From a bacterium (lineage in GTDB: Bacteria > SAR324 > NAC60-12), in contig OZ242383.1 in assembly GCA_965209155.1 (NCBI GenBank), positions 544,001 through 608,000 of the forward strand: DNA of 64,000 bases. Direction: 5' to 3'. This document shows, one piece after another, positions 1-64,000 of the stretch. The number at the start of each line of letters is the position of its first letter. Within the stretch, counting starts at the first letter, position 1. The position numbers and the translations under genes are program-made. The notes under the pieces were generated by a model. That model made no database searches. It was not told the origin of the DNA and was given only the letters and a program-made list of their open reading frames with translations.

Positions 1-1292
1 GTGTTGTTCCAGGTGTCATAACGCAGGGCCAGCGCCAAAATGGCACGATTCTCCTCATTGAACAAATTGGGGTCATAGGCTTCGATTCGGGTCATATTGA
101 CTTCAACCGACGTTGTCAAATCCGACACTCCCAGGTAATCGAAACCCAACATGATTTGGGTCAGGTTTTTCTCGCTCCAGTTTTGAGGATTCGGCACTAC
201 ACTTTTCATTTGGCGCTCAAAATCTTCCTGCTTTCGTGCCAGAATCACTCCGAGCTTTCGTGCCAATTCGATTTTGAACAACCAGGGACCATTAACGTAA
301 TTGGCCGATGCGCCATAGACCCGGATTCGTTTGTACCTGGGAAAATAAGTGGAGTTACGCAATTGGAGATCCAGATAGGGATCGTCTGTAAAAACGTCGG
401 CAGCTACGAAAGCGACATCGCCTCCATTGAAAGATTTGAAGAGCCGGAGCAACAACTCTGACTCCTTTCCCAGGATTTCAGGTCGTACTTCCGGCGCAAT
501 AGCAAAGATATTTCTCAATCTGATGAAGGGATCGAAGTCGGAACCTGGTGCGGCATTTTTGTTGGTGCGGAATTCATGAATGACCACCAGATTCCATTCC
601 CAGTTTTTGTTAAAATAATTTAATCTGGTGGCCCAAACGGGGATACGGGCATTTTCGACATCAACCAACCCCAACTCACGATTGTCCCTCGGATTGCCCA
701 CATCCGTGATGGCGGCGACTTCCGATTCTCCCCAGGCCATGATTTGACGTCCTGATTTGATCCATAACGACTCAGTGACCGGCCCCTCGATGAAGGTATC
801 CCGTATTTCTGCTTCCGCTTCAAACGCGTTCAACGTCTCGTCGGAGAAATCATGGCGATTATTCAGACTGTAATAAGCATCGTAGAAAGCATTCCCACTG
901 ACTTTGACTCTCCACTTTTCCGAGAGTGGGAACCGGTAACTCAGGTTGATAGTGGAACGGATCTTGGTCCAATCCGCCTTGGTTCGCGTGAACGGGAAAC
1001 TGCTGTCGGGTTTTTGATAGCCGTAATTCAATTCTTCTTTAAAAAATCCGCTGAAATCAGACTTGGTACCGGTACCTGCCTCGATCGGAACTTCCACCTT
1101 GATTTCCTGGAAGGCGTCCTCCCCGGATTCTCCGAATCCATCTTCGTTGAGCCACTCATCCACGTCCTCCTCGAATGCTTCCCGTGTTTCAGAAGTGACT
1201 TCTTGTGCTTGTATTACGGACAGTGAATTAAAATTACGGAGAAAAAAACCGATAGCTAAGAAGAGTGCAATCAGGAAAAAAATACGATTCAT
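1..1292 (-). CDS. Outer-membrane beta-barrel-like exported protein (DUF1302-like), 3' end outside window
   Basis: Not in the ORF track. Open frame from ATG at 1292 (abutting the stop of the upstream gene) to the window edge: signal peptide MNRIFFLIALFLAIG, acidic linker, then GRQIMAWGESE...NPRDNRELG motifs typical of partners of LolA-like sorting proteins. Confidence 0.7.
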   Translation of the reverse strand, partial: MNRIFFLIALFLAIGFFLRNFNSLSVIQAQEVTSETREAFEEDVDEWLNEDGFGESGEDAFQEIKVEVPIEAGTGTKSDFSGFFKEELNYGYQKPDSSFPFTRTKADWTKIRSTINLSYRFPLSEKWRVKVSGNAFYDAYYSLNNRHDFSDETLNAFEAEAEIRDTFIEGPVTESLWIKSGRQIMAWGESEVAAITDVGNPRDNRELGLVDVENARIPVWATRLNYFNKNWEWNLVVIHEFRTNKNAAPGSDFDPFIRLRNIFAIAPEVRPEILGKESELLLRLFKSFNGGDVAFVAADVFTDDPYLDLQLRNSTYFPRYKRIRVYGASANYVNGPWLFKIELARKLGVILARKQEDFERQMKSVVPNPQNWSEKNLTQIMLGFDYLGVSDLTTSVEVNMTRIEAYDPNLFNEENRAILALALRYDTWNN

Positions 1293-2117
1293 TCACAGCC
1301 CCCGTTCCATACGTTGCGTAGTGAACATGTCATCGTCCAAAGGAGCATTGAACTGAATCGAATTAGTTTGCAAAACGGTGCTGTGTTCTATTTTTCCTCT
1401 TTTGGTGGTCACCATCTGTAATCTTTTCGCAGTCCAGATATCCTGGATTTTTTCGATCTCGAAAACAGTCAAATATTTGATTTTCTTTCCTTTTTTAACC
1501 CAGAATTTTCCTCGCACGAGCATGAAGTTGTCTTTACTAATCCACACCTGGCTTTTCATGTATCCGGTTTCTTTGATAACTTGTTTGGCGATGGATGGTT
1601 TTGGCAGACTTTCGATGACCCACACGGGATGAGCGTCCACTGTTTCGTTTTCTTTCCCTTTGACAAAAGTGAAATCATAATTTCCTAATTCCACCCCTTC
1701 AATATCCGAGTAGGTGAAATCACTACCCATGAAAGCACCGGATTTGTCCGCAGAGGCGATCCGTTTCACCTTACGCAATGCTGGCAGGTAGAGCCATGAA
1801 TCATCCTCTTTGCGTTCATCATCCCAGTCGTGGGAAAGAAAGGCGGTGTTTCTGACATCAGCCGGAGTGAGAAAGAAGGTGATCGCTTTCGTGCCCCCGT
1901 CGGTTTCTTTGGAATACACTTTGATCTGGCGCACGCGCTGCCCGCCTTTCCGGTCAATCAGAATCATTGTGCTTTCCTGAATTGAAGTCTCTCCCGTTTC
2001 CCGAGCATCCACTTTCCGCATCACTTCTGTTGCCGTCAATTCCGTTGCTACGGCAGAAGGGATGACGAAACTGAAAAACATTAAAATGCCCATTGAATGC
2101 ATGCGTAATTTAACCAT
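1293..2117 (-). CDS. Outer membrane lipoprotein-sorting protein (LolA-like)
   Basis: Signal peptide; motifs WLYLPALRKVKRIA and FMGSDFTYSD. Confidence 0.85.
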   Translation of the reverse strand: MVKLRMHSMGILMFFSFVIPSAVATELTATEVMRKVDARETGETSIQESTMILIDRKGGQRVRQIKVYSKETDGGTKAITFFLTPADVRNTAFLSHDWDDERKEDDSWLYLPALRKVKRIASADKSGAFMGSDFTYSDIEGVELGNYDFTFVKGKENETVDAHPVWVIESLPKPSIAKQVIKETGYMKSQVWISKDNFMLVRGKFWVKKGKKIKYLTVFEIEKIQDIWTAKRLQMVTTKRGKIEHSTVLQTNSIQFNAPLDDDMFTTQRMERGL

Positions 2118-2186
2118 TTTTCACCTTTGCATTATGAATTTTTTCTCTGCAAACTGCTATCGGAAGTCTCTTGAACAACGTAATTA

Positions 2187-4125
2187 GTGTCTGGCAGAAA
2201 ATTACAATTTTACTAATAGGAGATGTAGAACTCGCGAGAATAGCCATTCTTGAACAGGCCATATTTTAGAGAATTGAAGCTTTTTTTCTTTGAGTTCCCC
2301 GCTTTTTTGTTAATCCTCTTTTTTTGGGCAAACCCCTCCCCTCTTTTTTTAGAATGAGGAGTCGTCCTTTGGTTCAGGCCGCTTTTTTGTAGGGTCCTCG
2401 TTTACGACGCTGCCGTTCTTTTTGTTGTTCACGCAGGACGGTGCCGAGACGGTGGATGTTTTTTGCAAGCACAGCCAGAGCGACATAGCGTTCGAACCCC
2501 TTGATCCCATGATCTGGACATCGGTCGAGTCCGTGCACTTCCAGAGCGTTGATGGCGGATTCGATCGCAGCGTGTTGGCGGCGCAGGAGTTTGAATTCCC
2601 GGGAATCTTCTCTCTGCCTGTCTGCTTTGCTCAACTTGCCTTTTTTGGGAAGCACGACAAGATCCAGCAGTGCTTTGAGTTCACGCTGATTCTGCGGGCT
2701 GTGAGCGCCTTTGTCCCAACTCACGACCGCAAGCTCGGGGAAGCGTTTTTTGCTTTCTTCGACGATTTCCACGGCCACCTTCTCATCGCTCTGCCTGCGC
2801 ATCACCTGATGGTGAAGGATGAATTGATCCTGGTCCTCGATGAGGTTGACCCTCAGTCCGAGTTCCACTGGCACTCCCGCCTTGCCCTTGCTGATCCACT
2901 CGGTGTGGGGCTCGAAGATGGAAAAGATTTTTTCATGATGAGGGATGGTTTCGTTGAAACACACCCTGCGGATGATTTGGCTCATGAGTGTTTTTGCAGA
3001 GCCCATGTACTCCCGCAAGCGCAGCAGCTTCAAGGGGGAGCGCACCCGTTTTTCCAAAAGCTCCAGACTTGTCTGGACTCGCAGGTGATACCCCTTGGCC
3101 ATGAGAACGTATTTGAGATATTCTTTGCGCCTCTTTTCTTCGCGGGCACGCTTTATTTGCTCAACTTTCGAAGTGGAAGGCCTGAGCTTTTGGATGAGAC
3201 GATACTGCTTTTTGAACTGCCTGATGTTGAACCGATATTGTCGCCAGCCCTCCAACTGGCAACTCCGTGAAAGCCTGGCGCATTCTTCAATCGTCTTGCG
3301 TACGGCGTCGAAGAGCAGGTTGATGTCGGTCGGATAATGTACATTGGTTTCAACCACAAAGGAGTCGCAGCGAGCACGTAGAGCCTTGCTTGAATCATGA
3401 AGTTCAATCTTCTCCTCCGTGAGATTTCGGGTTGGCCCATCTTTTGGGACGTTTTTTTTACCAGCCCATGTCCGGCTTTGACAACCAACTGATTGATCTC
3501 ATCAAGAATCTCAGGTGTGAAAAGACGCAGGTTATCCTTGATCGTCTGTCGGTTGTAGGTCGTTTTGTCCTCCCACCCTCCATGTCCGAGCATCTGCCGG
3601 ATGGTGTCATGATGGTTAGCCAACTCATGGATGCGGTCGTAATCGGTGTTGAGACCCAGGCGCAATACGCCAAGCACCAGAATCTTCCACTGCTCCATCC
3701 CGGGACGCCCAAGACGAGGGTCCGCTTTGCGATGCCTGTCTTCGTTGCTCAGGCCCGCTCCGCTTCGCGATGGAATGACCCGTTCCAGAACTTTGAATAC
3801 CGATGCGCGTAATGCTGGCGTGGTGTATATGTATTGCAAACCGCGAAGGATAGGGGGGATATCATCACGGGATTTGAGATCCAACTCGATGGCGGCAATG
3901 TCGACTTCGCCAAACTTCATCTGGGGGTCACGTATGGTGCGCATAAAATTTCAAATCTTGAAGATTTATGGAAAAACGAAAGAAACCACTCCGAAGATAC
4001 TGTAACTGCAACGATTGACCCTTCATGCGGGGGGGCGCGCACTCGGGTTTTTTCAAATCTTCGCGTCACAAATATCAGTTTATCATCTTGATATAATTAA
4101 TGAAAGACTTTTTTCTGCCAAACAA
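2187..4125 (-). mobile_element. ISNCY (ISDol1-like) insertion sequence, 1939 bp
   Basis: Terminal inverted repeats GTGTCTGGCAGAAAA / TTGTTTGGCAGAAAA (13/15); 6-bp direct repeat TAATTA at 2181-2186 and 4126-4131. Confidence 0.85.
2374..3944 (-). CDS. ISNCY-family DDE transposase, two frames joined by a -1 frameshift at an A8 run (3452-3459)
   Basis: ORF1 (GRPGMEQWKILVLG...) reads to VKK. The -1 frame continues NVPKD...RARCDSFVVETNVHYPTD...SWDKG...HAAIESAIN with DDE-like motifs. Confidence 0.85.
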
Positions 4126-4131
4126 TAATTA

Positions 4132-4404
4132 GGGCTTGCTGAAAAACTTTTATTTTTAAGAAAGGATTTTTAAGAGTTTTTAATAGAGTTAAGTTGATAA
4201 AGGATTAGACAGCCAATGGAATCGTTTTTTGGTTTATATAACGTTTATAGCGTGTTCTGACACCGATATTTCGCAGGAATCGCAGCGAAAAAAGAAACAA
4301 AAAGAGGAGCCTGAGCCCCTTTTCGAGATTGATCACCAAAAAGGTCAGAGCAATAGAGCACTGGCTGGTTAGAGCAAGTTTGGTCATGACCCTGCCTAGA
4401 CTAA
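4132..4404 (-). pseudogene. Terminal remnant of an IS5-family element (transposase C-terminus plus end)
   Basis: SLGRVMTKLALTSQCSIALTFLVINLEK resembles IS5-family transposase C-termini; GGGCTTGCTGAAAAA end; truncated by the next IS. Confidence 0.6.
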
Positions 4405-5292
4405 GAACCTGTTTGAAAGTCATTTAATTCTCTTTAACATCAAGCAAATCATAGCGAGATAGATTATATTTTCAGAGTTTTTTGCTTTTCTTTCATAATC
4501 GATGTTGAGTCTTCGATACCATCCAAACTAGGAAAAGGTTCTTTCGACGATCCACCTTTTCGGTTGGAGCTGAAAGCCCGTTCTCTGGAGGTTTAGAGTG
4601 ACCTCAAGTTCAGATTGAAATCGATTCCATAACCATTGGGCTAATTCCCCTCGATAACCTCCGTCGGCCCAAATCATCTGAATCGAAAAGAACCAGCGAA
4701 ACATCGATTCCAAAAGATCGTAAGCACTTTTGGAATCGGAGGCATTGGCATCAGTGACTTTAACCATGAGAGGAATTCCTGAGATATCAACAGCTAGATG
4801 CCTTTTATAACCTTTGATTCGATTATTTCCATCAAAACCTCGACTCTCAGCCAGTTCTGTGGTTTTGACAGATTGACTATCAATCATTGCAGCACTGGGT
4901 TCGGCAGCTCTGCCCATTTCTATTCGGGTTTGCCGATGGAGAAACTGGTGAATCAGGAACCAAGTCTCATTCTTACACCATTTACTGTAGTGGTAATAAA
5001 CACTTTGCCAAGGAGGAAAATCTTTGGGAGGCATTCTCCATTGACAACCCGTGACCACTACATACAAAATGGCGTTTATGATAACTCGTAGTTCCCATTT
5101 ACGAAGGTGGGCTCCACGAGTTGAAAGTTCGGGAAGATACTCTTGAAGTCTTTCCCATTGTTTATCACTGACATCACTGTTATAACCTGAACGTTCCATG
5201 TTCACTCCTTGTTATTAAGGTTTCATTTCTCTCAAAATGAATGTGACATGGAACACTTCCAACAGGAAGCTTAACTTATTTCAAACAGGTTC
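4405..5292 (-). mobile_element. IS5 family, IS1031-like element, 888 bp
   Basis: Perfect 14-bp TIRs GAACCTGTTTGAAA (4405-4418, 5279-5292); TAA direct repeat at 4402-4404 and 5293-5295. Confidence 0.9.
4420..5199 (-). pseudogene. IS5/IS1031 transposase with a premature stop
   Basis: Motifs GCQWRM, IDSQSVK, WADGGY, KRWIVERTFS. TAG at 4528-4530 replaces the conserved Trp and the frame continues FGWYRRLNIDYE...LKRIK* to 4420. Confidence 0.85.
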
Positions 5293-5402
5293 TAAGAGTC
5301 AACCCTCCAAACGCAAAAAAATGCAGCACCCACTGGGAGGAACCAAGATCTCGCAGTTCTATGACCGATGTTTCAAAGCCAGGACGAAATTCCTCCTTTC
5401 CT

Positions 5403-6896
5403 TCAGTCCGCCGCCAGGTGACGTGCTTGCTCCACCGATTTTTTCCACCCGTTAATAAGGGTCGTCACTTGTTGAGCGTCCATTTGAGGAAGAAAATTTC
5501 GATTTCCCCGGCGTATTTGTTCGAGATCTTCCGGACACTTCCAGACACCCATGGCCAATCCTGCGAAAAAGGCGGCACCCAAGGCCGTGGTTTCAGTGAT
5601 TTCCGGTCGATTCACCTCGATACCTGAAATATCTGCCTGAAACTGGCAGAGAAAATCATTTTGACATGCTCCTCCGTCGACCCGCAGGGTACTGATTTTT
5701 CGTCCTGTGTCTTTTTCCATGCATTGCACGATATCATGACTCTGATAACAAATTGCCTCCAAGGCCGCCCGTGCCAAGTGATTTTTGTCAACATTGCGGG
5801 TCAATCCCACAATGGTTCCTCGCGCATGAGCGTCCCAATAGGGAGCCCCCAAACCCACGAATGCCGGGACGATATAAACACCCTGCGTCCCGGCAACCGA
5901 CCGGGCCATGCTTTCGGTTTCCGATGCATCTTTGAAAAGACCCAGACCATCCCGCAGCCATTGAATCAAAGCTCCTGCAATGAAAACCGATCCTTCCAGG
6001 GCATAAGTGACTCGATCGTCAATTTTCCATGCTACCGTCGTCAAAAGCCCATGCTCCGAGCGGGCGGCTTCAGTTCCCGTGTTGAGCAGCATGAAACAAC
6101 CGGTGCCATAGGTATTCTTCACCATTCCCCTGGAAAAACAAGCCTGGCCAAACAAGGCAGCATGTTGGTCACCGGCAACCCCTGCAATCGGAATCTCCCG
6201 GCCAAGTATCGAAACATCGGTCATTCCGAGCACTCCACTGGACGGAACCACTCGAGGCAAAGTAGAAAAAGGAATTTCGAATTTACGCAGAATTTCCTCA
6301 TCCCACTGCTGCTCATGGATATTATAAACCAGGGTCCGTGATGCATTGGTGACGTCCGTCGCGAATACCTTCCCTTTCGTCAGTTTCCAAATCAGCCAGG
6401 CGTCGACGGTCCCCAAAGCGAGTTGATCGTTTTGAGCCAGGTGGGCCGCTTGCGCATTGTTTTTCAGCAACCACCGCATTTTGGTTCCGGAAAAATAGGC
6501 GTCGGGGAGCAGTCCTGTTTTTTCTTGTAAAACCTGCCCAAAGCCTTCCGCTCTGAGCAGGTCACAATAGTCAGCCGTGCGACGACACTGCCAGACGATG
6601 GCATTTTGCACCGGCTCTCCCGTCGATTTATCCCAGGCGATCACCGTTTCTCTTTGATTGGTGATTCCGATGGATTGAATCTCCGACACGGACAACCCAG
6701 CTTTTTTAACGACTGCACGCATCGTAGCGAGTTGCGTGTTCCATAGATCCAATGGATTTTGCTCCACCCAACCGTCTTTGGGATAATGACAGTCTGATTC
6801 CGCGCTCACGCTCGACAGGAGCTGACCTTCTTCTTGAAACAATAAGCTCCTGGAACTGGAGGTTCCCTGATCCAGTGCCATGATCACTTTTGACAT
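5403..6896 (-). CDS. glpK: Glycerol kinase
   Basis: ALDQGTSSSR, GITNQRET, AIVWQCRRT, GDQHAALFGQ, KNTYGTGCF; RBS AGGAG before ATG 6896. Confidence 0.95.
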   Translation of the reverse strand: MSKVIMALDQGTSSSRSLLFQEEGQLLSSVSAESDCHYPKDGWVEQNPLDLWNTQLATMRAVVKKAGLSVSEIQSIGITNQRETVIAWDKSTGEPVQNAIVWQCRRTADYCDLLRAEGFGQVLQEKTGLLPDAYFSGTKMRWLLKNNAQAAHLAQNDQLALGTVDAWLIWKLTKGKVFATDVTNASRTLVYNIHEQQWDEEILRKFEIPFSTLPRVVPSSGVLGMTDVSILGREIPIAGVAGDQHAALFGQACFSRGMVKNTYGTGCFMLLNTGTEAARSEHGLLTTVAWKIDDRVTYALEGSVFIAGALIQWLRDGLGLFKDASETESMARSVAGTQGVYIVPAFVGLGAPYWDAHARGTIVGLTRNVDKNHLARAALEAICYQSHDIVQCMEKDTGRKISTLRVDGGACQNDFLCQFQADISGIEVNRPEITETTALGAAFFAGLAMGVWKCPEDLEQIRRGNRNFLPQMDAQQVTTLINGWKKSVEQARHLAAD

Positions 6897-6985
6897 GAGG
6901 TATCTCCTGTTCGAGTGGGAATTTCTATGCTGAATCACCTGGTTTCGACATTGCTCTTCAGGTGTATGAATATCCTGAGTGTATT

Positions 6986-7188
6986 TGTCCTCCTCGCTAA
7001 ACTTGTCCCTGTTAAACTTGTCCCTGCGAAAGCAGGGAGCAAGGAGCGGAGAGCCCGAATTCGGTCTGGCTGCATACCCCTGGATTCCTGGTCAAGCCAG
7101 GAATGACATATGCGATCCACTGGATACCGGATCAAGCTTGGAATGACAGTTGCGATCCACTGGATACCGGATCAAGTTCGGGATAACA
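6986..7188. repeat. Cluster of REP-like palindromes (CCTGCGAAAGCAGG; CTGGATTCCTGGTCAAGCCAGGAATGAC family)
   Basis: Short hairpins with internal tandem duplications; related copies at 11202-11308 and 61136-61215. Confidence 0.75.
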
Positions 7189-7671
7189 AATCATTATTTA
7201 TCGTAATCTGACTCTCAATATAGCAAATTGCTACAATTGTTCAGTTAGTTTTTCAAAGTCATGATTGGAAACAAATCCTGGATGGGAAGCAATCTCCAAC
7301 TGGGTTTGTCGTTCAAATAATGATCCATTAGCGATCTGGATAGTGCGGTCACCTTTGTGCCCCTGTGCCGTTGTGCCTCTGTGCCTGGCCGGGAAATGTT
7401 TCATGAGTCCTAAAGGGAGCGCTTTATGCAAAATTAATTCATGTAACATCAGATTTTAAAATACTTGACCCCTTCCATGATATTCATTAGAAACCTTATC
7501 ATCGGATTGCCACCATGATTCGAGTTAATTTTATGAAAGAACCCGTTCAAAAGCAGGAAGAATGAAAAAAATTCGGAAGAGGAATTGAATTTTTTGAATG
7601 AAGTCTCTAAAAACGAAAAAATCAGCTCCTTTTTTTGCAGGGACAAACACTCAATTTCATTGAGGTTTCAG

Positions 7672-9165
7672 ATGACGCAGTACGTGCTCGGCTACGATAT
7701 TGGAAGTTCTGCTATAAAAGCTGCGCTGGTGGAAGTCGACAGCGGCAGAGTGCAAGCTTCAGCCACTGCTCCACAAACCGAGATGTCGATTCAAGCGCCC
7801 AAACCCGGGTGGGCCGAACAAGATCCGCAGGAGTGGTGGATGCATGTGAAGGAGGTCACCCATTGCCTGGCGGGTCAGGACGGTGTCGATCTCCGTCAAG
7901 TCGGGGCAATTGGCATCTCTTATCAGATGCACGGTCTGGTGCTGGTCGATCGAACTCTGAACGTTCTTCGTCCTGCCATCATTTGGTGTGACAGTCGAGC
8001 CGTAGAAATGGGTCAACGGGCTTTTGATGCGATTGGTCCACAAACCTGTCTCGAACGATTGCTCAACTCACCAGGAAATTTCACCGCCTCGAAGTTCAAG
8101 TGGGTCAAGGAAAATGAGCCGGAAATTTACGCCAGGGTTCACAAAGCGATGTTGCCCGGAGATTACATTACTTTGAAAATGACTGGACAACTCTCGACCA
8201 CGCCTGCAGGTCTTTCCGAAGGCATTTTGTGGGATTTCCAGCATCAAGAGATCGCTCACCTGCTCCTGGAACATTTTGGAATTCCCGTCGAGCGCTTCCC
8301 CGAGCTTGTATACAACTTTTCGGAACAGGGTCGCCTGCGCCAAGCGGCTGCAGAAGAACTGGGATTACCGGCGGGAACGCCATTGACATATCGCGGAGGG
8401 GACCAACCCAACAACGCTCTTTCTCTGAACGTGTTGGCACCTGGTGAGATTGCCGCCACTGCAGGGACTTCCGGCGTGATATACGGAGTGAGTGATAAAT
8501 TGCTCCTCGATGATCGCTCCCGGGTTAACACGTTTGTCAATGTAAACCACCACGTCAACAGACCCCGGTACGGTGTTTTGCTGTGCATCAATGGAACCGG
8601 TAGCTTGTACAGTTGGCTCAAGCACAACTTTATGGACTCAGGCACCGGTTACGACGAGATGAACCACCTCGCCGCGTCGGTACCCATTGGTGCCGCAGGT
8701 TTGTCTCTCCTTCCTTTTGGAAACGGTGCGGAACGAACCCTGGATAATCAAAATCCCGGCGCGCAACTCGACTGTCTCGATTTCAACATTCATACGCGAG
8801 CGCACGTGCTGCGAGCCGCAAAAGAGGGAATCGTTTTCGCCTTGCAAGATGGACTGGAGACGATGCGCAGCTTGGGGCTCGAGACGGAGAAGGTACGAGC
8901 CGGGAAGGTCAACCTGTTTCTCAGTCCCCTTTTCTGTGAGGCGTTCGCAGCCCTCACCGGTATCCAGCTCGAACTATACGAGACTGACGGAGCCCAGGGC
9001 GCCGCCCTCGCGGCAGGGGTCGGCGCCGGTATTTACGAGGATGTCGCCGATGCCATGCGCGGATTACGCCTCCTGCAAGTCATTGCTCCGGACCTTTCCA
9101 AAAGAGCGGAATACCAAGACGCTTATCAACGTTGGAAAAGGCGGCTTATAAAAAAATTGAGTTAA
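7672..9165 (+). CDS. xylB: Xylulokinase (FGGY carbohydrate kinase)
   Basis: LGYDIGSSAIK, GISYQMHG, IIWCDSR, NSPGNFTASK, GDQPNNA. Confidence 0.85.
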   Translation: MTQYVLGYDIGSSAIKAALVEVDSGRVQASATAPQTEMSIQAPKPGWAEQDPQEWWMHVKEVTHCLAGQDGVDLRQVGAIGISYQMHGLVLVDRTLNVLRPAIIWCDSRAVEMGQRAFDAIGPQTCLERLLNSPGNFTASKFKWVKENEPEIYARVHKAMLPGDYITLKMTGQLSTTPAGLSEGILWDFQHQEIAHLLLEHFGIPVERFPELVYNFSEQGRLRQAAAEELGLPAGTPLTYRGGDQPNNALSLNVLAPGEIAATAGTSGVIYGVSDKLLLDDRSRVNTFVNVNHHVNRPRYGVLLCINGTGSLYSWLKHNFMDSGTGYDEMNHLAASVPIGAAGLSLLPFGNGAERTLDNQNPGAQLDCLDFNIHTRAHVLRAAKEGIVFALQDGLETMRSLGLETEKVRAGKVNLFLSPLFCEAFAALTGIQLELYETDGAQGAALAAGVGAGIYEDVADAMRGLRLLQVIAPDLSKRAEYQDAYQRWKRRLIKKLS

Positions 9166-9281
9166 ATAATTTTGATTGGCTCCTTAAAGCTGCCGTCAAG
9201 GATTGGAAAGTCCGTAAAGGGAATCCGAATGCGAATGTTTCATGAATTCTCAATGGAGTTCTTATTGCAAAATTTGTTCAA

Positions 9282-9435
9282 GTAACCTTCATGGAATAGT
9301 ATTCCACCCCGGAGAATGAAAAAAATTTCAAAGGGTTATCCCATTATTTTCACGGTAAGTAACCTTCATGGAATAGTATTCCACCCCGGAGAATGAAAAA
9401 AATTTCAAAGGGTTATCCCATTATTTTCACGGTAA
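9282..9435. repeat. Exact 77-bp tandem duplication
   Basis: 9282-9358 is identical to 9359-9435; lies between convergent xylB and GST. Confidence 0.9.
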
Positions 9436-9437
9436 CA

Positions 9438-10145
9438 TCAGCTTTTCACTGCACCGGCAATCGATTCAGCCGTTTGGCCGAATAAAATTTTGCGAGATTC
9501 CTCTTCGTTTAATGGGGTTTGTTCGCGCAATTCCTTCCCCGTATCCACGCCTTTTTGGACGGCGGGGCGGGCTTTCATGGTGTCAAACCAACGGCGCAGA
9601 CGCGGGAATTCATCCAAACTCTGTTCATATCGCTGGTAAGGAACAATCCATGGGAAAGAAGCCATATCCGCAATGGAATAGTCTCCAGCGAGGAAATTAC
9701 GATTTTCCAATTGACGTTCCATCACTCCCAACAATCGATTGTATTCGTTCCCATAACGCTGCAAGGCATAAGGGATTTTTTCCGGCGCGTAGTTGATAAA
9801 GTGCCCCAGTTGCCCTGCCATCGGACCCAAATTCCCGACTTGCCAATACAACCATTGAATCACCTCATAACGATTGCTCAACTCAAGCGGCATGTATTTT
9901 CCCGTTTTTTCAGCCAGATACGTCAAAATGGCGCCTGATTCAAAAATCGACACCACGCCGCCATCCGCATCATGGTCCACGATGGCGGGCATGCGGTTAT
10001 TGGGGCTGATTTTGAGAAAATCCGCTTTGAATTGATCCCCACGCCCAATATTCACCGGGACCAGGTTGTAAGGCAGATTGCATTCTTCGAGCATGATCGT
10101 GATTTTCCATCCGTTGGGCGTTGGCCAAAAATAAAGATCAATCAT
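9438..10145 (-). CDS. Glutathione S-transferase (YfcG-like)
   Basis: MIDLYFWPTPNG, ISPNNRMPAI, FESGAIL, YSIADMA. Confidence 0.9.
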   Translation of the reverse strand: MIDLYFWPTPNGWKITIMLEECNLPYNLVPVNIGRGDQFKADFLKISPNNRMPAIVDHDADGGVVSIFESGAILTYLAEKTGKYMPLELSNRYEVIQWLYWQVGNLGPMAGQLGHFINYAPEKIPYALQRYGNEYNRLLGVMERQLENRNFLAGDYSIADMASFPWIVPYQRYEQSLDEFPRLRRWFDTMKARPAVQKGVDTGKELREQTPLNEEESRKILFGQTAESIAGAVKS

Positions 10146-10181
10146 TGAAATATTCCTTTTTGTAAAAAAAATTGTAAAACG

Positions 10182-10949
10182 CTACTTGCCAAATCGAGCG
10201 TTCAATCGTCTCATGCCATTGAGCCAACGGTCATAATCGGAAGATTTACGCTGCATATATGTCAAAACCATCGGATGCGGCAAAACCAGGAAAAGTTCTT
10301 CGTCGAGTGTCTCGATCACGCAGTCCGCCACCTCTTCTGGATCGAGCATGCCATCCACTCCCGCTACGCCTCCGTTTTCCAAACCGGCTGTCATATTCGT
10401 ACGAACGGCTTGGGGACAAAGCACCGAAACCTTGATGCCTTGATCACCATAGGTAATGGCAAGATATTCAGCAAATGCGACCGCCGCGTGTTTGGTCACT
10501 CCGTAAGGAGCCGATCCAATTTGATTCAACAATCCCGCAGCAGAAGCGGTATTCAGGAGATAGCCGCCACCCCGGGCAACCATGACAGGGACAACAGCGC
10601 GCGCGGCATAGACATGGGCCATCAAATTGATCTCCCAAATCTTTTGCCAATCGGCATTGGATGCTTCAAATCCCCCATTGACGGAAATCCCGGCATTGGA
10701 ACAAAACAAATCGATCGGACCGACTTGATTTTCCGTTTCCTCCACCAAACGGACGATATCGGTTTCCTGGCTGACGTCGACTCGCTTAGCGACCGCGCCG
10801 ATCTCCTTTGCCACGGCCCGGCAATGCGCCTCTTCGAGGTCGGCGATCACTACTCTCCGAGCACCTTCTTTCACGAATCGTGAAGCCAAAGCCTTACCAA
10901 TTCCATTGGCTCCACCGGTCACTACCGCAATTTTATTTTTCAGTTTCAT
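10182..10949 (-). CDS. SDR-family oxidoreductase
   Basis: VVTGGANGIG, SNAG, YGVTK catalytic motif. Confidence 0.9.
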   Translation of the reverse strand: MKLKNKIAVVTGGANGIGKALASRFVKEGARRVVIADLEEAHCRAVAKEIGAVAKRVDVSQETDIVRLVEETENQVGPIDLFCSNAGISVNGGFEASNADWQKIWEINLMAHVYAARAVVPVMVARGGGYLLNTASAAGLLNQIGSAPYGVTKHAAVAFAEYLAITYGDQGIKVSVLCPQAVRTNMTAGLENGGVAGVDGMLDPEEVADCVIETLDEELFLVLPHPMVLTYMQRKSSDYDRWLNGMRRLNARFGK

Positions 10950-11201
10950 GGTATTTCTTGATATCGAAGGCGTAGTCACTCACGCCGATTTTCTTCGATT
11001 AGTTCCAAATTTCCAGACACGGTTTGGAATCGTTGTTATTGTTTTTACCACAAATCGAATCACAGTGACAATTCCTGCATTTGAAAAGATTATCTCATGA
11101 TCGCCATTCTTTTTCAAAGGATTGGCTTCCAGAGGCATTCTGGCACGATTAAGTAACCCGAGTTCGACATAAATCTTTAATTAGGAGAATCCTGATGTAT
11201 A

Positions 11202-11308
11202 TGTCATCCTCGCTAAACTTGTCCCTGCGAAAGCAGGGAGCAGGTAGCGGGGATCCAGATTTCTGTCTGGCTTCATAACTCTGGATTCCTGCTTTCGCAG
11301 GAATGACA
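11202..11308. repeat. REP-like palindromic element
   Basis: TGTCAT...CCTGCGAAAGCAGG...ATCCAG / CTGGATTCCTGCTTTCGCAGGAATGACA; same family as 6986-7188. Confidence 0.75.
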
Positions 11309-11359
11309 TGGTTTCTCTAAGATATGAAAATTCCATAATATATTGCATTTATTAAAAAT

Positions 11360-12220
11360 TTATCTCGAACCCAGGTTAAGTAAATTGATGTCGGAATGCT
11401 GGTGAAATGCTTCCAGGATGTTTTCACTTATTTTTTCTTCGATGTTACGACGATGGCGGGGGTCGCAAAGGTGACGGATGGTCAATAAAATACCTTTTTC
11501 CTCGATACTGGTATAAACCGTAGGCGTGAGGGTGGGAGCAATGACATAGGCTTTCGCTTTTTCCCGGAACGCTTTTTGCTGGGCAGCGTTTAAGGTTGCG
11601 GAATGCTTTTCAGAGATCGATTGCAACAAATCTTTCGCGCTTTTCCAATCGCTGTCTCCCGTGAGCATGACGCGAATTTCGTTCCAAACGAATGGTAACC
11701 CGCGGCTATAATTGGCCACTCCCTCCGTAATCACAATCCCATTGGGCACTTTGAGAAGCCGCCCGGTGCTTTGGTCACCCCCCACCCATTGGCCAATTTC
11801 CATCAAAGTGAAATAAAAAAATCCCATATCAATCACGTCTCCCTTGTATTTGCCAATTTCGATGCGATCTCCCACGCTGAACAGCTCTCTCCAAATGATG
11901 GTGACCCAGGCAAACAAGTTTTGAATGGGTTCCTTGAGAATGATGGTAATTGCCGCGGAAATGAGGCCGAGGAAAGTGAGGATCGACTGGACGCCGCTGA
12001 ACCATAAACGGATCAGCAGCACCATTCCCAGGAGGAACACGAAATACTGCACGATCTGACGCCAGATATAGCGGGTATGGTCATTTTGAATTTTCACAAC
12101 CGTCAACTTCAAGATCACCGTTCTTATGATCCAGAGTCCAATAACGACGAGGATGGACTGAATCACGATGGCTTGGGTCTCCGGAATGGTATTTATGAGG
12201 GTTTGAAAAAAATTATCCAT
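11360..12220 (-). CDS. MscS-family mechanosensitive ion channel
   Basis: Three TM helices, FSVGDRIEIG, GDQSTGRLLKVPN; start uncertain. Confidence 0.85.
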   Translation of the reverse strand: MDNFFQTLINTIPETQAIVIQSILVVIGLWIIRTVILKLTVVKIQNDHTRYIWRQIVQYFVFLLGMVLLIRLWFSGVQSILTFLGLISAAITIILKEPIQNLFAWVTIIWRELFSVGDRIEIGKYKGDVIDMGFFYFTLMEIGQWVGGDQSTGRLLKVPNGIVITEGVANYSRGLPFVWNEIRVMLTGDSDWKSAKDLLQSISEKHSATLNAAQQKAFREKAKAYVIAPTLTPTVYTSIEEKGILLTIRHLCDPRHRRNIEEKISENILEAFHQHSDINLLNLGSR

Positions 12221-12532
12221 GGAAGGCGTGGAGTAAAATGAAACGGTTGAAAAATATTTGATAAACTCCTCGGATTTCAAATCCTTGATTCCTGCACGAT
12301 AAATGCCAAATCCCTGCTGGCTTGAGAAAGGGAGGTTTGGTGCGCCTGGCTATGCGTATTCTTGATTCAATGGCGAGTTTGGATCAATCCGCATGGACCC
12401 GTCAATACTCGATCCGCTGACATGGGAAATATTCTTTCGAGCGCACGATTGTCGAACAGGCGAGATATACCCGGCAGGTCGAACCGGAGACGATCGAGCC
12501 GATGCCGGACAAACTTCGACTGGCGGAAATTC

Positions 12533-13015
12533 TCAGCGCAGGTCGACCCAAAATGCCCCCGATCCTCCGTGACGAGGAGAGGCGGGAAAAAAATCCTTGA
12601 TAAAGGGAGCACCGTTCCGCTGCAACCAGGAACGAGTCGCGTGATTCAAAACAGGTCCCTCATCTCCTGAATGGGAGCCTTTACCGGTGATGATCAATAA
12701 ACTTCGCAGGTGCCGGCGGTAACTGAGAGTGACGAAATTTTGCACTAAAATGATAGCCTCCTCTTCCGTTTTTCCGTGAAGATCCAAAGTGGCGTCGGGA
12801 TTTCTGGAAAAGTCGGTATTGCGAAATGCGCCTTTCTTGCGGGAACGCGCAGGGGTCTTCCGAAATGCGCCTTTCTTGTCCCTCTTGACGAGAGAATCTT
12901 CCGCATACTCCTGTTCAGGAAGAGTTTCCAGCATGGACTTCAACAACGTGTCGTCGTCTTCCGAACTTCTGAATTTTATCCCTGAAAAAAAATCTTTTTG
13001 ATCCCGATCTTTCAT
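12533..13015 (-). CDS. Smr/MutS2 C-terminal domain protein
   Basis: LDLHG, IITGKGSHS, HGGSGA. Confidence 0.9.
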   Translation of the reverse strand: MKDRDQKDFFSGIKFRSSEDDDTLLKSMLETLPEQEYAEDSLVKRDKKGAFRKTPARSRKKGAFRNTDFSRNPDATLDLHGKTEEEAIILVQNFVTLSYRRHLRSLLIITGKGSHSGDEGPVLNHATRSWLQRNGAPFIKDFFPASPRHGGSGAFWVDLR

Positions 13016-13382
13016 GGCTCTTTCCCCAAACAATCGCACTGCCTGACGAACTACGAATTTATATCATACGTGAATCAGGAGTTAAAAAAACAAACGGGCA
13101 ATGAAGTAAGCCATTTTCCGGTTTCGCGATAAATCTCGGGTTCTTTGAGCAACTGTCAGGAATGAGAACGGACTGACTCCGCAAAAACCCGGGCGGCTCC
13201 TTCGAGCAATTCTGTTGGTCGCAATTCCAGATGATGTTATAATGCGTCCCGCTTCCGATAAAATCAGGGTCATGCAACCCTGACGGATGATAATGACAAA
13301 CATCTTTCAAAATAGCATGAGCATTGATATTAAAGAACAAAAAAGGAAACTTATTCCTCTTTAGCCCTCGAGTTTTGGTCGC

Positions 13383-14825
13383 ATGCCGTTAAAAATTTAC
13401 AATTCACTGACTCGGGAAGAAGAAAATTTCACTCCAATCCGCCCCCGTCGAGTCTCCCTCTATGTTTGCGGTCCGACCGTCTATGGTGACTCTCACCTGG
13501 GACATGGAAAAACCTATATCGGTTTCGACGTGATCTTGCGCTACTTCCAGTTTCTCGGATACCAGACGTTTTATGTGCAAAACATCACCGACGTCGGTCA
13601 TCTGGTGGACGATTCCGACGACGGTGAAGACAAGATCCTCAAAAAATCACGAGAAGCCGACAAAGAACCGATGGCCATTGCGGAATACTATACCCGTCGT
13701 CACTTCGACGTGATGGATCGTTTGCAAGTGCAACGACCCGATATTTCCCCAAGGGCGACTGGCCATATTCCGGAACAATTGCAGGCGATTCGGAAAATGC
13801 TGGCTCAAGGAGATGCTTATGAGGTCAATGGGTCGATTTACTTTGATATTTCCCGTGACCCTGCCTACGGACGACTGTCCAATCGCAGTCAAGAGGACAT
13901 GTTGAGCGGAACCCGGGTCACGAGTCGTTCTGAAAAACGCCATCCCCATGACTTCGCTCTTTGGAAACACGCGGAACCAGGACACTTGATGCGTTGGGAG
14001 GACCCGTGGAGCGGCCAGGGTTACCCCGGTTGGCACACCGAGTGCGTGGTGATGAGTACCAAGTACATGGGAGACGAGTTTGATATTCATGGGGGAGGGA
14101 TGGATTTGAAGTTTCCCCACCATGAATGTGAACTGGCCCTGGCGCGTTGTATGGGTCAACCCTTTGCCCGATTTTGGATGCACAGCAACATCTTGAATAT
14201 CAATGGACAGAGCATGAGCAAGTCACTGGGAAACTCCATCACGCTGGAGGAGGCATGTCAGAAATATAGTCCCCTTGCCGTACGATATTTCATTATCGCC
14301 AGCCATTACCGCTCCGTGGTCGATTTCAGTGAAGAGGCGCTGCAATCCGCGCAGATTGCCTTGCTTCGTTTGTACCAGGTGGTCACGGCTTTGCGGGAGC
14401 GGTATCCCGCGGAAGCCAGTCCGCAGCATCGCCATTTTCAAGAGTACCGCCATCGATTCTGCGCCGCCATGGACAATGATTTCTCAACACCCCAGGCACT
14501 GGGCGTGCTTTTTGATTTAACAAGGGCAGCCAATAATTTGCTGAATCAGCCTTCTCCAGATCCCGACGCCATCGTCGATGCGGAACACCTCTTTTCGACC
14601 CTGGGGGGAGGGGTTTTGGGCTTGATTCCCCCTACCCTGGAATCCTCCAGGGAATCGGGCGAAAAATTTGAAGAAGTGATGAAATTGGTGATCGAGTTGA
14701 GAAACCGGTTTCGAGACAAGCGGGATTATGGGGCTGCCGATTTTATCCGGGAGCAGCTCAATTCTTTAGGGATTCAACTCAAAGATAGCAGGGGAGCGAC
14801 TTTCTGGGAATGGTTGAAAGATTGA
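13383..14825 (+). CDS. cysS: Cysteine--tRNA ligase
   Basis: [39 protein letters not shown]. Confidence 0.97.
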
Positions 14826-14860
14826 GACTTATTTGCATTTCAGTTCATAAATTCGCATAG

Positions 14861-16609
14861 ATGGAAAAACTCAATAAAGGGAAATTAAGCGACATCAGGC
14901 GTCTTGTCGACCTGGTCCTCCCCTATAAAGGCTGGATCGTCCTCAGCGTTTTCTGTTCTCTGGGATACAACCTGTTCACGGCAGCACCCGGGTGGTATGC
15001 CAAAGATATCATCGATGCGATAGAACACAAACCAAGGCTGGAAAATTTCTTCATGGTGGCAATCGGAATAGTCTTCGTTTTCACCATGAAAGGCGTTTTT
15101 TCATTCGTTCAGACCTTCAGCATGGGACTGATGGTACAGCGCCTGTTGTCTTCGTTACGCACTCAATTGTTTGAACATATTCAGGGATTGTCGCTTTCCT
15201 TTTTCGACAAGTCCAAAACAGGCGACCTGATTGCTCGATTCACCAATGACATTCAAGTCCTGCAAGAAGCCCTCAACGTGGGAATCACCGGGCCTTTTCG
15301 AGACATCCCTCTCGTTTTCATTCTCACGGGGATGATGATTTATCGCAGTTGGCAATTGAGCCTGTTTCTCCTGATCATCATTCCCATCGCCCTCCTTTGC
15401 ATCCTCAGCTTTGGTAAGCGCAATAAGAGGGCCATCGGCCAGCGTCAAACCAGTTTTGGGGAACTGGCGAATTTTTTAATGGAAACCTTCACCAGTATCC
15501 GGGTGGTTCAGGCATTCAGCATGAAAAAATACGAAAACAAAAGATTTCAGCAAAACAATGATCAACTTTACAAGCACAACCTTCGTTCCGTACTGATCAC
15601 CGCATACTCGTCACCGACCATTGAAGTCGTCGGCGCCTTGGCGGGAGGGATCATCTTCACCTATGGGGGTTATCTCTATGAACAGGGAATCATCACGATC
15701 GGCGATTTGGGATCGTTTTTCCTCCTTTTTTTCATGCTCAACGACCCGGTAAAAAAACTCAATGGGTTCAACCTGAAACTCCAGGAAGGGGCCGCGGCGG
15801 TGCAAAGGGTCCATGCCATCATGGACACCCATCCTGAGATAAAGGACCATCCCAATGCCCGCAAACTGGAGGCTTTTCGAAATAAAATCGAAATCCACAT
15901 CCAACGATTCCAGTATGATTTTCAGGACCAACCTGCCCTGCAGGATATAGACCTGGAAGTGCAAAAAGGAGAAGTGATCGCCTTAGTGGGAAGCAGTGGC
16001 GCGGGTAAAACCAGTTTCGTCAACTTGATTCCACGATTCTACGACCTCAAGGATGGCTACGTAAAAATCGATGGTCATGACGTCAAAGGACTGCAACTTC
16101 AATCACTCCGCAACCACATCTCCGTGGTGACGCAGGAGACCATTCTCTTCAACGATACGATTCTGAATAACATCACTTATGGTCATCCCGAATGCCCGGA
16201 GGAGAAAATGCTGGCTGCCGCTAAGGCATCCAATGCCCATGAATTCATAATCGCCCAACCCCAAGGTTACCAGACACCGATAGGGGAAAAAGGGGTCAAA
16301 CTTTCCGGGGGACAGCGCCAGCGCCTGGCAATTGCAAGAGCCTTGCTCAAAGACGCGCCTATTTTAATTTTGGATGAAGCCACATCTTCTTTGGACTCCG
16401 AATCAGAAATCGCAGTTCAGCAAGCCATCAACAACCTGATGAAAAATCGTACGTCCTTCGTGATTGCCCACCGCCTTTCCACCATCCGACATGCGGATCG
16501 TATTTGCGTATTGGAGAAAGGCAAAATCGTCGAGATTGGCAACCATGAAGCCTTGCTTGAAAATGGAGGAAGGTATCAACGATTTTATGAAATCCAATTT
16601 CAAGAATAA
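14861..16609 (+). CDS. ABC exporter, permease plus ATPase (MsbA-like)
   Basis: TM domain; GSSGAGKT, LSGGQRQR, ILDEATS, IAHRLST. Confidence 0.9.
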   Translation: MEKLNKGKLSDIRRLVDLVLPYKGWIVLSVFCSLGYNLFTAAPGWYAKDIIDAIEHKPRLENFFMVAIGIVFVFTMKGVFSFVQTFSMGLMVQRLLSSLRTQLFEHIQGLSLSFFDKSKTGDLIARFTNDIQVLQEALNVGITGPFRDIPLVFILTGMMIYRSWQLSLFLLIIIPIALLCILSFGKRNKRAIGQRQTSFGELANFLMETFTSIRVVQAFSMKKYENKRFQQNNDQLYKHNLRSVLITAYSSPTIEVVGALAGGIIFTYGGYLYEQGIITIGDLGSFFLLFFMLNDPVKKLNGFNLKLQEGAAAVQRVHAIMDTHPEIKDHPNARKLEAFRNKIEIHIQRFQYDFQDQPALQDIDLEVQKGEVIALVGSSGAGKTSFVNLIPRFYDLKDGYVKIDGHDVKGLQLQSLRNHISVVTQETILFNDTILNNITYGHPECPEEKMLAAAKASNAHEFIIAQPQGYQTPIGEKGVKLSGGQRQRLAIARALLKDAPILILDEATSSLDSESEIAVQQAINNLMKNRTSFVIAHRLSTIRHADRICVLEKGKIVEIGNHEALLENGGRYQRFYEIQFQE

Positions 16610-16654
16610 CAACCGTCACCATTAACCAACGCTTCCTGATTTAAGCGATATTGG

Positions 16655-17533
16655 TTATTTTGAAGAGCGGGGATCGGAATCTTTCTCTTGGAGGAGAGCA
16701 CGCAGCCGTTCGACTTCCGCAAGCGCTTTTTCTTCTCTTGCCAAGGCAATTTTTTCTCTTGCCAAGGCGTTTTCTTTCAGTTGTCGCTCTTTTTCTTTCA
16801 GTTGTCGCTCTTTTTCTTTTTGCTGACGCTCTTGTTGGAAGCTTTTCAGGAGAAACGGTTGGTAGAGAGGATCCTCGATCAATGTTTCAAAGGCCACCTG
16901 TTTTTCTAAATCCTCCAGACGAAAGGCGAAACGATCCAAAACCCGGGAATGAATCACCTCAGGCTCTTTCTGCTTCATCCTCTCATAAACCCCTTGCTCA
17001 TTGAGGAAATAGAAGGCGGTGTGCTTGCGCAAACGGTCTAATATATAATATTCCGCCACCCCTGCTTTGGCGTATTCTTCTTTTTTGTGGACCGTATCCC
17101 GTTCTACCTCTGCGGGAGTCGAGTCGGATAAAAACTCAATACAGAGATCACAAACTCCCCTAAAAGAACGGTCCAGGGGTTTGGCCTCGACAGGATTGGA
17201 GTGGAGAATCACGGCCAGATCCGGTTTGCGAATACTCACCTTTTGCTTTCCCACCGCCAAACGAAAGCCCATTTCCAATACCATCATCCGTCCGATGGGA
17301 AAGACGGTCAAATACTCTTTTAATAAGTGGAAGAACCATTCATAGAGGGAGATGCTTAAAAAATCGGGCATAGGCTTTTCCTCCAAGAGTCCATTGTTCC
17401 ATTCATATGAACCATCCGGGTGTTCATAATACGTCTTCCAATACTCGGCTTCACTCGCCCTGAGCGGCTCCTTGGCAGAAGGAGGCAACCGTGTTGGAGA
17501 AGAGTGATTTTTGACGGATTCTAAAGAAGTCAT
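16655..17533 (-). CDS. Uma2-family (DUF820) endonuclease-fold protein with coiled-coil tail, copy 1
   Basis: RKPDLAV, IEFLS, KKEEYAKAGVAEYYILD; heptad-repeat tail; start uncertain. Confidence 0.85.
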   Translation of the reverse strand: MTSLESVKNHSSPTRLPPSAKEPLRASEAEYWKTYYEHPDGSYEWNNGLLEEKPMPDFLSISLYEWFFHLLKEYLTVFPIGRMMVLEMGFRLAVGKQKVSIRKPDLAVILHSNPVEAKPLDRSFRGVCDLCIEFLSDSTPAEVERDTVHKKEEYAKAGVAEYYILDRLRKHTAFYFLNEQGVYERMKQKEPEVIHSRVLDRFAFRLEDLEKQVAFETLIEDPLYQPFLLKSFQQERQQKEKERQLKEKERQLKENALAREKIALAREEKALAEVERLRALLQEKDSDPRSSK

Positions 17534-17854
17534 GATGCCCTCGATGAGAAGGAGTGGTGAAATTTGTCGTCTTTTCAAAAACATAACACATTGTGTGGAG
17601 GACAGCAATTTCTATGTTGATCGACTTTAAATAAATCGGACCCATTTTCACAATTATGTTATGTGATTGCTGTCCATTTTCAGCAGCGGTGACGTTGCTG
17701 GATTCTCTTTGATAAATAATTCTGTTGACTATTGATTACTATTTTATTACTGTTCCTTTTCAACACAGGTAACAATGCCCGATGAATCATGCGAAATCGA
17801 TGCGTCAAGCAGCATCATTGATTTCTATTTGATATCTAAAATGGCAGGAGGACG

Positions 17855-20800
17855 ATGAAAGGCAAAATCAGCAAGCATTCCGTCGAAAATCTGTCGTGCG
17901 AGAGAAAAGACCGCTTCCTGTGGGACACGGAGTTGCCGATGTTCGGCTGTAAAATAACCCCCAAGGGCAGACGGGTTTATCTCCTGCAATATCGCATCAA
18001 GGGACGCCTGAGGCGCTATACCATTGGCACGCATGGGATTTTGACCGCCAAAGAAGCCCGCCACATTGCCAGGAACCTGCTGCATGAGGTGGTCCTGGGT
18101 CGTGATCCGGCGGATACGAAGAATAAAAAAGGAGATCAAAACGATAAATTGTCTCCTGGACCTCCAAAAACGGTTGTGAACAACACGAAGTTGGTTTCCA
18201 GTGGGGAAAATGCAGAGATTCCGGGTTATTCACTGGAGGAGGTCATTTTTGAAAGTGGGCGGACCTGGCTTTGGCGCGGCAAGCGGCAAAGCGATGGGCT
18301 TTGGGTTCTGATCAAGGGAGCGGCTTCCTCTGAGCAGAGCGCGCAGGAGCTGGCGGAAATACGGCATGAGCATGAGATCACCCAGGCTCTTAAGATCGAT
18401 GGGGTCCTCAGGTCAGAGGAAGTGGTGCAATATGAAAACGGATCAGTCTTGATCCTGGAAAACACGGAAGGGCTTCCTTTAAGAAAGCTGATGGATGCCG
18501 CCCGGCTCGACCTGCTGGACTCGCTTAAGGTAGCGCTTTCACTGATCGGTATTCTGAAAGAAGTGCACCAGCAGGGCCTCCTGCATAAAATGATCAACCC
18601 ATTAAATATTTTTGTCGATCCGGGATCGGGAAACATCAAACTGAGCGGCTTCGGCCTGGCCACTCGGCTGCCCCGGGAAAATTTGACGACGTTGAGTCCC
18701 CAGCTTAGCGGGGAAACCCTGCCCTATATCTCCCCCGAGCAGACCGGGCGGATGAACCGGGTGCTCGATTATCGCAGTGATTTTTATTCTCTGGGCGCTA
18801 CCCTTTATGAACTTTTTACAGGGAGAGTACCTTTTGGGTCCCGGGAGACCATGGAAATCATCCACGCTCACATTGCCCGGCAGCCTGTACCCCTGGACCA
18901 GATGGCGCCGCAGGTGCCCAAACCCCTTTCTAATATGGTGATGAAACTGATGGCCAAGCGTGCCGAGGCGCGCTACCAGAGCCACTCGGGCCTTTCAGCT
19001 GATCTCCTGGCATGTCTGGATCAGCTCGAAAACCAGGGGAGCCTGTCCGACTTTCCCCTGGGCCGCCAGGACGTTCCCAAAGAACTGCAGATCGCCCCGG
19101 GGCTTTATGGCCGGGAGGATGAAATTACTGATCTGGAAGCCGCCCTGGAGCGAGTCAGCCAGGGAGCGACCGAGATGGTGCTGATCTCGGGAAGCGCCGG
19201 TGTCGGCAAAACCGCCCTGGTCGGTGAAATTCACCGGTCTATTGCCCAAAAAAACGGTTATCTCATCTCCGGCAAGTTTGACCAGCTCCGGCATAATATC
19301 CCTTACAGCGCTTTGATCCAGGCGCTGCGGGGACTGATCCGGGAGGTATCAGTCGAAGAGAAATCCGGAATGGAGCGTTGGAAAAGCAGGATACGGGCAG
19401 CGCTGGGCCCCAACGGACAACTGATGGCCCGGGTGATCCCGGAACTGGAACAGGTGATCGGCCCGCAACCCCCGCTGCCGGAAATGGGAGCGCTGGAGTC
19501 CCAGAACCGCTTCACTGCCGTTTTACTGGATTTCATCTCTGTTTTCTGTGAAAAAACCCATCCCCTGGTTATTTTTCTGGACGACTTGCAGTGGGTGGAC
19601 GCCGATACCCTCAAGCTGGTGGAACGCATCGCTCAGCATCCCGAGAGGAAACCTCTGCTTTTCCTGGGAGCCTATCGCGAAAACGAGGTGGAGGCCGATC
19701 ATCCGTTGTCGATCAGTTGTGAGGTGATCAAAAAATCTGGCCAGCCGCTGCAAACGATCCTCTTAAAACCTCTGAACTCAGAGAACATCTTACAACTGCT
19801 CGTCCATACCTGCCACTGCCGTCCTGAGGAGGCCAAACAGCTGGCCGAGGTCCTGGTGCGCAAAACCGGCGGCAATCCCTTCTTTGTGAGCCAGTTCTTG
19901 ACCGTACTCTCCGAGAAGGAGCTGATCCGCTACTCCCCTGAGGAAAAACGATGGACCTGGGAGCTGGCTGCCATCGAATTCCTGGCGGTGACCGAGAATG
20001 TGGTGGATTTGCTGGTTGACCGGCTCCACCGGTTTTCCTTTGAAACCAGGCGACTCTTGAGCCTGGCGGCCTGCATCGGCAATATTTTTGATCTGGAATC
20101 GTTGGAACTGATCAGCGGAGCCGGAAGCGGGGAGCTCTATGAGAACCTGTTGCCGGCCCTGGAAACCGGGTTGATCCTCGGTTTTTCCCGGGCTCCGCAG
20201 CTGGATAATCCTCCCGCCGGAGCGAGCATGGAAGGCGGCAGCTACAGCTTCCTGCATGACCGGGTGCAGCAGGCTGCCTATGCCCTCATTGCCGAAAAGA
20301 AGAGAAAGCCGGTCCATCTTCAAATCGGTCAGACCCTGCTCAAGCAATACGTTCCCGGGAAAAGTGACGCTCTGCTTTTTGACATCGTCCACCATCTCAA
20401 CCTGGCCCGGAGGGTGAAGGATAAATGGAAAGACCGATTGAATCTGGCGGAACTCAACTTGGAAGCCGGTCGTCAGGCCAGAGCGGCTTCGGCTTTTGAA
20501 CAGGCCCTGGAATACTTTACCCTGGGCCTGGAGCTTTCAGGAGCCGCCGCCTGGAAACGGCAATACCCCCTGACCTTATCCCTGCATGAGGAAGCCACGG
20601 AGATGTCATGGCTCTGCGGCCGCTTCGAGTTGATGGAGAAGCTGGCGGGTGCCGTAAAAGACAACGCCCGAGAGGACCCGGACCTGGCCACTGTTTATCA
20701 ATGCCGGATCAAGAACTACACCACCCAGGGTGAATTAAAGAAGGCCCTGAAAACGGGCGAAGAAATTCTGGAGAAATTGGGGTGTAATCTGAATCGTCTG

Positions 20801-23800
20801 TCTCTCGACCAGTGGCAGCAGACCCTCGTTCAAATCAAATCCGGCCTGGCCGGTAAAAGCGTCGAAGACGTGATGCGCTTTGAGCCGCTCACCCAACCTG
20901 ATGCCGAGGTCCTGGTCCCTATCCTCTATGAACTCCATTTGGCCTATGGCCAGGCTGGGGTTACTTTGGATGACGGTCTTTGGCAGCCCATCGCTTCAAA
21001 ACGTATCTCTTTTCTGCTCAATCATTTTCATCCGAAACATTCACCCGAATCCTATGGTTTCCTTGGAAGTATATATTGCTTGTATATGCAGGATTTTGAA
21101 TTTGGTTATGAACTCGGTCGTCTGGGCATACAGCTCATGGAAGCGATTGATCTGAAGGAAATAAACTGTAGAGTTTCCAAGGGTTTCAACGGCTATGTCC
21201 GATTCTACGGGGAGCCGCTATCGGCGTCATTGGAGCCCTTGCTGGAAGCTCATAAGATGGGAATCGAGACGGGAGATTTCTTCAATGCCGGTCGTGCAGC
21301 CGTCGTAAGATGTCAGATTGCCTTTATGTGCGGGAAGGAGCTGAACTGGCTGAAAGGGGAATTGTCAACGTTGAAACTTGCTCTCAAGAAGATCGATTAT
21401 ATTATCGGGTCTCCCCAGCTCGAAATGCTGACGAAGGCGATCATGATTCTAATGGAGGAACCTGCGAGCCTGTCGACCGCCATCATGGATCAATACCATA
21501 GGGTGACGGGTGCAGAGTACCGATATGGTGACCAGAGCAGTTTTAATTACCATAAGCTGGTGCTGCAAACCCTGTTCGAAGAATACGAAGCAGCCCGTGA
21601 GACGGTTTTTGAATTGATCAGCCTGATGAAAACCTATAAGGATCCCCTTATTGATCCCCTGGCCAACTGCTACCAATCCCTCGCTCTCCTGGCGGTCTGC
21701 GGCCAGGTGCCTGACGGGGAAAAAGAGGAGATCCTCACCCAGGTTCATGACAATCAGGATATGTTGGAAAAATTGGCGCGCTGCGCACCGTCTAATTATT
21801 TGCATAAGTATCATCTGGTGGAAGCCGAACGGATGAGGGTTTTGGAGGGTCAAAGCGACGCGATCCTATCTCATTATGACCAGTCCATCGCTTTGGCCAG
21901 AGAGAGCGAATTTATCCACGAGGAAGCCCTGGCCAATGAACTGGCAGCCAGGTACTTGCTCAACCAGGGGCAAAATGACGCCGCCAGGTCTTACCTGCGC
22001 TCAGCAATGGAGAAGTACGAAGCCTGGGGGGCAAAACGGAAGGTCGCGCATCTGAAGTCTCGATATCCCGGGTTGATTGCCGATGATCACACTGAAACGG
22101 TGGCGTCTCCTTCGGCCAACCTGGATCTGGTGACGATGCTCAAAGCCTCGGAGGCCATCTCCAGTACCATCGAGTTGGAACCGCTGCTGGAGATCCTGCT
22201 CCGCATTCTCATGGAAAATGCCGGGGCCCAGACAGCAACCCTGATTCTGGAAACCGAAGGTCAGTCTCTCATTGCTGCCCGCGGGAGCACCGAGCAGGTC
22301 GAATGTTTTCTACCGCTTTCCCTGCCTGTGGAAAAGGCTGGATCCCTCTCCCTCTCGGTCATCTCTTGGGTGAAACAAACCCGGGAGCATCTGGTTTTAG
22401 ACAACGCCGCCCGGGAGGAACGGTTTGTCTATGATGATAATATTCAGAGGGAACGTCCTAAATCAATCCTGTGCGCACCGATCACTCACAAGTCATCTTT
22501 GAGCGGCATAATTTACCTGGAAAATAACCTGGTTGAGGGAGCCTTCACCTCCCGGCGATTCGAGGTGATCAAACACCTCACCTCCCAGATCGCCATTTCT
22601 CTGGAAAATGCCAGGCTTCACGAAAACCTCAAACGAACCGAAGCGGAATACCGGGGAATATTTGAAAATGCCACCGAAGGCATCTACCGGACGAGCCAGG
22701 ACGGCCGCTTTCTGAGCGCCAATCCAGCGATGGCCCGGTTATTCGGGTACTCTTCCCCGGATGAGCTGATGGCATCCATCACCGACGTCGGGCACCAGCT
22801 TTATGTGAATCCGGAGCGGCGTCATCAGTTCCTGGATCTCATCCGGCAACGACGCCCCGTTTCGGATTTTGAGGTAGAATTTTTCCGTAAAGACGGCAGC
22901 ACCTTCTGGGCTTCCCTGCACGCCCGCCCAGTCTATGATGAGACCGATGCCTTGCGCTTCATCGAAGGGATTATTTCCGACATAACGGAGCAGAAAAACC
23001 GGATGGAAGCCCTGAATGAAGAAAATGTCCGCCTGAAGGCCAACATTAAGGAACGTTATCGCTTCGGAAAGATCATCGGTAAAAGCCCCGTGATGCAGGA
23101 GATTTATGAATTGATCTTAAAGGCGGCGGCTAGCGATGCGGGTGTCATTGTATACGGTGAATCAGGCACCGGTAAAGAACTGGTGGCCGAAGCCATCCAT
23201 AAGATGAGTGATAGAAAAGAAAAACCCTTTGTGACCATCAACCTCGGTGCCGTTCCGGAAACCCTCTTGGAAAGCGAGTTTTTCGGCTACAAAAAAGGGG
23301 CCTTTACCGGAGCCAATGCGGATAAGCGCGGCCTGCTCCAACAGGCAGACAAAGGCACGCTTTTCCTGGATGAATTGGGTGAAATCGGCCCCAATCTGCA
23401 AGCTAAACTGCTGCGTGCTATTGAGGGCGGAGGGTTCACGCCAGTAGGCGGACTTGAAGCGGAAACCTCCGATTTTCGCGTCGTTGCCGCCACCAATAAA
23501 GATTTAAAACAACAGGTGAAAAAGGGATTGATGCGGGAGGATTTCCTCTACCGCATCCACATTATCCCTATTCACTTGCCGCCTCTCCGGGAACGTAAAG
23601 AGGATATCCCCCTTTTGATCGAGCATTTTATGCAAAACCACCCTTCCTCAAAGAACCTGCCCAAAATCACCCTCCGTGTCATGGAAGCTCTGACCTCCTA
23701 TGATTGGCCGGGAAACGTCAGGGAACTGATCAACACCCTGTATCGCTATGTCACTCTGGGAGAGGTTGATTTTCTGGGGGAACGGATAAATTCCAAAATC

Positions 23801-24004
23801 AGCGAAACTTCAAATTTCGGAGATACCATCAACCCCAGGAAAATGGCGCTGGATCAGGCCATCGCGGATAGTGAAAAAGCGGCGATTCTCAATGCTCTGA
23901 AAAATTTTGAGGGCCACAAGGTAAAAACCGCTGCCGCCCTGGGAATCTCCCGGGCCACCCTCTTCAACAAAATGAAAAAGTACGGAATTCGGACCAGCAC
24001 CTGA
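17855..24004 (+). CDS. 2049-aa multidomain sigma54-dependent activator: integrase arm-type DNA-binding domain, pseudokinase, STAND/AAA ATPase, helical repeats, GAF, PAS, sigma54 AAA+, Fis HTH
   Basis: LWDTELPMFG...YRIKG...TIGTHG..TAKEAR...GRDP; YISPEQTGRMN; GSAGVGKT / FLDDLQW; FLHDRVQQAAY; IYLENN; IFENATEGIY; GESGTGKE, GAFTGA, FLDE, WPGNVREL; ALGISRATLFNKM. Confidence 0.9.
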   Translation: MKGKISKHSVENLSCERKDRFLWDTELPMFGCKITPKGRRVYLLQYRIKGRLRRYTIGTHGILTAKEARHIARNLLHEVVLGRDPADTKNKKGDQNDKLSPGPPKTVVNNTKLVSSGENAEIPGYSLEEVIFESGRTWLWRGKRQSDGLWVLIKGAASSEQSAQELAEIRHEHEITQALKIDGVLRSEEVVQYENGSVLILENTEGLPLRKLMDAARLDLLDSLKVALSLIGILKEVHQQGLLHKMINPLNIFVDPGSGNIKLSGFGLATRLPRENLTTLSPQLSGETLPYISPEQTGRMNRVLDYRSDFYSLGATLYELFTGRVPFGSRETMEIIHAHIARQPVPLDQMAPQVPKPLSNMVMKLMAKRAEARYQSHSGLSADLLACLDQLENQGSLSDFPLGRQDVPKELQIAPGLYGREDEITDLEAALERVSQGATEMVLISGSAGVGKTALVGEIHRSIAQKNGYLISGKFDQLRHNIPYSALIQALRGLIREVSVEEKSGMERWKSRIRAALGPNGQLMARVIPELEQVIGPQPPLPEMGALESQNRFTAVLLDFISVFCEKTHPLVIFLDDLQWVDADTLKLVERIAQHPERKPLLFLGAYRENEVEADHPLSISCEVIKKSGQPLQTILLKPLNSENILQLLVHTCHCRPEEAKQLAEVLVRKTGGNPFFVSQFLTVLSEKELIRYSPEEKRWTWELAAIEFLAVTENVVDLLVDRLHRFSFETRRLLSLAACIGNIFDLESLELISGAGSGELYENLLPALETGLILGFSRAPQLDNPPAGASMEGGSYSFLHDRVQQAAYALIAEKKRKPVHLQIGQTLLKQYVPGKSDALLFDIVHHLNLARRVKDKWKDRLNLAELNLEAGRQARAASAFEQALEYFTLGLELSGAAAWKRQYPLTLSLHEEATEMSWLCGRFELMEKLAGAVKDNAREDPDLATVYQCRIKNYTTQGELKKALKTGEEILEKLGCNLNRLSLDQWQQTLVQIKSGLAGKSVEDVMRFEPLTQPDAEVLVPILYELHLAYGQAGVTLDDGLWQPIASKRISFLLNHFHPKHSPESYGFLGSIYCLYMQDFEFGYELGRLGIQLMEAIDLKEINCRVSKGFNGYVRFYGEPLSASLEPLLEAHKMGIETGDFFNAGRAAVVRCQIAFMCGKELNWLKGELSTLKLALKKIDYIIGSPQLEMLTKAIMILMEEPASLSTAIMDQYHRVTGAEYRYGDQSSFNYHKLVLQTLFEEYEAARETVFELISLMKTYKDPLIDPLANCYQSLALLAVCGQVPDGEKEEILTQVHDNQDMLEKLARCAPSNYLHKYHLVEAERMRVLEGQSDAILSHYDQSIALARESEFIHEEALANELAARYLLNQGQNDAARSYLRSAMEKYEAWGAKRKVAHLKSRYPGLIADDHTETVASPSANLDLVTMLKASEAISSTIELEPLLEILLRILMENAGAQTATLILETEGQSLIAARGSTEQVECFLPLSLPVEKAGSLSLSVISWVKQTREHLVLDNAAREERFVYDDNIQRERPKSILCAPITHKSSLSGIIYLENNLVEGAFTSRRFEVIKHLTSQIAISLENARLHENLKRTEAEYRGIFENATEGIYRTSQDGRFLSANPAMARLFGYSSPDELMASITDVGHQLYVNPERRHQFLDLIRQRRPVSDFEVEFFRKDGSTFWASLHARPVYDETDALRFIEGIISDITEQKNRMEALNEENVRLKANIKERYRFGKIIGKSPVMQEIYELILKAAASDAGVIVYGESGTGKELVAEAIHKMSDRKEKPFVTINLGAVPETLLESEFFGYKKGAFTGANADKRGLLQQADKGTLFLDELGEIGPNLQAKLLRAIEGGGFTPVGGLEAETSDFRVVAATNKDLKQQVKKGLMREDFLYRIHIIPIHLPPLRERKEDIPLLIEHFMQNHPSSKNLPKITLRVMEALTSYDWPGNVRELINTLYRYVTLGEVDFLGERINSKISETSNFGDTINPRKMALDQAIADSEKAAILNALKNFEGHKVKTAAALGISRATLFNKMKKYGIRTST

Positions 24005-24011
24005 ATGGAAC

Positions 24012-24277
24012 TCATCCAGAAACGAAAAGTTCTTTCATCGCGCTGGTTGGAGGAGGAGAGGTTTTCATTGTTTGTAGCAGCTTTTCTCCAGACGCTTTAG
24101 AGACCACGATTTTCGGAGAAACGATCAAATCTTCCGGAATTTCCTGAGGGCTTGTAAATGATGAAGAAGGGCACTCTCTATAAAAAACCCTTTCTTGACT
24201 CCGTAGGCATTGACGTAGGCTTCTGCCCTTTTTTTGGTTTCTTCTGAAATATGGGCTGATATTTGGGGATTGGACAT
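24012..24277 (-). pseudogene. Frameshifted RHH-type antitoxin-like gene
   Basis: RBS AGGAG. Adding two single bases restores MSNPQISAHISEE.KKRAEAYVNAYGVKKGFFIESALLHHLQALR.IPEDLIVSPKIVV...PTSAMKELFVSG*. Confidence 0.55.
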
Positions 24278-24370
24278 AGCATCTCCTGTTGTGAGGTTTC
24301 TACAAAAATGTAGAGTTATTTATATTTTTTGTCAAGCGCAATGTGTCCATAAATAATAGAGTTAAAAAGT

Positions 24371-24478
24371 GTCAAAAATTTTAGACTTAAGTATAAAAAT
24401 TTAGATTTTAGTCTATAAACCTTGAATATCAATGATTTAACCATGATTTCCGATCGAGTTAAGTCAAAATTTTTAGAC
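24371..24478. promoter_or_regulatory. Candidate enhancer (UAS) repeats and IHF site of module 1
   Basis: Near-palindromes GTCAAAAATTTTAGAC (24371-24386) and GTCAAAATTTTTAGAC (24463-24478), degenerate copy at 24391-24406; TATCAATGATTTA (24427-24439) fits the IHF consensus WATCAANNNNTTR. Confidence 0.6.
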
Positions 24479-24555
24479 ACTTGCTTCGCATACCCAACCC
24501 TCCCCTTTTTAAAATTAGTTAATAATTACAGTAAGTTAACTGAATAGCCTCAAAT

Positions 24556-24572
24556 TTGGCACACAGCTTGAA
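24556..24572 (+). promoter_or_regulatory. Sigma54 -24/-12-like promoter, module 1 (GA variant at -12)
   Basis: TTGGCACACAGCTTGAA (GG-N10-GA), 80 bp from the UAS-like palindrome and upstream of a co-oriented operon. Confidence 0.55.
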
Positions 24573-24675
24573 GAAGATGAACATAAAGTTTCTGGGATGC
24601 TGTATCCCTAAGCTGATTGTCCATCCATCCCCTTCCGAAGCAGTGGATGGGGAAAATTTTTCATTTTATCTGATG

Positions 24676-24951
24676 AAACCACGTCCTTTGGGCGGGGATC
24701 CGAATGCGGCCCAGCCCAGTTGTGGTCAGAGACAATCGGCTTTGCCAGAAACGTGCACGTGTTCGTAATCGTGCTTGTGCACGTGCTCGACAGAAACGTT
24801 CCCGATTCCTTTGAGAGGGGTTTCCGAATAGAAGAGACGCCAGGGAATTTAGGGTTCTCTGAGATGCCGTTTCGTTCACGAGCACGGCTCACGAGTACGA
24901 TCACGAACCACCCTTTCTAGGGGCCTATCAAAACCACCTTCTCAGGTGGAC
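24676..24951 (+). mobile_element. Non-autonomous element with IS200/IS605-like terminal hairpins and a GTGCTC core, copy A
   Basis: AAACCACGTCCTTTGGGCGGGGATC...ATCAAAACCACC; diverged inverted copy at 46761-47047. Confidence 0.55.
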
Positions 24952-25064
24952 GGCTAGTCAAGGTGGATTCTTTAATCACTGTCTTATCAGGAGAAGCCTA
25001 TGGGGAAATCATGTTAGCAGAGAAAGAATGTTTATTCCTTCAATCTCAAAAAACTAGATTTGGG

Positions 25065-25161
25065 AGATAAATATGAAATCAATCGTATTTGGAGAAATTA
25101 TTATGAAAAAGATAAATATGAAATCAATCGTATTTGGAGAAATTATTATGAAAAAGATAAA
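25065..25161 (+). repeat. 45-bp tandem duplication of the RBS/start region
   Basis: AGATAAATATGAAATCAATCGTATTTGGAGAAATTATTATGAAAA present twice plus a partial third unit. Confidence 0.9.
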
Positions 25162-26545
25162 AATGAAAAAAAGGTTCGGGTTTATAGGGACTTTGATGGT
25201 CGCTATCTTCGCCCTGACGGGTGTCGCGCATGCGGATGGCCACCTCAAATTCCCGATTGGCGAAGGCGGGTTCAACTGGGACAGCTACCACGCCTTTGCG
25301 AAGGAGCACGACTATACTGGACAGCAACTCACGATGACCACAAGGGTGACAGGTTCCGGCGAGGTACTCATAAATAATATGATGGCCTATTTCAATGAAG
25401 CGACCGGTGCCAAGGCCAAACACGTCGGCTCGCAGACCTACAAGCAAGATGTGGTGGCTAACCTCGAAGGAGGAACACCACCGGAAATCACCGGAATCCA
25501 GCTGCCAGGTTTTGGCCAGGACTTGGCCAGGCGCGGTTTCTTTACCCCTCTTTGTGAAGATCCGAACGACTGCGAGTTGGCCGACTGGATTCGCGACAAC
25601 TACGCCTCTGGCGAGTCCTGGGTTGACTTAGGCATTTGGGAAGGTCCGGACGGGAAGAAGCATTTTTACGGTTTCCATTACTACACCTACATAAAGTCGA
25701 TGGTCTGGTACGTCCCCGAGAACTTCGAGGACGCGGGCTACAAAGTCCCGCAGACCATGGCAGAACTGAAGACGCTGGAAAATCGGATCGTTGCCGACGG
25801 TGAGACCCCGTGGTGCCATGGTCTGTTTGCTGAGGGTTCGACGGGTTTTACGGGAGGGGACATGATGGAGGAGTTTTTGCTGCGCAGAGAGCCCATTGAA
25901 GTGTACGACAAGTTATACGCCAACGAAATTCAACTTGATGACCCCCGAATCGTTGCCGCACTCCAGGAATTGGGCGAAATTATCCTCAGCGAAACAAAAG
26001 TTGACGGTGGCCCGAGTGCTGTGGCCAACCTCGATTGGCGAACAGCAGCGGTGGGTATCTTCAGCAACCCGCCGAAGTGCTACATGTACCATCAGGGATC
26101 GTACGTTACGTCGTATTTACCAGAAACTAAAAAATTCGGCGAATGGGACTTCTTCTACTTTCCGCCCCGAACCAACAGGCCGGATCTTGCCAAATCCCCA
26201 GTGGCTGGTGGAGGTGCCTTTATGACCATCAGCAAAGACACCCCAGTAGCCCGTGGGTTTATCGAATGGCTAAAGACGCCGATTGCGCACGAGCTATGGA
26301 TGGCTCAGGGCGGCTTCCTGACGCCGCACAAGCACGTCAACACGGAGGTTTTCGTAGACGCGGCGACTGCCAAGATGAATGAGATTCTCATGAACGGGGA
26401 CCCATTCCGGTTCGACCCAGGCGACGTGTTTCCCGCCGCCGTTGGCGGCGTGTGCTGGAACCGGATGATGGTGGATTTTGTCGGTGGCAAGCCTGCCAAA
26501 GAGGTGTTACGCGGCTGCCAAGAGGTCTGGGACAATCTCAAGTAG
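25148..26545 (+). CDS. Sugar ABC transporter substrate-binding protein (AglE-like)
   Basis: Signal peptide ending AHA-D; KSMVWYVPENFEDAGY, TPWCHG, CYMYHQGS; start uncertain because of the duplicated leader. Confidence 0.85.
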   Translation: MKKIKMKKRFGFIGTLMVAIFALTGVAHADGHLKFPIGEGGFNWDSYHAFAKEHDYTGQQLTMTTRVTGSGEVLINNMMAYFNEATGAKAKHVGSQTYKQDVVANLEGGTPPEITGIQLPGFGQDLARRGFFTPLCEDPNDCELADWIRDNYASGESWVDLGIWEGPDGKKHFYGFHYYTYIKSMVWYVPENFEDAGYKVPQTMAELKTLENRIVADGETPWCHGLFAEGSTGFTGGDMMEEFLLRREPIEVYDKLYANEIQLDDPRIVAALQELGEIILSETKVDGGPSAVANLDWRTAAVGIFSNPPKCYMYHQGSYVTSYLPETKKFGEWDFFYFPPRTNRPDLAKSPVAGGGAFMTISKDTPVARGFIEWLKTPIAHELWMAQGGFLTPHKHVNTEVFVDAATAKMNEILMNGDPFRFDPGDVFPAAVGGVCWNRMMVDFVGGKPAKEVLRGCQEVWDNLK

Positions 26546-26658
26546 TATGGCAAAAGATTGCACCATCCTCATCGGCACCGTCGGCCAAGGGCTGAACGTG
26601 AGTGCCGATGGTGGTGCATCTGGACCAACATCGACAACATTTAGGGCAGAGCGCGGAC

Positions 26659-27870
26659 ATGAACGCAGTAATCCAGGGTCTCATCATCATCATCATCGGT
26701 ATCGGCGGTTGCTTCGGTTACTTCTACCTCTCCAATCTGTTGCTCGAGAAAGTCCTATTCCCGCCGCGCGGCGAGAACGCCGGACGCAACATCAATCGCG
26801 CCAACATGATCCGGCCGTGGTTGTTCAGCTTCCCGGTCATTTTCATGATGGGGGTCTACATTGTCTACCCGATTTTCGAAACACTGCGCTTGTCGCTCAC
26901 TGACCGCGATTTAGGCGATGCGTTTGTCGGTCTTGCGAACTATCAGCAGTTGTTCAACGATACGAAATTCTGGGAAGCGATGCGCAACAACCTGTTGTGG
27001 CTGATCGTCGTACCCGCAACGTGTACGGCGTTTGGTCTCCTGATCGCCGAACTGACGGACCGCATTGCCTGGGGCAACATCGCCAAGTCGATCTTCTTCA
27101 TGCCCATGGCGATCTCGTTTGTCGGCGCCTCGGTGGTCTTCATGCTGTTGTATGATATCCGCCCCGTGGCCGGGGTTCTGAACGCGGTCTGGATGCAGTT
27201 CGAAGGCGGGGTCGGCTCGTTTCTTTTCCTGCGGATATTCCCAGCCATCATCCTGTTGGGCTTCGCTGCGGTGGCGGCGTATGTCTGTTATCTGTTCCTG
27301 CGCCCCTTCTTCATTCCGGAGGAACGAAAGGGCGGAATCGTCACGGCTGCTCTGCGAGCAGTTGCCGGCGCGGCTGCAGTCTATCTTGCCGTCCTGGCGC
27401 TTCTGAACGTGATCGACGTGTTCACGATCACCCTGCCTTACGGCAAATCCCAGGGCTGGAAGACGATACCGTTCTGGAACAATTTCTTCCTGATGGCCGC
27501 GATGATCTGGTCCCAGACCGGCTTAGCCATGGTGTTCCTGTCGGCGGCGCTGCGCGGCATTCCGCAGGAAACGGTTGAGTCCGCCATCATCGACGGTGCG
27601 AAGCCGTTCCAGTTATTTTTCCGTATCAAGGTCCCGCAAATCGTCGGCACAATCGTCGTGGTGTGGACCATCATCACGGTGATGGTGTTGAGGATATTCG
27701 ACATTATCTATACGTTGACCTTCAGTAATTGGAATACGGCGATCCTGGCAAATTACTTGTACCGCAAGCTGTTCAACGACCTCGACTGGAACGTCGGGTC
27801 GGCATCTGTGATCATCCTCGTGCTGCTAGTGTCGCCGATTATGATCTATAATGTGTACAAAGCCCGCTAA
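26659..27870 (+). CDS. Sugar ABC transporter permease (AglF-like)
   Basis: FVGLANY, FFMPMAISFVGAS, EAA-like loop ESAIIDGA. Confidence 0.9.
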   Translation: MNAVIQGLIIIIIGIGGCFGYFYLSNLLLEKVLFPPRGENAGRNINRANMIRPWLFSFPVIFMMGVYIVYPIFETLRLSLTDRDLGDAFVGLANYQQLFNDTKFWEAMRNNLLWLIVVPATCTAFGLLIAELTDRIAWGNIAKSIFFMPMAISFVGASVVFMLLYDIRPVAGVLNAVWMQFEGGVGSFLFLRIFPAIILLGFAAVAAYVCYLFLRPFFIPEERKGGIVTAALRAVAGAAAVYLAVLALLNVIDVFTITLPYGKSQGWKTIPFWNNFFLMAAMIWSQTGLAMVFLSAALRGIPQETVESAIIDGAKPFQLFFRIKVPQIVGTIVVVWTIITVMVLRIFDIIYTLTFSNWNTAILANYLYRKLFNDLDWNVGSASVIILVLLVSPIMIYNVYKAR

Positions 27871-27889
27871 GAAATAGGGAGGATTGACC

Positions 27890-29047
27890 ATGGACGGAAT
27901 AGTAGAAACCAAATCATCGCTCAAAAAATGGGTCGTGCGCATCACGGTCGCTTTGCTGCTCGCCGTGTGGTTGACTCCGTCGCTGGGTCTGTTCGTCTCT
28001 TCGTTCCGAACCAGACTCGATATTCAACAATCAGGATGGTGGACAGCGTTCTTTACAACCGAGAAGAACGAAGTTCTCCGGGCCGCCGATCCAGACGACT
28101 TTCGCCTGGCTGACGGTGACGTCTTTACGGTCTCGGGCAATCTGTTCGGCGAGGCGTCCTCGAAGGAGATTACCCTCTGGGGCACCAAGCGGCAATCGAG
28201 TGATGCCTATGTTCCCGGCGACGTGGCCGACATGGGAGACGGCGAAAGCATCACTGTTCAGGCCAACGGTGACTACGTCTGGCGCGGCAACGACGATCAG
28301 TTGAGCGGTCGCGGACAACGCGTATTCGCCACGGTAAGAGCGCCACCCGAATTTACACTCCAAAATTACCACTGGATGCTGTTCGATAAGACGAACCCCC
28401 ATAGTTTGTGGCAGGCCCTTCTCAACACGCTGATCATGGCAATTCCGTCGACGATTATCCCAATCACGATGGCGGCATTTGCCGCCTACGCGCTTGCCTG
28501 GATGAATTTCCGAGGCCGTGGATTGTTGATCGCGGCGGTCGTCGCGGGCCTTGCCGTGCCGCCCAACATTGCCTTGATCCCCATTCTGAATCTGCATATT
28601 GACATCGGTATCGGCAAGAGCTTTCTGGGCATGTGGCTCGCCCATTCCGCGTTCACACTGCCGTTCGCCCTCTTTCTTTTGCGCAACTACATGGCCGGCA
28701 TACCGCGCGAAATTGTCGAAAACGCCAAGCTCGACGGTGCGACTGATTTCCAGATTTTTATCAGGATCATTCTGCCGCTCAGCATTCCGGCGCTCGCCTC
28801 GTACGCGATCATCCAGTTTCTGTTGGTGTTTAACGATCTCCTGGGGCCCAAGGTGTTTCTGATCGACAACTCCGGTGCCCGCGACATCATCACAAATGCC
28901 ATTACCAGAATGTTGGGGCCCTACGCCGGCAACTGGGATATCATTTCGGCGGGGGCCTTCATTTCCATGGCGGTGCCGTTGGCGGTCTTCTTCGCCATGC
29001 AACGATATTTCGCGCGCGGCTTGTTGGCCGGATCGATCAAAGGGTGA
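27890..29047 (+). CDS. Sugar ABC transporter permease (AglG-like)
   Basis: LFVSSFR, ENAKLDGA, QRYFARGLLAGSIKG. Confidence 0.9.
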   Translation: MDGIVETKSSLKKWVVRITVALLLAVWLTPSLGLFVSSFRTRLDIQQSGWWTAFFTTEKNEVLRAADPDDFRLADGDVFTVSGNLFGEASSKEITLWGTKRQSSDAYVPGDVADMGDGESITVQANGDYVWRGNDDQLSGRGQRVFATVRAPPEFTLQNYHWMLFDKTNPHSLWQALLNTLIMAIPSTIIPITMAAFAAYALAWMNFRGRGLLIAAVVAGLAVPPNIALIPILNLHIDIGIGKSFLGMWLAHSAFTLPFALFLLRNYMAGIPREIVENAKLDGATDFQIFIRIILPLSIPALASYAIIQFLLVFNDLLGPKVFLIDNSGARDIITNAITRMLGPYAGNWDIISAGAFISMAVPLAVFFAMQRYFARGLLAGSIKG

Positions 29048-29143
29048 CCGGTCGAAGAATTGAGAATAGGGCGTTGCGACACGTGGCGTCCACGAACCGG
29101 GTCCGGCAGACGCGCCGGACTGTAAACAGACAGGGAGGGACCA

Positions 29144-30235
29144 ATGTCCGAAATGAAGTTGACCAACGTCGAAAAAATCTATGGAGGAGCGGTCAAGGCC
29201 CTCGAGGATATCAATCTTGATATCGAGCAGGGTGAACTGATCGTCTTACTCGGGCCGTCGGGCTGTGGCAAGACGACCCTTTTGCGCATGATCGCCGGGC
29301 TCGAGACCATCACGTCGGGCACGCTGGAAATCGAGGGGCAGATCGTCAACGATGTGCCACCGGCCCAGCGTGGTATCGCGATGGTGTTCCAGTCCTATGG
29401 CTTGTATCCGCACATGGACGTGCGCAAGAACATGAGCTTTGCCCTCGAGCTCGCCAGGAAGTCGCGTCAGGTGATCAATACTACCGTCACACAGGCCGCG
29501 CGAATGCTCCAGATGGAGCCCTATCTCGAACGACTGCCCAAGGCGCTCTCCGGTGGCCAGCGTCAGCGGGTGGCCATCGGCCGGGCGATCGTGCGTGACC
29601 CCAAGGTTTACCTGTTCGACGAGCCGCTCTCCAATCTTGATGCCGCGTTGCGGGTGGCCACCCGGATTGAGATCGCCCAGCTCAAGGAGTCGATGCCCGA
29701 GAGCACCATGATCTACGTGACCCACGACCAGGTGGAGGCCATGACCCTGGCGAACCGCATCGTGTTGCTCACCCCCGGTGGGCGCGTTGGTCAGGTCGGC
29801 AGACCGTTGGAACTGTATACCCGGCCCCAAAACGAGTTTGTCGCCCAGTTCATCGGCTCGCCCGCCATGAACCTGCTTCCCGGCGAAGTTGTCGGCACGG
29901 GAGAGCAGACCACCATTAAACTCGACACCGGCGGGGTTGCCGTCTCGGCTGCCCCGACGCGAAGCTCGGAGGCAGGCCTGGAGGTCAACGTTGGGGTTCG
30001 GCCGGAGGATTTGGTAGAAACCGACGGCGATTGTATTTTCGAGGGCAAGGTGAGCATCACCGAGGAATTGGGCGAGGTGACCCTGCTCCACTTTGACCGG
30101 GTGCAGGACAAGGATACCATGCTCGCAAAGCTGCCCGGCATTCACACAGGGTTGCGCGGCAACACGGTCAAACTGACTGCCGAGCCCCCCAAGATTCACG
30201 TCTTCCACGAGGGCGTTTCCCTCTATTACCGCTAG
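29144..30235 (+). CDS. Sugar ABC transporter ATP-binding protein (MalK/AglK-like)
   Basis: GPSGCGKT, LSGGQRQR, DEPLSNLD, YVTHDQVEAM. Confidence 0.93.
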   Translation: MSEMKLTNVEKIYGGAVKALEDINLDIEQGELIVLLGPSGCGKTTLLRMIAGLETITSGTLEIEGQIVNDVPPAQRGIAMVFQSYGLYPHMDVRKNMSFALELARKSRQVINTTVTQAARMLQMEPYLERLPKALSGGQRQRVAIGRAIVRDPKVYLFDEPLSNLDAALRVATRIEIAQLKESMPESTMIYVTHDQVEAMTLANRIVLLTPGGRVGQVGRPLELYTRPQNEFVAQFIGSPAMNLLPGEVVGTGEQTTIKLDTGGVAVSAAPTRSSEAGLEVNVGVRPEDLVETDGDCIFEGKVSITEELGEVTLLHFDRVQDKDTMLAKLPGIHTGLRGNTVKLTAEPPKIHVFHEGVSLYYR

Positions 30236-30610
30236 GATCTGAGGGGGACTAAAGGGGGACAGACCCGTGCTCGTGCTCGTGCTCGATTGCAACATTCCCG
30301 ATCCCTTTGAGATGGGGAAGTCCGAAGAGAAGAGAAGGTATGGAATCCAGGGTTCTATGGGATGCCGTTTCGTTCACGAGCACGTCTCACGAGTACGATC
30401 ACGAGGAGCCCCTTCCAGGGGCTAATTTAGGATCTGAGGGGGACTAAGGGGGACAGACCCGTGATCGTGCTCGATTGCAACATTCCCGATCCCTTTGAGA
30501 TGGGGAAGTCCGAAGAGAAAAGAAGGTATGGAATCCAGGGTTCTATGGGATGCCGTTTCGTTCACGAGCACGATCACGAGGAGCCCCTTCCAGGGGCTAA
30601 TTTAGGATCT
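30233..30610 (+). repeat. Tandem pair (195 + 175 bp) of the GTGCTC/GAGCAC hairpin element
   Basis: Units start at TAGGATCT (30233, 30428, 30603); cores near-identical and homologous to 24760-24922 and, inverted, 46791-46960. Confidence 0.9.
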
Positions 30611-30740
30611 AAGGGGAGCGAAAATAAATTTTGTTTTTTTTCAGGAAATAAAAAAATGGCTGTACAATTACCAGCACCGCAACAAATACGAGAACTCGCC
30701 GAGGAAGTGCTCGCCAACCCTACCAACACAGGTGCCCCCT

Positions 30741-31862
30741 ATGCCAACTGAATATGAACCCTTGATGGATGTCCGCAAAGATTTAAGAATCAAATGGTAT
30801 CGCAGTCCTATTGACAAAAAGGTCTTGCGGGAGTTAACCCAAAAAAGTGACCGCCAAGGAATGTTTCAGGCTGGCGGGCATTTGACCATCTTTGCCGGTA
30901 CAGGACTGCTCAGCTACACCTTTTTTGTGCAAGAGTGGTGGATTGCCTGCATCCTGGCAGTGATCGCCCATGGGACCGTCGGTACGTTCTTTTCCGGATT
31001 GGCCACCCATGAACTCTGCCACGGCACCGTCTTCCGAACCCGCTGGCTCAATCAGATGTTTCTTTATATTTATAGCATTTTGGGCTGGTTCAATTTTCAC
31101 AATTACAACTATAGCCATACCTACCACCACCTCTACACTCTCCATCCGAGAGGAGACCGGGAAGTCGTTCTACCCCTTCCGGCTTCCTTGAAGTGGACTT
31201 ACCTGCTACAGTTGTTCACCTTCCAAATCTTTGGTGGTCCTGAAGTGTCAGGAATGATACCCGTGATCAAGCAGAGGCTTAAAGATGCGATGGGGCAATA
31301 CCCGGATGAATGGATTGGGGCCGTGCTTGAATCCCATGGGCGGGACCACCGGAAGGCGAGGAACCTGGCACGGCTGATTTTGCTCTTCCATCTGGGGGTC
31401 TGGGTAGTGTCGATTTATTTTCAACTGTGGCTCTTGCCGATATTGCTCTCCTTCCATCTCTTCATTGGCAACTGGCTCAAATATTTTGTAGGCTTGCCGA
31501 TGCACTGCGGCCTACGCAGCAATGTCCCGGATTTTCGCAAGTGCGTGCGGACCATCACCCTCGATCCCCTTTCCGAATTTCTCTATTGGCACATGAACTG
31601 GCATACAGAACACCACATGTATGCCGGGGTCCCCTGCTACAACCTCAAGAAATTGCATGAGGCGATTGCCCACGATATGCCGCAACCCAAAAATGTGTTT
31701 GGCGCCTGGCGCGAAATGCGGGAAACTTGGCGAAGACAACAGGAAGATCCGAGTTATGAATACGATACCCCTGTGCCGCCCCCGACAGATCGAAAATCGG
31801 TTGAAGAGGATGACAAATTAGCCGCCTCCATTGGCGATTTAGCTCCTAAATCGCTGGTTTAA
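30741..31862 (+). CDS. Membrane fatty-acid desaturase/hydrocarbon oxygenase family protein
   Basis: His boxes HELCH, HTYHH, HTEHH; TM segments. Confidence 0.85.
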   Translation: MPTEYEPLMDVRKDLRIKWYRSPIDKKVLRELTQKSDRQGMFQAGGHLTIFAGTGLLSYTFFVQEWWIACILAVIAHGTVGTFFSGLATHELCHGTVFRTRWLNQMFLYIYSILGWFNFHNYNYSHTYHHLYTLHPRGDREVVLPLPASLKWTYLLQLFTFQIFGGPEVSGMIPVIKQRLKDAMGQYPDEWIGAVLESHGRDHRKARNLARLILLFHLGVWVVSIYFQLWLLPILLSFHLFIGNWLKYFVGLPMHCGLRSNVPDFRKCVRTITLDPLSEFLYWHMNWHTEHHMYAGVPCYNLKKLHEAIAHDMPQPKNVFGAWREMRETWRRQQEDPSYEYDTPVPPPTDRKSVEEDDKLAASIGDLAPKSLV

Positions 31863-32145
31863 GTGAAATCGACTAATATACAGACTGACCCGACTTGGGC
31901 AATTCATTTTAACACAATGTGAAAAGGAACCCATCATGCGCTTTAGAACGAACAAGATATTTGAGAAAAACAAGCAGGGCAAGCAGGGTATCGGTCTTGG
32001 TCTGGTTTATCCAAGTGCCGAGGCCATCGAGATCAAAAGATTAAAAACTCCACCAACAGCAACTAACATTATTTTAGCAACTCGATACCTCGGAGCCGCT
32101 CGGCGTACCGTTGCTCCGGGGTTGTTCATTTAAGGAGGCAAAAAA

Positions 32146-33114
32146 ATGTCTATACTAATTACTGGCGGAACAGGTTGGGTAGGTACTGGCCTGGCACATA
32201 GTCTAGTAGAGAGGGGCGAAGACGTTATCTTGTTTGACATCGCTCCGCAAATAGAGCGCGTGGCGGATATCAAGAAAAACCTAAAGGTTGTCCAGGGAGA
32301 CCAAACGGTCTGGCCTGACGTGTTGAATGTTGTCAAGGAAAATAACGTAGAAGGCATATTTCACCTCGCAATGTTACCAGAGGAAGCTGACGCGAACTCC
32401 TGGACCATTTATGAATCGAATGTCGCCGGAACAAAGAATGTCCTGGAAGCGGCGCGACTCTTCGGGGTAAAGCGGGTGGTGTTTACCAGCACTGTGAGTA
32501 CCTATAATCTGGGAATGTCTACTGAAAATATCACCGATGAGACAATACAACGGCCTAATAACGTGTACGGTGTGTCCAAGCTATGTGGTGAGCTTCTTGG
32601 CAGATGCTATCGGAAGAAATATGACCTTGACTTTCGCTGCATACGATACCCTCAAATCACTGGTCCCAGTCATAAGATCAATAGATTCCCATCCGATATC
32701 GCTACGAAAATGCAATATATTGGCTGGACGATTCAAAGTGCAGCCCTGGGCAGACCGGCTGAATTTCCTGTCAGCGAAGACAACAAACTTCCTGTTCTGT
32801 ACTATGAAGATGCTCTGCGGGCCACACTAATGCTGTATGATGCACCAAAAGAGCAAATAGAGACCGTCTGCTATAACGTCGTAGGGGTCTTCCCATCGCT
32901 AACGGCCAGGGAGGTAGAACTGACTATAAAGAAGTTCATTCCGGAAGCTCAATTGACCTATAAGCCGGACCCCGGGGTCATGGATTATTACCAAGGTAAC
33001 AATAACTTCGATGATAGCCGGGCTCGTGAAGAATGGGGGTGGAAGCCATTGTATGCGGATTTCGAAAAGATAGTGGCCGATTTTATTAATGAAGTAAGAT
33101 CGAAACCCGGGTAG
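32146..33114 (+). CDS. NAD-dependent epimerase/dehydratase (extended SDR, threonine-dehydrogenase-like)
   Basis: ITGGTGWVG, YGVSK, DDSRAREEWGW; RBS AAGGAGG. Confidence 0.85.
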   Translation: MSILITGGTGWVGTGLAHSLVERGEDVILFDIAPQIERVADIKKNLKVVQGDQTVWPDVLNVVKENNVEGIFHLAMLPEEADANSWTIYESNVAGTKNVLEAARLFGVKRVVFTSTVSTYNLGMSTENITDETIQRPNNVYGVSKLCGELLGRCYRKKYDLDFRCIRYPQITGPSHKINRFPSDIATKMQYIGWTIQSAALGRPAEFPVSEDNKLPVLYYEDALRATLMLYDAPKEQIETVCYNVVGVFPSLTAREVELTIKKFIPEAQLTYKPDPGVMDYYQGNNNFDDSRAREEWGWKPLYADFEKIVADFINEVRSKPG

Positions 33115-33293
33115 TCTCTACAAACCAGTGGACATCTATGTTGGCGACCTCCCACAGAGAGGCGGGATGCCCAAAAGGACTATCACCTGCTGCAGAAATT
33201 TTCCAGGGTGGTCTAGCTGGAAGCGCGGTTCTATTTTTTTATCTTATTCTTTGATTTTTTAATTTTCCTATATTTTCGTATGGAGGTAGTAAC

Positions 33294-34094
33294 ATGAGTG
33301 AAATGTTTGATCTAACCGGAAAGGTGGCCATCGTTACCGGTGGTAACGGGGGTATTGGGCGCGCCATTGCCGTGGGGATGGCGCAGCACGGTGCGGATAT
33401 CGTCGTGGCGGCGCGCAATGAACAGAAGACGGCAGCCGTCGTCAAAGAAATCGAAGCCCTGGGTCGCCGTTGTCTCGGGGTGCGCTGCGACGTCCTCGAG
33501 CAGGACGACATCCTCAACACCGTAGAGATGGCGGTCCGCGAACTGGGTAGCCTCAACATCCTGGTCAATAATTCCGGCATCGGTCACGGCGGTGAACCAA
33601 CTCAGACTGTGACCCTCGAGACCTGGCATCGGGTCATCGATACCAACCTGACCTCGGCGTTCCTGTTCTCTCAGGCGGCCCACTCGATGATGGTGAAAGC
33701 CGGAGGGGGCAAAATCATCAATATTGGGTCGGACTATTCCCTGATAGGCGCTGCGGGCAATGCGCCCTATTCGGCGAGCAAGGCCGGTTTGTTGAACCTG
33801 ACGAAGACCATGGCCCTGGACTGGGGAGCCGACAACATTCAAGTCAACCTGCTGGCGCCCAGTTGGACCCATACGGACATGTCCGCTCCTGTCTGGGAGA
33901 ACAAAGAGCGCACCGCCTACATCATCGACGAGATCGCTGCCGGTCGGATAGGCGAGCCGGAAGACCTGGCGGGGGCAGCTGTGTTTCTTGCCTCCCCGGC
34001 CTCTGACTTCGTTTCGGGAACGTTCATCAGCGTTGACGGAGGTCTGAAGGCCGGCGACAAGGGGTGGTCAGACCACCCCCCTGGTATCGGGTAA
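33294..34094 (+). CDS. SDR-family oxidoreductase (KduD/gluconate-dehydrogenase-like)
   Basis: IVTGGNGGIG, NNSG, YSASK. Confidence 0.9.
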   Translation: MSEMFDLTGKVAIVTGGNGGIGRAIAVGMAQHGADIVVAARNEQKTAAVVKEIEALGRRCLGVRCDVLEQDDILNTVEMAVRELGSLNILVNNSGIGHGGEPTQTVTLETWHRVIDTNLTSAFLFSQAAHSMMVKAGGGKIINIGSDYSLIGAAGNAPYSASKAGLLNLTKTMALDWGADNIQVNLLAPSWTHTDMSAPVWENKERTAYIIDEIAAGRIGEPEDLAGAAVFLASPASDFVSGTFISVDGGLKAGDKGWSDHPPGIG

Positions 34095-34158
34095 TCGATA
34101 CCAATCCTTTTTGCTTTTAACTTATTCTTTCAATAACAGAAAAAATTGGAGAAATGAA

Positions 34159-35070
34159 ATGGACATCTCACCACTGACGACCTTTCTTGGCGCCGAAATC
34201 GCCGGAGTGGATCTGCGTCATCTGAATTCCGGTCTGATTCAGGAGATCAAGAACGTTCTGCATCAATACTCGGCGGTTTTCTTTCGCGACCAGCCAGAAC
34301 TTTCCCCAGCGGAGCATACTGATCTTGCCAGTGCATTCGGGCCTGTTTTCCCCCACCCATTTAACCCCCGAGGATCAGACTTTCCCGGCATCATAAAGCT
34401 TGAAGCGGGCCCCGATACCAAAAAGGCAGCGGCAACTAAATGGCACCAGGACGTTACCTGCGACAAGGAACCTTATTACCTCTCAATACTTCAGATGCAC
34501 GAGATTCCACCAGTCGGAGGGGATACCGTTTTCTCCAGCATGTATGCAGCGTACGAAGCATTGTCACCACGTATGAAGCGGTTGCTCGATGGTTTGACGG
34601 CACGACACGATGGAGCAAAGGTTTACTCTTTTCTGCGCGGACTTAGTGAGGAACCCAATTACCGGGACGGCCATCCCGAGGCCGTTCATCCCGTCGTGAT
34701 ACGTGATCATGGAAGTGGCAGGCCTGCGCTTTTTGTCAATCGAGAGTTTACGGCCGAACTCAACGACTTGCCTTGGGGAGAAAGCGAAGCGTTGCTCAAG
34801 TTCCTGTTTGATCATACCGAAGGGGCCGATTTCCAGTGCCGATTTCGCTGGTCACCTAACGCGGTCGCGATCTGGGACAATCGCGGTATCCAGCATAGAG
34901 CGACGTTTGATTACTGGCCACATGTTCGCACGGGGCGTCTCGCCGGAGTTTGTGGACCAGTTCTAAAGATGTGGCGGTTGGAAGAAGCGCCATCCACTTT
35001 AAATTTAAAGGAGAACAAGATGGAGGACGTTATCGTGTATCCTCATGGCTTCAGCAAAATGGATAAGTAA
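34159..35070 (+). CDS. TauD/TfdA-family Fe(II)/2-oxoglutarate dioxygenase
   Basis: WHQD, GGDT, HPVV, WDNR...H. Confidence 0.9.
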   Translation: MDISPLTTFLGAEIAGVDLRHLNSGLIQEIKNVLHQYSAVFFRDQPELSPAEHTDLASAFGPVFPHPFNPRGSDFPGIIKLEAGPDTKKAAATKWHQDVTCDKEPYYLSILQMHEIPPVGGDTVFSSMYAAYEALSPRMKRLLDGLTARHDGAKVYSFLRGLSEEPNYRDGHPEAVHPVVIRDHGSGRPALFVNREFTAELNDLPWGESEALLKFLFDHTEGADFQCRFRWSPNAVAIWDNRGIQHRATFDYWPHVRTGRLAGVCGPVLKMWRLEEAPSTLNLKENKMEDVIVYPHGFSKMDK

Positions 35071-35187
35071 GGGGCCTGGTCGAACGAGCAGTGAGTGAAA
35101 CCGGTCGGATTGATGTTTTAGTCAACAATGCCGGTATTCGAGTCGAGAAGGACGTCATTAACACCACCATCAGTGAAGAGAGAAAAA

Positions 35188-36114
35188 ATGAAATTCGGGG
35201 CACAACTCAATTTTTGTCGTGCTCAATGGGACGAGATGGAGGCCTATATCCAAACAATGGAGGCAGGACGATGGCACAGCCTTTGGTTGTCTGACCACTT
35301 CCTGCCGACGCCTGTCCCCGTCGGTACTCCTGCGGAGCAGGATGAACTCAATCCGGCCTACGAAGCATTTATCCCCCTCGCGGTGGCCGCTGGGATGATG
35401 AAACGGCTCAAGCTGGGCAGCTTTGTGTTGGGCGTTACCTACCGCAATCCAGCCTTGGTGGCCAAGATGGCCGCTGAACTCGATCAAGTCTCCAGGGGTC
35501 GCTTCACTTTGGGGATCGGGGCAGGCTGGTTCGAGCGTGAACACCAGGCTTATGGTTGGGTCTTTCCCTCTATGAAAGAACGGCAGGACCGTTTAGAGGA
35601 GGCCTGTGCCTTGATCCGCAAGCTTTTTACAGCCGAAGAGCCCGTCGACTTCCAGGGGCAGTATTATCGACTGGAGCGGGCCCCACTCTCCCCAGGTTGT
35701 TATCAGAAGCCCCATCTGCCGATCATGATTGGTGGAAATGGAGAGCGCCGTACACTGCGCACCCTGGCACGGTATGGGGACATCTACAATTATAACGGTT
35801 GGGAAGGGATGGATATGGATGTCGAAGTGTTCAAACACAAACTCAGCGTGCTCGCGCGGCATTGTGAAGACATCAACCGGGATCCGGCGGAGATCAAATT
35901 GACGGTGTTTTTCCAATTGAGACTTGTCGAAACCGATGCGGAACGGGAACGCATCCGCCAGAAAAATCTGGGATGGGTGGCCGGATCGCGAAACTTCTAC
36001 ATCGATTTGATCGGGGAATTTGAGAAAGCCGGAGTCGAGGAGATATGCTGCGCCAGCTTTGACAGGGCGGAAGATTTGCAGCGGGTGGATGAAGAGATCA
36101 TTAACTTTTTATGA
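35188..36114 (+). CDS. Luciferase-like (LLM) flavin/F420-dependent oxidoreductase
   Basis: LWLSDHF, YRNPALVAKMA, GRFTLGIGAGWFEREH, IMIGGNGE. Confidence 0.88.
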   Translation: MKFGAQLNFCRAQWDEMEAYIQTMEAGRWHSLWLSDHFLPTPVPVGTPAEQDELNPAYEAFIPLAVAAGMMKRLKLGSFVLGVTYRNPALVAKMAAELDQVSRGRFTLGIGAGWFEREHQAYGWVFPSMKERQDRLEEACALIRKLFTAEEPVDFQGQYYRLERAPLSPGCYQKPHLPIMIGGNGERRTLRTLARYGDIYNYNGWEGMDMDVEVFKHKLSVLARHCEDINRDPAEIKLTVFFQLRLVETDAERERIRQKNLGWVAGSRNFYIDLIGEFEKAGVEEICCASFDRAEDLQRVDEEIINFL

Positions 36115-36376
36115 TGGAAGTAGTTATTTAGGGGAATGGAAGGATGATAAAAAATGGAACGGAACTCAAACAGACAAAAAAGGGGAAATCACTGGTAAGT
36201 GGGTGAATGGAGAGTAAAAAGCAGGTCGTTTTTTAAACCTACCTTCCGGAACTCAAGTTTTTGAGGAAAATGGGAGTAGGTTCGAAAGGGGAGATGAAAT
36301 ATAGTAATATATAAAGTTTAAAATAGCATTGTAGTTTAAATCCAGATTACGTTGAATAATTTGAAGGAGGTGTAAC

Positions 36377-36841
36377 ATGACGTTAGAAAAATTAGAGGCC
36401 AGGATTGCACGCCTGGAAGAAATCGAAACGATTAACAAAGTGTGGCATAGGTATTTATACTTAATTGATACCCAAGACTGGCAGGGAGCAACCAATATGT
36501 TTACAGAGTCGGCATTACTCGAATTGGGCACTGCCGGCTGCTATCGGGGCAAGGAGGAAATTGCAGGGTGGTATAAAAAGGTTATTCAGTCATTACCACT
36601 TATAGTTCACATGTCCCATAACCCTGTCATTGAGGTAGAAGGAGACAATGCTACCGGCGAATTCTACTACGAGACACCAGCTACTGATGCTGAAGCAAAC
36701 AGAGCTATGTGGTTCGTGGGTAAGCACGAAGCTGAATTCACAAAAGTTAACGGTCATTGGAAGATCAAGACATTGGTAGCCAAGTGTATTTACAATACCC
36801 CCTACGATGAAGGCTGGGTTAAAACGAATCTGTGTGAATAA
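36377..36841 (+). CDS. SnoaL-like/NTF2-fold protein
   Basis: LEARIARLEE..I, Y...ID..DW, HMSHNP.IEV.GD.ATG, GHWKI; RBS AAGGAGG. Confidence 0.8.
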   Translation: MTLEKLEARIARLEEIETINKVWHRYLYLIDTQDWQGATNMFTESALLELGTAGCYRGKEEIAGWYKKVIQSLPLIVHMSHNPVIEVEGDNATGEFYYETPATDAEANRAMWFVGKHEAEFTKVNGHWKIKTLVAKCIYNTPYDEGWVKTNLCE

Positions 36842-36925
36842 GTTTAAAAGTAAGCGCCCAATTGTCTTTTTAGCTCGGTTGATCTTCTTTATCAAGGTAT
36901 TGAGGCAAGAGCTGTTTCATCGGCT

Positions 36926-37787
36926 CAGGAGAGCGATTCGTCCAAGTGGTGCGTCACGTACAGGATATGAACTTCCGTATTTTTTGCTATGTAATCGACC
37001 AGGTCGAGTACCATTCTCCGGTTGGCATAATCCAGTCCCTGACACGGTTCGTCCAAAATAAGCAGCATGGGAGATTTGACCATGGCCCGGGCAAGCAAAG
37101 CCATGCGCTGTTGTCCTTGGGAAAGTTGGTTGAATGGACTATTGGCTTTTTCTTCAAGGGAGAGAATGTGGATCCACTGGAGGGCAATCAAACGCTGTTC
37201 AGGGGAGTATCGCCGGTAGAGACCAATGGAATCGAAGAAACCGGAAAGGATGACATGCATCGTACTCAAATGACTGTAATAGCGAACCTGAAGTTCTGCG
37301 GAGACTTTTCCGATTTTCTTTTTGATATCCCAAATACTTTCACCCGTGCCCCTGCGCCGTCCAAAAAGGTATATTTTATTGGAATATGCCTGTAAATTTT
37401 CAGTGGAGATCAAACTCAACAACGTCGATTTCCCCGCTCCATTGGGACCCGCGATTGCCCAGTGCTCGCCTTTTTTCATAGTCCAATTGAAGCCATTCAA
37501 GACCGTCACCGCTCCGTATTGAACCCTGACGTTTTCCATGGAAATCAGGACTTCGTCTGGCACTTGTTCGAGCATTTGCCGTGAATTGTTGAAATCCGGC
37601 ACGAAGGTGTGGTTCAAATCATTTCCTTGGTAGAGGCGTTTGAGAAATTGCGTATTCAAAATGTCTTCCTTCTTCCCCTGCGCGAAAATCTTACAATCTT
37701 TCAGGCATAAAACATGAGTGACATTCTCCGGAATTTCCTCCAGTCGATGGGTTATGAGGAGAATTTTCAAATCATGCTCCATCAAAA
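36926..37787 (-). pseudogene. 862-bp internal duplicate of the ModF-like ABC ATPase gene at 56910-57771
   Basis: Colinear, about 10 mismatches counted by eye; lacks both 5' and 3' ends. Confidence 0.92.
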
Positions 37788-37850
37788 CATTGTGTTGCGG
37801 GTGATGGCAGCATTGGGGGTCTGTGGAGTGCTAAGAGTTCTCATGATGCC

Positions 37851-37937
37851 TGAGAATGGCGGAAGGTATCAACGATTTTATGAAATCCAATTTCAAGAAT
37901 AACTACCGTCGCCATAAAACAACGTTTCCTGAGTTAA
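37851..37937 (+). repeat. Duplicate of the MsbA-like gene 3' tail and downstream sequence (16558-16644)
   Basis: ENGGRYQRFYEIQFQE* repeated. Confidence 0.9.
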
Positions 37938-38018
37938 TGTAGGATTCATCGGCCTCGGCGCCATAAAATCCGGGGACAGTTACGAAAATAAATCACGAAA
38001 ACCAGACCCGATATTAGC

Positions 38019-38191
38019 AGGGATCGGAATCTTTCTCTTGGAGGAGAGCACGCAGCCGTTCGACTTCCGCAAGCGCTTTTTCTTTTTCTTCTCTTGCCAA
38101 GGCATTTTCTTTCAGTTTTCGCTCTTTTTCTTTTTGCTGACGCTCTTGTTGGAAGCATTTCAGGAGAAAGGTTTTGGTAGAGAGGATCCTC
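38019..38191 (-). pseudogene. 3' fragment of a third Uma2 copy
   Basis: Matches 16669-16876 with indels in the heptad-repeat tail. Confidence 0.85.
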
Positions 38192-38409
38192 AATTAATCT
38201 TTAATTTGATGCGCTGGGCGCGCCTTATACAGACTCCCCCTAGAAATTTGAAACAGGAATATCTTCCCTTGCATTTAATCAGAAACTTCGATATGGTTGG
38301 CATTAAATCAGTTGATTTTGGCAAGAATCCGATTATGCGTTAACTAAATACAGTGATTCAGAAAAAAGTATCCAAATTGTCATTCTACTATGAAATCATA
38401 TGTCAAGAT

Positions 38410-38630
38410 AGTTATGAAAAAAATTCTAACCAGTCTACTATTCGTGGTCCCAAAGGCCGACAAGTTACTTTTTCGAAGTCATTTTCATGAAAGGAGTTGG
38501 CATACTGAGCGACGATGATCGGAGTCAACAAGAATGACACCGCCATACTCCAGGAACTTCGATAATGAGGTGTTGAACTTTTTCAAATTTCTTGGTTGTT
38601 GCTTTCTAGTAGATGAATCTCAAGGCTCTG
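38410..38630 (-). ncRNA. Candidate bridge/seek RNA of the IS1111-type element
   Basis: Two stem-closed loops containing matches to both target flanks (38531-38539, 38505-38509) and both element ends (38463-38469, 38435-38441); transcript ends unknown. Confidence 0.7.
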
Positions 38631-38637
38631 TTTTTGT

Positions 38638-39702
38638 TTAAACCACTTGGAGCACAGGAGGTTGATAAGGTGTTTGATCGAGGATTAACCTCCTAGCCAA
38701 AATCACCAGTTTACGAGCGATGGCCACAATGGCCCGTTTGCCTCCGATGCGGCAAGCCAAGCGTTGATATTTGGTTTTAAAATAAGGATCTTTACGCACC
38801 AGAGTCCAAGCCGCTTCCACCAACATTCCACGCAGATCGGCTTTGCCGGAACGAGTAATATGGCCCATGCGAATCTGATCAGAACTGGAAAACTGAGAAG
38901 GGGTTAAGCCCACATAAGCGGCGATTTGATCACTTTGAGCAAAACGCGTGAGATCTTCCAATTCTAATAAAAAGGTCATCGCTGTGAGCAAACCCACTCC
39001 GGGGATGGATCTTAAAAACTGAACGTTGAGTTGGTGTTGAGGGCTCTTGGCCAGTTGTCGAATGGCTTGAGTCAGACGAAGAATTTGCTCTTGGAGAAAA
39101 TGGAATTCTTCCAGAAGCATTTGCATACTCAAACCAAAGCGAGAGTCGCTTTGAGCCAAGTTTGTTAATTCCAATAAAAAACTTTGAGTCCAAGAACCTT
39201 GGTCGCTGGAGAGCTTTTGTCCATGAAAACTTAACTCGGCTTTGATGCGATTTTGAACACGAACTCGATTGCCCATGAGTTGACGACGATGGCGAATGAG
39301 TTTGCGTTGCTGCAAATTAGCTTCACTCGGAACATAAACACTTTTGAGCAAATCTCTGGAAAGATAAAAGGCTAATTTCTTGCTGTCTTTGCGATCGGTT
39401 TTTACTCGATTACCTGACTCTTGAGGAATCAAACTGGGAGGGGTGACCAAACAATCCACCCCCCAATGGCTCAGATGACGAGAGAGCCAGTAGCCACAAT
39501 AACCGGCTTCATAGACCACTTTCATCTCCAATGATTTGAAAGGATTCAAAAGTTTTTTTAAGGCCGACCAACTCGCTGGAATGGATTGACTGCTCAACTC
39601 GCAATCAAAGCTCCGAATGGTGACATGAAAGGTTTTTTTATGCACGTCGATTCCTATATAAATGGTTTGGCCTAATAATGATTCAATGTTAATCTTTTTC
39701 AT
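38638..39702 (-). CDS. IS110-family recombinase/transposase
   Basis: IGIDVHK, VYEAG, KTDRKDS (DEDD); SIPGVG; GLTPSQFSS; G.ITRSG. Confidence 0.95.
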   Translation of the reverse strand: MKKINIESLLGQTIYIGIDVHKKTFHVTIRSFDCELSSQSIPASWSALKKLLNPFKSLEMKVVYEAGYCGYWLSRHLSHWGVDCLVTPPSLIPQESGNRVKTDRKDSKKLAFYLSRDLLKSVYVPSEANLQQRKLIRHRRQLMGNRVRVQNRIKAELSFHGQKLSSDQGSWTQSFLLELTNLAQSDSRFGLSMQMLLEEFHFLQEQILRLTQAIRQLAKSPQHQLNVQFLRSIPGVGLLTAMTFLLELEDLTRFAQSDQIAAYVGLTPSQFSSSDQIRMGHITRSGKADLRGMLVEAAWTLVRKDPYFKTKYQRLACRIGGKRAIVAIARKLVILARRLILDQTPYQPPVLQVV

Positions 39703-39953
39703 AGCAGTCTCCTAAAAGATGGTTGTTAGTTTTTGCTGAAACTATTTAATATCACAACCATCGGAGACTGTCTGATTTACATAGTAACTGAGGGGGACGC
39801 CTAGTCATGTAGGCGAAGAATCTCAATGATATCAAGGAGAACTTTCGTAAGGGGGCTGCCTAAGCCTCAGGATGACAAATCAAAAGTATTAATTTGATCA
39901 CTTTATTCTGATTAGCTGTCCTAAGTATTCACGATTATCTCAGAGGAGTCCCC

Positions 39954-42900
39954 ATGGAAATGCCATATACTCAGCAGACTTCCTTGGATCAGCATAGGAA
40001 ACGGTTTTTGACCGATGATCGCTGTCACCAGCATCTTTTTACGGTTCGCTGGCCCCAGGGGTTTGTCTGTCCCGCCTGCGGTCATCATGAGTATTACGAG
40101 GTATCGCTGCGCAAGCTGTTTCAATGCAAACAATGTCATTCCCAAACTTCTGCGACGGCGGGCACGATCATGCACCGGACCCGGACTCCGCTGCGTTATT
40201 GGTTTTGGGGGATTTATTATGTGGCGGCATGCAATGGCGAGACGACGGCTCAACAACTATCAGAAAAAATCGGATTGAATTACTATTCCGCCCGGAGAAT
40301 GCTGGGAAAAATCCATGAAATCGAAAAGGACCAGGGGTTCCTGGGGGATCTGCTGAAAAGCTTCAAAATGCCTGAACCGTCCAAGGAAGAACTCTCTATT
40401 GGACCGGGAATGGAAACGCAATCCAGGCCAATAAAAGGGCCGTATCCACTAAGAGAGCCAACGATTCCAGACAGAAAAAATCCGGAGATTCTGGGTTATT
40501 CGCTGGAGGAGGTCATTTTTGAAAGTGGACGGACCTGGTTCAGGCGCGGCAGGCGGCAAAGGGACGGGCTTTCGGTCCTGATCAAGGGACCAGCTTCCTC
40601 TGAGCAGAGTGCCCAGGAACTGGCGGAAATGCGGCACGAGCATGAGATCACTCAGGCTCTTAGGATCGATGGGGTTCTCAGGGCAGAGGAACTGGTGCAT
40701 TGTGAGAACGGATGGGCGTTGATCCTGGAAAACACCGATTCGCTCCCTTTAAGAAAGCTGATGGATGCCGCCCGGCTCGACCTGCTGGACTCGCTGAAGA
40801 TAGCAGTTTCACTGATCGATATTCTGAAAGAAGTGCACCAGCAGGGCATCCTGCATAAAATGATCAACCCGTTCAATATTTTTGTCGATCCGGCATCGGG
40901 GACGGTCAAACTGAGCGGCTTCGGCCTGGCCACCCGGTTGCCTGAGAAAAATTTGACGACGTTGAGTCCTCAGCTGACCGGGGAAACCCTGCCCTATATC
41001 TCCCCCGAGCAGACCGGCCGGATGAACCGGCCCCTCGATTATCGCAGTGATTTTTATTCCCTGGGCGTCACCCTCTATGAGCTTTTCAGCGGAAGAGTGC
41101 CTTTCCACTCCCGGGAGGCCATGGAAATCATCCACGCTCACATTGCCCGGCAGCCCCTGTCCCCTGACGAGATTGAACCGCAAGTACCCAGAGTCCTTTC
41201 TAATATGGTGATGAAACTGCTGGCCAAGCGTGCCGAGGCGCGCTACCAGAGTCACTCGGGTCTGGCATCCGATCTCCTGGCATGTGTGGATCAGCTCGAA
41301 AACCAGGGGAGCCTGTCCGACTTTCCTCTGGGCCGCCATGATATGCCTGAAGAACTGCAGATCGCCCCGGGCTTTATGGCCGGGAGGATGAAATCACCGC
41401 CCTGGAGGCTGCCCTGGAACGAGTCAGCCAGGGAGCGACCGAGATGGTGCTGGTCTCGGGAAGCGCCGGTGTCGGTAAAACCGCCCTGGTCGGTGAAATT
41501 CACCGGTCCATTGCCCAAAAAAACGGCTTTTTCATCTCCGGCAAGTTTGACCAGCTCCGGCACAATATCCCCTACAGCGCCCTGATCCAGGCGCTGCGGG
41601 GACTCATCCGGGAGATGTCGGTTGCAAACAAACCCGGAATGGAGCGTTGGAAAAACAGGATACGGGCTGCCCTGGAACCCAACGGACAACTGGTGACCCG
41701 GGTGATCCCGGAACTGGAACAGATGATCGGCCCGCAACCCCCGCTGTCGGAAATGGGAGCGCTGGAGGCCCGGAACCGTTTCACTGCCGTTTTACTGGAG
41801 TTCATCGACCTTTTCTGTGAAAAGACCCATCCCCTGGTTATTTTTCTGGACGACCTGCAGTGGGTGGACGCCGATACCCTCAAGCTGGTGGAACGGATCG
41901 CTCAGGATCCGGAGAGGAAACCTCTGCTTTTCCTGGGGGCCTATCGCGACAACGAGGTGGAGGTCGATCATCGGCTGATGATCAGTTGTGAGGTGATCAA
42001 AAAAACAGGTCAGCCTGTGCAAACAATCCCCTTAAAGCCCCTCAACCCGGATGACATCTCACAACTGCTCGTCCATACCTGCCACTGCCGTCCTGAGGAT
42101 GCCAAACCGCTGGCCGAGGTTCTGGTGCGCAAAACCGGCGGCAATCCCTTCTTTGTGAGCCAGTTCTTGAACGTACTCTCCGAAAAGGAGCTGATCGGTT
42201 ACTCCCCCGAGGAAAAACGATGGACCTGGGATCTGGCTGCCATCGAATTCCTGGCGGTGACCGAAAATGTGGTGGATTTGCTGGTTGACCGGCTCCATCG
42301 ATTTTCCTCTGAAACCAGGAAACTCTTAAGCCTGGCGGCCTGCATCGGCAATACCTTTGACCTGGAATCGTTGGAACTGATCAGCGGAGCCGGAGGCAGA
42401 GAGATCGATGAGAACCTGTTGCCGGCCCTTGAAAATGGGTTGATTCTCGGTTTTTCCCAAGCCCCGCAGCTGGATAATCCTCTGGACGGAGCGAGCGCGG
42501 AGAGCGGCAGCTACAAATTCCTGCATGACCGGGTGCAGCAGGCTGCCTATGCCCTCATTGCCCAAAAGGAGAAACAGACGGTCCATCTTCAAATCGGTCA
42601 GACCCTGCTCAAGCAATACGCTCCAGAGAAAGGTGTAGATCTGCTTTTTGACATCGTCCACCATCTCAACCTGGCCCGGAGGGTGAAGGATAAATGGAAA
42701 GAACGATTGCATCTGGCAGAACTCAACTTGAAAGCTGGTCGTCAGGCCAGAGCGGCTTCGGCTTTTGAACAGGCTCTGGAATACTTTACCCTGGGCCTGG
42801 ATCTCTTAGGAGCCGCCGCCTGGAAACGGCATTACCCCCTGGCCTTATCCCTGCATGAAGCCGCCACGGAGATGTCATCGCTCTGCGGCCGCTTCGAGTT

Positions 42901-45900
42901 GATGGAGGAGCTGGCGGGTGCTGTAAAAGACAACGCCCGAGAAGACCCGGACCTGGCCAATGTTTATCGATGCCGGATCCAGGCGTACACAACCCGAGGT
43001 GAATTAAAAAAGGCACAGGAAACGGGCGCGGAGATTCTGGAGAAATTGGGGTATCAACTGAGCCGTCTGTCTCTCGACCAGTGGCAGCAGACCCTCGTTC
43101 AAATCAAACCCAGCCTGGCCGGTAAAAGCGTCGCAGACGTGATGCGCTTTGAGCCGCTCACCCAAACGGATGCCGAGGTCCTTGTCCCTATCCTGTATGA
43201 ACTCCATTTACCATATGACCAGGCTGGGGCTACTTTGGATGACGGTCTTTGGCAACCCATCGCTGCCAAACGCATCTCTTTGCTGCTGAATCATTTTCAT
43301 CCGCAATATTCACCCGAATTCTATATTCACCTTGGATATATATATTGCGGGTTTGTGCAGGATTTTGAATTTGGTTATGAACTCGGTCGTCTGAGCATAC
43401 AGATCATGGAAGCGCTTGATCTGAAGGAAATAAACTGTAGAGTTTCCGGGGGTTTCAATGGTGGGATCCGGTTCTATGGGGAGCCGCTATCGGCGTCATT
43501 GGATCCCTTGCTGGAAACTCATAAGATGGGAATCGAAACGGGAGATTTCGTCAATGCCGGTATTAGCGCTGTCGCAAGGTGTCGAATAGCGTTTATGTGC
43601 GGGAAAGAGCTGAATTGGCTGAAAGGGGAATTGTCGACGTTGAAGCTTGCTCTCAAGAAGATTGATTATATTCTCGGGTCTCCCCAAGTCGAAATGCTGA
43701 TGAAGGCGGTCATGATTCTAATGGATGAACCTTCGAGCCTGTCGAACGGCATCATGGATCAATACGACAGGGTGACAAGTACGGAGTACTCATATTATGA
43801 ACATTGCAGTTTTAATTACCAGAAGCTGGTACTGCAAACCCTGTTCGAAGAATACGAAGCAGCCCGTGAGACGGTTTTTGAAATGATCAACCTGATGAAA
43901 ACCTACAAGGATTCCCTTGTTGATCCCCTGGCCAACTGCTACCTGTCTTTCGCTCTCCTGGCGGTTTGCAACCAGGGGAGCGAGGGGGAAAAGGAGGAAA
44001 TCCTCACCCAGGTTGATGACAATCAGGAGACGTTGGAGAAACTGGCGCGCTGCGCACCGCCCAATTATTTGCATAAATACCACCTGGTGGAAGCCGAGCG
44101 GATGAGGGTTTTGGAGGGTCAAAGCGACGCGATCCTGTCCCATTATGACCAGGCCATCGCTTTGGCCAGAGAGAGTGAATTTATCCACGAGGAAGCCCTG
44201 GCCAATGAACTGGCAGCCAGGTACTTGCTCAACCAGGGGCAGAACGACGCCGCCGGCTCTTACCTGCGCTCAGCAATGGAAAAATACGAAACCTGGGGGG
44301 CAAAACGGAAGGTCGCGCACCTAAAGTCTCGATATCCCGGGCTGATTGCCGATGATCGTGCTGAAGCGGCGTCTCCTTCGGCCAACCTGGATCTGGGGAC
44401 GATGCTCAAAGCCTCGGAGGCCATCTCCAGTACCCTCGAGTTGGAACCGCTGCTGGAGATTCTGCTCCGCATTCTCATGGAAAATGCCGGGGCCCAGACA
44501 GCAACCCTGATTCTGGAAACCGAAGGTCAGTCTCTTATCGCTGCCCGTGGGAGTGCCGAGCAGGTCGAATATTTCCTGCCGCTTTCCCTGCCTGTGGAAA
44601 AGGCCCAATCCCTCTCCCTGTCGGTCATCTCCTGGGTAAAACAAACCCGGGAACACCTGGTTTTGGACAATGCCGCCCGCGAGGAACGGTTTGCCGAGGA
44701 TGATCATATCCAGAGGGAGCGCCCCAAATCCATCCTGTGCGCGCCGATCACTCATCAGTCCGCCTTGAGCGGAATCATTTACCTGGAAAATAACCTGGTT
44801 GAGGGAGCCTTCACCTCCCGGCGATTCGAGGTGATCAAGCACCTTAGCTCCCAGATCGCCATTTCCCTGGAAAATGCCAGGCTTCACGAAAACCTCAAAA
44901 AGGCGCTGGACGAGTCGAAAGCGAGCGAAACCTCCCTGCATGAAGAAAATATCCGTCTGAAGGCCAACATCAAGGAGCGTTATCGGTTCGGAAAGATCAT
45001 CGGCAAAAGCCCCGTGATGCAGGAGATTTGTGAATTAATCTTAAAGGCGGCGGCTAGCGATGCGGGTGTCATTGTCTATGGTGAATCAGGGACCGGTAAA
45101 GAATTGGTGGCTGAAGCCATCCATAAGATGAGTGATAGAAAAGAAAAAGCCTTTGTTCCTGTCAACGCCGGCGGCGTTGCAGAAACCCTCTTGGAAAGTG
45201 AGTTTTTCGGCTACAAAAAAGGGGCCTTTACCGGAGCCAACGCGGATAAGCGCGGCCTGCTCCAATCGGCAGACAAAGGCACGCTTTTCCTGGATGAATT
45301 GGGTGAAATCGGCCCCAATCTGCAAGCCAAACTGCTGCGCGCTATTGAGGGTGGAGGGTTCACGCCAGTAGGCGGACTTGAAGCGGAAACCTCCGATTTT
45401 CGCGTCATTGCCGCCACCAATAAAGATTTAAAAGAACAGGTGAAAAAGGGATTGATGCGGGAGGATTTCCTCTACCGCATCCACATTATCCCTCTTCACT
45501 TGCCGCCTCTCCGGGAACGTAAAGAGGATATCCCCCTGTTGATCGAGCATTTTATGCAAAACTACCCCCCCTCAAAGAACCTGCCCACAATCACCGTCGC
45601 TGTCATGGAAGCTCTGACTTCCTATGATTGGCCGGGCAATGTGAGGGAACTCCAAAATACGTTGCACCGCTACGTTACCTTGAAGAGGCTGGATTTTCTG
45701 GGAGCCCCTTTAAGTGCGCCGGCCCCTTCGCCGGAGATGAAATTTGAACCGATCCGGCCAAATGAAGAGTTGCTCCGAGATGTGGTGGCGCATTTCGAAA
45801 GGGAATATATCCTGAAGCAATTGGAAAGGTACCATTGGAACCGCTCCAAAGTTGCTTCTAAGCTTGGCATTGACCGAAGGACACTTTTTAAAAAGATGAG

Positions 45901-45931
45901 GAGTTATGGGGTGTTTAAGCCCCAAAATTAG
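39954..45931 (+). pseudogene. Second giant sigma54 activator: IS1595 Zn-ribbon/HTH, pseudokinase, STAND ATPase, GAF, sigma54 AAA+, HTH; split by a 1-bp deletion near 41370
   Basis: Colinear paralog of 17855-24004 without the PAS domain. CCCCGGG (41365-41371) versus CCCCGGGG (19095-19102); restoring one G gives a single 1992-aa frame. Confidence 0.85.
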
Positions 45932-46409
45932 ATGTCTCTTCTTTTCCAAGTATCCAGTTTTCATATTGGAATTGAGCAGTAATTTTAGCGAGTTGTGGAT
46001 AAATTTTGTCTGCACTTATAAGAATAGCGTTTTGAGCGATGGCGGTACTTGCAAGCATCAGATCTATATTATGCCTTTTCATATTTTTTTGTTTTGCCTC
46101 ATCTTCCCCTTGAAGCCCCCAATGGTCACGTAGCCCATTCTTCAAATCTCCAAATAATTCTGCTCCCATTAATGGAACCGCAAGGATTATAAAATCAGAT
46201 TGGGCCAATTGTGTCTGGTCTCGTAGCTTTGACACCTTATCATCAGGAGCATTAGCCCTTCCGTATTCTAGCTCATATAGAGTAAGAACAGAGATATAGA
46301 CTTCATCATCATCACTCAAAGCCATTATCTTTGAATTAATATCTTCATAATGCTCATCAGCTTCATTATAAAAACTAGAAACAGTTTCTGAATCGAGCAA
46401 GTATTTCAT
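45915..46409 (-). CDS. PIN-domain (VapC-like) toxin
   Basis: MKYLLDS, ISVLTLYELEYG, IDLMLASTA, LISAD. Confidence 0.85.
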   Translation of the reverse strand: MKYLLDSETVSSFYNEADEHYEDINSKIMALSDDDEVYISVLTLYELEYGRANAPDDKVSKLRDQTQLAQSDFIILAVPLMGAELFGDLKNGLRDHWGLQGEDEAKQKNMKRHNIDLMLASTAIAQNAILISADKIYPQLAKITAQFQYENWILGKEETSNFGA

Positions 46410-46413
46410 CAAA

Positions 46414-46668
46414 TTATTCTTGATCGTGTTTAAACTGAAAATTTTCTCGGAAATCCTTTCGATGTTGACGATCTGTTTCGGTGTAATTTCCTAGACTAAT
46501 AGGATTTTTTTTATTTCTTGCTACAATTTTTGCCCATTTGGAAGGTTCTGTGCTTGAAGCCTGCTTACCTGCTGGTTGAACTCCCAAAAGTTGTTCAAGC
46601 TCCTCTAATGGCATAGATTCAAGTTTACTTGCCAATTCTGGAGTCAGGTCATTTCGATTTACCTGCAT
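46414..46668 (-). CDS. Putative antitoxin
   Basis: Small ORF immediately upstream of the PIN gene; position-based call. Confidence 0.6.
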   Translation of the reverse strand: MQVNRNDLTPELASKLESMPLEELEQLLGVQPAGKQASSTEPSKWAKIVARNKKNPISLGNYTETDRQHRKDFRENFQFKHDQE

Positions 46669-46760
46669 ATTGCCTTTTGCGATTGGTGATGTTGCCATAA
46701 AATTTGAGGGCATACTTGCGGCAATTATACACGTTTCTCTAAATGGAAGCAAATAAAGTA

Positions 46761-47047
46761 TCCACGCCCAAAGGACGTGGTTTTGATTTTCCCCTGGAAG
46801 GGGATTTCGTGACCGTACTCGTGAGACGTGCTCGTGCTCGTGAACGAAAACAGCCGGCTAAGAATTCATTCAATGACCTGTCTTCTCTTCTAAGAAGTAA
46901 CCATCCCCAAAGGGAGCTCGGATCACTGAAATCGAGCACGTTCACGAGCACGATGACGAACACGGGTACGTTTCTGGCAGAGCCAATTCTCTCTGACCAC
47001 GACTGGGCTGGGCCGCATTCGGATCCCCGCCCAGAGGACGTGGTTTT
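46761..47047 (-). mobile_element. Non-autonomous element with IS200/IS605-like hairpins and a GTGCTC core, copy D
   Basis: TCCACGCCCAAAGGACGTGGTTTT and TCCCCGCCCAGAGGACGTGGTTTT at the two ends; homologous to 24676-24951. Confidence 0.6.
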
Positions 47048-47126
47048 AAGGTTAAAAAAATGACCATTAAAAACTGACTGTCAAGAGGGATCGACCTATT
47101 TGTGATCAGAGCAGGCTCGTCCTTCA

Positions 47127-47179
47127 GACACTTTTTAAAAAGATAAGAAGTTGTGGGGTGTTTAAGTCCCAAAATGAGA
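47127..47179 (+). repeat. 53-bp direct repeat of the 3' end of activator 2 (45880-45932)
   Basis: 48/53 identities. Confidence 0.85.
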
Positions 47180-47244
47180 CGAAATGACCCCAGTTTTAAT
47201 TTTTCATTAAATTTCAGTAGGTTATCCTGAAAACCCACGGTAGT

Positions 47245-47264
47245 ATGGGGTCATTTGACCCCAT
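47245..47264. promoter_or_regulatory. Candidate enhancer (UAS) of module 2
   Basis: Perfect inverted repeat ATGGGGTCA-TT-TGACCCCAT; related TGGGG-N8-CCCCA at 45907-45924. Confidence 0.6.
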
Positions 47265-47350
47265 TTCGCGATCTTTTCAAAAGGGAATTATATACAAAGT
47301 TAACCACGGATTCACACACTTGACATCCCAACGTAAAGAGTAATCACGGC

Positions 47351-47509
47351 CTACTCTTTACTTTCTTCCTTCTGCATAAATTTCCATTGATCAGAACGCC
47401 GGGGCGGGGATTTTAAAAACACAGTTATGATCTCGTCTGCCGTTGCGTTAATCTTTTCCGGCATCGGCTTGGCGGGTCTTCCTACTTTTTTCTTCTCTTT
47501 TGTTTTCAT
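47351..47509 (-). CDS. Small passenger ORF of the IS1595 element
   Basis: RBS AGGAG; MKTKEKKKVGRPAKP...; lies inside the TIRs. Confidence 0.55.
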   Translation of the reverse strand: MKTKEKKKVGRPAKPMPEKINATADEIITVFLKSPPRRSDQWKFMQKEESKE

Positions 47510-47584
47510 TTTAAATCTCCTGATATATTGTTGACATTCCTTCACAATCAAGTAGCTAATCTGATCATGCAGGAATGCAAATAT

Positions 47585-48517
47585 TCAAGCTATCAGATTT
47601 TTATACTTAAGCCGTTTTCCTTCCATGCCTTTGGCCATTGATTCGATTTGTGCCAGGGTATCAAGCTCTCGCTGATTTTGCCTACCAGCAAATTCCTTAA
47701 CATAGCGATCCAAATGCTTGGCACTCATTTTGTGATATGTCCCTTTGTGTCCCCTTTTGAGCATACTCCAGAAGGAATCAATACCAGCAGTATGGACATC
47801 TCCTCTCACGTATTCATCGTGGCTATGCCGGACAGATTCATGATTAGGAAGCCCCTTATAAACGGTAGCTTCGTCTGTATAAATCATGGAATTTTGTTTT
47901 ACATATTCCTGGATCATCTTCTCAATAACCGGCTTCTTTGTATCTTCCGTTGCGGTGGCTACCACTTGTCCGGTCTCTCGATCCTTAATACCTACAACTG
48001 GGGATTTGCCAACCGTACCCCGTCCCTCTTTCTTCTTTTTAGACTCATGTTTCAGAGATTCCTTACCCCCTACATAAGTCTCGTCCATTTCAACCGGACC
48101 ATTAAAAAGAGGTTTGTTATTATTCCAGCATTCCCGGATTCTATGATTGACAAACCATGCCGTTTTTTGAGTAAATCCCAATTCCCGGTATAGCTTCATA
48201 CTGGCAACCCCTTTGATATTCGTGGCCATCAGATAGAAAGCGAAAGCCCACTTCCGGTAACCAATTTTAGAAGCTTCCATAGCCGTTCCGGTCTTCACTG
48301 AAAAAAACTTCCTACAATCTTTACAACGAAACGGCATCGGATTTTTAGAATTTTCATACTTTATAATTCGCTCGCTTTCACAATGTGCACATCGTATCCC
48401 ATCAGGCCATCGCTTATCAATGAACATTTTTTCAGCCGTCTTGTCATCTGGGAACATGTCCATCAGTTCCAAAACCGTGATGCCTTTTCTGTGATTTTTT
48501 CCGGGTGCTTCTGCCAT
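47585..48517 (-). CDS. IS1595-family transposase
   Basis: RWPDGIRCAHC...FRCKDC; VEMDETYVGG; IYTDE; YHKMSAKHL.RYV.EF. Confidence 0.95.
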   Translation of the reverse strand: MAEAPGKNHRKGITVLELMDMFPDDKTAEKMFIDKRWPDGIRCAHCESERIIKYENSKNPMPFRCKDCRKFFSVKTGTAMEASKIGYRKWAFAFYLMATNIKGVASMKLYRELGFTQKTAWFVNHRIRECWNNNKPLFNGPVEMDETYVGGKESLKHESKKKKEGRGTVGKSPVVGIKDRETGQVVATATEDTKKPVIEKMIQEYVKQNSMIYTDEATVYKGLPNHESVRHSHDEYVRGDVHTAGIDSFWSMLKRGHKGTYHKMSAKHLDRYVKEFAGRQNQRELDTLAQIESMAKGMEGKRLKYKNLIA

Positions 48518-48765
48518 TTTTCAACTCCATGAAAAGTTAATAATTTTAGAAGTATATTAACCAATAAATCACAGTCTGTCAACAAAAAAATGCGTTTTTA
48601 TTCATTTTTGTTTATTATTTTTGGACTGGGATTAGGCGAGGCGTAGCGCCCGGCCTGCAAATCCATGGTTAACTTTGTATATAATTCCCTTTCAAAACCT
48701 GTCAACACTTCCTCTGTCATCAATTATTCTAATGAATTCAGTCACTTAGACTATCCCACGCCGTT

Positions 48766-48782
48766 TTGGCATCCTCCTTGCC
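48766..48782 (+). promoter_or_regulatory. Sigma54 -24/-12 promoter, module 2
   Basis: TTGGCATCCTCCTTGCC fits TGGCA-N6-TTGC (GG-N10-GC). Confidence 0.75.
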
Positions 48783-49092
48783 TAATACTATTACCACAAG
48801 TTAATCCCTTCCGCTCTCAAAAGACCGCAAAGCGGTCAAAGCCGCGCGTCCCAACGCGAAGCATGGGGACGATTTAAGGGGAGAAAAGGGTTATCGGTCA
48901 GACACTCGAAGTAAATCATCATTAAAGGAGGAAATGCCTATGGAATAAAACCCGTTTTGAAACAGCTGATGGGCGCGTGAGAGCGTCATTTTGTCATTTA
49001 TTTTTTATTTTTTTAAGGAGAATCTTATGAAATCGAAAATCGCTATTCTGTTAATGCCATTTTTTCATTCATTATATTTTAAGGAGAATCTT

Positions 49093-50862
49093 ATGAAATC
49101 GAAAATCACTAAGTTTACTCTGCTGGCCCTCATCGTGGCTGCAGTCTTCATCTTCACTTCCGCTATCGCCCAAGAGAGGAAGATGCTCAAAGACCCGTCC
49201 ACCGGCAAGATGGTGACAGCACCTGAATACGGTGGAACAATTGTTTTCCCACCAACTGGCAATGGTCCTGAGCAACCGCACGCTGACGTTGTGATCAAAG
49301 GAAATTATATTATAAGTGAGGCCATTGCTCCCGTACTAGAGAAGATGGGTATGACAGACTGGTCAACGCCCAGGGACAAAGAGTGTTTTTGCGCGTGGTC
49401 TGCTCCGTTGGAAACTAGTAAACCACACCTGGCGGAGAGCTACGAGACGCCAGACCCCCTGACCTACATCTTCAAAATCCGCAAGGGCATTCACTGGCAC
49501 GATAAACCTCCGATGAACGGGCGGGAGCTGACTGCTGATGACATTGCATATAACTATCACCGGGTAACGGGTCTGGGGAGCGGCTTCACCGAGCCAAACA
49601 AATTTGTGCACAATATCTCCGGCTTGGGAATCGAATCGATAACGGCGACCGACAGGTATACGGTTGTCTTCAAGATGAAAAAAGTAAACTGGATGGCCCT
49701 TTTACAAATTTACTATAATAGCACCGAGGGTTCCTGGATATATCCCCCTGAAGTCATCAAGGAACACGGGGACGCTCAGGACTGGAAGAACCTCGTCGGC
49801 ACCGGACCCTATGAGTGGACCGACTGGGTAAAGGGCACCTCGATGACCTTCAAAAAGAATCCTAACTACTGGGCCTTTGACGAAAAGTTCCCGGAGTACC
49901 GGCTGCCCTACGCGGATGAGCTCAAGAGGGTACAAATAACGGATCCAGCTACGCAATTGGCGGCATTTCGGGCGGGCCAGATTGCTATTTTGCGACATCT
50001 TGGCGTAGACGACGGAGAGTCACTCAGGCGGACTAATCCTGATGCCACGACGTTTACGTCAATGTACCAGACCACGAAAGCTTCCTTTGCCATGAATGTG
50101 CGCGAGGCACCTTTTGACGACATCCGCGTGCGTCAGGCTATGAATTTGGCGTTAGACCACGAGACAATGAACAAAGCCCTTTATGGGGGACTTGGAGACG
50201 CGACGCCTTACGGGATTGTTGGGCCGAGTTTCCCCGGGGAATTCATCCCATTCGAGGAGTGGCCGGAAGCGGTCAAGGCAAACCATCGCTATGACCCGGA
50301 AAGGGCGAAACGGCTTCTGGCGGAAGCCGGCTACCCCAACGGCTTCAAGACCACTCTCAACTACACCACGGAATGGTATTCAGTGGATCTGGACTATGCG
50401 CAAGCAGCTAAGGACTACTGGAAGCAGATTGGCGTTGACGTCGAAATTAAGCTGACTGACGGAGCGACCGCTGCCGCTAACATACAAAATGCGACTTATA
50501 AAGGTATGACCTTTGCCGGCCGGGCTAACCAAATCGTGCCGCTTTTTGAAATAAGGGAGTTTGGTCACGCGGGTCAGGGAGCAACGAACCATTCCTTGCA
50601 CCAGGACATTGTCATGGATACCCTGATTGAAGCCGCCGAAAATGCCCCCACCTTGGAGAAAAGTATGGCGCTGACGGCTGAGGCCGATATGTACTATATA
50701 AAGCAGCAATGGACGACGTGGGCTCCGCGACCGCCTGAGTATGTCTTCGCTCAGCCGTGGCTGAAAGGTTGGAATGGTGAGTATTTTGTGGGAAGCGGAT
50801 ATGCGACTCTCTACTCCCGTCTCTGGGTTGACCAAAAGCTGAAGAAAGAAATGGGGCACTAG
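49093..50862 (+). CDS. Peptide/nickel-type (family 5) ABC substrate-binding protein
   Basis: Signal peptide; PEYGG, LAESYE, GTGPY, PFDDIRVRQA, LLAEAGYPNGF; RBS/start duplicated at 49011-49045. Confidence 0.9.
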   Translation: MKSKITKFTLLALIVAAVFIFTSAIAQERKMLKDPSTGKMVTAPEYGGTIVFPPTGNGPEQPHADVVIKGNYIISEAIAPVLEKMGMTDWSTPRDKECFCAWSAPLETSKPHLAESYETPDPLTYIFKIRKGIHWHDKPPMNGRELTADDIAYNYHRVTGLGSGFTEPNKFVHNISGLGIESITATDRYTVVFKMKKVNWMALLQIYYNSTEGSWIYPPEVIKEHGDAQDWKNLVGTGPYEWTDWVKGTSMTFKKNPNYWAFDEKFPEYRLPYADELKRVQITDPATQLAAFRAGQIAILRHLGVDDGESLRRTNPDATTFTSMYQTTKASFAMNVREAPFDDIRVRQAMNLALDHETMNKALYGGLGDATPYGIVGPSFPGEFIPFEEWPEAVKANHRYDPERAKRLLAEAGYPNGFKTTLNYTTEWYSVDLDYAQAAKDYWKQIGVDVEIKLTDGATAAANIQNATYKGMTFAGRANQIVPLFEIREFGHAGQGATNHSLHQDIVMDTLIEAAENAPTLEKSMALTAEADMYYIKQQWTTWAPRPPEYVFAQPWLKGWNGEYFVGSGYATLYSRLWVDQKLKKEMGH

Positions 50863-50887
50863 GGATTCATTCCTTTGGATAGCAAAT

Positions 50888-50984
50888 TGTTCCCATGCTT
50901 TGCGTGGGAACAGGGGATTAGACGCTTCGCGTCTGACCGCAAAGCGGTCACATCTTGACATTCCCACGTGAAACGTGGGAACGA
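50888..50984. repeat. REP-like element (TTCCCA...GTGGGAAC family) bracketed by a 23-bp direct repeat
   Basis: Half copy at 48820-48872; ACTAGGGATTCATTCCTT(T/A)GGAT at 50858-50880 and 51029-51051. Confidence 0.7.
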
Positions 50985-51062
50985 TTTCAGGAATGTTGGA
51001 CATGGGTCAACTATTTTCTAACAGCAATACTAGGGATTCATTCCTTAGGATGATGTTCATAG

Positions 51063-51102
51063 AGAAGCGGGTGTTGGGGATTAAAGCCTCGGCACCCGCT
51101 TC
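51063..51102 (+). terminator. Intercistronic stem-loop (terminator or mRNA stabiliser)
   Basis: AGAAGCGGGTG...CACCCGCTTCT between the binding-protein gene and the permease. Confidence 0.55.
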
Positions 51103-51124
51103 TAATTCTGAATGAGTAAGTGAG

Positions 51125-52081
51125 ATGAGAACCTACATCATCAGAAGATTGCTGTTAATCATTCCCACCTTGTTTGTTGTGTCGACCATAGTCTTTCTTT
51201 CCGTTCGCTTGATCCCCGGAGATGTCATCACCATGATGAGCGCACAGGCGGGAAGCGGCTTTGGCGTTGGAGTGAACCGTGAAGCCCTTGAGCGTGAGTT
51301 CGGGCTGGATGTGCCGTGGTATGTCCAATATGTTCGTTGGATGGCCGGGTTGTTTCGAGGGGACCTTGGGGAATCATTCAGGGGGCAATCTCCCGTTACC
51401 GATGAGATACTCCCTCGGTTGCCAGTGACCCTTGAGCTAGGGTTCTTTGCCATGCTTATCTCAGTAATCACAGCGCTGCCGGTAGGCATCTACTCGGCGA
51501 TTCGCCAGGATACCCTCGGTGATTACATGGGACGCGGCATAGCCATTGTCTTCATCTCAATCCCATTATTCTGGACAGCGACCATGGTCATGATTTATCC
51601 CGCGCTCTGGTGGGGGTGGGCCCCCCCGTTGGAACTCATCCCTTTCGAGAGAGACCCGCTGGGCCATCTGGGGATGTTTATCATTCCGGCCATCGTGATG
51701 GGGTTGTTCCTTTCGGGAACCACTATTCGAATGACGCGCACCATGATGCTGGAAGTCCTGCGGCAAGATTATATCCGGACGGCCTGGTCAAAAGGTCTCA
51801 CGGAGAGGGCGGTCGTTATCGGGCATGCCATGAAGAACTCCCTGATCCCGGTGGTCACCGCAATAGGGACTCTTATGCCTTACGTGATTGGAGGCGCGGT
51901 CATCGTTGAGCAGATATTCGCGCTACCCGGCATCGGCCAATTCATGCTGGAAGCCATTACCTATCGAGACTATCCCGTGGTCTCTGCCATTAACCTGATT
52001 ACGGCCACCTTAGTGGTGCTGATCAATCTCCTGGTCGACCTGACCTACGCCTACCTGGACCCCAGGATTCGATATCGCTAA
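51125..52081 (+). CDS. ABC permease (DppB/OppB-like)
   Basis: YIIRRLL, GDLGES, QDYIRTAWSKGL, DPRIRY. Confidence 0.92.
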   Translation: MRTYIIRRLLLIIPTLFVVSTIVFLSVRLIPGDVITMMSAQAGSGFGVGVNREALEREFGLDVPWYVQYVRWMAGLFRGDLGESFRGQSPVTDEILPRLPVTLELGFFAMLISVITALPVGIYSAIRQDTLGDYMGRGIAIVFISIPLFWTATMVMIYPALWWGWAPPLELIPFERDPLGHLGMFIIPAIVMGLFLSGTTIRMTRTMMLEVLRQDYIRTAWSKGLTERAVVIGHAMKNSLIPVVTAIGTLMPYVIGGAVIVEQIFALPGIGQFMLEAITYRDYPVVSAINLITATLVVLINLLVDLTYAYLDPRIRYR

Positions 52082-52094
52082 GGAAACAGAAAAA

Positions 52095-52181
52095 CCCTCC
52101 CCACCGCTATGCGGTCCCCCCCTCCCGAGAGGCCGTACGCGGAAGCGGGAATTCCCCTCTCGGGAGGGGTTAGGGGTGGGT
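52095..52181. repeat. REP-like palindrome (CCCCTCCCGAGAGG / CCCCTCTCGGGAGGGG)
   Basis: Inverted arms; bracketed by CTAAG(G)AAACAGAAAAA at 52078 and 52208. Confidence 0.65.
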
Positions 52182-52225
52182 CAACTAGAGAAAATTGACA
52201 GATACTACTAAGAAACAGAAAAATC

Positions 52226-53167
52226 ATGACTGAAGTAACAAATAGTGCGACTCCCTTGGCAGAGCAAAAGAGACGCTCCCGCTTGATAGACTTCTTCCGA
52301 AGGCTGGTCAGGGAAAAGCCACTGGGTACATTTGGCGGCATCATCGTGCTGCTGATGCTGCTCGTCGGCATCTTCGCCGACGTCCTGGCTCCCTACGGGA
52401 TGAACGAGACTCACCTGATAGACAGGCTGAGTCCAGCGTCAGGGAAATACCTGCTGGGGACCGACCAATTGGGGCGAGACATCCTCAGCCGAGTCATCTA
52501 CGGGGCCCGCGTTTCGGTTATCATTGGCCTGGCAGGAACCAGTCTCTGTGTGGCGGTGGCGATGTTAATCGGCATTACCGGATTCTTCGGCGGCAAGCTC
52601 GACCTGATCCTCCAGAGGTTGGTTGACGGCTGGATGGCCTTCCCGCCGCTGCTCATTCTCGTCACGGTGATGTCGCTGGCTGGACAAGGCATGCTTCAGA
52701 TCATCCTGGTCCTGGGGATCAGCTTTGGCATCAGTAATTCGAAGATAGCGCGCAGTGCCGTCATCGCCATCAAAGAGAGCATGTACATTCAGGCGGCAGA
52801 AGCGATTGGGGTGGGCACCGGCAGAACCATCCTCCGCCATGTGTTTCCCAACATCATGGCACCCCTGATCGTCATATTCACAGTGAATGTAGGCGGTATC
52901 ATCGTGACCGAAGCCGCCCTGAGCTTCCTCGGCTTCGGTCTGCCTCCGGATGCGGCCAGCTGGGGAGGGATGCTCAGTTGGGAAGGACGCCGATACATGG
53001 AGATGGCCCCGCGGATAGCCCTCTGGCCCGGGGTTACCCTGAGCGTCGTGGTCTGGGGCACCAACATGTTCGGCGATGCCTTAAGAGACCTGCTCGATCC
53101 CAGCCTGCGGGGCGGTGTGGGTCGCTTCGAAAGGCTCAAAAAGAAAAAGGTTAAAAAGAAAAACTGA
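52226..53167 (+). CDS. ABC permease (DppC/OppC-like)
   Basis: LGTDQLGRDILSR, EAALSFLG, GDALRDLLDP. Confidence 0.92.
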   Translation: MTEVTNSATPLAEQKRRSRLIDFFRRLVREKPLGTFGGIIVLLMLLVGIFADVLAPYGMNETHLIDRLSPASGKYLLGTDQLGRDILSRVIYGARVSVIIGLAGTSLCVAVAMLIGITGFFGGKLDLILQRLVDGWMAFPPLLILVTVMSLAGQGMLQIILVLGISFGISNSKIARSAVIAIKESMYIQAAEAIGVGTGRTILRHVFPNIMAPLIVIFTVNVGGIIVTEAALSFLGFGLPPDAASWGGMLSWEGRRYMEMAPRIALWPGVTLSVVVWGTNMFGDALRDLLDPSLRGGVGRFERLKKKKVKKKN

Positions 53168-53265
53168 TAAACGCATTAGAGGAGTTTCTATGACAGGGAC
53201 ACTGGAACAGCGCCCCTTCGGGCGTACAAATGAGAGCTTTAATTATTTTAATTTGCAGGAGGAAT

Positions 53266-53577
53266 ATGGCTGTACTTTATATCAGTAAAATAAAAATTAA
53301 AAAAGATAAGAAGGATGAATTTGTGGATTTATTGAAGTCTCCAAAAGGATTTGCTCTCACAAAATCAAAACCTGGGCTTAATTCTTTGGAAAGTGGAGTT
53401 TCCACAGATGATTCTGGTCAAAGCACTGTCCACATATGGTGTAAATGGGAGAAAAGGGAAGATTTTGAAAATTACACGAAAGATCCTAACCGAGATCCTG
53501 AAAGTGAGTACAATAAGAAATTGGCAGGTATGACAGACGGGCCTCCAAAGATGGTTTGGCTTGAAATTATTGAGTAA
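53266..53577 (+). CDS. Small dimeric alpha/beta-barrel (ABM-like) protein
   Basis: K.K..KKDEF...W.KREDFENY pattern; RBS AGGAGG; visibly AT-rich. Confidence 0.6.
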   Translation: MAVLYISKIKIKKDKKDEFVDLLKSPKGFALTKSKPGLNSLESGVSTDDSGQSTVHIWCKWEKREDFENYTKDPNRDPESEYNKKLAGMTDGPPKMVWLEIIE

Positions 53578-53620
53578 GCGGTAAAGAGTATGAGTATTCA
53601 GAGTTTATAAAGGAGGAAAA

Positions 53621-54556
53621 ATGAACCTACCCACGTGGACCCGCGACGCCGGGACAATGAAACGAGATATCGACGAGCATGGATATTGTCTCGTCAAGGA
53701 AGCGCTGACACCGGAACAGCTTGCCGAAGCACGCGAGCGTCTCAGCGAGCAGGCCGAGGCCGAGCGCAAGGCCGGCGTCGCCTTCTTCTATGACGGCCGG
53801 ATCCCTGGTGACCTGGGAACATTTCCGGAACCCAAGACTGGCAACAGCCAACTTGTGGGTTTTCTCGCAAACAAGGGCCGCATCTTTCGCGAGATGGCTG
53901 CGCGGCCGGACATTCTGGACATTGTGCGCCATGTGCTCGGCGAGGAAATCCGTATCCAAAATCTCATAGCGCACATCACTCGCAGTGGCCGCCAGGCGCA
54001 GACGCTGCACCAGGACCAATGGTTCGTCCCATCGGCCGGCCGCTATGACGAGCCGATGCGGGCCGGATCGATCACACGCGCGAATCCTGGCCAGCCCGAG
54101 ACACCGGGAGCGACCCTGATGCCGTGCATCGTGTGCAACGTCTTTTGGATGCTGGACGACTTCACCAGCGAAAACGGTGCAACCTGGATCGTGCCCGGCA
54201 GCCACAAGCTCGGACGCCGACCGAACAAGGACGACATTAAGAACCAGATGCAGGTAACAGGCCCGGCCGGCAACTGCTTCATCTTCGACGGCCGGCTCAT
54301 TCATGGAGCCGGAGCCTACCTCTCTCAGGATCCAACTGGCGAGCGGACGGGCCTCACCTTCGCTTACCAACCGCCCATGTTCAGGCCCTTCGAGAACTAT
54401 CCGATGGCGTTGCTTCCTGAGGTGTATGAGGAAGCCTCCCAAGAGCTTCTCGATCTCCTGGGCTTCAAGGTCTGGTTCGGCATTGGCCACCGGGGCGACT
54501 TTCTCGCGGAGCGCATCTCGCCCGACACACCGATCATCGGGGAACTGAAGCCTTGA
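53621..54556 (+). CDS. Phytanoyl-CoA dioxygenase (PhyH)-family protein
   Basis: LHQDQ, WMLDDFTSENGAT.IVPGSH, DGRLIHG. Confidence 0.9.
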   Translation: MNLPTWTRDAGTMKRDIDEHGYCLVKEALTPEQLAEARERLSEQAEAERKAGVAFFYDGRIPGDLGTFPEPKTGNSQLVGFLANKGRIFREMAARPDILDIVRHVLGEEIRIQNLIAHITRSGRQAQTLHQDQWFVPSAGRYDEPMRAGSITRANPGQPETPGATLMPCIVCNVFWMLDDFTSENGATWIVPGSHKLGRRPNKDDIKNQMQVTGPAGNCFIFDGRLIHGAGAYLSQDPTGERTGLTFAYQPPMFRPFENYPMALLPEVYEEASQELLDLLGFKVWFGIGHRGDFLAERISPDTPIIGELKP

Positions 54557-54593
54557 TCAAAACGATTTATCTCTTAAAATTAGAGGAGTTTCT

Positions 54594-55526
54594 ATGACAG
54601 AGACACTGGAACAGCGCCCCTTCGGGCGTACAGGGGAGATGGTCAGCCTCATCGGGCTGGGTGGCGCCGCGCTCCATAAGCACAGCTATCAGCACGGGCT
54701 GGCCACCGTCAAACATGCGCTGGATCTGGGGATCCGCTATTTTGATACCTCTCCTTGGTACGGCATCGCGGCTGATGAGAAGTGGATCAGCGAGGGTGAA
54801 TCGCAGCACATTATGGGTGAGGGGCTCGAGGGGACAAGCAAGCCGCATCTACTGGCCACGAAGATTAATGCCTGGCGGACCTACAATCATTCGGTAGAAG
54901 ATTGTCTCGCGCAGGTACGAGACAACCTCCGTGTGCTGCGTCGTGACCGGGTCGACGTGCTCTTAGGCCACGAAATGGGACATAGACGATTCTGGAAGCC
55001 GGACGCGAAAGAAGAGGAGCAGCTGGAGATCGAGGAGTCGCTCGACTACGAGAATGCGCCGGTGATGCAAGCCCTTCGTGAGGCCAAGGTGCAGGGGTTC
55101 TGCCGTTACCTGGGTCTCAGTGGCGGCCCGTCAGAGCTCCTGGCTCATGTGATGCAGCGGGTAAAACTCGACATGTGCCTGTCCGCCGGTGGGTATTCGC
55201 TGAGGGATCGTACTTCTCCGCGTGTGATGCTCCCGGTCATTCGTGAACAGGGCATGGCCTATGTGATTGGCGGCATTTTTTCTGTACTGGGCAAAGGTGT
55301 CTTCAACGGAGCACTCTTCAAGGATGCGCATCTCCTCGAGTTGGCCCGGACCACGGGTCTTTCGATTGCGGCGATGAGTGTGCGCTTTTTGATGGCCAAT
55401 CGGGAGATTACAACTATCCTGGTGGGCGCGTCCACACCCGAAGAGATTGAGGAGAGCGTCGTGGCCGCCCAGGCCGGCCCGCTCCCGCCTGATATTCAGC
55501 AAACCCTGGAAGCGCTCGCTCTTTAA
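54594..55526 (+). CDS. Aldo/keto reductase
   Basis: RPFGRTG...IGLG, GIRYFDTSPWYG, LATK, ILVGASTPEEIEE. Confidence 0.88.
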   Translation: MTETLEQRPFGRTGEMVSLIGLGGAALHKHSYQHGLATVKHALDLGIRYFDTSPWYGIAADEKWISEGESQHIMGEGLEGTSKPHLLATKINAWRTYNHSVEDCLAQVRDNLRVLRRDRVDVLLGHEMGHRRFWKPDAKEEEQLEIEESLDYENAPVMQALREAKVQGFCRYLGLSGGPSELLAHVMQRVKLDMCLSAGGYSLRDRTSPRVMLPVIREQGMAYVIGGIFSVLGKGVFNGALFKDAHLLELARTTGLSIAAMSVRFLMANREITTILVGASTPEEIEESVVAAQAGPLPPDIQQTLEALAL

Positions 55527-55674
55527 AAAGAATGAAACGAGATATCGACGAGCATGGATATTGTCTCGTCAAGGAAGCGCTGACACCGGAACAGCTTGCC
55601 GAAGCACGCGAGCGTCTCAGCGAGAAGGCCGAGGCTTCGTAATTGGGAGTATCGCTTGTGGGAGGCATAGAATT

Positions 55675-56523
55675 TTAGCGGGGATCAGCATCTTTCTCTT
55701 GGAGGAGAGCACGTAACCGTTCAACTTCCGCAAGCGCTTTTTCTTCTCTTGCCAAGGCAATTTTTTCTCTTGCCAAGGCGTTTTCTTTCAGTTTTCGCTC
55801 TTTTTCTTTTTGCTGACGCTCTTGTTGGAAGCTTTTCAGGAGAAATGGTTGGTAGAGAGGATCCTCGATCAATGTTTCAAAGGCCACCTGTTTTTCTAAA
55901 TCCTCCAGACGAAAGGCGAAACGATCCAAAACCCGGGAATGAATCACTCCGGGCTCTTGATGCTTCATCCTCTCATAAACCCCTTGCTCATTGAGGAAAT
56001 AGAAGGCGGTGTGGTTGTGCAAACGGTCTAAAATATAATATTCCGCCACCCCTGCTTTGGCGTATTCTTCTTTTTTGTGTACCGTATCCCGTTCTACCTC
56101 TGCGGGAGTCGAGTCGGATAAAAACTCAATACAGAGGTCACACACCCCATGAAACGAACGATCCAACGGTTTGGCCTCGACTGGATTGGAGTGGAGAATC
56201 ACGGCCAGATCCGGTTTGCGAATGCTCACTTCGTTGTCTCCCAACTCCAAACGAAAACCCATTTCCAATATCATCATCCGTCCGATGGGAAAGACGGTCA
56301 AATACTCTTTTAATAAGTGGAAGAACCATTCATAGAGGGAGATGCTTAAAAAATCTGGCATAGGCTTTTCCTCCAAGAGTCCATTGTTCCATTCATATGA
56401 ACCATCCGGGTGTTCATAATACGTCTTCCAATACTCAGCTTCACTCACCCTGTGCGGCTCCTTGGCAGAAGGAGGCAACCGTGTTGGAGAAGAGTGATTT
56501 TTGACGGATTCTAAAGTAGTCAT
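55675..56523 (-). CDS. Uma2-family protein, copy 2
   Basis: Near-identical direct-orientation paralog of 16655-17533, including about 90 bp upstream. Confidence 0.85.
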   Translation of the reverse strand: MTTLESVKNHSSPTRLPPSAKEPHRVSEAEYWKTYYEHPDGSYEWNNGLLEEKPMPDFLSISLYEWFFHLLKEYLTVFPIGRMMILEMGFRLELGDNEVSIRKPDLAVILHSNPVEAKPLDRSFHGVCDLCIEFLSDSTPAEVERDTVHKKEEYAKAGVAEYYILDRLHNHTAFYFLNEQGVYERMKHQEPGVIHSRVLDRFAFRLEDLEKQVAFETLIEDPLYQPFLLKSFQQERQQKEKERKLKENALAREKIALAREEKALAEVERLRALLQEKDADPR

Positions 56524-56839
56524 GATGCAATCGATGGGAAGGAGAGGTGAAATTTGTCGTCTTTTCGAAAGAATAACACATTGTGTGGAGGACAGCAATT
56601 TCTATGTTGATCGACTTGTAACTATTCAGGTATCTTCAGAGAACCCATCGATTTAAGCACAGGTTTTGCGTGGCATTAGAGTCCGGAAAGGACTTTATGC
56701 TCTCGAAAGTTCAAAAATATATTGATTCCCTTTCATCGACTCCCCACCTCGAGGCTTTTCAAGAAGCCAGTCAACTCTTTGAAAAAGAACGAAAACCATG
56801 GAAGCAAGAGCGCTTAGAACGTAACATGAGTTCTTAACT

Positions 56840-58336
56840 TCAAACCAATTTGATTCGAGGTCGGAAAATTCCTTGGGGAGACGGTTCAAATTGCAGGATT
56901 CTATTGATGCAGGAGAGCGATTCGTCCAAGTGGTGCGTCACGTACAGGATATGAACTTCCGTATTTTTTGCTATGTAATCGACCAGGTCGAGTACCATTC
57001 TCCGGTTGGCATAATCCAGTCCCTGACACGGTTCGTCCAAAATAAGCAGCAAGGGAGATTTGACCATGGCCCGGGCAAGCAAAGCCATGCGCTGTTGTCC
57101 TTGGGAAAGTTGGTTGAATGGACTATCGGCTTTTTCTTCAAGGGAGAGAATGTGGATCCACTGAAGGGCAATCAAACGCTGTTCAGGGGAGTATCGCCGG
57201 TAGAGACCAATGGAATCGAAGAAACCGGAAAGGATGACATGCATCGTACTCAAATGACTGTAATAGCGAACCTGAAGTTCTGCGGAGACTTTTCCGATTT
57301 TCTTTTTGATATCCCAAATACTTTCACCCGTGCCCCTGCGCCTTCCAAAAAGGTATATTTTATTGGAATATGCCTGTAAATTTTCAGTGGAGATCAGACT
57401 CAACAACGTCGATTTCCCCGCTCCATTGGGACCCGCGATTGCCCAGTGCTCGCCTTTTTTCATAGTCCAGTTGAAGCCATTCAAGACCGTCACCGCTCCG
57501 TATTGAACCCTGACGTTTTCCATGGAAATCAGGACTTCGTCAGGCACTTGTTCGAGCATTTGCCGTGAATTGTTGAAATCCGGCACGAAGGTGTGGTTCA
57601 AATCATTTCCTTGGTAGAGGCGTTTGAGAAATCGCGTATTCAAAATGTCTTCCTTCTTCCCCTGCGCGAAAATCTTACAATCTTTCAGGCATAAAACATG
57701 AGTGACGTTCTCCGGAATTTCCTCCAGTCGATGGGTAATGAGGAGAATTTTCAAATCATGCTCCATCAAAAGGTTAATCGTTTCGGAGAACATTGTTCGG
57801 GACGATGCGTCCAACCCGTCAAAAGGCTCATCCAAAATGAGGAGTTTGGGGTTTTTGACCATTCCTCTCGCGATCATCATTTTGCGAATTTCGCCATGAG
57901 ACAAAGAGCGTACTCCCCGGTCCAGCAGACATTGTAGATGAAGTCGAGCAATAATTCGCTCCAATCCACGATGGTCCAATTCATCGGCTTTGACTGCCAT
58001 GATAATTTCCCGCATCGTGGTGACTTCATCCACCGTGCCTTTGTATGCCCTGGCTAAATCTTCCCGGTCTTCCCGCAACATCAGCTGCTGTTGAATGTTA
58101 AAAGAAACATAGGCTATGCCATTTTGGACATAAAGTGCCGGGTCCCGCCGCATGAGGCCGCAACAGACAGGCACTTGCCCGAGTAGCACCCGGCAGAGTA
58201 ATGATTTTCCGGAGCCGTTGGGACCAATAACCGCCCAGTTCTGATTCGGGTATACTTTCCACGTGGTGTCCGGCAATATCATTTGCCCCCGGATGATGGC
58301 CGTAATTTTATCCAAAGAGAAGATGGGTCGTTCCAT
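56840..58336 (-). CDS. ModF-like ABC ATPase with two nucleotide-binding domains
   Basis: GPNGSGKS / LSHGE / LDEP and GPNGAGKS / LSQGQ / LDEPCQGLD; GESIWDIKKKIG. Confidence 0.88.
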   Translation of the reverse strand: MERPIFSLDKITAIIRGQMILPDTTWKVYPNQNWAVIGPNGSGKSLLCRVLLGQVPVCCGLMRRDPALYVQNGIAYVSFNIQQQLMLREDREDLARAYKGTVDEVTTMREIIMAVKADELDHRGLERIIARLHLQCLLDRGVRSLSHGEIRKMMIARGMVKNPKLLILDEPFDGLDASSRTMFSETINLLMEHDLKILLITHRLEEIPENVTHVLCLKDCKIFAQGKKEDILNTRFLKRLYQGNDLNHTFVPDFNNSRQMLEQVPDEVLISMENVRVQYGAVTVLNGFNWTMKKGEHWAIAGPNGAGKSTLLSLISTENLQAYSNKIYLFGRRRGTGESIWDIKKKIGKVSAELQVRYYSHLSTMHVILSGFFDSIGLYRRYSPEQRLIALQWIHILSLEEKADSPFNQLSQGQQRMALLARAMVKSPLLLILDEPCQGLDYANRRMVLDLVDYIAKNTEVHILYVTHHLDESLSCINRILQFEPSPQGIFRPRIKLV

Positions 58337-58351
58337 AAGAGCAGGAAATCC

Positions 58352-59740
58352 TCAAATTGATGATCTCTCGATCCGGAGCTTACTTCGATGGCTGATATAG
58401 CAGAGTCGGCTGCATAACAGAACAGCTTGTACTCCCAACCCGATAATCAAGCCATACCATAATCCTTTTGCGCCATATTCCAAAACAAAGGCCAAAGCGT
58501 ATCCTGAACCCAGACCAATGACCCAGAATGAAAAGAAAATGATCATCATGGTCGTACGAGTGTCTCTCCATCCTCTCAAGACACCCACTGTCGTGGCTTG
58601 AATACCATCCGGAACCTGGAAAATCGCGCCCAGGAGCAGAAATTCCGTGGCAATCAACAACAAGGCTTGGTCGTTAGTGAACCATCCCGCAATTTGCCGA
58701 GAAAACAAAAAAAGAATGATGCTGCTAAGAAGCAACAGGGACCCTCCGAAGGCAATACTGAGCCAACCCACCAAACGCGCCCGGCTTGCATTCATATTTC
58801 CCAGCGCCATTCCCACCCGTGTTGTTGCTGCCAGACCCAAGCCGAGGGGGATCATGAAAGTGAAACCGAGATAGTTCAATGCAATCTGGTTGGCGGCCAA
58901 TGCCTTGAAGCCAAAACGGACCATCAAGAGTGAAAAAAAGACGAATACGGACACTTCGATAAAGAAGCTGATTCCAATCGGAGTGCCGATCCACAGGATC
59001 GGTTTGATCCCCTTCCATGAAACTTCTTTGAGACGTGAAAAGATCTGGTATTTTTGAAATTTCTTATTGAACAAGGAATAGATCAATAAACCGACGACCA
59101 TGGCCCAGTTGGACATGGAACTGGTCCAACCGGCGCCTACCGCCCCCAATTCGGGTGCGCCAAAATTTCCGAATATCAAGGTATAGTTGCCCACGATGTT
59201 CACCGCCAAGCCGATGAGGCAAAAATATAAGGTAAGACGGCTGATGGAAATTCCTTCATAAAATCCACGCAAGGAGGCAAACAAAAAAGCGGCCGGGAGT
59301 CCCCAGGAAAAAGCTTTCATGTATTCTTGAGCGATTTCAAAAACCTGGGGTTCAACTTGAAGAAATGTCATGAAGGAAAGCATGTTTCTGACAGTCACCC
59401 AGGCGAACAGACCATAAATCTGACCGACCCAAATGCCTTGTACCACTTGCAGTCCAATCTTGCCAGGCTCTGCATCTGCCCCGTGGAGACGGGCCACCAG
59501 CACTTGTAAGCCACCAATCAGACCGACGCCGACAACGACTATGGTGAACATGCTCTTTTCGCCAATAGCGACGGCTGCTAAATCGACTGCGCCGTAATGA
59601 CCTGTCATGATGGTGTCGACGAAACCCATCGACATTTGAATCATTTGCGCCAGGATAAGAGGTACGGCCAAGTTGAAAAGAAGTCGGAATTCGGTCCGGA
59701 TCGTAGTCCATTTCAAGGTAAAACTTTCAGATTTCAGCAC
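58352..59740 (-). CDS. MATE-family efflux transporter (NorM-like)
   Basis: LAVPLILAQ..MGFVDT, LIFGNFGAPELGAVGAG, FQVPDGIQ. Confidence 0.92.
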   Translation of the reverse strand: MLKSESFTLKWTTIRTEFRLLFNLAVPLILAQMIQMSMGFVDTIMTGHYGAVDLAAVAIGEKSMFTIVVVGVGLIGGLQVLVARLHGADAEPGKIGLQVVQGIWVGQIYGLFAWVTVRNMLSFMTFLQVEPQVFEIAQEYMKAFSWGLPAAFLFASLRGFYEGISISRLTLYFCLIGLAVNIVGNYTLIFGNFGAPELGAVGAGWTSSMSNWAMVVGLLIYSLFNKKFQKYQIFSRLKEVSWKGIKPILWIGTPIGISFFIEVSVFVFFSLLMVRFGFKALAANQIALNYLGFTFMIPLGLGLAATTRVGMALGNMNASRARLVGWLSIAFGGSLLLLSSIILFLFSRQIAGWFTNDQALLLIATEFLLLGAIFQVPDGIQATTVGVLRGWRDTRTTMMIIFFSFWVIGLGSGYALAFVLEYGAKGLWYGLIIGLGVQAVLLCSRLCYISHRSKLRIERSSI

Positions 59741-59868
59741 GCCGGAAAAAATACTACTGGACGCGCTGGTGGAAGCAAGCGGTTCTTTGTGGAAACAGGG
59801 AACTCATCCAATTTCTGAAGAACTCAAAGCGTGGCTGCTACAGCATTTGTAAGCTGACAAACTCTCGG

Positions 59869-60982
59869 TTAAACTCGGGCATAAACTTTTTGTGAAAGAG
59901 CTGCTTTGATGAATTCATCAATCTGACCATTGAGCACGGCATTTGAGTTTCCCATTTCAAAATTCGTACGGTGGTCTTTGACCATCTGGTAGGGATGTAA
60001 GACATAGCTGCGAATCTGACTGCCCCATGCGATGTCTTGTTTCATGTTATGCAACTTGTCTTTTTCTTGATTCTGCACCTTTTGCTCATGTTCATAAAGT
60101 CGGGCTTTGAGGATTTTCAAAGCAATGGAGCGATTTTTATGTTGGGAACGCTCGTTCTGGCATTGTACGACAATCCCTGTCGGAAGGTGAGTGATGCGCA
60201 CGGCTGAATCCGTCGTATTGACGTGCTGTCCTCCCGCGCCGCTTGCTCGAAAAGTATCGATTTTGAGGTCTTCGGTTTTGATCTCAATCTCGATATTTTC
60301 TTCAATATCGGCATAAACAAAAACTGAAGCAAAGGACGTGTGTCGCCGTTTGTTGGCGTCAAATGGTGAGATTCTCACCAGACGATGGACGCCGCTTTCT
60401 GATTTTAAATGGCCATAGGCGTACTTCCCTGAAATCCCAAAGGTAACCGATTTGATACCGGCTTCTTCTCCCGGCAACAAGTCCATCAGCTCCACTTTAT
60501 AATTGTTCCGGTGGCACCAACGTCCATACATTTCGTAAAGCATCATGGCCCAATCAGCCGATTCGGTGCCACCGGCTCCAGGGTGAATCGTCATAATCGC
60601 ATCCCCTTCATCATGATCGCCGGAAAATAAATTGAGGATTTCCAGGCGTGTCAATTGGCCATCCAGATTTTGGATGTTAGCCAGGATCTCTTCCATGAAC
60701 TCCGGGTCTTCCGATTCCTGGTAGAGTTCATAAGCCGTAACCATCTCCTCTTGCAGGGTCAGCATGGTAATTCGTTCTTTGAGAATGTCGCCCAGTTGGG
60801 AAATTTTTTTCAGAACAAGTGTCTTTTCTTCTTGGGGCAGGGTCCAAAAATTGTCTCGAGAGGATTTTTTTTCGAGGATCTTCAATTCCTCTTCTTTGGC
60901 AGGGATTTCAAAGATACCTTTCTAAATTGCTCAGACGCTCGGCAATGTTTTCAATAGAAATGTTGATCTCTTCATTTGTCAT
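59869..60982 (-). CDS. prfB: Peptide chain release factor 2 with programmed +1 frameshift
   Basis: 24 codons MTNEE...ERYL, then CTT TGA A (60913-60907); +1 frame continues EIPAKEEELK...; SPF and GGQ motifs. Confidence 0.95.
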
Positions 60983-61135
60983 AAATTGTTCCTGTTCCTG
61001 ACGTTATTCCCACTGTTGGGCACTGTCTTCGTTATAAACAAGCTTTTTTCAAAAACTCATTCGCTTTTGATTATTGATATGCGAATCAGGAATTGAAATT
61101 TAATATATAAAATCAATAATTTAATAGTTATGATG

Positions 61136-61215
61136 TGTCATGCTGTTTCCGGATCATCCAGTATCCGAAATATCGCCCGTATCCCCCTGGATTCCTGGTC
61201 AAGCCAGGAATGACA
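61136..61215. repeat. REP-like element
   Basis: CTGGATTCCTGGTCAAGCCAGGAATGACA, identical to 7080-7108. Confidence 0.7.
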
Positions 61216-61393
61216 CGTTTTTTTATTCCTGATTCACGTTTATTGATTTTATTGTCAATTTCGAGTTAAACGTTTCGACTATGGCAAATTCTTCTTAAAA
61301 TGGAAACTTTTTTATCTCAATTCTTGCGCTTTCTTTTACATTCGATTAAATTGAATGAGAATCAAGGGAGGTGCTTTTTGATTAAAAAACCTT

Positions 61394-61996
61394 CTAGAAT
61401 AAAGACATTTGCTCATTTTCTTTTTTGGGCTTTTCCAAGAACCAGGGAGTTCTGACTGATTTGATTCCATAGTGGGATTCATAGAAAAGCTCCCCATGGT
61501 CCAAAGCATATTGATGCAAATCACGCGTCACCGCAACGTCGTTTTTGCAATAGTTAATGATCATGTCGAGTTTGCCTTCTTTGTACCACTGTATCGCCTG
61601 CAGTCCTTCTGCCGACTTGCCAACCCCCAGGGTTGGACGAGCAATCGTATCCAGTTTAAGACGATGTCCCAAAATTTTCTTGAGCTCGATGAGCATATCC
61701 AGGTTGTTCAGTTCCACGAGTTGGGTATACAGGCGACGGCGTTCGTTCGTATTGGCGTGTCGTACTCCGGCAACTACGCGAAAATCAAACCCAACATGAT
61801 TGAAACCGACCACCAATTCGGCCTGTTTGCAATGTTCGATCAATTCATGTATCTGTTTTTCCAAATAGATATGAAATTGCGCGTCCGAATTATCCCACAA
61901 AATTCCAACCGACATCCCCATGTCTTCGATGTTGTTCCAACCTCCCACTTCGTCTGCAGAATATTTTGTCTCTAAATCAATGTAGACAATATGCAT
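61394..61996 (-). CDS. RNase H-like (YprB/DnaQ-like) domain protein
   Basis: YIDLET, VGFNHVGFD, YCKNDV. Confidence 0.8.
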   Translation of the reverse strand: MHIVYIDLETKYSADEVGGWNNIEDMGMSVGILWDNSDAQFHIYLEKQIHELIEHCKQAELVVGFNHVGFDFRVVAGVRHANTNERRRLYTQLVELNNLDMLIELKKILGHRLKLDTIARPTLGVGKSAEGLQAIQWYKEGKLDMIINYCKNDVAVTRDLHQYALDHGELFYESHYGIKSVRTPWFLEKPKKENEQMSLF

Positions 61997-62028
61997 ATAC
62001 GATGGCCTTATGATATAACGTTAAGATT

Positions 62029-62712
62029 ATGGTGGATTATTATCAAATTTTGAAAATTTCACCCCAAGCGTCTTTTGATGAGGTCCGAAAAGCCTTCCGT
62101 CGCGAAGCAAAACGCTGTCATCCCGACTTGTATCACAATATCAACCCAGAAGAAAAGCAGAAGTTGCAAAAACAATTCATTATGCTGACAAAAGCCTATG
62201 AAACTTTGAGCGACTCTTCCCGGCGTCGCAGTTATGATCTTCAATTTCAAAGGTATTCGACCAAGAAACAATTCCAGGAAAAACCTCGTTCTTCCAATAG
62301 AACAAGCAGTTCCGCTTACCGGCAACCCTCCAGCGAACCTTTCACGGAAACGACTGACGATTCATTGGAAGATTTATTGGACGAGGTGGAGCAGTTGCTG
62401 GGCAAATTCGGACTGCAGTTCAAAGACCCGTTGGAGTTGCTGGTCAACTGGGCCTCGAAGGTTTTTCAAGATTTTGTCACTGCCTGGAAGGAAGAGGATG
62501 CGCAGCCTGCCAGGGAATCAAAACGTCCGGGGGAGAATAAAAAACGTTCCATCATGGATGAAATCGAAGCCGAGTTGAAAAATCTGAAACAACGCGCTTC
62601 TGCCACAAAAGGAAAAGCCCGGACAGTACGCCAGACGACGAAATCCTCTTCTTCATTCGAAATCGAACATGAATTGCAAGAATTGAAGAAGAAATACAAC
62701 AGGCCCTCGTAA
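62029..62712 (+). CDS. DnaJ-domain protein
   Basis: DYYQIL, HPD, AYETLSD...R..YD. Confidence 0.9.
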   Translation: MVDYYQILKISPQASFDEVRKAFRREAKRCHPDLYHNINPEEKQKLQKQFIMLTKAYETLSDSSRRRSYDLQFQRYSTKKQFQEKPRSSNRTSSSAYRQPSSEPFTETTDDSLEDLLDEVEQLLGKFGLQFKDPLELLVNWASKVFQDFVTAWKEEDAQPARESKRPGENKKRSIMDEIEAELKNLKQRASATKGKARTVRQTTKSSSSFEIEHELQELKKKYNRPS

Positions 62713-62808
62713 TTATGTACTTTTTCTTGATGGAAGTTTTTTGCAATAAAATAGAGGAGCGGGTATTGAACCTCCAATCCCCGGATCCGATTCGTCCACG
62801 GAAGTAAA

Positions 62809-63783
62809 ATGCTGGTCAAGGAATTCATCGAACCCATGAATTCGATGGCTGCGGTCAAAACTGCGGTTTTGATTCCCTGCCTCGATGAAGAATTAACAAT
62901 TGGTAAGGTGATCCGCGATTTTCAGCGACTATTACCGGGGGCGGATATTTACGTTTTTGACAACAACTGCACTGATCAAACGCCAGAGATCGCTCGTCGG
63001 GCAGGTGCGGTGGTGTACGAGGAAAAACGTCTTGGAAAAGGGCATGTCATTGCCTCCATGTTCAAAAAGATTCAAGCCGACATTTATTTATTGGTCGATG
63101 GTGACGATACCTATCCCGCCGAATTCGCTCCGTCTCTACTGGAGCCACTGATTACGGGGCAGGCAGACATGACTGTGGCAACTCGTTTGAGCGAGCACAC
63201 TGACAAATCCAAATCGTTTCGACGCTTTCACGTGTTTGGTAATAACTTGGTCAAATCTCTGGTCAATCGGATTTTTCAAAGCCATTTGAACGATATCATG
63301 TCGGGCTATCGTGGTCTTACCCGGGAATTCGTTGAAACGGTTCCGGTGCTTTCCTCCGGGTTTGAAGTGGAAACTGAACTCACCTTACGAGCGCTGGACC
63401 ATGGATTCACGATCAAAGAAATTCAGGTTCCGTACCGGGAACGTCCGGATGGTTCTTACTCGAAACTCCACACTTTCCGCGATGGTTACCGGGTTCTTAT
63501 TCAGATTTTGACGATTTCAAAAGTTTACAAACCTTTTACGTTTTTTGGTTTTATCGGATTGTTTTTTGGAGTCCTGGGATTGGGAAGCGGAGTGGAGGTT
63601 ATCATTGATTTCTTGGAAGACCGCTATGTCGATAAAGTCCCCACCGCCGTTCTCTCGTCGGCATGCATTCTGTTGAGTTTCGGTAGTTTTGGTATTGGTA
63701 TTATTTTGAATGCGCTCAATTACCGTTTTCGGGAATTGGTAAAAATTATTCAAAAAATTCGCTACTCGGACGGGAATCCCTGA
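62809..63783 (+). CDS. Glycosyltransferase family 2 (DPM1-like) with C-terminal TM helices
   Basis: LIPCLDEE, DGDDTY, DIMSGYR, GFEVETE; start uncertain. Confidence 0.9.
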   Translation: MLVKEFIEPMNSMAAVKTAVLIPCLDEELTIGKVIRDFQRLLPGADIYVFDNNCTDQTPEIARRAGAVVYEEKRLGKGHVIASMFKKIQADIYLLVDGDDTYPAEFAPSLLEPLITGQADMTVATRLSEHTDKSKSFRRFHVFGNNLVKSLVNRIFQSHLNDIMSGYRGLTREFVETVPVLSSGFEVETELTLRALDHGFTIKEIQVPYRERPDGSYSKLHTFRDGYRVLIQILTISKVYKPFTFFGFIGLFFGVLGLGSGVEVIIDFLEDRYVDKVPTAVLSSACILLSFGSFGIGIILNALNYRFRELVKIIQKIRYSDGNP

Positions 63784-63825
63784 TCCCTGTTCGGCGCAAC
63801 GGCTAAAATAGGAGAGCGCTTGACT

Positions 63826-64000
63826 TCAGGGGAATATCCTTTCGATCTTTTTCTCCAGGATTTCAGCATTGAAAGGGTATACGACGTAATCACTCACTCC
63901 GGCTTTGACGGCAGCAATGATATTCCCCTGAATTGCTTCAACGATGATCATCAAAACGGGAATGGACTTCAAATTGGGATCAGCGCGTATATTCTTCAAT
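63826..64000 (-). CDS. C-terminal part of a CheY-like receiver protein (partial)
   Basis: LKNIRADPNLKSIPVLMIIVEA...AVKAGVSDYVVYPFNAEILEKKIERIF*. Confidence 0.75.
   Translation of the reverse strand, partial: LKNIRADPNLKSIPVLMIIVEAIQGNIIAAVKAGVSDYVVYPFNAEILEKKIERIFP

Follow-up and report, generated by a model that had tools for sequence, protein, structure and literature searches.

Two modules in the 64-kb stretch of DNA analysed here (the window), one of which is damaged, probably belong to a family of 25 self-contained, recombining regulator-operon units. The initial annotation had noticed the same architecture occurring twice, and two co-oriented modules are indeed present. Each runs from an activator of about 2000 amino acids through a gap to upstream activator sites with a −24/−12 promoter and on to an ABC uptake operon with oxidoreductases. 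The observation was understated, as the genome contains 25 near-full-length activator copies, 21 of which are intact single ORFs, plus four fragments. Apart from these, only two other, distant σ54 activators and one fragment were found in the genome, which has one rpoN gene. The island is laid out as follows.

16655..17608, − strand: left-edge Uma2-family gene of the island, divergently oriented to activator 1 (Pfam Uma2, E 2.6e-15)
17855-36841: module 1, co-oriented with module 2
17855..24004, + strand: activator 1 (copy c3), 2049 aa (Pfam)
36925..38202, − strand: duplicated flank pieces, a modF fragment and a Uma2 3′ fragment (Pfam and self-BLAST)
38011-38202, − strand: the Uma2 3′ fragment
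38638..39702, − strand: IS110-family transposase gene, upstream of activator 2 (Pfam)
39954-55526: module 2, co-oriented with module 1
39954..45931, + strand: activator 2 (copy c4), N-terminal Zn_ribbon_IS1595, frame broken near 41368 (Pfam, ORF listing)
55675..56598, − strand: right-edge Uma2-family gene of the island (Pfam and self-BLAST)

By self-BLAST, the left-edge Uma2 gene matches the copy at 55677-56621 with 92.8% identity over 968 bp, and the modF fragment (36926-37787) is 98.8% identical to 56910-57771. Uma2 paralogs adjoin modules at 8 of 14 loci, and the IS110-family element and Uma2 fragment found upstream of activator 2 recur upstream of copy c12.

The activators share a domain order comprising a small N-terminal DNA-binding domain (of Arm, Zn-ribbon or MerR type), a dead kinase, a STAND ATPase, a GAF domain, sometimes a PAS domain, a σ54 AAA+ domain and an HTH. 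According to Pfam, activator 1 consists of an Arm-type DNA-binding domain, dead kinase, STAND (AAA_16) ATPase, helical middle region, GAF, PAS, σ54 AAA+ and HTH_8. Its kinase domain has lost the catalytic residues (HRD to HKM, DFG to GFG); the Walker A and B motifs of the STAND domain are kept, and GESGTGKE, GAFTGA and LFLDEL are retained in all 25 activators. No sequence match to any solved structure was obtained for residues 400-1450. The two activators of the window are close paralogs, as proposed initially (83-86% amino acid identity). The predicted length of about 2000 residues applies to activator 1 but not to activator 2, which lacks the PAS domain of activator 1 and in which a CCCCGGGG run near 41368 has lost 1 nt, leaving separate frames of 543 and 1495 aa. 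The frameshifts of c4 and of another copy, c6, may be assembly errors.

The closest relatives are kinase-STAND(AAA_16)-TPR-GAF-σ54 activator fusions in ESM Atlas clusters, a database family for which no experimental study was found in the literature. They have the same order from kinase to HTH_8 and an adjacent σ54 promoter as likely target. The present family differs from them by its 25 mutually recombining copies in a single genome, a kinase without catalytic residues, the extra N-terminal DNA-binding domain and an ABC uptake operon as target. XylR and DmpR are one-component σ54 activators of catabolic operons, and NifA, NorR and FhlA are activators of the GAF type. In these proteins, as presumably here, a sensor domain gates the AAA+ domain, and activator sites, an IHF site and a −24/−12 promoter adjoin the regulated operon. 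The sensor here, however, is a 1500-aa pseudokinase-STAND-GAF chassis instead of V4R or a lone GAF domain, and the known XylR/DmpR- and GAF-type activators are single genes and not a recombining family. MalT is a STAND transcription activator and PknK of Mycobacterium a kinase-STAND protein; these and other STAND activators likewise combine a P-loop NOD module with a helical sensor arm, whereas the output here is a σ54 AAA+ domain.

Both modules carry predicted promoters and putative activator sites.

24369..24479, + strand: putative class Ia upstream activator sites, module 1 (sequence, alignment)
24369-24386: near-palindrome GTGTCAAAAATTTTAGAC, upstream of the module 1 promoter
24427-24439: TATCAATGATTTA between the near-palindromes, a putative IHF-like site
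24463-24479: near-palindrome GTCAAAATTTTTAGACA, upstream of the module 1 promoter
24557..24571, + strand: predicted module 1 −24/−12 σ54 promoter, TGGCACACAGCTTGA (sequence match)
47090..47282, + strand: distal half of the class II regulatory block, module 2 (alignment)
47247-47262: class palindrome GGGGTCATTTGACCCC, module 2, 1.5 kb from the promoter
47283..48689, − strand: IS1595-family element inserted in the class II block (Pfam and sequence)
47585-48517: IS1595-family transposase gene (Pfam)
48767..48781, + strand: predicted module 2 −24/−12 σ54 promoter, TGGCATCCTCCTTGC (sequence match)

The expected combination of palindrome and −24/−12 site was thus recovered in so far as both promoters match; in module 2, however, the palindrome is separated from the promoter by the IS1595-family element, which has perfect terminal inverted repeats (GGGAATTATATACAAAGTTAACC) and an 8-bp duplication (TTTCAAAA). 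The motif TGGCA[CT]N5TTG[CA] occurs 76 times in the genome, compared with about 32 occurrences expected from base composition, and 24 of the 76 are promoters behind the 25 activator copies. With the form TGG[CT]A[CT]N5TTG[CA], a match lies downstream on the same strand of 24 of 25 activators, and the remaining copy has TGGTCCCTTAGTTGCA. ABC uptake genes follow every one of the 25 activators in the same orientation.

The class of the DNA-binding domain equals that of the promoter in all 22 aligned copies. Within class I, the activator sites are kept in an alignment of 12 modules and co-vary with an HTH residue in 12 of 12: 'ISRA(T/A)L' pairs with GTGTC...AGAC in seven copies and 'ISRTTLF' with GTGTTCAAAATATTAAAC in five (a pattern search recovered 11 of these copies, and the alignment supplied c20). 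Class III behaves likewise (7/7), 'VDRKTLYRKI(N/I)' pairing with GGCATATCTGCC-type sites in five copies (the site copies being variants in three of these) and 'V(D/N)PKTLYRKIK' with GGCATTT(C/A)TGCC in two. Because HTH residues co-vary with the downstream palindromes, each activator appears tied to its own promoter. Since as many as seven modules have an almost identical HTH and share their sites, activators may nevertheless act on one another's promoters. Same-class activators acting in trans on all promoters of the class would arrange the modules into three to six co-regulated sets, in which many sensors are pooled, in place of 25 private circuits. This possibility, a variant of our explanation and not its opposite, deserves serious though lesser weight, and no observation speaks directly against it. 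It fits the near-identity of HTH segments and palindromes within subclasses (7 Ia, 5 Ib, 5 II, 5 IIIa, 2 IIIb) and a C-terminal identity between activators of up to 95%. Local pairing, by contrast, is favoured by the position of each activator next to its operon and by a weak correlation of sensor identity with binding-protein identity (r = 0.29, p = 0.0005 for aa 821-1018), which drops with distance from the cargo and much of which linkage alone could explain. For the sensor, the dN/dS ratio is 0.36 overall and 0.6-1.0 over aa 1019-1268.

The activator-promoter gap of 15 of the 25 modules contains toxin-antitoxin (TA)- or nuclease-type genes. The gap and leader features in the window are the following.

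24125..24277, − strand: convergent 50-aa ORF, possible antitoxin remnant (ORF listing)
24665..24975, strand not assigned: copy of a dispersed repeat ('MITE') inside the module 1 leader (self-BLAST)
45915..46752, − strand: convergent PIN toxin gene and putative antitoxin ORF, module 2 (PIN by Pfam)

A TA locus or remnant had been suggested for each module. The PIN gene of module 2 (45915-46412; Pfam PIN, E 2.5e-9) bears this out, but neither the 112-aa ORF upstream of it (46414-46752) nor the 50-aa ORF of module 1, possibly an antitoxin gene remnant judging by its position, has a Pfam hit. The 'MITE' proved to be a genuine repeat, present at 116 loci genome-wide, yet the association with modules implied earlier was not borne out, as it is no commoner in module gaps than predicted for intergenic DNA generally. 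A close relative seems to lack the copy at 24665-24975 because one metatranscriptome contig joins 24664 to 24976. The gap genes and Uma2 may have a role in the modules.

25073..36841, + strand: cargo 1 (Pfam)
48991..55635, + strand: cargo 2 (Pfam)
55531-55635, + strand: 105-bp fragment of a PhyH 5′ end, closing cargo 2 (self-BLAST)

As described initially, both arrays begin with a solute-binding protein gene followed by permeases and oxidoreductases. Cargo 1 encodes SBP_bac_1, two permeases, a MalK-type ATPase, a fatty-acid desaturase, an epimerase, an SDR, a TauD dioxygenase, a luciferase-like monooxygenase and SnoaL; cargo 2 encodes SBP_bac_5, two permeases, an ABM-like ORF, a PhyH dioxygenase and an aldo/keto reductase (AKR). 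The claim that they share no gene holds at the DNA level, where self-BLAST of the window found one repeat element as the only common homologous DNA, but the permeases of both belong to one Pfam family (BPD_transp_1). Contigs from four metatranscriptome libraries match cargo genes, those of cargo 1, at 95-99% identity, although these contigs reveal neither strand nor transcription start and such libraries can carry DNA.

Cargo loading had been regarded as integron-like in outcome, with foreign genes captured behind a conserved platform. A site-specific system that loads foreign promoterless cassettes behind a fixed activator-promoter unit is suggested by co-oriented arrays behind one promoter, by cargo that differs from module to module, by TA genes within modules, which chromosomal integrons also contain, and by the integrase-type Arm DNA-binding domain fused to 12 activators. 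We nevertheless consider such capture very improbable. Consistent with the initial impression that no integrase or attC site is visible, Pfam revealed no integrase among the 27 island ORFs scanned and no integrase catalytic domain in these or in 246 downstream ORFs. Homology between cassettes ends at start and stop codons, and the junctions share no spacer, hairpin or attC-like site. Nor is a foreign origin of the cargo supported: for most cargo genes the genome contains, in its other modules, paralogs of 83-97% DNA identity. The transporter genes of cargo 1 are 86-97% identical to those of c7. The ABM-PhyH cassette of cargo 2 recurs in c13, c17 and c23 at 93-96% identity; its PhyH alone is 95% identical to that of c19, and its AKR gene about 93-95% to that of c23. 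Judged by these sequences, the cargo appears to be reshuffled from paralogous genes that the genome itself possesses. Chromosomal superintegrons do resemble the modules in having a promoter-bearing platform, variable co-oriented arrays and interspersed TA genes, but here no IntI, attI or attC was found, exchange takes place by homology, and the platform encodes a regulator and itself varies.

The presumed constancy of the platform was the part of the platform-and-cargo model that failed; cores are alike in all 25 copies and their cargo differs, but the platform is a mosaic. Activator cores are 81-91% identical in every pair (sensor cores average 89.2%, SD 0.9, over 378 pairs), tracts of 100% identity up to 1.1 kb long stand on this 89% background, r2 for pairs of variable sites has dropped from 0.26 to about 0.05 by a distance of 100 bp, and 82-89% of the pairs separated by more than 50 bp fail the four-gamete test. 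That the cores are about equally alike in every pair and that linkage is gone within about 100 bp points to pervasive gene conversion. On this evidence the copies seem to swap pieces by ordinary recombination, not by integron-like capture. These data also make it highly unlikely that whole modules were simply duplicated and diverged vertically, without recombination between copies or exchange between species. Vertical expansion would accord with clustering of modules (c15-c16, c18-c19, c20-c22 and the pair in the window) and with related cargo in some neighbouring or similar modules. However, domain classes show no nesting, with N-terminus, PAS, AAA+ class and DNA-binding/promoter class occurring in free combination, and near-identical activators precede binding proteins of unrelated families; genome-wide, first cargo genes belong to unrelated families or are 20-88% identical within one. 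Gene-conversion families with shared upstream regions, such as the upstream-homology-box erp/ospEF genes of Borrelia, likewise have mosaic paralogs and promoter-leader blocks more conserved than the genes behind them. Here, by contrast, a 6-kb regulator gene is part of the shared unit, which is followed by genes for nutrient uptake instead of surface variation.

Comparison with a congeneric genome (G001), which the initial annotation had proposed as a check, further contradicts vertical descent. There msbA and modF lie 48 bp apart without the 40-kb island; in other genera the two genes are on different contigs. The modules of G001 are 89-97% identical to those of the present genome and the cargo 93-97%, as against 78-83% for the backbone, and three of four modules pair platform and cargo differently. 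The only mapped platform/cargo crossover (locus L003) lies at a shared TTGAAGCTAAAGAC adjoining the promoter, inside sequence common to both promoter types. G001 is a metagenome-assembled genome (MAG) with 4% contamination, and its module contigs, whose flanks have no match to the present genome, could stem from another organism, which would weaken the inference of between-species exchange. The present genome is also a MAG (93.6% complete, 2.2% contamination), and repeated 6-kb genes might have been mis-joined or mis-polished into false mosaics and a false island, as the homopolymer frameshift of activator 2 might hint. We give this hardly any credence: the genome is a single 4.26-Mb contig, the separately assembled G001 has the same family and the same mosaic, the best 120 relatives listed stem from many other contigs, and copies 11% apart are presumably too different for reads to be misplaced.

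Taken as recombining regulator-operon modules, the copies suggest the following model. The C-terminal HTH of an activator would bind palindromes 0.1-4.9 kb downstream of its own stop codon, and its AAA+ domain would open σ54 holoenzyme at the adjacent −24/−12 promoter, thereby inducing an ABC importer together with a short oxidative pathway. The sensor at the N-terminus, composed of dead kinase, STAND ATPase, helical region, GAF and in some copies PAS, probably gates activation in response to the imported compound or its product. Short-tract gene conversion would hold all sensor cores near 89% DNA identity. Larger exchanges would bring N-terminal domain, PAS, AAA+ class and the block of DNA-binding domain, activator site and promoter into new combinations, while paralogous transporter and enzyme genes would form the pool from which cargo arrays are reshuffled. 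Entire modules would be part of the flexible genome and shared by different species.

Two co-oriented units lie in the window at 17.9–36.9 kb and 40.0–55.6 kb, where the initial annotation had placed them. Each is a module consisting of a sigma54 activator of about 2000 aa, a gap, upstream sites with a –24/–12 promoter, and an ABC uptake operon with oxidoreductase genes (the cargo).

Features of modules 1 and 2 (window coordinates; domains from Pfam)
17855–24004: activator 1, an ORF of 2049 aa with Arm-type DNA-binding, protein kinase, AAA_16 (STAND-type P-loop), GAF, PAS, sigma54 interaction and HTH_8 domains
24125–24277: ORF of 50 aa, convergent with activator 1, without Pfam match
24369–24386: near-palindrome GTGTCAAAAATTTTAGAC, upstream region of module 1
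24463–24479: near-palindrome GTCAAAATTTTTAGACA, upstream region of module 1
24557–24571: –24/–12 match TGGCACACAGCTTGA of module 1
Module 1 leader: 500 nt, containing one copy of a dispersed repeat
Module 1 cargo: ten co-oriented genes, for SBP_bac_1, two permeases, a MalK-type ATPase, desaturase, epimerase, SDR, TauD, luciferase-like monooxygenase and SnoaL
Activator 2: no PAS domain; N-terminal Zn_ribbon_IS1595 domain where activator 1 has the Arm domain
After activator 2: convergent PIN gene and an adjacent partner ORF of 112 aa without Pfam match
47247–47262: class palindrome GGGGTCATTTGACCCC of module 2
47283–48689: IS1595-family element between the palindrome and the promoter of module 2
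48767–48781: –24/–12 promoter TGGCATCCTCCTTGC of module 2
Module 2 cargo: SBP_bac_5, two permeases, an ABM-like ORF, PhyH and an aldo/keto reductase

The two giant activators had been described as close paralogs, and they are 83–86% identical. In activator 2, loss of a single nucleotide from a CCCCGGGG run near position 41368 breaks the reading frame into two. An origin of its N-terminus as a recent piece of the resident IS1595 element was rejected because the two are just 28% identical. The element itself encodes a DDE_Tnp_IS1595 transposase (Pfam E value 7.6e-40) and has the perfect 23-bp terminal inverted repeats and the 8-bp target duplication (TTTCAAAA) of a family member. The two cargo arrays, which were said to share no gene, indeed have no homologous DNA in common except for the dispersed repeat.

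The pattern is real and extends far beyond the window. A tblastn search with the sensor core detected 25 near-full-length activator copies (c1 to c25, activators 1 and 2 being c3 and c4) and four fragments in the 4.26-Mb single-contig genome that holds the window (G000). Of the 25 copies, 21 are uninterrupted ORFs; frameshifts affect c4 and c6, an insertion c14 and several stop codons c18. The genome has one rpoN gene and, besides this family, only two distant sigma54 activators plus one fragment. The AAA+ domain of the window activators matches Pfam Sigma54_activat with E values of 2e-67 and 7e-64, and the motifs GESGTGKE (Walker A), GAFTGA and LFLDEL (Walker B), which characterize the AAA+ domain of enhancer-binding proteins, are kept in all 25 copies. 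A same-strand match to TGG[CT]A[CT]N5TTG[CA] is located 166–4911 bp past the stop codon in 24 copies, and the promoter site of the remaining one reads TGGTCCCTTAGTTGCA. The stricter motif TGGCA[CT]N5TTG[CA] occurs 76 times in the genome (about 32 expected from base composition), and 24 of these matches are module promoters.

According to Pfam searches covering 27 window ORFs and the 246 ORFs that follow the remaining 23 activators, same-strand ABC uptake genes are present behind all 25 activators. The binding-protein gene comes first in 24 modules and fourth in c2, and is broken in c18. The accompanying enzymes are drawn from a limited set that comprises PhyH and TauD dioxygenases, SDR, aldo/keto reductase, BNR/ThuA/Ldh_2, luciferase-like monooxygenases, CoA ligases and transferases, and amidases. 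The proposal of a conserved regulator–promoter platform with varying cargo is thereby upheld across 25 copies: any two sensor cores (aa 119–1595) are 81–91% identical at the protein level, and the binding proteins behind these near-identical activators belong to unrelated families, with 20–88% identity inside a family.

Several further observations were made at these loci. Modules are often clustered, 14–24 kb apart like the window pair (G000:C1 2472057/2489212, 2952609/2966698 and 3113321/3131247/3155050). The four activator fragments, at G000:C1 ~1424100–1425400, 1721540, 3099178 and 3891549, are presumably relics of lost modules; one activator fragment lies downstream of the c9 cargo beside an IS66 piece. 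In module c19, a stand-alone response-regulator receiver gene (120 aa; L024:1555–1917) lies between the sigma54 promoter and the binding-protein gene, and genes for 23S rRNA intervening-sequence proteins are found near three modules (extracted loci L006:13239–13586, L019:9565–9912 and L025:7897–8244).

The DNA-binding domains of the activators go together with their promoters. An alignment of the 21 intact copies and the long frame of c4 sorts the C-terminal 74 residues into four classes, with 61–95% identity inside a class and 15–35% across classes. Each DNA-binding class is associated with one promoter type, and inside each class 225–330 bp ahead of the promoter are conserved and contain palindromes. 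The upstream regions of classes I and III also carry a match to the IHF consensus. In class I, activators with the HTH sequence ISRATLF or ISRAALY are followed by GTGTC...AGAC sites (c1, c3, c5, c9, c14, c20, c24) and those with ISRTTLF by GTGTTCAAAATATTAAAC (c6, c7, c8, c11, c21); this co-variation holds in 12 of 12 modules, 11 by pattern and c20 as read from the alignment. Likewise, all seven class III modules pair VDRKTLYRKI(N/I) with GGCATATCTGCC-type sites (c12, c15, c16, c18, c22; variant site copies in three) or V(D/N)PKTLYRKIK with GGCATTT(C/A)TGCC (c19, c25). The C-terminal HTH_8 domain, the rpoN gene, the promoters behind all 25 copies and this co-variation are what is expected of enhancer-binding proteins acting at cognate sites. 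Of all the data, it is this matching of HTH variants with palindromes that argues best for each activator working on the promoter behind it. Since one specificity is common to up to seven modules, cross-activation inside a subclass is possible.

The activator genes behave as a recombining pool. The sensor-core DNA of 378 pairs, taken from 24 G000 copies (c14 left out) and four copies of a congeneric metagenome-assembled genome (MAG), G001, has a mean identity of 89.2% (SD 0.9). Tracts of higher identity are shared by c13 and c15 (~1.1 kb at 100%), c9 and c21 (~0.9 kb at 98.5–100%) and c10 and c20 (~0.5 kb at 99%). For 433 biallelic sites, mean r2 is 0.26 below 10 bp and 0.058 at 50–100 bp, with a floor of ~0.045 (1/n = 0.042), and all four gametes occur in 82–89% of site pairs more than 50 bp apart. 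Alignment and Pfam domains show free combination, without nesting, of N-terminus, PAS, AAA+ class and DNA-binding class. The N-terminus is of the Arm type in 12 copies, and of the Zn-ribbon type in seven copies plus c4, whereas c5 and c24 have N-termini of a different kind. Precomputed Pfam domains also show a MerR-type N-terminus on one own-genome activator protein, not mapped to any copy. PAS occurs in seven copies, the two AAA+ classes are 62–67% identical to each other, and there are four DNA-binding classes. Among 23 copies, dN/dS is 0.36 over the core and ~0.2–0.4 in the kinase, AAA_16 and GAF parts, and it is 0.6–1.0 between aa 1019 and 1268.

By sequence, the fold of the kinase domain resembles that of PknB (E value 1.7e-21). 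All 21 intact copies read HKM(I/V)NP.N and GFG or GFD where active kinases of the Hanks type read HRD..N and DFG. Since the catalytic Asp residues of HRD and DFG are absent, this domain of the activators is a pseudokinase. The putative STAND part matches AAA_16 (E value 9e-45) and has conserved Walker motifs (GVGKT and FLDDLQW), TPR matches are sub-threshold only, and a sequence search with the middle region returned no relative of solved structure.

The same architecture was not found in other genera of the family. We compared 17 large ORFs from three genomes of such genera (G008, G009 and G010; 16 loci, L031–L046). Their outputs are SpoIIE (12), cyclase (three) and HATPase_c (one), with none recognized in one ORF. 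These relatives have no N-terminal extra domain, their loci in the three genomes have no binding-protein operon downstream, and no same-strand –24/–12 motif follows just downstream, three isolated matches occurring elsewhere in two of the 16 loci. HKD or HRD is kept in all 16 relatives with a readable kinase loop, and DFG in 13. The kinase–STAND–GAF chassis, with SpoIIE phosphatase, cyclase or histidine-kinase outputs, is present in 14 or more copies in each of the three genomes, so it has expanded there too, with other outputs. Given that the relatives keep the kinase motifs and carry these other outputs, a shared signalling chassis gained a sigma54 output in the lineage studied here, lost its kinase chemistry and multiplied. 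The kinase–STAND–GAF–sigma54 fusion as such is already in databases, and the literature listings searched include no study that deals with it or with gene conversion between sigma54 activators.

Comparison with G001, which has four full and one partial activator copies, illustrates how modules are reassorted. Constancy of the platform with variation of the cargo had been predicted for relatives. The cargo does vary, the G000 pairing of platform and cargo being kept in only one of four modules (L004, equal to c5); the cores, however, are mosaics, 88–91.5% identical to every G000 copy, with the best match switching every few hundred bases. Compared with the cores, and with a backbone that is 78–83% identical over 15.8 kb (cysS–msbA, modF–matE, prfB and the TldD-to-L1 region; MsbA 88% and ModF 79% at the protein level), the cargo is much more alike, at 96.0% over 7.1 kb between L004 and c5, 92.9% over 7.1 kb between L003 and c21, and 95.7–96.9% between L002 and both c9 and c8. 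In L003, a DNA-binding domain and promoter of class III precede the leader and cargo that in G000 stand behind a class I platform (c21), and the platform switch is located inside a shared TTGAAGCTAAAGAC beside the –12 element. L002 is a mix of c8 and c9, and L005 has the left flank of c22 and a different cargo. Genes of the window-module cargo are spread over at least six places in G001, in which the desaturase gene of module 1 was not found. As G001 is a MAG, the contigs that carry its modules may come from a different genome than its backbone.

The distance between msbA and modF is 48 bp in G001 and 40.2 kb in G000, where the interval forms an island. Earlier rearrangements have left a modF fragment (98.8% identical) and a piece of Uma2 inside it, and Uma2 paralogs adjoin modules at eight of 14 loci, in every case on the opposite strand. 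Read against the G001 junction, the island ends show no att-like repeats, and there is no tRNA at its edges. Outgroups gave no polarity for the 40-kb indel, msbA and modF lying on different contigs in the other genera.

Most of the cargo genes in both window modules are closely matched by paralogs elsewhere in the module family. The module 1 transporter is 86–97% identical to that of c7, the ABM–PhyH pair of module 2 is 93–96% identical to the copies in c13, c17 and c23, PhyH is 95% identical to the c19 copy, and the AKR and SDR genes are ~93–95% and 93% identical, respectively, to those of c23. Homology of the ABM–PhyH, PhyH and AKR cassettes extends from a few bases before the start codon to the stop codon. 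A 105-bp piece of a PhyH 5' end after the AKR gene (55531–55635) is a leftover of cassette exchange. Judged from these sequences, cargo is shuffled rather than captured.

The exchange of cargo had been called integron-like in outcome. An integron mechanism is not supported, as a search for an integrase and for attC-like junctions revealed neither and nothing else resembles an integron. No IntI-type integrase catalytic domain was detected by Pfam in the island or behind the other 23 activators (246 ORFs), the only integrase-related part being the arm DNA-binding domain fused to the activator, and no shared spacer or hairpin of the attC kind was seen at the ABM–PhyH, PhyH and AKR cassette junctions. 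All evidence points instead to exchange by homology, both within the set of paralogous modules and from one related genome to another.

Selfish-type small genes from a variety of families occupy 15 of the 25 activator–promoter gaps, and most of them converge on the activator. They comprise two each of PIN, ParE, TumE and YhgA-like nuclease genes, and one each of DUF3368, DUF5615, RelE with an HTH partner, a HicB-like gene, GNAT, HNH and DSP phosphatase; for scale, 20 PIN and five ParE matches occur in the whole genome, of which the gaps represent 0.85%. That these genes stabilise modules against loss, or that the gap is a neutral landing site, are guesses. The dispersed repeat, the MITE of the initial annotation, had been counted as part of the module, a view we discarded because only eight of its 116 genomic loci are in gaps, about as many as intergenic DNA predicts. 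Two part-copies of the repeat stand side by side inside cargo 1, between the ATPase and desaturase genes (30233–30616).

No Rfam family of known RNAs or riboswitches was found in the window that would account for the long leaders. Metatranscriptome contigs from four libraries of four studies match the module 1 cargo genes at 95–99% identity, although neither transcription start nor strand nor dependence on sigma54 or the activator can be read from them. One contig lacks the repeat copy in the module 1 leader. Almost no contigs from the four RNA runs cover the activator 1 gene (17.5–24.1 kb), and the uncovered part proves nothing. In the binding-protein ORF of module 1 (25073–25160), MKSIVFGEIIMKKI is present twice in tandem ahead of the signal peptide; one RNA contig jumps 52 bases here, from 25064 to 25117, and the repeat number thus differs among relatives. 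Elsewhere in the window, a perfect 79-bp tandem duplication is located between an FGGY kinase gene and a GST gene (9280–9435).

Identity of binding proteins correlates with that of the activators over aa 821–1018 (Mantel r = 0.29, p = 0.0005), more weakly up to the GAF domain, and not at all in the kinase and AAA_16 parts. Copies c20 and c22, whose transporters are of the same type, have binding proteins 88% identical and a variable patch 92% identical (patch background 77.8 ± 4.5), and differ in N-terminus, PAS, AAA+ class and DNA-binding class. The correlation and this single pair fit a sensor that is matched to its substrate, but linkage could explain much of the trend.

It is tempting to speculate that the 25 activators constitute a recombination-driven repertoire of nutrient sensors, whose diversification may be likened to that of NLR and antigen-variation families, even though we consider this reading rather unlikely. 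Gene conversion among paralogs and diversifying selection on a helical patch (aa ~1019–1268, dN/dS up to 1.0) would generate new ligand specificities, while any sensor could be re-plugged onto any uptake–catabolism operon through three to six compatible domain–promoter pairs for DNA binding. Whole modules would pass from species to species in one piece, with Uma2 nuclease genes at their flanks and with toxin–antitoxin genes in the activator–promoter gap that would stabilise them.

Neither the architecture of the protein nor its position next to the operon is new in kind. What is new is the recombining family of 25 copies, together with its dead kinase, its borrowed DNA-binding domains at the N-terminus, its naturally occurring specificity variants and its modular reassortment. 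Most descriptions of sigma54 activators portray them as stable regulators that occur singly. In the present case, one family accounts for nearly all sigma54 activators of a genome (25 of ~27) and behaves like a recombining population, and a platform-plus-cargo pattern can arise from homology alone, without integron machinery. This opens the question of how regulator and promoter specificity stay matched under domain shuffling, for which the natural variants within classes I (Ia/Ib) and III (IIIa/IIIb) represent ready-made specificity swaps, and a second one, how an uncultured marine bacterium rewires its nutrient uptake.

Follow-up and report, generated by a model that had tools for sequence, protein, structure and literature searches.

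An integrase arm-type DNA-binding domain fused to a giant predicted sigma-54 activator, and the recombinase-derived 5' cassettes of its paralogues

The activator and its domains

The window, a 64-kb stretch of a 4.26-Mb contig, carries on its plus strand an open reading frame (17855..24004) that encodes a protein of 2049 residues with the following parts:

17855..18130, plus strand: arm-type DNA-binding domain of the P4-like integrase type, residues 1-92 (Pfam, AlphaFold2, Foldseek, family residues)
18131..18214, plus strand: disordered linker of 28 residues, 93-120 (block pLDDT 48-53; dN/dS 0.69)
18215..19054, plus strand: predicted pseudokinase, residues 121-400 (Pfam Pkinase; HKM for the HRD-type motif, SGFG for DFG)
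19103..19663, plus strand: AAA_16 STAND-type ATPase, residues 417-603 (Walker A GSAGVGKT, Walker B FLDDLQW)
19664..22171, plus strand: long region from AAA_16 to GAF, residues 604-1439, the most variable stretch of the core
22172..22603, plus strand: GAF domain, residues 1440-1583 (Pfam)
22646..22990, plus strand: PAS domain, residues 1598-1712 (Pfam)
23072..23575, plus strand: sigma-54 interaction AAA+ domain, residues 1740-1907 (GESGTGKE, GAFTGA, LFLDELGE)
23861..23983, plus strand: HTH_8 (Fis-type) DNA-binding domain, residues 2003-2043 (Pfam; helix class ISRATLFNK)

The first-pass annotation placed an integrase arm-type domain at the N-terminus of this protein, followed by a linker of about 30 residues and a kinase-like domain, and this description is confirmed here. 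When residues 1-120 were scanned alone, PF13356 (Arm-DNA-bind_3) matched residues 9-91 with 44.3 bits (E 1.9e-11, cut-off 27); in a scan of the full-length protein the score was 40.4 bits. The AlphaFold2 model of the same 120 residues, calculated from an alignment of 88 sequences, has block pLDDT values of 95-97 for residues 1-80 and 85 for residues 81-90. The top three matches of this model in a Foldseek search of the PDB are 3jtz, 3ju0 and 3rmp_C (target TM 0.91, 0.80 and 0.90), with an rmsd of 1.4 Å to 3jtz and a range of 1.4-1.5 Å across the matched arm domains, and the first match after these three has an E-value of 0.13. A single-sequence phmmer search of the PDB was weak (3jtz, E 0.18), and the identity of the domain rests on profile and fold evidence. 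The domain retains the residues that are near-invariant in the arm domains of integrases, and its closest free-standing relatives are true integrases, which are 58-60% identical to it in this part. Residues 1-92 are a P4-type integrase arm-binding domain.

The fold, the Pfam family and the extreme N-terminal position of the domain are shared with P4-like integrases (3jtz, the HPI integrase; 3ju0, the HAI7 integrase; and 3rmp); in contrast to these, the activator has neither a core-binding nor a catalytic integrase domain, and its arm domain is joined to a sigma-54 activator. The lack of a catalytic integrase domain had been remarked on before, and indeed all five PF00589 matches of the genome are situated elsewhere, with other domains filling residues 121-2049. 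The Pkinase profile matches residues 142-379 with 83 bits, and with HTH_8 close to the C-terminus the protein has DNA-binding domains at both ends, as had been proposed. The kinase-like domain is, by its motifs, a pseudokinase that appears to have lost both catalytic aspartates, that of the catalytic loop and that of DFG; HKM(I/V)NP(L/F)N and (S/T)GFG, assigned by eye, occur in 22 of 22 intact paralogues in the genome, one of which has GFD.

The AAA_16 profile scores 153.6 bits, and the motifs G(S/T)AGVGKT and FLDDLQW are likewise present in all 22 paralogues. Among the 25 Pfam matches listed there is no family assignment for residues 604-1439, and the alignment columns of the PAS stretch (residues 1601-1700) are occupied in just 7-10 of the 22 proteins. 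The Sigma54_activat profile scores 226 bits on a domain with Walker A, Walker B and GAFTGA, motifs that are retained in 21 of the 22. The named NCBIfam equivalogs of enhancer-binding proteins (bEBPs; PrdR, AtoC, NifA, NtrC and others) all score far below their cut-offs, the best being PrdR with 329.8 against 795 bits. The protein has in common with bEBPs of the NtrC, NifA, PrdR or AtoC type the Sigma54_activat AAA+ domain with GAFTGA, the lid domain and the C-terminal HTH_8; it differs from them in a regulatory part of about 1,700 residues (pseudokinase, STAND ATPase, GAF and PAS) and in the extra recombinase-derived DNA-binding domain at its N-terminus.

The order of the scaffold is also found in giant kinase, AAA_16 and GAF proteins of related genera, which are 35-43% identical over the kinase region and whose nearest named model is NCBIfam TIGR03903 (TOMM kinase/cyclase fusion). 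These proteins start directly at the kinase and retain HKD and DFG; their outputs are a cyclase, a SpoIIE phosphatase or a histidine kinase, with no sigma-54 output among them, whereas the window family lacks the residues taken as the two aspartates (22/22) and has DNA-binding domains gained at both ends.

Spread, selection and origin of the fusion

The activator belongs to a family of 22 intact paralogues with cores 82-86% identical (about 25 copies in all), and the intact genes make up approximately 3% of the 4.26-Mb genome. Twelve of them have an arm-type head. PF13356 has 15 matches in the genome, 12 in open frames of 1933-2119 residues and three in broken copies; none of these arm domains belongs to an integrase or coincides with one of the five PF00589 matches. 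Of the 45 other matches in a database search, 44 combine PF13356 with Pkinase and AAA_16, and 37 of these proteins are on other contigs, so that the fusion is not unique to this contig.

The family consists of about 25 copies at 82-86% identity, and public runs give fragmented short-read contigs in this region, both of which might point to a chimeric join of an integrase fragment and an activator made by assembly or gene calling. We consider the probability of such an artefact to be negligible: the same join recurs in 12 intact genes of one 4.26-Mb contig and on a further 34 contigs, told apart by their lengths, and contigs from other runs bridge 17646-17956 and 18042-18255 (four public runs, with short contigs only, each covering part of the stretch).

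Over 66 pairs the arm domain has a median dN/dS of 0.248, and the linker has 0.69; both were calculated by the Nei-Gojobori method with our own script on paralogues of one genome, where gene conversion could distort the values. The fusion is conserved under purifying selection; it is neither neutral nor confined to one gene, which, with the in-frame fusion and the family residues both kept, upholds the earlier suggestion of a domesticated second DNA-binding module. An integrase pseudogene remnant is rejected in view of this selection and of the conserved fusion.

In a tree of arm domains, 38 fused domains fall on one side of a branch and 43 integrase arm domains on the other (SH-aLRT 87), and the fused domains thus form one clade, which may have a single origin. 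PF13356 was not found in a genome of the same genus (91% complete), and relatives in other genera are without any N-terminal DNA-binding domain; the DNA-binding head is therefore dispensable for the scaffold as such. A search of genome contigs for orthologous DNA returned one unrelated integrase alone, and a search of metagenome contigs gave two integrases and an arm fragment that insertion sequences have interrupted. Recent capture of the arm domain from a resident element was considered and rejected, there being no other ORF of at least 80 residues in the genome that resembles it.

The 5' cassettes and their repeats

The arm-type gene is preceded by an intergenic region in which the following features were located:

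16655-17608, minus strand: Uma2 gene, divergent neighbour of the activator
17609..17854, plus strand: 5' cassette DNA between the divergent Uma2 gene and the activator, with about 200 bp conserved among arm-type paralogues only
17718..17729, plus strand: AATTC.GTTGAC block, shared by at least 11 of 12 arm-type upstream regions; possibly the -35 box of a weak sigma-70 promoter
17732..17747, plus strand: distal candidate arm-type site TTGATTACTATTTTAT, with core CTATTT (core in at least 11 of 12 paralogues)
17818..17838, plus strand: proximal candidate arm-type site, two tandem 11-bp units TTGATTTCTAT TTGATATCTA (period 11, 1.9 copies)
17846..17851, plus strand: AGGAGG ribosome-binding site (RBS), 3 nt ahead of the ATG (conserved in six subtype-A paralogues)

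The RBS is the gene's own, as had been annotated, and the proximal candidate site lies immediately 5' of it, 86 bp from the distal one. The AATTC.GTTGAC block and two CTATTT(G) cores are the only blocks kept in at least 11 of the 12 arm-type upstream regions, and in subtype-B arm-type paralogues the candidate site reads TTGCTATCTATTTGCTAT. A 16-mer site pattern occurs twice in the window, both times 5' of the activator gene (0.04 expected), and an 18-mer pattern with up to two mismatches occurs 26 times in 4.26 Mb, 22 times within 1 kb of arm-type genes and there always upstream of an MK(G/D)KI(S/T)K start; both patterns were derived from the same sequences in which they were counted, and the counts are not independent because all copies are homologous. 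In the same 4.26-Mb scan no 18-mer site fell at zinc-ribbon or MerR-type genes. Physical linkage by itself would already account for the association of the sites with the arm cassette. A convincing sigma-70 promoter was not found in 17609-17854, the sole match of a scan of 17400-17900 being inside the Uma2 gene.

Three types of head are found in the family, namely the integrase arm domain, the zinc-ribbon head of an IS1595 transposase, and a nearly whole, catalytically altered IS607 transposase. The zinc-ribbon heads score 51-62 bits against PF12760, and one of them is carried by a second paralogue in the window:

39954..45931, plus strand: second paralogue, with IS1595-type zinc-ribbon head, split into two ORFs

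The frame is broken near 41372, where a G run has a 1-nt deletion. Identity between the zinc-ribbon head and the resident IS1595 transposases is only 20-23%, and recent capture was rejected for this head too. The first 230 residues of a further paralogue score 122 bits against NF033518, 'IS607 family transposase' (cut-off 110, profile positions 3-169 of 187), and share about 40% identity with annotated IS607 transposases. The motif GYCRVSS of the two transposases compared is replaced by GYACVDS in this protein and by GYVCVDS in the same-genus genome; the changed residues are, as we assume from gamma-delta resolvase, the catalytic arginine and the serine nucleophile. This head thus belongs to the IS607 family by sequence, being above the profile cut-off, and departs from it in the catalytic motif. 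In contrast to the IS607 and IS1595 transposases that were the donors of these heads, the heads here continue in frame into the activator scaffold, and the zinc-ribbon heads are without the DDE domain of IS1595 transposases.

Each type has its own repeat array immediately upstream of the gene, and homology in the upstream 200 bp, which are internally repeated, is confined to genes of the same N-terminal type. The junction with the common scaffold lies at about 18215, where a loose contig end enters the linker of another type. The 5' cassette comprises the DNA-binding domain, the linker and, ahead of these, approximately 200 bp that contain direct repeats. The N-terminal type is scattered over the core tree, with 10 changes against a minimum of two in a quick tree search, and by our own tabulation 21 paralogues display 15 combinations of N-subtype and C-type. 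To judge from these distributions, the three recombinase-derived cassettes are interchangeable on the family scaffold. Three heads from mobile elements on some two dozen sister genes imply that parts of mobile elements have repeatedly been turned into gene regulators.

The first-pass annotation had also offered capture of an integrase promoter and start, and it is compatible with this that some 200 bp upstream, repeats included, move together with the arm domain as one cassette. A stricter version would make the head an evolutionary relic, in which an integrase or IS insertion at the 5' end supplied a promoter and start codon and the DNA-binding domain is now idle. The upstream DNA does move together with the head, and the IS607-type head, still a whole transposase with altered catalytic residues, resembles an intermediate state. 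We nevertheless hold an idle domain to be very improbable, given the arm dN/dS of 0.25 against 0.69 in the linker, the retention of near-invariant family residues, and the 12 intact copies here and 37 on other contigs that are free of stops.

In eukaryotes it is well known that DNA-binding domains of mobile elements can be taken over as modules of transcription factors (AP2/ERF, THAP, BED and Pax types). The family described here shares with these transposase- and integrase-derived transcription factors the principle that a mobile-element DNA-binding domain serves as a regulator module; it differs in being bacterial, in drawing on three recombinase classes for one scaffold in one genome, and in that the presumed binding sites still adjoin the gene. 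We found no comparable bacterial case in titles and abstracts on arm-type domains, sigma-54 activators and transposase domestication, and the entries on domestication among the matches listed concern eukaryotic elements or transposase biochemistry. In this one genome the same scaffold has acquired such heads three times, each from an unrelated class of recombinase, and the whole IS607 transposase, with its altered catalytic residues, is an apparent intermediate that can still be seen.

The downstream promoter module and the proposed mode of action

Downstream of the activator gene lie a conserved module and the presumed target operon:

24340..24600, plus strand: predicted enhancer and promoter module, conserved in 12 genomic copies, on the 3' side of the activator gene
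24371..24386, plus strand: putative upstream activator site 1, dyad GTC-N10-GAC (from sequence)
24463..24478, plus strand: putative upstream activator site 2, dyad GTC-N10-GAC (from sequence)
24557..24572, plus strand: predicted sigma-54-type -24/-12 element TGGCACACAGCTTGAA, with TTGA, not TTGC, at -12
25073..26545, plus strand: SBP_bac_1 ABC-transporter solute-binding protein, first gene of the presumed target operon (Pfam)

All 12 copies of the module lie 0-2041 bp downstream of a paralogue and in matching orientation. TGGCAC-N5-TTGA with two dyads upstream is found in each of them; TGGCACAC and TTGA are invariant, and the three letters between differ in three copies. The sigma-54 consensus has C at the -12 position where the module has A, and rpoN is present in the genome (202.8 bits). 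The putative dyad enhancers, approximately 80-185 bp upstream of such a predicted promoter, are a further likeness to bEBPs. In 11 of 11 promoter modules the helix class of HTH_8 corresponds to the class of the dyads, irrespective of the N-terminal type, and the change of dyad class is symmetric, affecting both half-sites of both dyads (GTC/GAC to GTT/AAC). The 11 paralogues with a type-1 module and a C-terminus present have just three HTH_8/dyad classes, and module type 1 occurs with all three types of head.

The solute-binding protein gene is followed by permease, ATPase and oxygenase genes up to approximately 36841. An ABC solute-binding protein is the first downstream gene in 16 of 20 cases and in both in the window (18 of the 22 examined); in view of these neighbours, and of a family that occupies about 3% of the genome, the paralogues are probably central to the nutrient sensing of the organism. 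Nothing found here supports a defence-type role in which the STAND part senses mobile elements, the output being a predicted sigma-54 promoter ahead of uptake operons.

We propose, with a slight leaning in its favor, that a domesticated integrase arm domain and linker on a giant bEBP act at the protein's own 5' repeats, while its HTH_8 and AAA+ domains fire a sigma-54 operon. The arm domain would bind the direct repeats at 17732-17747 and 17818-17838, beside the conserved TTGAC box and the gene's own RBS, which would lead to autoregulation and would place the protein at its own locus; the effect of binding could be autoregulation, tethering in cis, or both. HTH_8 would bind the two GTC-N10-GAC dyads, and the AAA+ domain would then activate the predicted sigma-54 promoter and with it the ABC-uptake/oxygenase operon from 25073, in response to a signal presumably sensed by the STAND, GAF and PAS part.

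Two DNA-binding domains on one activator would also permit looping, and the head is retained under selection in the family; the head might act away from its own 5' region, binding in trans or at the enhancer of the target and serving as a second enhancer-binding or looping module. We regard this as unlikely, as the 18-mer site is absent from every downstream promoter module and heads of all three types occur with module type 1, so that promoter recognition needs no particular head.

A rival reading makes the head a device for tethering in cis. Bacterial transposases act in cis, for which a model of co-translational binding exists, and tethering would re-use this property: the recombinase-derived head, made first in coupled transcription and translation, might bind the 5' sites of its own gene and hold the activator at its own locus beside the target promoter, a reading that we advance tentatively. 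Its consequence, a rather doubtful one as yet, could be less cross-talk among some 25 near-identical paralogues that have few HTH_8/enhancer classes and separate uptake operons. In a wider form, which we offer as conjecture, recombination within the homogenised core could freely re-pair heads, sensors and outputs. The repeat arrays immediately 5' of each gene, the promoter modules at 0-2041 bp downstream in the same orientation (12/12), and the sharing of three HTH_8/dyad classes by 11 type-1 module paralogues are all consistent with tethering. However, the idea is purely inferential and the candidate sites are 6.7 kb away from the promoter; the N-terminal classes are also few, with 15 N-subtype/C-type combinations among 21 paralogues, which implies that tethering sites would be common to several loci.

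The family provides a model, open to direct test, for the birth of new regulators via insertions at the 5' end of a gene, for how a large family of near-identical sigma-54 activators escapes cross-talk, and for the role of a second DNA-binding domain on an enhancer-binding protein. If tethering in cis is true, each nascent activator would be caught at its own locus, and the predicted sigma-54 promoter a few kb downstream would be its sole target. Two observations go beyond the first-pass annotation: the two further recombinase-derived heads on a large paralogous family, and a kinase-like domain apparently without both catalytic aspartates.

An integrase arm domain on a sigma-54 activator

The activator gene and its protein have the following features (domains from Pfam).

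Features of the activator gene and its product
17846-17851, forward strand: AGGAGG ribosome-binding site, ATG 3 nt further on
17855-24004, forward strand: open reading frame, 2049 aa
aa 9-91: Arm-DNA-bind_3 (PF13356)
aa 142-379: Pkinase
aa 417-603: AAA_16
aa 1440-1583: GAF
aa 1598-1712: PAS
aa 1740-1907: Sigma54_activat
aa 1912-1970: AAA_lid_14
aa 2003-2043: HTH_8

The first-pass annotation had proposed an N-terminal arm-type domain with its own AGGAGG ribosome-binding site, joined by a linker to a kinase-like domain in a protein with DNA-binding domains at both ends and no integrase catalytic domain, and had suggested an HMM scan of residues 1-120. Our results bear out this description. Scanned alone, residues 1-120 match PF13356 with 44.3 bits (E 1.9e-11) against a cut-off of 27, and HTH_8 lies at the opposite end. 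An AlphaFold2 model of the same residues, built with an alignment of 88 relatives, has block pLDDT values of 95-97 for residues 1-80, 85 for residues 81-90 and 48-53 for the linker. The top three PDB matches of this model are arm-type binding domains of P4-like integrases (3jtz, 3ju0 and 3rmp_C, with target TM of 0.91, 0.80 and 0.90, respectively, and rmsd of 1.4-1.5 Å), and beyond these no PDB structure matched with E < 0.1; 3ju0 was also recovered by sequence with a profile of the arm alignment (E 1.4e-6). The domain has retained the residues that are near-invariant in integrase arm domains, among them W23, D24, F30, G31, G38, Y42, Y46, G58, G61 and R69. An integrase catalytic domain was looked for and is absent, the five Phage_integrase catalytic matches in the genome all lying elsewhere, so the activator is no integrase; nor is it an active kinase, since the catalytic aspartates were looked for and are absent. 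All NCBIfam matches to named sigma-54 activators fell below threshold, the best being PrdR with 330 bits against a cut-off of 795.

Our data show that the arm domain on the sigma-54 activator is under selection and forms a single clade. A search with residues 1-130, limited to targets of 1126-3586 aa, gave 46 proteins including the query, and PF13356, Pkinase and AAA_16 occur together in 44 of the 45 others, most of which also have GAF, Sigma54_activat and HTH_8. Seven of these fused proteins are on the window's own 4.26-Mb contig and 37 on others, which have 34 distinct lengths, and identity to the query is 54-95%; the fusion is thus not unique to this contig, a doubt the first-pass annotation had raised together with that of neutral evolution. 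For the arm domain the median dN/dS is 0.248 (dN 0.116, dS 0.484; Nei-Gojobori, our own script, 66 pairs among the 12 intact arm-type paralogues), so it is not evolving neutrally; the medians for the linker, pseudokinase and GAF are 0.69, 0.28 and 0.21. PF13356 matches 15 places in the genome, none coinciding with an integrase catalytic match: 12 are within open frames of 1933-2119 aa, and the frames holding the other three measure 1059, 207 (with a TAG) and 103 aa.

Among 1.84 billion representative proteins searched, 7871 relatives were found. The closest without the fusion, at 58-60% identity, are 345-420 aa long and contain Arm-DNA-bind_3, Phage_int_SAM_3 and Phage_integrase. A quick tree was built from 86 arm domains; it leaves five short proteins ungrouped and does not include 95 further short matches. 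One branch of this tree separates 38 fused domains from 43 integrase ones (SH-aLRT 87, inner node 96). As these 38 fall on one side of the branch, the tree is compatible with a single capture event, from which the fused arm domains may descend.

Exchangeable 5' cassettes of three recombinase origins

With the core (aa 121-1430) as query, blastp against every genome ORF of 250 aa or more identified 22 ORFs of 1629-2114 aa, all 82.5-85.6% identical across about 1310 aa of core, and six pieces of broken copies. In the alignment, the core has a mean pairwise identity of 75-92%, against 41-43% for the first 100 residues and 48-55% for the last 100, and the PAS-region columns (aa 1601-1700) are occupied in just 7-10 of the 22. 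The dS of the core is low (0.2-0.3) and that of the C-terminal 74 residues high (about 1.6 or saturated); the genes are therefore mosaics, with a recently expanded or homogenised core and older ends. The kinase motifs HKM(I/V)NP(L/F)N and (S/T)GFG (GFD in one) are found in 22/22 paralogues, and the Walker motifs (STAND, sigma-54) and GAFTGA are preserved in 21-22.

Head types of the intact paralogues
Integrase arm domain: 12 copies
Zn_ribbon_IS1595: 8 copies (51-62 bits)
MerR-type HTH: 2 copies, one with a Resolvase domain as well

For the zinc-ribbon head, the match to the IS1595 transposase model of NCBIfam is weak and partial, and identity to the resident IS1595 transposases is 20-23% across about 136 aa. 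In the MerR and Resolvase paralogue, the first 230 residues match the NCBIfam 'IS607 family transposase' (122 bits, cut-off 110, model positions 3-169 of 187) and are 38-40% identical to two annotated IS607 transposases. The GYCRVSS of these transposases aligns with GYACVDS in this head and GYVCVDS in G001, a genome of the same genus; we take the changed residues to be the catalytic arginine and the serine nucleophile, after gamma-delta resolvase. The MerR and Resolvase fusion is also encoded on other contigs, by three genes whose products are 85-92% identical over 230 aa, and, frame shifted, in G001. We classify the activator as an enhancer-binding protein whose second DNA-binding domain derives from a recombinase; its component domains are all known, and the architecture and pattern were not found in the literature searched.

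The cassettes, each consisting of upstream DNA, head and linker, are exchangeable. All-against-all blastn of the flanks of the 22 genes (800 bp on the upstream side, 1500 bp on the downstream side) confines homology in the final 200 bp or so upstream, which contain internal repeats, to genes of like N-terminal type, and the downstream regions group irrespective of that type. When mapped onto a quick core tree, N-terminal type requires 10 changes (minimum 2, shuffled mean 8.4), with mixed pairs supported, such as a zinc-ribbon and an arm paralogue at 100.

Candidate sites and conserved blocks upstream of the activator gene
17718-17729: AATTC.GTTGAC, conserved in at least 11 of 12 arm-type upstreams
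17731-17747: ATTGATTACTATTTTAT, candidate distal repeat
17739-17744: CTATTT, conserved in at least 11 of 12
17817-17833: ATTGATTTCTATTTGAT, candidate proximal repeat
17826-17831: TATTTG, conserved in at least 11 of 12

ATTGATTACTATTTTAT and ATTGATTTCTATTTGAT are direct repeats with a spacing of 86 bp, the latter made up of two 11-bp units, and the 300-bp alignment of arm-type upstreams has no other block conserved in at least 11 of 12. The units are TTGAT in 6/6 genes of the subtype starting MKGKISK and TTGCT in 6/6 of that starting MKDKITK (TTGTT in one). The two candidate sites are the only places in the 64-kb window where a degenerate 16-mer is found (two occurrences, 0.04 expected), and an 18-mer with up to two mismatches occurs 26 times in the genome, 22 of these less than 1 kb from arm-type genes, all upstream of the MK(G/D)KI(S/T)K start, and none at zinc-ribbon or MerR genes or in the promoter modules described below; as the patterns were taken from the same sequences in which they were counted, and the copies are homologous, these counts show that the candidate sites are part of the arm cassette, not that the arm domain binds them. 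MerR-type upstreams have an array of AATATCTGTA (2.7-3.7 copies) within a 139-bp repeat, and zinc-ribbon-type upstreams a 126-bp repeat (1.9-3.0 copies).

We propose that the candidate direct repeats, which lie at the 5' end of the activator gene, would be bound by the arm domain which that gene encodes. Because these sites adjoin the conserved TTGAC box and directly precede the ribosome-binding site, this suggests a role in autoregulation. A bolder reading makes the head a cis tether for each protein, which would lessen cross-talk among paralogues with few HTH_8 classes in common. Against autoregulation and tethering alike, a sigma-70 scan upstream of the window's gene found no clear promoter, and headless relatives function.

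Short G+C-rich hairpins at 17679-17702 and 17799-17816 lie one ahead of each candidate site, and a terminator scan near the sites flagged three hairpins against 0.3 expected. The Uma2-family gene upstream of the activator (16655-17608, reverse strand) has a Lys/Glu-rich repeat at its end (QQKEKERQLKEKERQLKE...).

The C-terminus and the putative sigma-54 promoter module downstream

The C-terminal HTH_8 tracks the dyads of a putative sigma-54 promoter module that lies downstream and precedes uptake operons. The module (24340-24600 in the query) has 12 copies in the genome, which has one rpoN, each 0-2041 bp downstream of a same-orientation paralogue. The C-terminal 80 residues form five clusters; intact owners of the module are all in clusters 0 and 1, and of the two other owners, one paralogue is truncated at its C-terminus and one is split. 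The two remaining downstream homology groups correspond for the most part to clusters 2 and 3, one cluster-2 paralogue being without such a match. Within the element TGGCAC-N5-TTGA, TGGCACAC and TTGA are invariant in 12/12 copies, and two dyads lie about 80 and 185 bp upstream of it.

Recognition-helix and dyad variants
ISRATLFNK: dyad GTCAAAA...TAGAC, 4 modules
ISRAALY(N/V)K: dyad GTCC/GTCA...AGAC, 3 modules
ISRTTLFNK: dyad GTT-N10-AAC, 4 modules

The helix variant agrees with the dyad variant in 11/11 modules whose owner retains its C-terminus, a correlation of the kind that physical linkage alone would produce. Both half-sites in both dyads change symmetrically, which points to recognition of the dyads by HTH_8. 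Arm, zinc-ribbon and MerR heads are mixed within the classes. The STAND, GAF and PAS part would sense a signal and allow the AAA+ ring to assemble at the dyads.

The first same-strand downstream gene encodes an ABC solute-binding protein in 16 of the 20 paralogues examined, and in the other four a permease, an insertion-sequence transposase (twice) or an ORF without family; for both paralogues in the window it is a solute-binding protein as well.

A 45-bp tandem repeat (25065-25168, 2.3 copies, 98% matches) spans the start of the solute-binding-protein gene (25073), the start-codon region of which is therefore duplicated. Long inverted repeats (cgtgttcgtaatcgtgc... / ...gtacgatcacgaac) lie at 24650-24960, in the leader of 500 bp that separates the putative sigma-54 promoter from the operon's first gene. 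Segments of this leader reappear downstream of other paralogues, inverted in some cases; the leader may represent a small mobile repeat, or its RNA may be structured.

Relatives in other genomes and a second paralogue

Giants with kinase and STAND domains occur in 20 of 41 related genomes, among which the arm part was matched in the window's genome only. G001 (91% complete) has three zinc-ribbon-type copies besides its frameshifted MerR type, and PF13356 has no match in G001 or in four genomes of the same family (G004, G007, G008 and G009). Unlike the window's family, six giants of other genera have the kinase at the very start, keep HKD and DFG, and have a cyclase, SpoIIE phosphatase or histidine-kinase output with the sigma-54 domain absent. 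Within the sample examined, DNA-binding heads, sigma-54 output and lost kinase aspartates occur together in this genus only.

Related genera represented by loci L005-L010 (in G008, G009, G010 and G016) are rich in giants with kinase, AAA_16 and GAF domains (each genome gave 13-21 search matches). Their output is a cyclase, SpoIIE or histidine kinase, their HKD and DFG motifs are intact, and they likely represent the ancestral scaffold state. A marine metagenome contig (L018) carries an arm-type head at 1468-1701 that shows 95% identity over residues 1-56; an inserted element interrupts it after the matched part, and another transposase-like ORF precedes it. Insertion sequences do disrupt copies of this family in nature. 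Contig pieces with at least 99% similarity to window positions 17300-19300 are present in three public sequencing runs from different studies, X5, X6 and X7 (72, 56 and 49 pieces). The labels of these runs are marine metagenome, sponge metagenome and a coded organism, which hints at a marine, possibly sponge-associated, organism.

In the second paralogue in the window (39954-45931, IS1595-type head), a G run near 41372 is one nucleotide short (CCCCGGG-C against CCCCGGGGC in an intact paralogue), and this deletion divides the gene into ORFs 39954-41585 and 41444-45931. The frameshift may be genuine or may stem from a sequencing error in the homopolymer. The paralogue is flanked by IS110-family and IS1595-family transposase genes (38638-39702 and 47585-48517), and the genome contains at least six near-identical copies of the flanking IS1595 transposase (310 aa).

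Follow-up and report, generated by a model that had tools for sequence, protein, structure and literature searches.

An IS1111-type insertion sequence with a predicted guide RNA matching its target site and its own ends

Insertion sequences of the IS110/IS1111 family find their targets with the help of a guide RNA, as has been shown experimentally (PMC11187229, PMC11208160). In the IS1111 elements described there, which are recognized by a longer non-coding region downstream of the transposase gene, this RNA is located in the right end and its match to the top strand lies 5' of its match to the bottom strand (PMC11187229, PMC11208160). Their transposases are given as 330–350 aa long with the motif GL-P----S(t)G, and the authors consider that the recognition of the ends may differ in IS1111 (PMC11187229). 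For ISEc11 an 82-nt seekRNA reading only the target supported movement better than a 154-nt form (PMC11187229). For ISPpu10, the minicircles are described to form a strong hybrid promoter (PMC12288879).

Here we describe an element of this family from a stretch of 64,000 nucleotides of bacterial DNA (the window). The insertion sequence covers positions 38385-39787 on the minus strand (1403 bp), with a second copy of its AG core at 39789-39788, and has the layout of the IS1111 type with a short left end, a 354-aa DEDD transposase, a 3' non-coding region and an AG core (Table 1). Like the IS1111 seekRNA elements ISEc11, ISPa11, ISKpn4 and ISPst6 it combines a DEDD transposase and a long 3' non-coding region with subterminal inverted repeats (PMC11187229); it differs from them in its target, and its RNA region has no recognizable sequence similarity to theirs. 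The non-coding region 3' of the transposase gene comprises 253 nt in comparison to 85 nt in the left end, and the inverted repeats of 12/13 nt are within the 7–17 bp of IS1111 elements, with ACTATG(T)AAATCA matching TGATTTCATAGT at 12/12 positions apart from one extra T and the left repeat being set 2 nt in from the AG core. Together with the protein family matches described below, these features support the IS1111-type assignment of the original prediction. Its target CCCTC-AG-AATGACA and its donor junction ATAGT-AG-TTACT also agree with the sequence, as in transposase orientation the element follows its left flank as CCCTC-AG-TTACT (core 39789-39788) and runs into its right flank as ATAGT-AG-AATGACA (core 38386-38385), and an empty site lacks exactly the 1403 bp. 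Its upper bound at 39877 had to be corrected, since this position is outside the element and corresponds to the far arm of the target palindrome. Within its host genome there is nothing unusual about the element, which lies 165 bp upstream of a large gene for a kinase/sigma-54 regulator.

Table 1: Features of the insertion sequence and its flanks (positions within the window).
Feature	Position	Strand	Evidence or remark
Far arm of the palindrome, TGTCATCCTGAGG	39865..39877	-	Outside the element; part of the ~105-bp palindromic repeat containing the target
Left target flank CTC with AG core copy	39788..39792	-	CTCAG identical at 4/4 genomic copies and at one metagenome left junction
Left end, 85 nt	39703..39787	-	Homology between copies begins here
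Left subterminal inverted repeat, ACTATGTAAATCA	39785-39773	-	Read in the sequence
Candidate -10 element TACTAT	39786-39781	-	In the left end, which also holds the ribosome-binding site
Transposase gene (354 aa, IS110-family DEDD recombinase)	38638..39702	-	PF01548, PF02371, NF033542, motifs
Target-binding loop	38493..38551	-	Outer stem in every fold; column-for-column alignment to the family model
Putative donor-binding loop	38414..38488	-	Match statistics, layout of relatives, stem register of the family model; free-energy folding ambiguous
Right end	38385..38413	-	-35-like TTGACA 38406-38401, repeat TGATTTCATAGT 38398-38387, AG core 38386-38385
Right target flank AATGACA	38378..38384	-	Identical at 4/4 genomic copies and at 2 further metagenome junctions

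Judged by its sequence the protein belongs to the IS110 family, with matches to PF01548 (63.7 bits, cutoff 29), PF02371 (85.3 bits, cutoff 21.3) and NF033542 'IS110 family RNA-guided transposase' (240.5 bits, cutoff 140) and a match to 8wt6 at E = 4.3e-11. A pattern search located IGID19V, YE65AG, KTD103RKD106 and GLTPSQFS273S, and following the work on IS621 and Piv we take the IGIDV, YEAG, KTDRKD and serine motifs to contain the putative catalytic residues; in an alignment with ISCro4 the serine motif falls on ESG. With 354 aa the protein is longer than stated for IS1111 (PMC11187229), and its C-terminal motif GLTPSQFSSS keeps the serine with a serine in place of the glycine (GL-P----SS instead of S(t)G). 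Among the loci of 42 relatives the last two residues of this motif are SG in 27, SS in 4 and other pairs in 6, with no motif in the remaining 5. The best plasmid-borne IS110-family matches share ~30–35% protein identity and are annotated only as 'IS110 family transposase'.

Four copies of the element are present in the genome, differing by 1 base in 1403 and having the reading frame and both ends intact. All four are flanked by CTCAG and AATGACA, and the flanks diverge further out. As two of the copies are located in paralogous flanks that are 93–94% identical, the element is much less diverged than its surroundings. In a 264-nt metagenome contig (run X13) position 38384 is joined to 39788 with exactly 1403 bp absent and a 2-nt ambiguity, and because this contig carries SNPs typical of the c2 paralog it represents the unoccupied site. 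At three further metagenome junctions (runs X5 and X13) CTCAG or AATGACA is retained next to flanks not seen before, so that all insertions compared (4/4 genomic copies and these three junctions) share the predicted target. The locus is very probably an intact and recently active IS110-family insertion sequence with IS1111-group organisation that carries a guide RNA for its target and its ends. We consider it very unlikely that the guides are real but the element has lost its mobility and persists here only as a fossil. A fossil would fit with the lack of a back-joined contig for the circle junction among the contigs of four runs, with the best-matching empty genomic site, GCTCAGAATGACA at 3848468, being unoccupied and with the integrated form showing no promoter-like site upstream of the transposase gene. 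However, contigs lose rare forms and cannot show rare circles, the near identity of four intact copies speaks against immobility, and public data contain one locus both with and without the element as well as other flanks in other samples. A promoter and terminator scan of the integrated element gave one weak internal promoter-like site and no terminator, and no RNA run was found to carry the element sequence.

The target is located in one arm of a ~105-bp intergenic palindrome, and the reconstructed empty site folds as a long hairpin in which the far arm TGTCATCCTGAGG pairs with CCTCAG/AATGACA. Copy c3 lies within a half-repeat and copy c4 in no repeat. In being inserted into such a repeat the element resembles the IS110-family elements ISPpu9 and ISPpu10 from Pseudomonas putida, which are inserted in palindromic extragenic repeats; their targets are true high-copy REPs (PMC12288879), whereas the palindrome in this genome has ~4 copies. 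We therefore no longer regard the target as the REP-like repeat of the original prediction, as it is palindromic and intergenic, yet does not occur many times per genome. The genome contains 6 CTCAGAATGACA sites in all, 4 of them being occupied. The preferred target GTCGCTCAGAATGACA proposed at the same time was not supported either: this 16-mer has 0 copies in the genome, and the distinct left flanks (n = 5) agree only in CTC+AG, with further guide matches at 1/5, 2/5 and 1/5 positions.

The non-coding region contains four predicted guide segments (all positions in transposase orientation). The right-target guide UGUCAUUCU, the complement of AGAATGACA, is found at 38539-38531. It is followed by GUCGCUCAG at 38513-38505, whose match to the flank is limited to CUCAG, and the left-target guide is just (G)CUCAG (38510-38505), followed by UAU. 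Both target guides include the AG core, and their extents are those of the flank conservation in the four copies. The target loop is closed by an outer stem of GGAGUAUGGC (38551-38542) with GCCAACUCC (38501-38493) and has an inner hairpin at about 38530-38513. In the putative donor loop, AUGAAAA (38488-38482) faces UUUUCAU (38420-38414) as the closing stem, and the left-donor guide AGUAACU (38469-38463) and the right-donor guide AUAGUAG (38441-38435) are separated by a hairpin at about 38462-38443. The four segments were verified in the sequence at their predicted coordinates, and both stems and TTGACA were confirmed as well. As in the IS1111 seekRNAs, the segment matching the top strand precedes the one matching the bottom strand, and the two overlap at the insertion point (PMC11187229). 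Two loops with two guides each for opposite strands around a 2-nt core are also found in the bridge RNA of IS621, which has a recombinase of the same family, as seen in the match to 8wt6, and a junction promoter formed on circularisation (PMC11208160, PMC11208158). The window element differs from IS621 by carrying the RNA in the right instead of the left end, by the reversed order of top- and bottom-strand guides and by reading the right side of the target with its long guide (9 nt) and the left side with its short guide (5–6 nt). Its core is AG, that of IS621 CT.

The guide matches are not random. When the 223-nt non-coding region was dinucleotide-shuffled 20000 times and the matches were anchored on the core, the 9-nt right-target match was reached 37 times, the 7-nt left-donor match 273 times and the 7-nt right-donor match 57 times; the 5-nt left-target match CUCAG was reached in 4884 shuffles and alone is not significant. 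The summed match length is 28, compared to a maximum of 25 in all shuffles. One could still think of relics, with a captured piece of the target palindrome and an internal duplicate of the ends being left in the element and the protein alone picking the site, as the palindrome arm TGTCATCCTGAGG resembles the UGUCAUUCU segment and the inverted repeats make end sequences recur inside the element. This explanation is hardly credible, because the similarity to the palindrome arm ends at the core, the guides extend exactly as far as the conserved flanks, their order, spacing and stems match an RNA supported by covariation, the segment sits in a loop column that covaries with the flanks in 26 relatives having unrelated targets, and RNA guidance is experimentally established for the family (PMC11187229, PMC11208160).

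In scans of genome and metagenome collections that were seeded with the protein, the full-length relatives all had 31–41% identity, and a few short fragments reached 43–48%. A search of 64 genomes from the same order revealed a pair of pseudogenes with 72% identity and, in one genome, matches of 38–39%, and BLAST of the non-coding region against 88 loci from other genomes and metagenomes (L034-L121) gave no match. Among these loci, IS1111-like elements of Bacteroidota and Ignavibacteria MAGs and metagenomes (L034-L115, 31–41% protein identity) share with the window element the AG core, the two-loop plan of the RNA, ends on a TATGT motif, an inverted-repeat offset of 1 nt and TTGAC near the right end; they have conserved inner hairpins (GCAGCUC...GAUGUCUGC), and those of the window element are shorter and unrelated. 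A covariance model built from 11 related elements (R1) gave 39 matches at E <= 0.003 in 38/57 loci, all downstream of the transposase gene and on the same strand. In an alignment of 42 distant relatives (31–41% protein identity), 93.7% of the cells are paired compared to 35–47% with slid partners, and 37/39 pairs show changes on both sides, values that were reached by 0/500 shuffles. The predicted RNA structure of the relatives is thus supported by strong covariation. Moreover, the loops track the flanks in the 26/42 loci usable for this comparison: the mean longest common string of the 5' loop strand is 7.69 with the own right flank and 3.36 with the flanks of others, that of the 3' loop strand with the left flank is 5.27 and 2.97, respectively, and 0/10000 permutations reach these values. 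The left target guide of the relatives is typically 4 nt plus AG.

The order and placement of the four guide segments in the window element are those of this covariation-supported RNA. A second model (R2) aligns 38410-38554 over its full length with 8.9 bits and E = 0.026, a roughly calibrated value that holds only when no more than the non-coding region is searched; searching the whole window with filters off gave 9.1 bits, E = 6.8 and rank 2 of 3, which is not significant. The threading placed the outer stem, both target guides and the register of the donor stem on homologous columns and skipped the interior of the donor loop. In a MAFFT alignment of the target loop only (33 of 42 sequences) the outer stem was lost. 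In free-energy folding, the outer stem of the target loop appears in every fold and the isolated 59-nt loop has z = -1.74, but the folds of 138–256-nt stretches do not stand out from those of shuffles (z = -0.44 to -0.87) and the donor-loop stem is not favoured in contexts of 138, 151 or 161 nt. In some folds part of AGUAACU pairs with GGUUA and GUC with GAC, and this alternative helix could accommodate two substitutions present in the decayed relatives r3416 and r3460. In the covariance and folding check the target loop and the donor-stem register of the original prediction were recovered by the family model with weak support (E about 0.03), and free-energy folding was ambiguous for the donor loop; of the two closing stems, that of the target loop is also aligned by the family model and that of the donor loop is weakly supported.

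The original prediction of a guide RNA is supported in its core, with the donor loop having a presumed function. It may be that only the target loop works, as a short target-only seekRNA, with AGUAACU and AUAGUAG being unused and the protein reading the ends via the inverted repeats. The movement of ISEc11, for which the short form is sufficient and works better than the long one (PMC11187229), would agree with this, as would the thermodynamically unfavoured donor stem and the skipped loop interior. We nevertheless consider it unlikely, since both 7-nt donor matches are individually rare and directly border a hairpin on its 5' and 3' sides, which is precisely the arrangement in the relatives. 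There the 3' segment is identical to the final 7 nt of the element in 33/34 loci with an independently called end (four sequence variants), and changes of the left end are accompanied by changes of the 5' segment (L047, L101 and L095), a conservation that is hard to explain without function.

Closer relatives with 76–88% DNA identity were found only in the same genome, and as their target-binding RNA part is missing or decayed they provide no covariation within the lineage of the element. The decayed fragment r3416 has a possible remnant of the target loop (ATTTATCC, CATTG) that is not usable, because the inner hairpin and the 5' half of the stem are missing. A decayed sister has kept the same ends and the donor loop and is inserted at a different site, ..CATAG|GAAAAT. 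The RNA of the window element itself is detected neither by the model from the nearest relatives nor by Rfam, whose families matched neither 37800-40400 (E <= 1) nor the loci of four relatives (E <= 0.1). We suggest only tentatively, and with more doubt than belief, that the element represents a compact and structurally distinct branch of IS1111-type bridge RNAs of ~138 nt and that its sister has been retargeted naturally by a swap of the target loop alone. If both are true, modular guide exchange would have a small natural test case in this pair.

From these data we propose that the guide RNA directs the element in the following way. The element would excise as a circle joined at the AG core, whose junction would read TTGACA-N17-TACTAT, with both motifs brought together as had been predicted, and thereby may create an active sigma-70-type promoter for the transposase gene and the 253-nt region, similar to the junction promoter proposed to drive transposase gene and RNA in IS1111 (PMC11187229). 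After transcription and processing this region would yield a seek/bridge RNA of ~60 nt (target loop alone) to ~140 nt (both loops), a predicted size comparable to the short (70–100 nt) and long (145–170 nt) forms of seekRNAs (PMC11187229). In the RNA bound by the transposase, UGUCAUUCU would pair with AG+AATGACA on its top strand and (G)CUCAG with CTC+AG on its bottom strand. Together they would fix both the 12-bp site CTC-AG-AATGACA and the direction in which the element inserts. AGUAACU and AUAGUAG would likewise pair with the halves of the circle junction ATAGT-AG-TTACT, a step for which the donor loop is presumably needed, and the DEDD/serine recombinase would exchange the strands at AG.

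RNA-guided elements of the IS110/IS1111 kind are already known and the window element adds a further example. Their recombinases are under development as tools for programmable DNA insertion, and every element validated in nature is a data point on the minimum guide length and the construction of the loops. Here several insertion sites, the empty site that matches them and guides that can be read provide this validation. The element shows a 9-nt right guide and a left guide of only 3–4 nt beside the AG core, and its scaffold escapes existing models. Furthermore, the covariance model from the 42 relatives could help to annotate such RNAs in the genomes of Bacteroidota and Ignavibacteria.

The 354-aa protein of the element matched PF01548 (DEDD_Tnp_IS110) and PF02371 (Transposase_20) in a Pfam search and scored 240.5 bits against the NCBIfam model NF033542 'IS110 family RNA-guided transposase' (cutoff 140). 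Among solved structures, those of the ISCro4 and IS621 transposases come closest, and both are distant. The protein possesses the motifs IGIDV, YEAG, KTDRKD and GLTPSQFSSS, which we take to be the catalytic residues. The 2-nt core AG is present at both element junctions, the left end is 85 nt long, a non-coding region of 253 nt lies 3' of the gene, and ACTATG(T)AAATCA and TGATTTCATAGT form subterminal inverted repeats. The element belongs to a known class, of which it is an intact and ordinary example, and its layout fits the definition of the IS1111 group in PMC11187229 and PMC11208160. The upper end at 39877 in the original prediction has to be corrected, as this position is the far arm of the target palindrome. 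The two neighbouring ORFs (39954-45931) could be one very large frameshifted regulator or two genes; a paralog adjoins the genomic copy c2.

Features of the element, its copies and their surroundings (c1, window copy; c2 to c4, other genomic copies; junctions in transposase orientation, marked by /)
Feature	Position	Strand	Remark
Transposase gene, 354 aa	38638-39702	minus	ORF translation
Element	38385-39787, second AG at 39789-39788	minus	1403 bp counting one AG
Zn_ribbon_IS1595 + protein kinase ORF	39954-41585	plus	element 165 bp upstream
AAA_16/TPR/GAF/sigma-54-activator ORF	41444-45931	plus	overlaps kinase ORF in another frame
c1 junctions			..ccccCTCAG/TTACT...ATAGTAG/AATGACAatt
c2 junctions			..ccctCTCAG/.../AATGACAatt
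c3 junctions			..gctcCTCAG/.../AATGACAgtg
c4 junctions			..atatCTCAG/.../AATGACAggt
Right-target match, 9 nt			reached by 37/20000 shuffles
Left-donor match, 7 nt			reached by 273/20000 shuffles
Right-donor match, 7 nt			reached by 57/20000 shuffles
Left-target match, 5 nt			reached by 4884/20000 shuffles
Sister pieces	G000:C1 (host genome contig) 2304510-2305541, 3416494-3416602, 3460367-3460413, 3456043-3458382
Further sister pieces	G000:C1 1772483-1772745, 3668103-3668362, 303764-303920, 873396-873527

A DNA search of the host's own 4.26-Mb genome revealed four full copies, and all of them are flanked by CTCAG and AATGACA. Copies c1 and c2 differ in 1 base of 1403 whereas their flanks are only 93-94% identical, showing that the element is much younger than the paralogous loci holding it. 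We also compared contigs from four public sequencing runs with the element region. A 264-nt contig from run X13 joins 38384 straight to 39788 with exactly 1403 bp missing (2-nt ambiguity), and since it shows the characteristic bases of the c2 paralog it represents an unoccupied copy of the c2 site. New right flanks were found in contigs of run X5 (AATGACAA/ATCTGC..) and X13 (AATGACA/TGTTAA..) and a new left flank in X13 (..TTCGCAAG/CTCAG). Thus, genomic copies and contig junctions together show that CTC-AG-AATGACA is common to all observed insertions. Just two more CTCAGAATGACA sites exist in the host genome, both empty, and two similar palindromes (1261426-1261501 and 1428513-1428588) reading GTCAGAATGACA are unoccupied; they deviate from the target three bases to the left of the core (GTC-AG instead of CTC-AG). 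The programmed site is (G)CTC-AG-AATGACA. A longer preferred 16-bp target had been proposed, of which the host genome contains 0 copies. It is unsupported because beyond CTC the five distinct left flanks match 'GUCGCUCAG' at just 1/5, 2/5 and 1/5 positions, and because under the family plan of the relatives the GUCG of this segment adjoins the inner hairpin's base or forms part of it. The target is indeed palindromic, being one arm of a ~105-bp palindrome, but with about four copies in the genome this is no high-copy REP as 'REP-like' would imply; c3 sits in a half-repeat of it and c4 in none.

All four proposed guide segments are located in the sequence exactly where they had been placed. For the chance test the non-coding region minus its last 30 nt was dinucleotide-shuffled 20000 times with matches anchored on the core, and the summed length of the four matches (28) was above the shuffle maximum of 25. 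The extents of both target guides exactly equal those of flank conservation among the copies, and the target loop is well supported. All folds predicted pairing of GGAGU-A-UGGC with GCCA-ACUCC, a stem that encloses the first guide pair (isolated 59-nt target-loop domain, z = -1.74). The second stem, AUGAAAA/UUUUCAU, was predicted only when the 75-nt domain was folded alone, and longer contexts gave rival pairings, one sequestering part of AGUAACU. Thermodynamics alone does not settle the donor loop. A donor loop is likely for the window element. It may not be needed, since a target-only RNA sufficed in ISEc11 (PMC11187229); published IS1111 structures were compared from the text of two 2024 papers.

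The genome and metagenome collections searched yielded no closely related element whose RNA region is intact. Distant relatives, 31-41% identical at the protein level, fall into clusters whose 3' regions can be aligned, and in one cluster of ~1453-bp elements the loop segments visibly vary with each element's flanks. The ends of the window element (AG-TTAC-TATGT-AAATCA) align with those of the relatives' family (AG-ACCT-TATGT-TAAGCA), and TTGAC near the right end is common to both. A covariance model built from 11 elements of the ~1453-bp cluster (R1) gave 39 matches with E <= 0.003, which lie in 38 of 57 loci and all on the transposase strand downstream of the gene, and no match in the window. 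With the reservation that it was fitted to this model, the alignment of 42 sequences obtained from it (A2) has 93.7% paired cells compared to 35-47% with partners slid, 37 of 39 pairs show both-side changes and 0/500 shuffles reached these pairing values. This supports a two-domain RNA structure in the relatives: an outer stem enclosing a 5' strand, an inner hairpin and a 3' strand ending in AG + 3 nt. A short linker leads to a second closing stem, a 5' strand and a hairpin, and 1-2 nt separate this hairpin from a segment of 7-8 nt with AG at its end. In A2 the inner hairpins of both loops have GCAGCUC...GAUGUCUGC, as if the loops had arisen from internal duplication; unlike these relatives, the window element has this motif in neither loop. 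One metagenome-assembled locus carries a related element in two tandem copies, each with its own RNA (L039:1017-1177 and L039:2640-2800).

Of the 42 loci, 26 had usable ends and entered the guide-versus-flank test (7 dropped for unclear ends, 9 without a right end found). The mean longest common string was 7.69 between the first 5' strand and the own right flank (3.36 with other elements' flanks) and 5.27 between the 3' strand and the own left flank (2.97), values reached by 0/10000 permutations. With right ends called from the target-guide match only, the element's last 7 nt are identical to the segment that follows the second hairpin in 33 of 34 loci (ATAAAAG 24, ATAGAAG 6, ATAACAG 2, ATGACAG 1), and the strand before this hairpin varies with the left end (ACTTCT/AGAAGT in L101, ATATCT/AGATAT in L047). 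In one cluster of relatives (L041 and L079 versus L045, L059 and others), the 1-3 bases after the right-donor AG (A2 columns ~247-249) change with the start of the right target flank (GC.. versus CC..), which resembles a handshake-type contact. In the window, the A at 38434 that follows the right-donor guide is likewise identical to the first base of the flank.

A broader model, R2, aligns full length to 38410-38554, where outer stem, UGUCAUUCU, inner hairpin, CUCAG+UAU and donor-stem register fall on homologous columns and the donor-loop interior is skipped. The score is low, 9.1 bits over the whole window (E = 6.8) and 8.9 bits for the non-coding region only (E = 0.026, calibration rough). 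We take the covariance-model check as consistency of the window RNA with the R2 plan, not proof.

An AG-joined circle junction would read TTGACA, 17 nt, TACTAT, in line with the promoter originally predicted, and a promoter scan of the integrated element found no comparable site upstream of the transposase gene. Junction promoters are known in the IS110 family (PMC11187229, PMC12288879).

Elsewhere in the genome, a sister element with 76-88% identity has left decayed remnants. In one full sister transposase gene the 3' region is replaced by ..CACATAGTAG, leaving it without RNA region; other pieces are solo right ends retaining donor-loop sequence or left-end-plus-internal-fragment derivatives. 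Their flanks read ..CA(C/T)ATAG / GAA(A/G)AT; ends and core are those of the window element, and the target is a different one. In public data, sequence near-identical to 38300-39900 is present in 20 runs that come from 9 studies. Several of these runs carry sponge or marine metagenome labels, so that either the element or its host has a wide distribution in samples of this kind.

Follow-up and report, generated by a model that had tools for sequence, protein, structure and literature searches.

InsA of IS1 represses the IS1 promoter (PMC12428005), IntS of ICEMlSymR7A negatively autoregulates (PMC11963761), and the binding sites of IS607-family TnpA are four 9-bp direct repeats in helical phase (PMC6188088). 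The activators described here share features with all three systems. As in InsA, one class of them has kept the N-terminal, DNA-binding half of a DDE transposase but not its catalytic domain, with a promoter that is presumed to overlap the element end (PMC12428005); unlike InsA, this half derives from IS1595, has become a permanent part of a host activator and lies outside any IS, and its role as a repressor is putative. A second class has, like IntS, an arm-binding domain and repeated arm-like sites near its own promoter (PMC11963761), with negative autoregulation belonging to IntS and presumed here; unlike IntS, it keeps the ~90-residue arm domain alone, the core-binding and catalytic domains being gone. 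The third class resembles IS607 TnpA in having an N-terminal MerR-like plus a resolvase-like domain and ~10-bp phased direct repeats upstream (PMC6188088), and differs from it in that the catalytic motif is altered or the domain deleted, TnpB is absent, and the protein is fused in frame to a kinase-like domain.

The proteins that bear these mobile-element heads are themselves composite. They share with enhancer-binding proteins of the NtrC/NifA type a GAFTGA-containing AAA+ domain, a C-terminal Fis HTH, GAF/PAS domains and -24/-12 promoters (PMC12316311), but they are ~2000 aa long, have a pseudokinase-STAND-TPR core, and carry a second DNA-binding domain at the N-terminus. The same kinase-STAND(AAA_16)-helical-GAF core, at ~40% identity, is found in Ser/Thr kinase-STAND-GAF proteins, which differ in having the kinase at their N-terminus, in most cases with the catalytic Asp intact, in lacking heads, and in ending in histidine-kinase, phosphatase or cyclase outputs. 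We take these relatives to be HstK-like. A STAND ATPase with Walker A and B motifs followed by helical repeats, the latter weakly matched here, is also the arrangement of MalT-type regulators. Judged by their domain content, the activators are neither insertion sequences, nor integrases, nor active kinases. Transcription factors of animals and plants are known to have gained transposase DNA-binding domains by capture, a recognised source of innovation, and Cosby et al. in 2021 reportedly described vertebrate host-transposase fusion transcription factors that arose by recurrent capture of this kind. In both cases an in-frame mobile-element domain sits on a host regulator, under purifying selection and in more than one species. 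Unlike the vertebrate fusions, those described here are bacterial, accommodate three enzyme classes in one slot, appear to have captured the promoter and presumed sites too, and have as host partner a sigma54 activator that itself possesses an HTH for target binding. Neither the family nor comparable fusions to bacterial activators were found described in the full texts searched, which lay largely outside subscription journals.

The window, the whole stretch of 64,000 nucleotides that was analysed, contains two of these genes. Activator 1 (17855–24004, forward strand) is intact and encodes 2049 aa, comprising an arm domain (aa 1–91; Arm-DNA-bind_3 of Pfam at aa 18–91, E 3 x 10−10), a linker, pseudokinase, STAND, TPR-like, GAF, PAS and sigma54 AAA+ domains, and a Fis HTH of the YGIR tail class. 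Its promoter (17725–17836, forward strand) has a -35 box TTGACT at 17725 and two repeat pairs, one of 11 bp in the spacer and the other in the leader (17818–17836), and a candidate sigma54 -24/-12 promoter (24557–24571, forward strand) lies before the SBP_bac_1 ABC operon that runs from 25073 onward. Two stretches of its helical region, at aa ~1020–1070 and 1170–1220, are the most variable among 21 paralogs (dN/dS 0.44–0.48) and constitute a candidate ligand-specificity site.

The first ORF of activator 2 (39954–41585, forward strand, 543 aa) holds in one frame a Zn_ribbon_IS1595 match at aa 20–64 (E 2 x 10−16, above cut-off) and a Pkinase match at aa 199–437, and DDE_Tnp_IS1595 of Pfam was not found in it; the free IS1595 at 47585–48517 has both the Zn ribbon and the DDE domain. 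The NCBIfam model transpos_IS1595 matched activator 2 at aa 76–123 (the HTH) alone, with 20 bits against a cut-off of 75. In the AlphaFold model, aa ~11–140 are folded (block pLDDT 68–88), with helices 99–106 and 110–125 forming the HTH, and aa 141–199 are unstructured; a Foldseek comparison of the head model with structures gave no match at E ≤ 0.001. Ribbon, HTH, model and the missing DDE match all agree with the sequence-only reading that this N-terminus is the DNA-binding half of an IS1595 transposase, in frame with a kinase-like domain. That reading had also placed the start of homology to activator 1 at about 40480 versus 18210, and DNA similarity was indeed found from 40477 versus 18207, with protein similarity from residue 175 versus 118. 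On the forward strand, the head (39954–40328), a CxxC..CxxC Zn ribbon (aa 20–64) and an HTH (aa ~76–125) without DDE domain, is followed by a junction motif (GFLGDLLKSF), to which the N-termini of headless relatives are homologous, and by an unstructured linker (together 40329–40476; dN/dS 0.42–0.60). The kinase-like domain (40477–41370) is predicted to be inactive, with HKMINP for HKDINP and GFG for DFG, and the rest of the gene (41444–45931) encodes a STAND (AAA_16) ATPase, a helical, TPR-like region, GAF, a sigma54 AAA+ domain with GAFTGA and a Fis-type HTH of the GVFEP tail class, without PAS. The ATG at 39954 is preceded by the Shine-Dalgarno sequence AGAGGAG, and none is present at the Met codons 40368 and 40410 near the head-kinase junction.

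Both genes belong to a family of paralogous pseudokinase-STAND-TPR-GAF-sigma54 activators of ~2000 aa, of which the 4.26-Mb source genome contains 28 kinase-domain copies, 80–89% identical to activator 1. An intact single ORF was found for 21 copies, and 7 are broken. All but one carry a mobile-element head (27/28), which is an integrase arm domain in 15, an IS1595 head in 10 and an IS607-type MerR head in 2; 25 of the 27 calls were made by Pfam, and two broken arm copies were assigned by tblastn. The IS607-type head matched transpos_IS607 of NCBIfam with 122 bits (cut-off 110), and the resolvase-like domain is retained in one of the two copies, with an altered catalytic motif (GYACVD for GY.RVSS). 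The queries used detected neither a free arm-type integrase nor an IS607 relative in the source genome. Throughout the 119 close homologues (proteins at E ≤ 10−100) the kinase is degenerate, with HKMINP in 114 and GFG in 112, and it is predicted to be inactive from the loss of both the catalytic-loop Asp and DFG; Walker A of the STAND (AAA_16) domain is present in all 119 and Walker B in 117, and the helical repeats that follow were matched weakly (TPR_CHK1 below cut-off). A sigma54 domain with AAA+, GAFTGA and Walker motifs occurs in 25 copies, which hold 25 of the 27 GAFTGA motifs of the genome, and the RpoN box was found once in the genome. Two lineages of this domain, with identities to activator 1 of about 90% and 65%, and the presence or absence of PAS assort among the paralogs of G000, the source genome. 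Contigs of relatives from RNA runs were short, contained linker and kinase only and may be of DNA origin, and runs X19 and X20, with small region shares of 0.07–0.09, were not counted as expression. Parts of the region occur in runs labelled sponge or marine metagenome, the organism itself being uncultured, and the records of relatives are labelled 'Deltaproteobacteria bacterium'.

Of the 119 close homologues, 108 have a complete kinase domain, and when their N-termini were tabulated, different mobile-element heads recurred, the pattern named beforehand as support for an interchangeable module: 46 were IS1595, 46 arm and 4 MerR (IS607-derived), and in 12 none was recognised. Seven of these 12 begin inside a known head or linker, and the other five form a headless group with 70–74% identity. 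All four cysteines are retained in 61 of 61 complete IS1595 heads, a set that includes fragments and near-copies. Among 64 genomes of the order, close homologues were found in G000 and the congeneric G001 alone, the latter with five copies, three with in-frame IS1595 heads and two with IS607 heads whose frame differs from that of the kinase. Of 11 metagenome loci, 8 lack a head altogether, as shown by an in-frame stop six codons upstream, and those with enough downstream DNA precede transporter operons; the top 150 matches to 50%-identity representatives include 136 that begin at the kinase. Because headless homologues exist, the head is, on this comparison, not required for such activators. 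Headless homologues had been named beforehand as counter-evidence to selection for the head, and this counter-evidence is present in part, in the numbers just given. No match was obtained when genome contigs were scanned with a headless protein or viral contigs with the IS1595-head alignment, and atlas searches returned generic kinases only.

IS1595 and arm heads also occur on activators that are 42–46% identical, and headed activators are found in lineages where a single copy was seen. Across the deep lineages the heads are better conserved than the kinase, with 68.5% versus 47% identity for the arm head of lineage P0273 and 69% versus 42% for the IS1595 HTH plus junction of P0306/P0426. These deep headed relatives retain HKDINP, and an IS1595-headed activator from another family (G075:C292) has the same junction motif. 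In a tree with 23 transposase-like homologues, a 100/100 branch separates the 10 fused IS1595 heads that were compared from these homologues, which is compatible with one old capture that was spread by duplication and recombination. The idea that activator 2 acquired its head independently therefore fails, as activators 1 and 2 belong to two genome-wide head classes and the fused IS1595 heads lie together on one side of that branch. Four separate IS1595 captures, corresponding to sub-types a–d, were also considered and are not needed given this branch, which gene conversion of the HTH could mimic. In G076, a transporter operon is preceded by a headless sigma54 activator, which branches as the sister of all headed genes (100/99; headed clade 80/82). 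Before the deep lineages were added, the base was open in two trees and one more was unresolved within the family. The marine headless form was rejected as direct ancestor since, with the deep lineages added, it nests among headed genes (100/100 for its own clade; 80/82 for all headed). As the G076 gene is sister and the marine headless group is nested inside, the heads are read as an old acquisition that one branch has since lost, the marine group being likelier to represent head loss than the ancestral state. The IS607 head and the arm class have a common linker, which suggests that the IS607 head replaced an arm domain.

Pooled pairwise dN/dS values, for which pairs are non-independent and gene conversion is present, were 0.28 for the arm domain (CI 0.18–0.41; 12 genes) versus 1.03 for its own linker. 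For the IS1595 class they were 0.07–0.19 in the HTH and 0.14–0.32 in the Zn ribbon, with 0.42–0.60 in the linker, and for the MerR head 0.10 (2 genes), with 0.20–0.32 for the kinase and 0.42–1.03 for linkers overall. By these ratios, the heads are under purifying selection. On the core tree the head label switches 10 times over 24 labelled rows (a raw count), the nearest neighbour varies along the core, and a block of 250 residues is 100% identical between an arm gene and an IS1595 gene; as far as these patterns can be read, heads are shuffled among cores, and the cores are mosaics as homologous recombination predicts. The recurring heads, purifying selection and head switching together support the earlier proposal of selection for an interchangeable N-terminal DNA-binding or expression module.

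The upstream sequence is specific to each head class and in many cases occurs as a tandem duplication. In comparisons of arm promoters between two sub-classes (56 pairs), identity was 0.85 at the -35 box and 0.73 and 0.81 in the repeat pairs, with 0.28–0.38 in three flanking blocks. The leader repeat pair, 36–37 bases before the start, was present in 15/15, and 22 of 29 genome-wide matches to the arm promoter motif lie upstream of family genes. Free integrases 45–48% identical to the arm head have a TTGAC -35 box at a similar distance from the ATG in 3/4 cases, and their leaders contain an 11-bp repeat pair with a best lag of 11 in 4/4 (shuffle p 0.04, 0.01, 0.19 and 1.0); the similarity of arm promoters to these leaders is modest, 14–18 of 22 versus shuffle maxima of 14–16. 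Upstream of the MerR (IS607) heads, 10-bp phased repeats extend into the -35 box, and 4 of 4 genome matches are located upstream of the two MerR genes. Such periodicity is clear in one of three plasmid IS607 leaders, and an exact scan of genome contigs for IS607-type repeats gave 9 stretches, with a head downstream at the G001 locus alone.

The IS1595 class has the motif CATT(A/T)AATC(A/C) after the -35 box and again further downstream, a loose version of which has 118 matches in the genome, 101 of them away from family genes. A matrix built from 19 free IS1595 ends was significant upstream of the G075 gene (p = 0.002) and of sub-type d (p = 0.018), with 0.15–0.85 in seven controls, and not significant for sub-types a, b and c (p 0.42, 0.75 and 0.48), sub-type a being the one that concerns activator 2. 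An earlier free-end matrix had reached p < 0.05 in 3 of 14 IS1595-type promoters, one of them inside a REP-like repeat, and in 2 of 15 arm promoters. A matrix from fused sites, with two training sites, is circular for sub-types b and d, the usable results being the held-out G075 score and the free-end matrix. What resembles the element upstream of IS1595 heads is a motif alone, like the inner part of its left end (G075, sub-type d). The combination of repeats over the own promoter with a non-catalytic DNA-binding domain is clear in the arm and MerR classes and partial in the IS1595 class. An orphan copy of an IS1595-class promoter without a head gene is located at G000:C1:927645–927736.

Directly downstream of 24 of the 25 sigma54-domain activators lies an ABC-transporter gene, encoding a binding protein in 21 cases by Pfam and in 2 by N-terminal likeness, and a permease in 1. 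The C-terminal HTH falls into four types, and the -24/-12 sequence typical of the type was found downstream in 23/25. As HTH type and downstream -24/-12 type match, target recognition needs no head and is, judged from this match, already accounted for by the C-terminal HTH and the downstream sigma54 promoter. Head motifs were absent within 3 kb downstream in 24/25 loci. Head and tail classes assort randomly (14 combinations versus 14.2 expected), and a head-by-tail unique address code was rejected because distinct combinations are not in excess. At many transporter genes the RBS and first codons are tandemly duplicated, as at the binding-protein starts at 25073 and 48991 of the window and at L016, L018 and L040.

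In the scheme that we propose, each member would act as a one-component sigma54 activator for the nutrient-uptake operon that directly follows its gene. Its C-terminal HTH would bind an enhancer just 3' of that gene, and its AAA+ domain would open the transporter operon's sigma54 promoter. Judged by the type of its domains, the STAND/TPR/GAF core is presumably a ligand-controlled switch. The head would be the 5' end of a mobile element captured whole, with sigma70 promoter, binding sites, RBS and DNA-binding domain, the catalytic domain being lost or dead. Three unrelated donors, a tyrosine integrase, an IS1595 DDE transposase and an IS607 serine transposase, would have entered one slot, and recombination at the linker-kinase border would then have exchanged promoter-plus-head cassettes among paralogs. 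The head may bind the repeats overlapping its own -35/-10 and leader and repress its own activator gene and, with a motif common to the class, members would repress each other, capping the total pool of 2000-residue activators. We lean, with slightly more confidence than doubt, towards heads as captured promoter-operator-autorepressor cassettes that exert negative autoregulation and cross-repression within a class, because the sites cover promoter and leader, the DNA-binding domain lacks catalysis, and InsA and IntS provide a precedent. Conservation of the motifs could instead stem from the needs of RNA polymerase or from gene-conversion linkage.

Autorepression would be compatible with an additional tethering in cis, in which the head, translated first, would bind its own upstream repeats co-translationally and keep the activator at its own locus, so that the neighbouring operon is switched on and not the others with this enhancer type. 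With 25 activators and four tail/enhancer types, cross-talk is a real problem, and 24 of the 25 are positioned directly upstream of an ABC-transporter gene. The DNA-binding domain is N-terminal in all three donors, and the transposase of IS911 is ~200-fold better in cis, presumably through co-translational binding (PMC5009743). Nevertheless, we regard tethering as unlikely, since the random head/tail assortment provides no two-part address, motifs are common to up to 15 loci, and headed activators occur where a single copy was seen. The two activities could be combined in locus-aware factors, in which the head represses its own promoter and also tethers the activator to its locus as it is being translated, so that ~25 paralogs with four enhancer types would each run their own operon, with cassettes from three recombinase classes being interchangeable; this combination is speculative and equally doubtful.

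STAND and sigma54 AAA+ domains work as oligomers, and binding to tandem repeats would therefore depend on the activation state, as expected if the head bound its repeats non-repressively, in positive feedback or in looping to the downstream enhancer, or if it controlled oligomerisation through protein contacts. The resolvase-like dimerisation domain retained in one of the two IS607-type copies points in the same direction. The sites, however, overlap the -35/spacer and leader, the usual position for a repressor, and one protein-contact role for three unrelated folds is unlikely, so that we consider these functions rather improbable. A non-autonomous mobile unit, which the head would help a recombinase to move, could explain the 28 dispersed copies, many beside toxin-antitoxin genes and IS elements, and the donor-type sites that were kept; it is very unlikely given that the queries used turned up neither a free arm-type integrase nor an IS607 relative in the genome, the resident IS1595 shares 23% identity with the head and has different ends, the cores are mosaic as homologous recombination would give, and the catalytic parts are absent or altered (GYACVD for GY.RVSS). 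That element ends supplied only a promoter and start codon, the protein head being a neutral passenger, would fit the existence of headless relatives, the abundance of IS insertions in the genome and the neutral evolution of one arm-class linker, but it is largely refuted by the selection data, with head dN/dS at or below that of the kinase, heads outlasting the core over deep divergence and repeats conserved beyond -35/-10, and is highly improbable.

Here transposase-domain capture is seen in bacteria, and thrice in one slot (DDE transposase, tyrosine integrase and serine transposase), with presumed binding sites that came along with the heads and were kept over deep time. The family offers naturally replicated material for testing whether regulators acquire an additional DNA-binding domain for dosage control or for cis-preference, and it bears on how large paralog families avoid cross-talk. 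It also yields predicted binding sites for the poorly studied Zn/HTH domain of IS1595 and three small, probably orthogonal, putative autorepression modules.

The value of the finding rests with the family rather than with activator 2, which is probably a weakened or dead copy, because of a frameshift, an IS110 in its leader and a free IS1595 that splits its candidate enhancer from the candidate sigma54 promoter. The one-base frameshift relative to activator 1, near 41368 (41366–41372, forward strand), is either a real lesion or an assembly error and divides the gene into ORFs of 543 and 1495 aa. Contigs carrying the extra base exist, but may be paralogs, and the shifted tail had no counterpart among stored proteins. 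An IS1595-class promoter was read by eye at 38269–38311 (forward strand), with a -35 box TTGCAT (38269–38274), a -10 box TATGGT (38292–38297) and the sequence GCATT(T/A)AATCAG twice (38271–38282 and 38300–38311); a consensus promoter scan gave no call there. It is displaced from the start codon by an IS110 (38378–39793, reverse strand), identical or near-identical to three other copies, and the leader also holds a short dispersed REP-like repeat (39811–39879) with two other copies at 81–84%. A promoter 1.6 kb off, behind an IS110, is found both in activator 2 and in one intact paralog. In some contigs a promoter of the displaced type is joined straight to the ATG region, in paralog-like alleles. 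Downstream, a palindromic enhancer (UAS) candidate of the GVFEP tail class (47247–47262, forward strand) and a candidate sigma54 -24/-12 promoter (48767–48781, forward strand), located before an SBP_bac_5 ABC-transporter operon (48991 onward), are separated by the intact free IS1595 (47275–48697, reverse strand), which has 38-bp terminal inverted repeats and is 23% identical to the head.

Several minor observations concern the surroundings of these genes. The near-identical IS110 copies are those at 38378–39793 of the window and at G000:C1:1888536, 2301221 and 1967136, at least three of which adjoin REP-like sequence, and an IS110-free allele is visible in one sequencing run. The 3' end of an msbA-like gene and the end of a Uma2-type gene, located upstream of activator 1 (16554–16887), recur upstream of activator 2 (37847–37937 and 38016–38202). 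At L057 (1–267), unrelated GC-rich sequence abuts the start of an activator, probably in a chimeric contig. A different IS1595 Zn-ribbon fusion was seen in P0042, where PF02945 takes the place of the DDE domain. Finally, toxin-antitoxin modules of the PIN, RelE and ParE types and small cassettes often adjoin the activators, as at 45915–46752 of the window and at L024, L029, L030, L031, L033 and L043.
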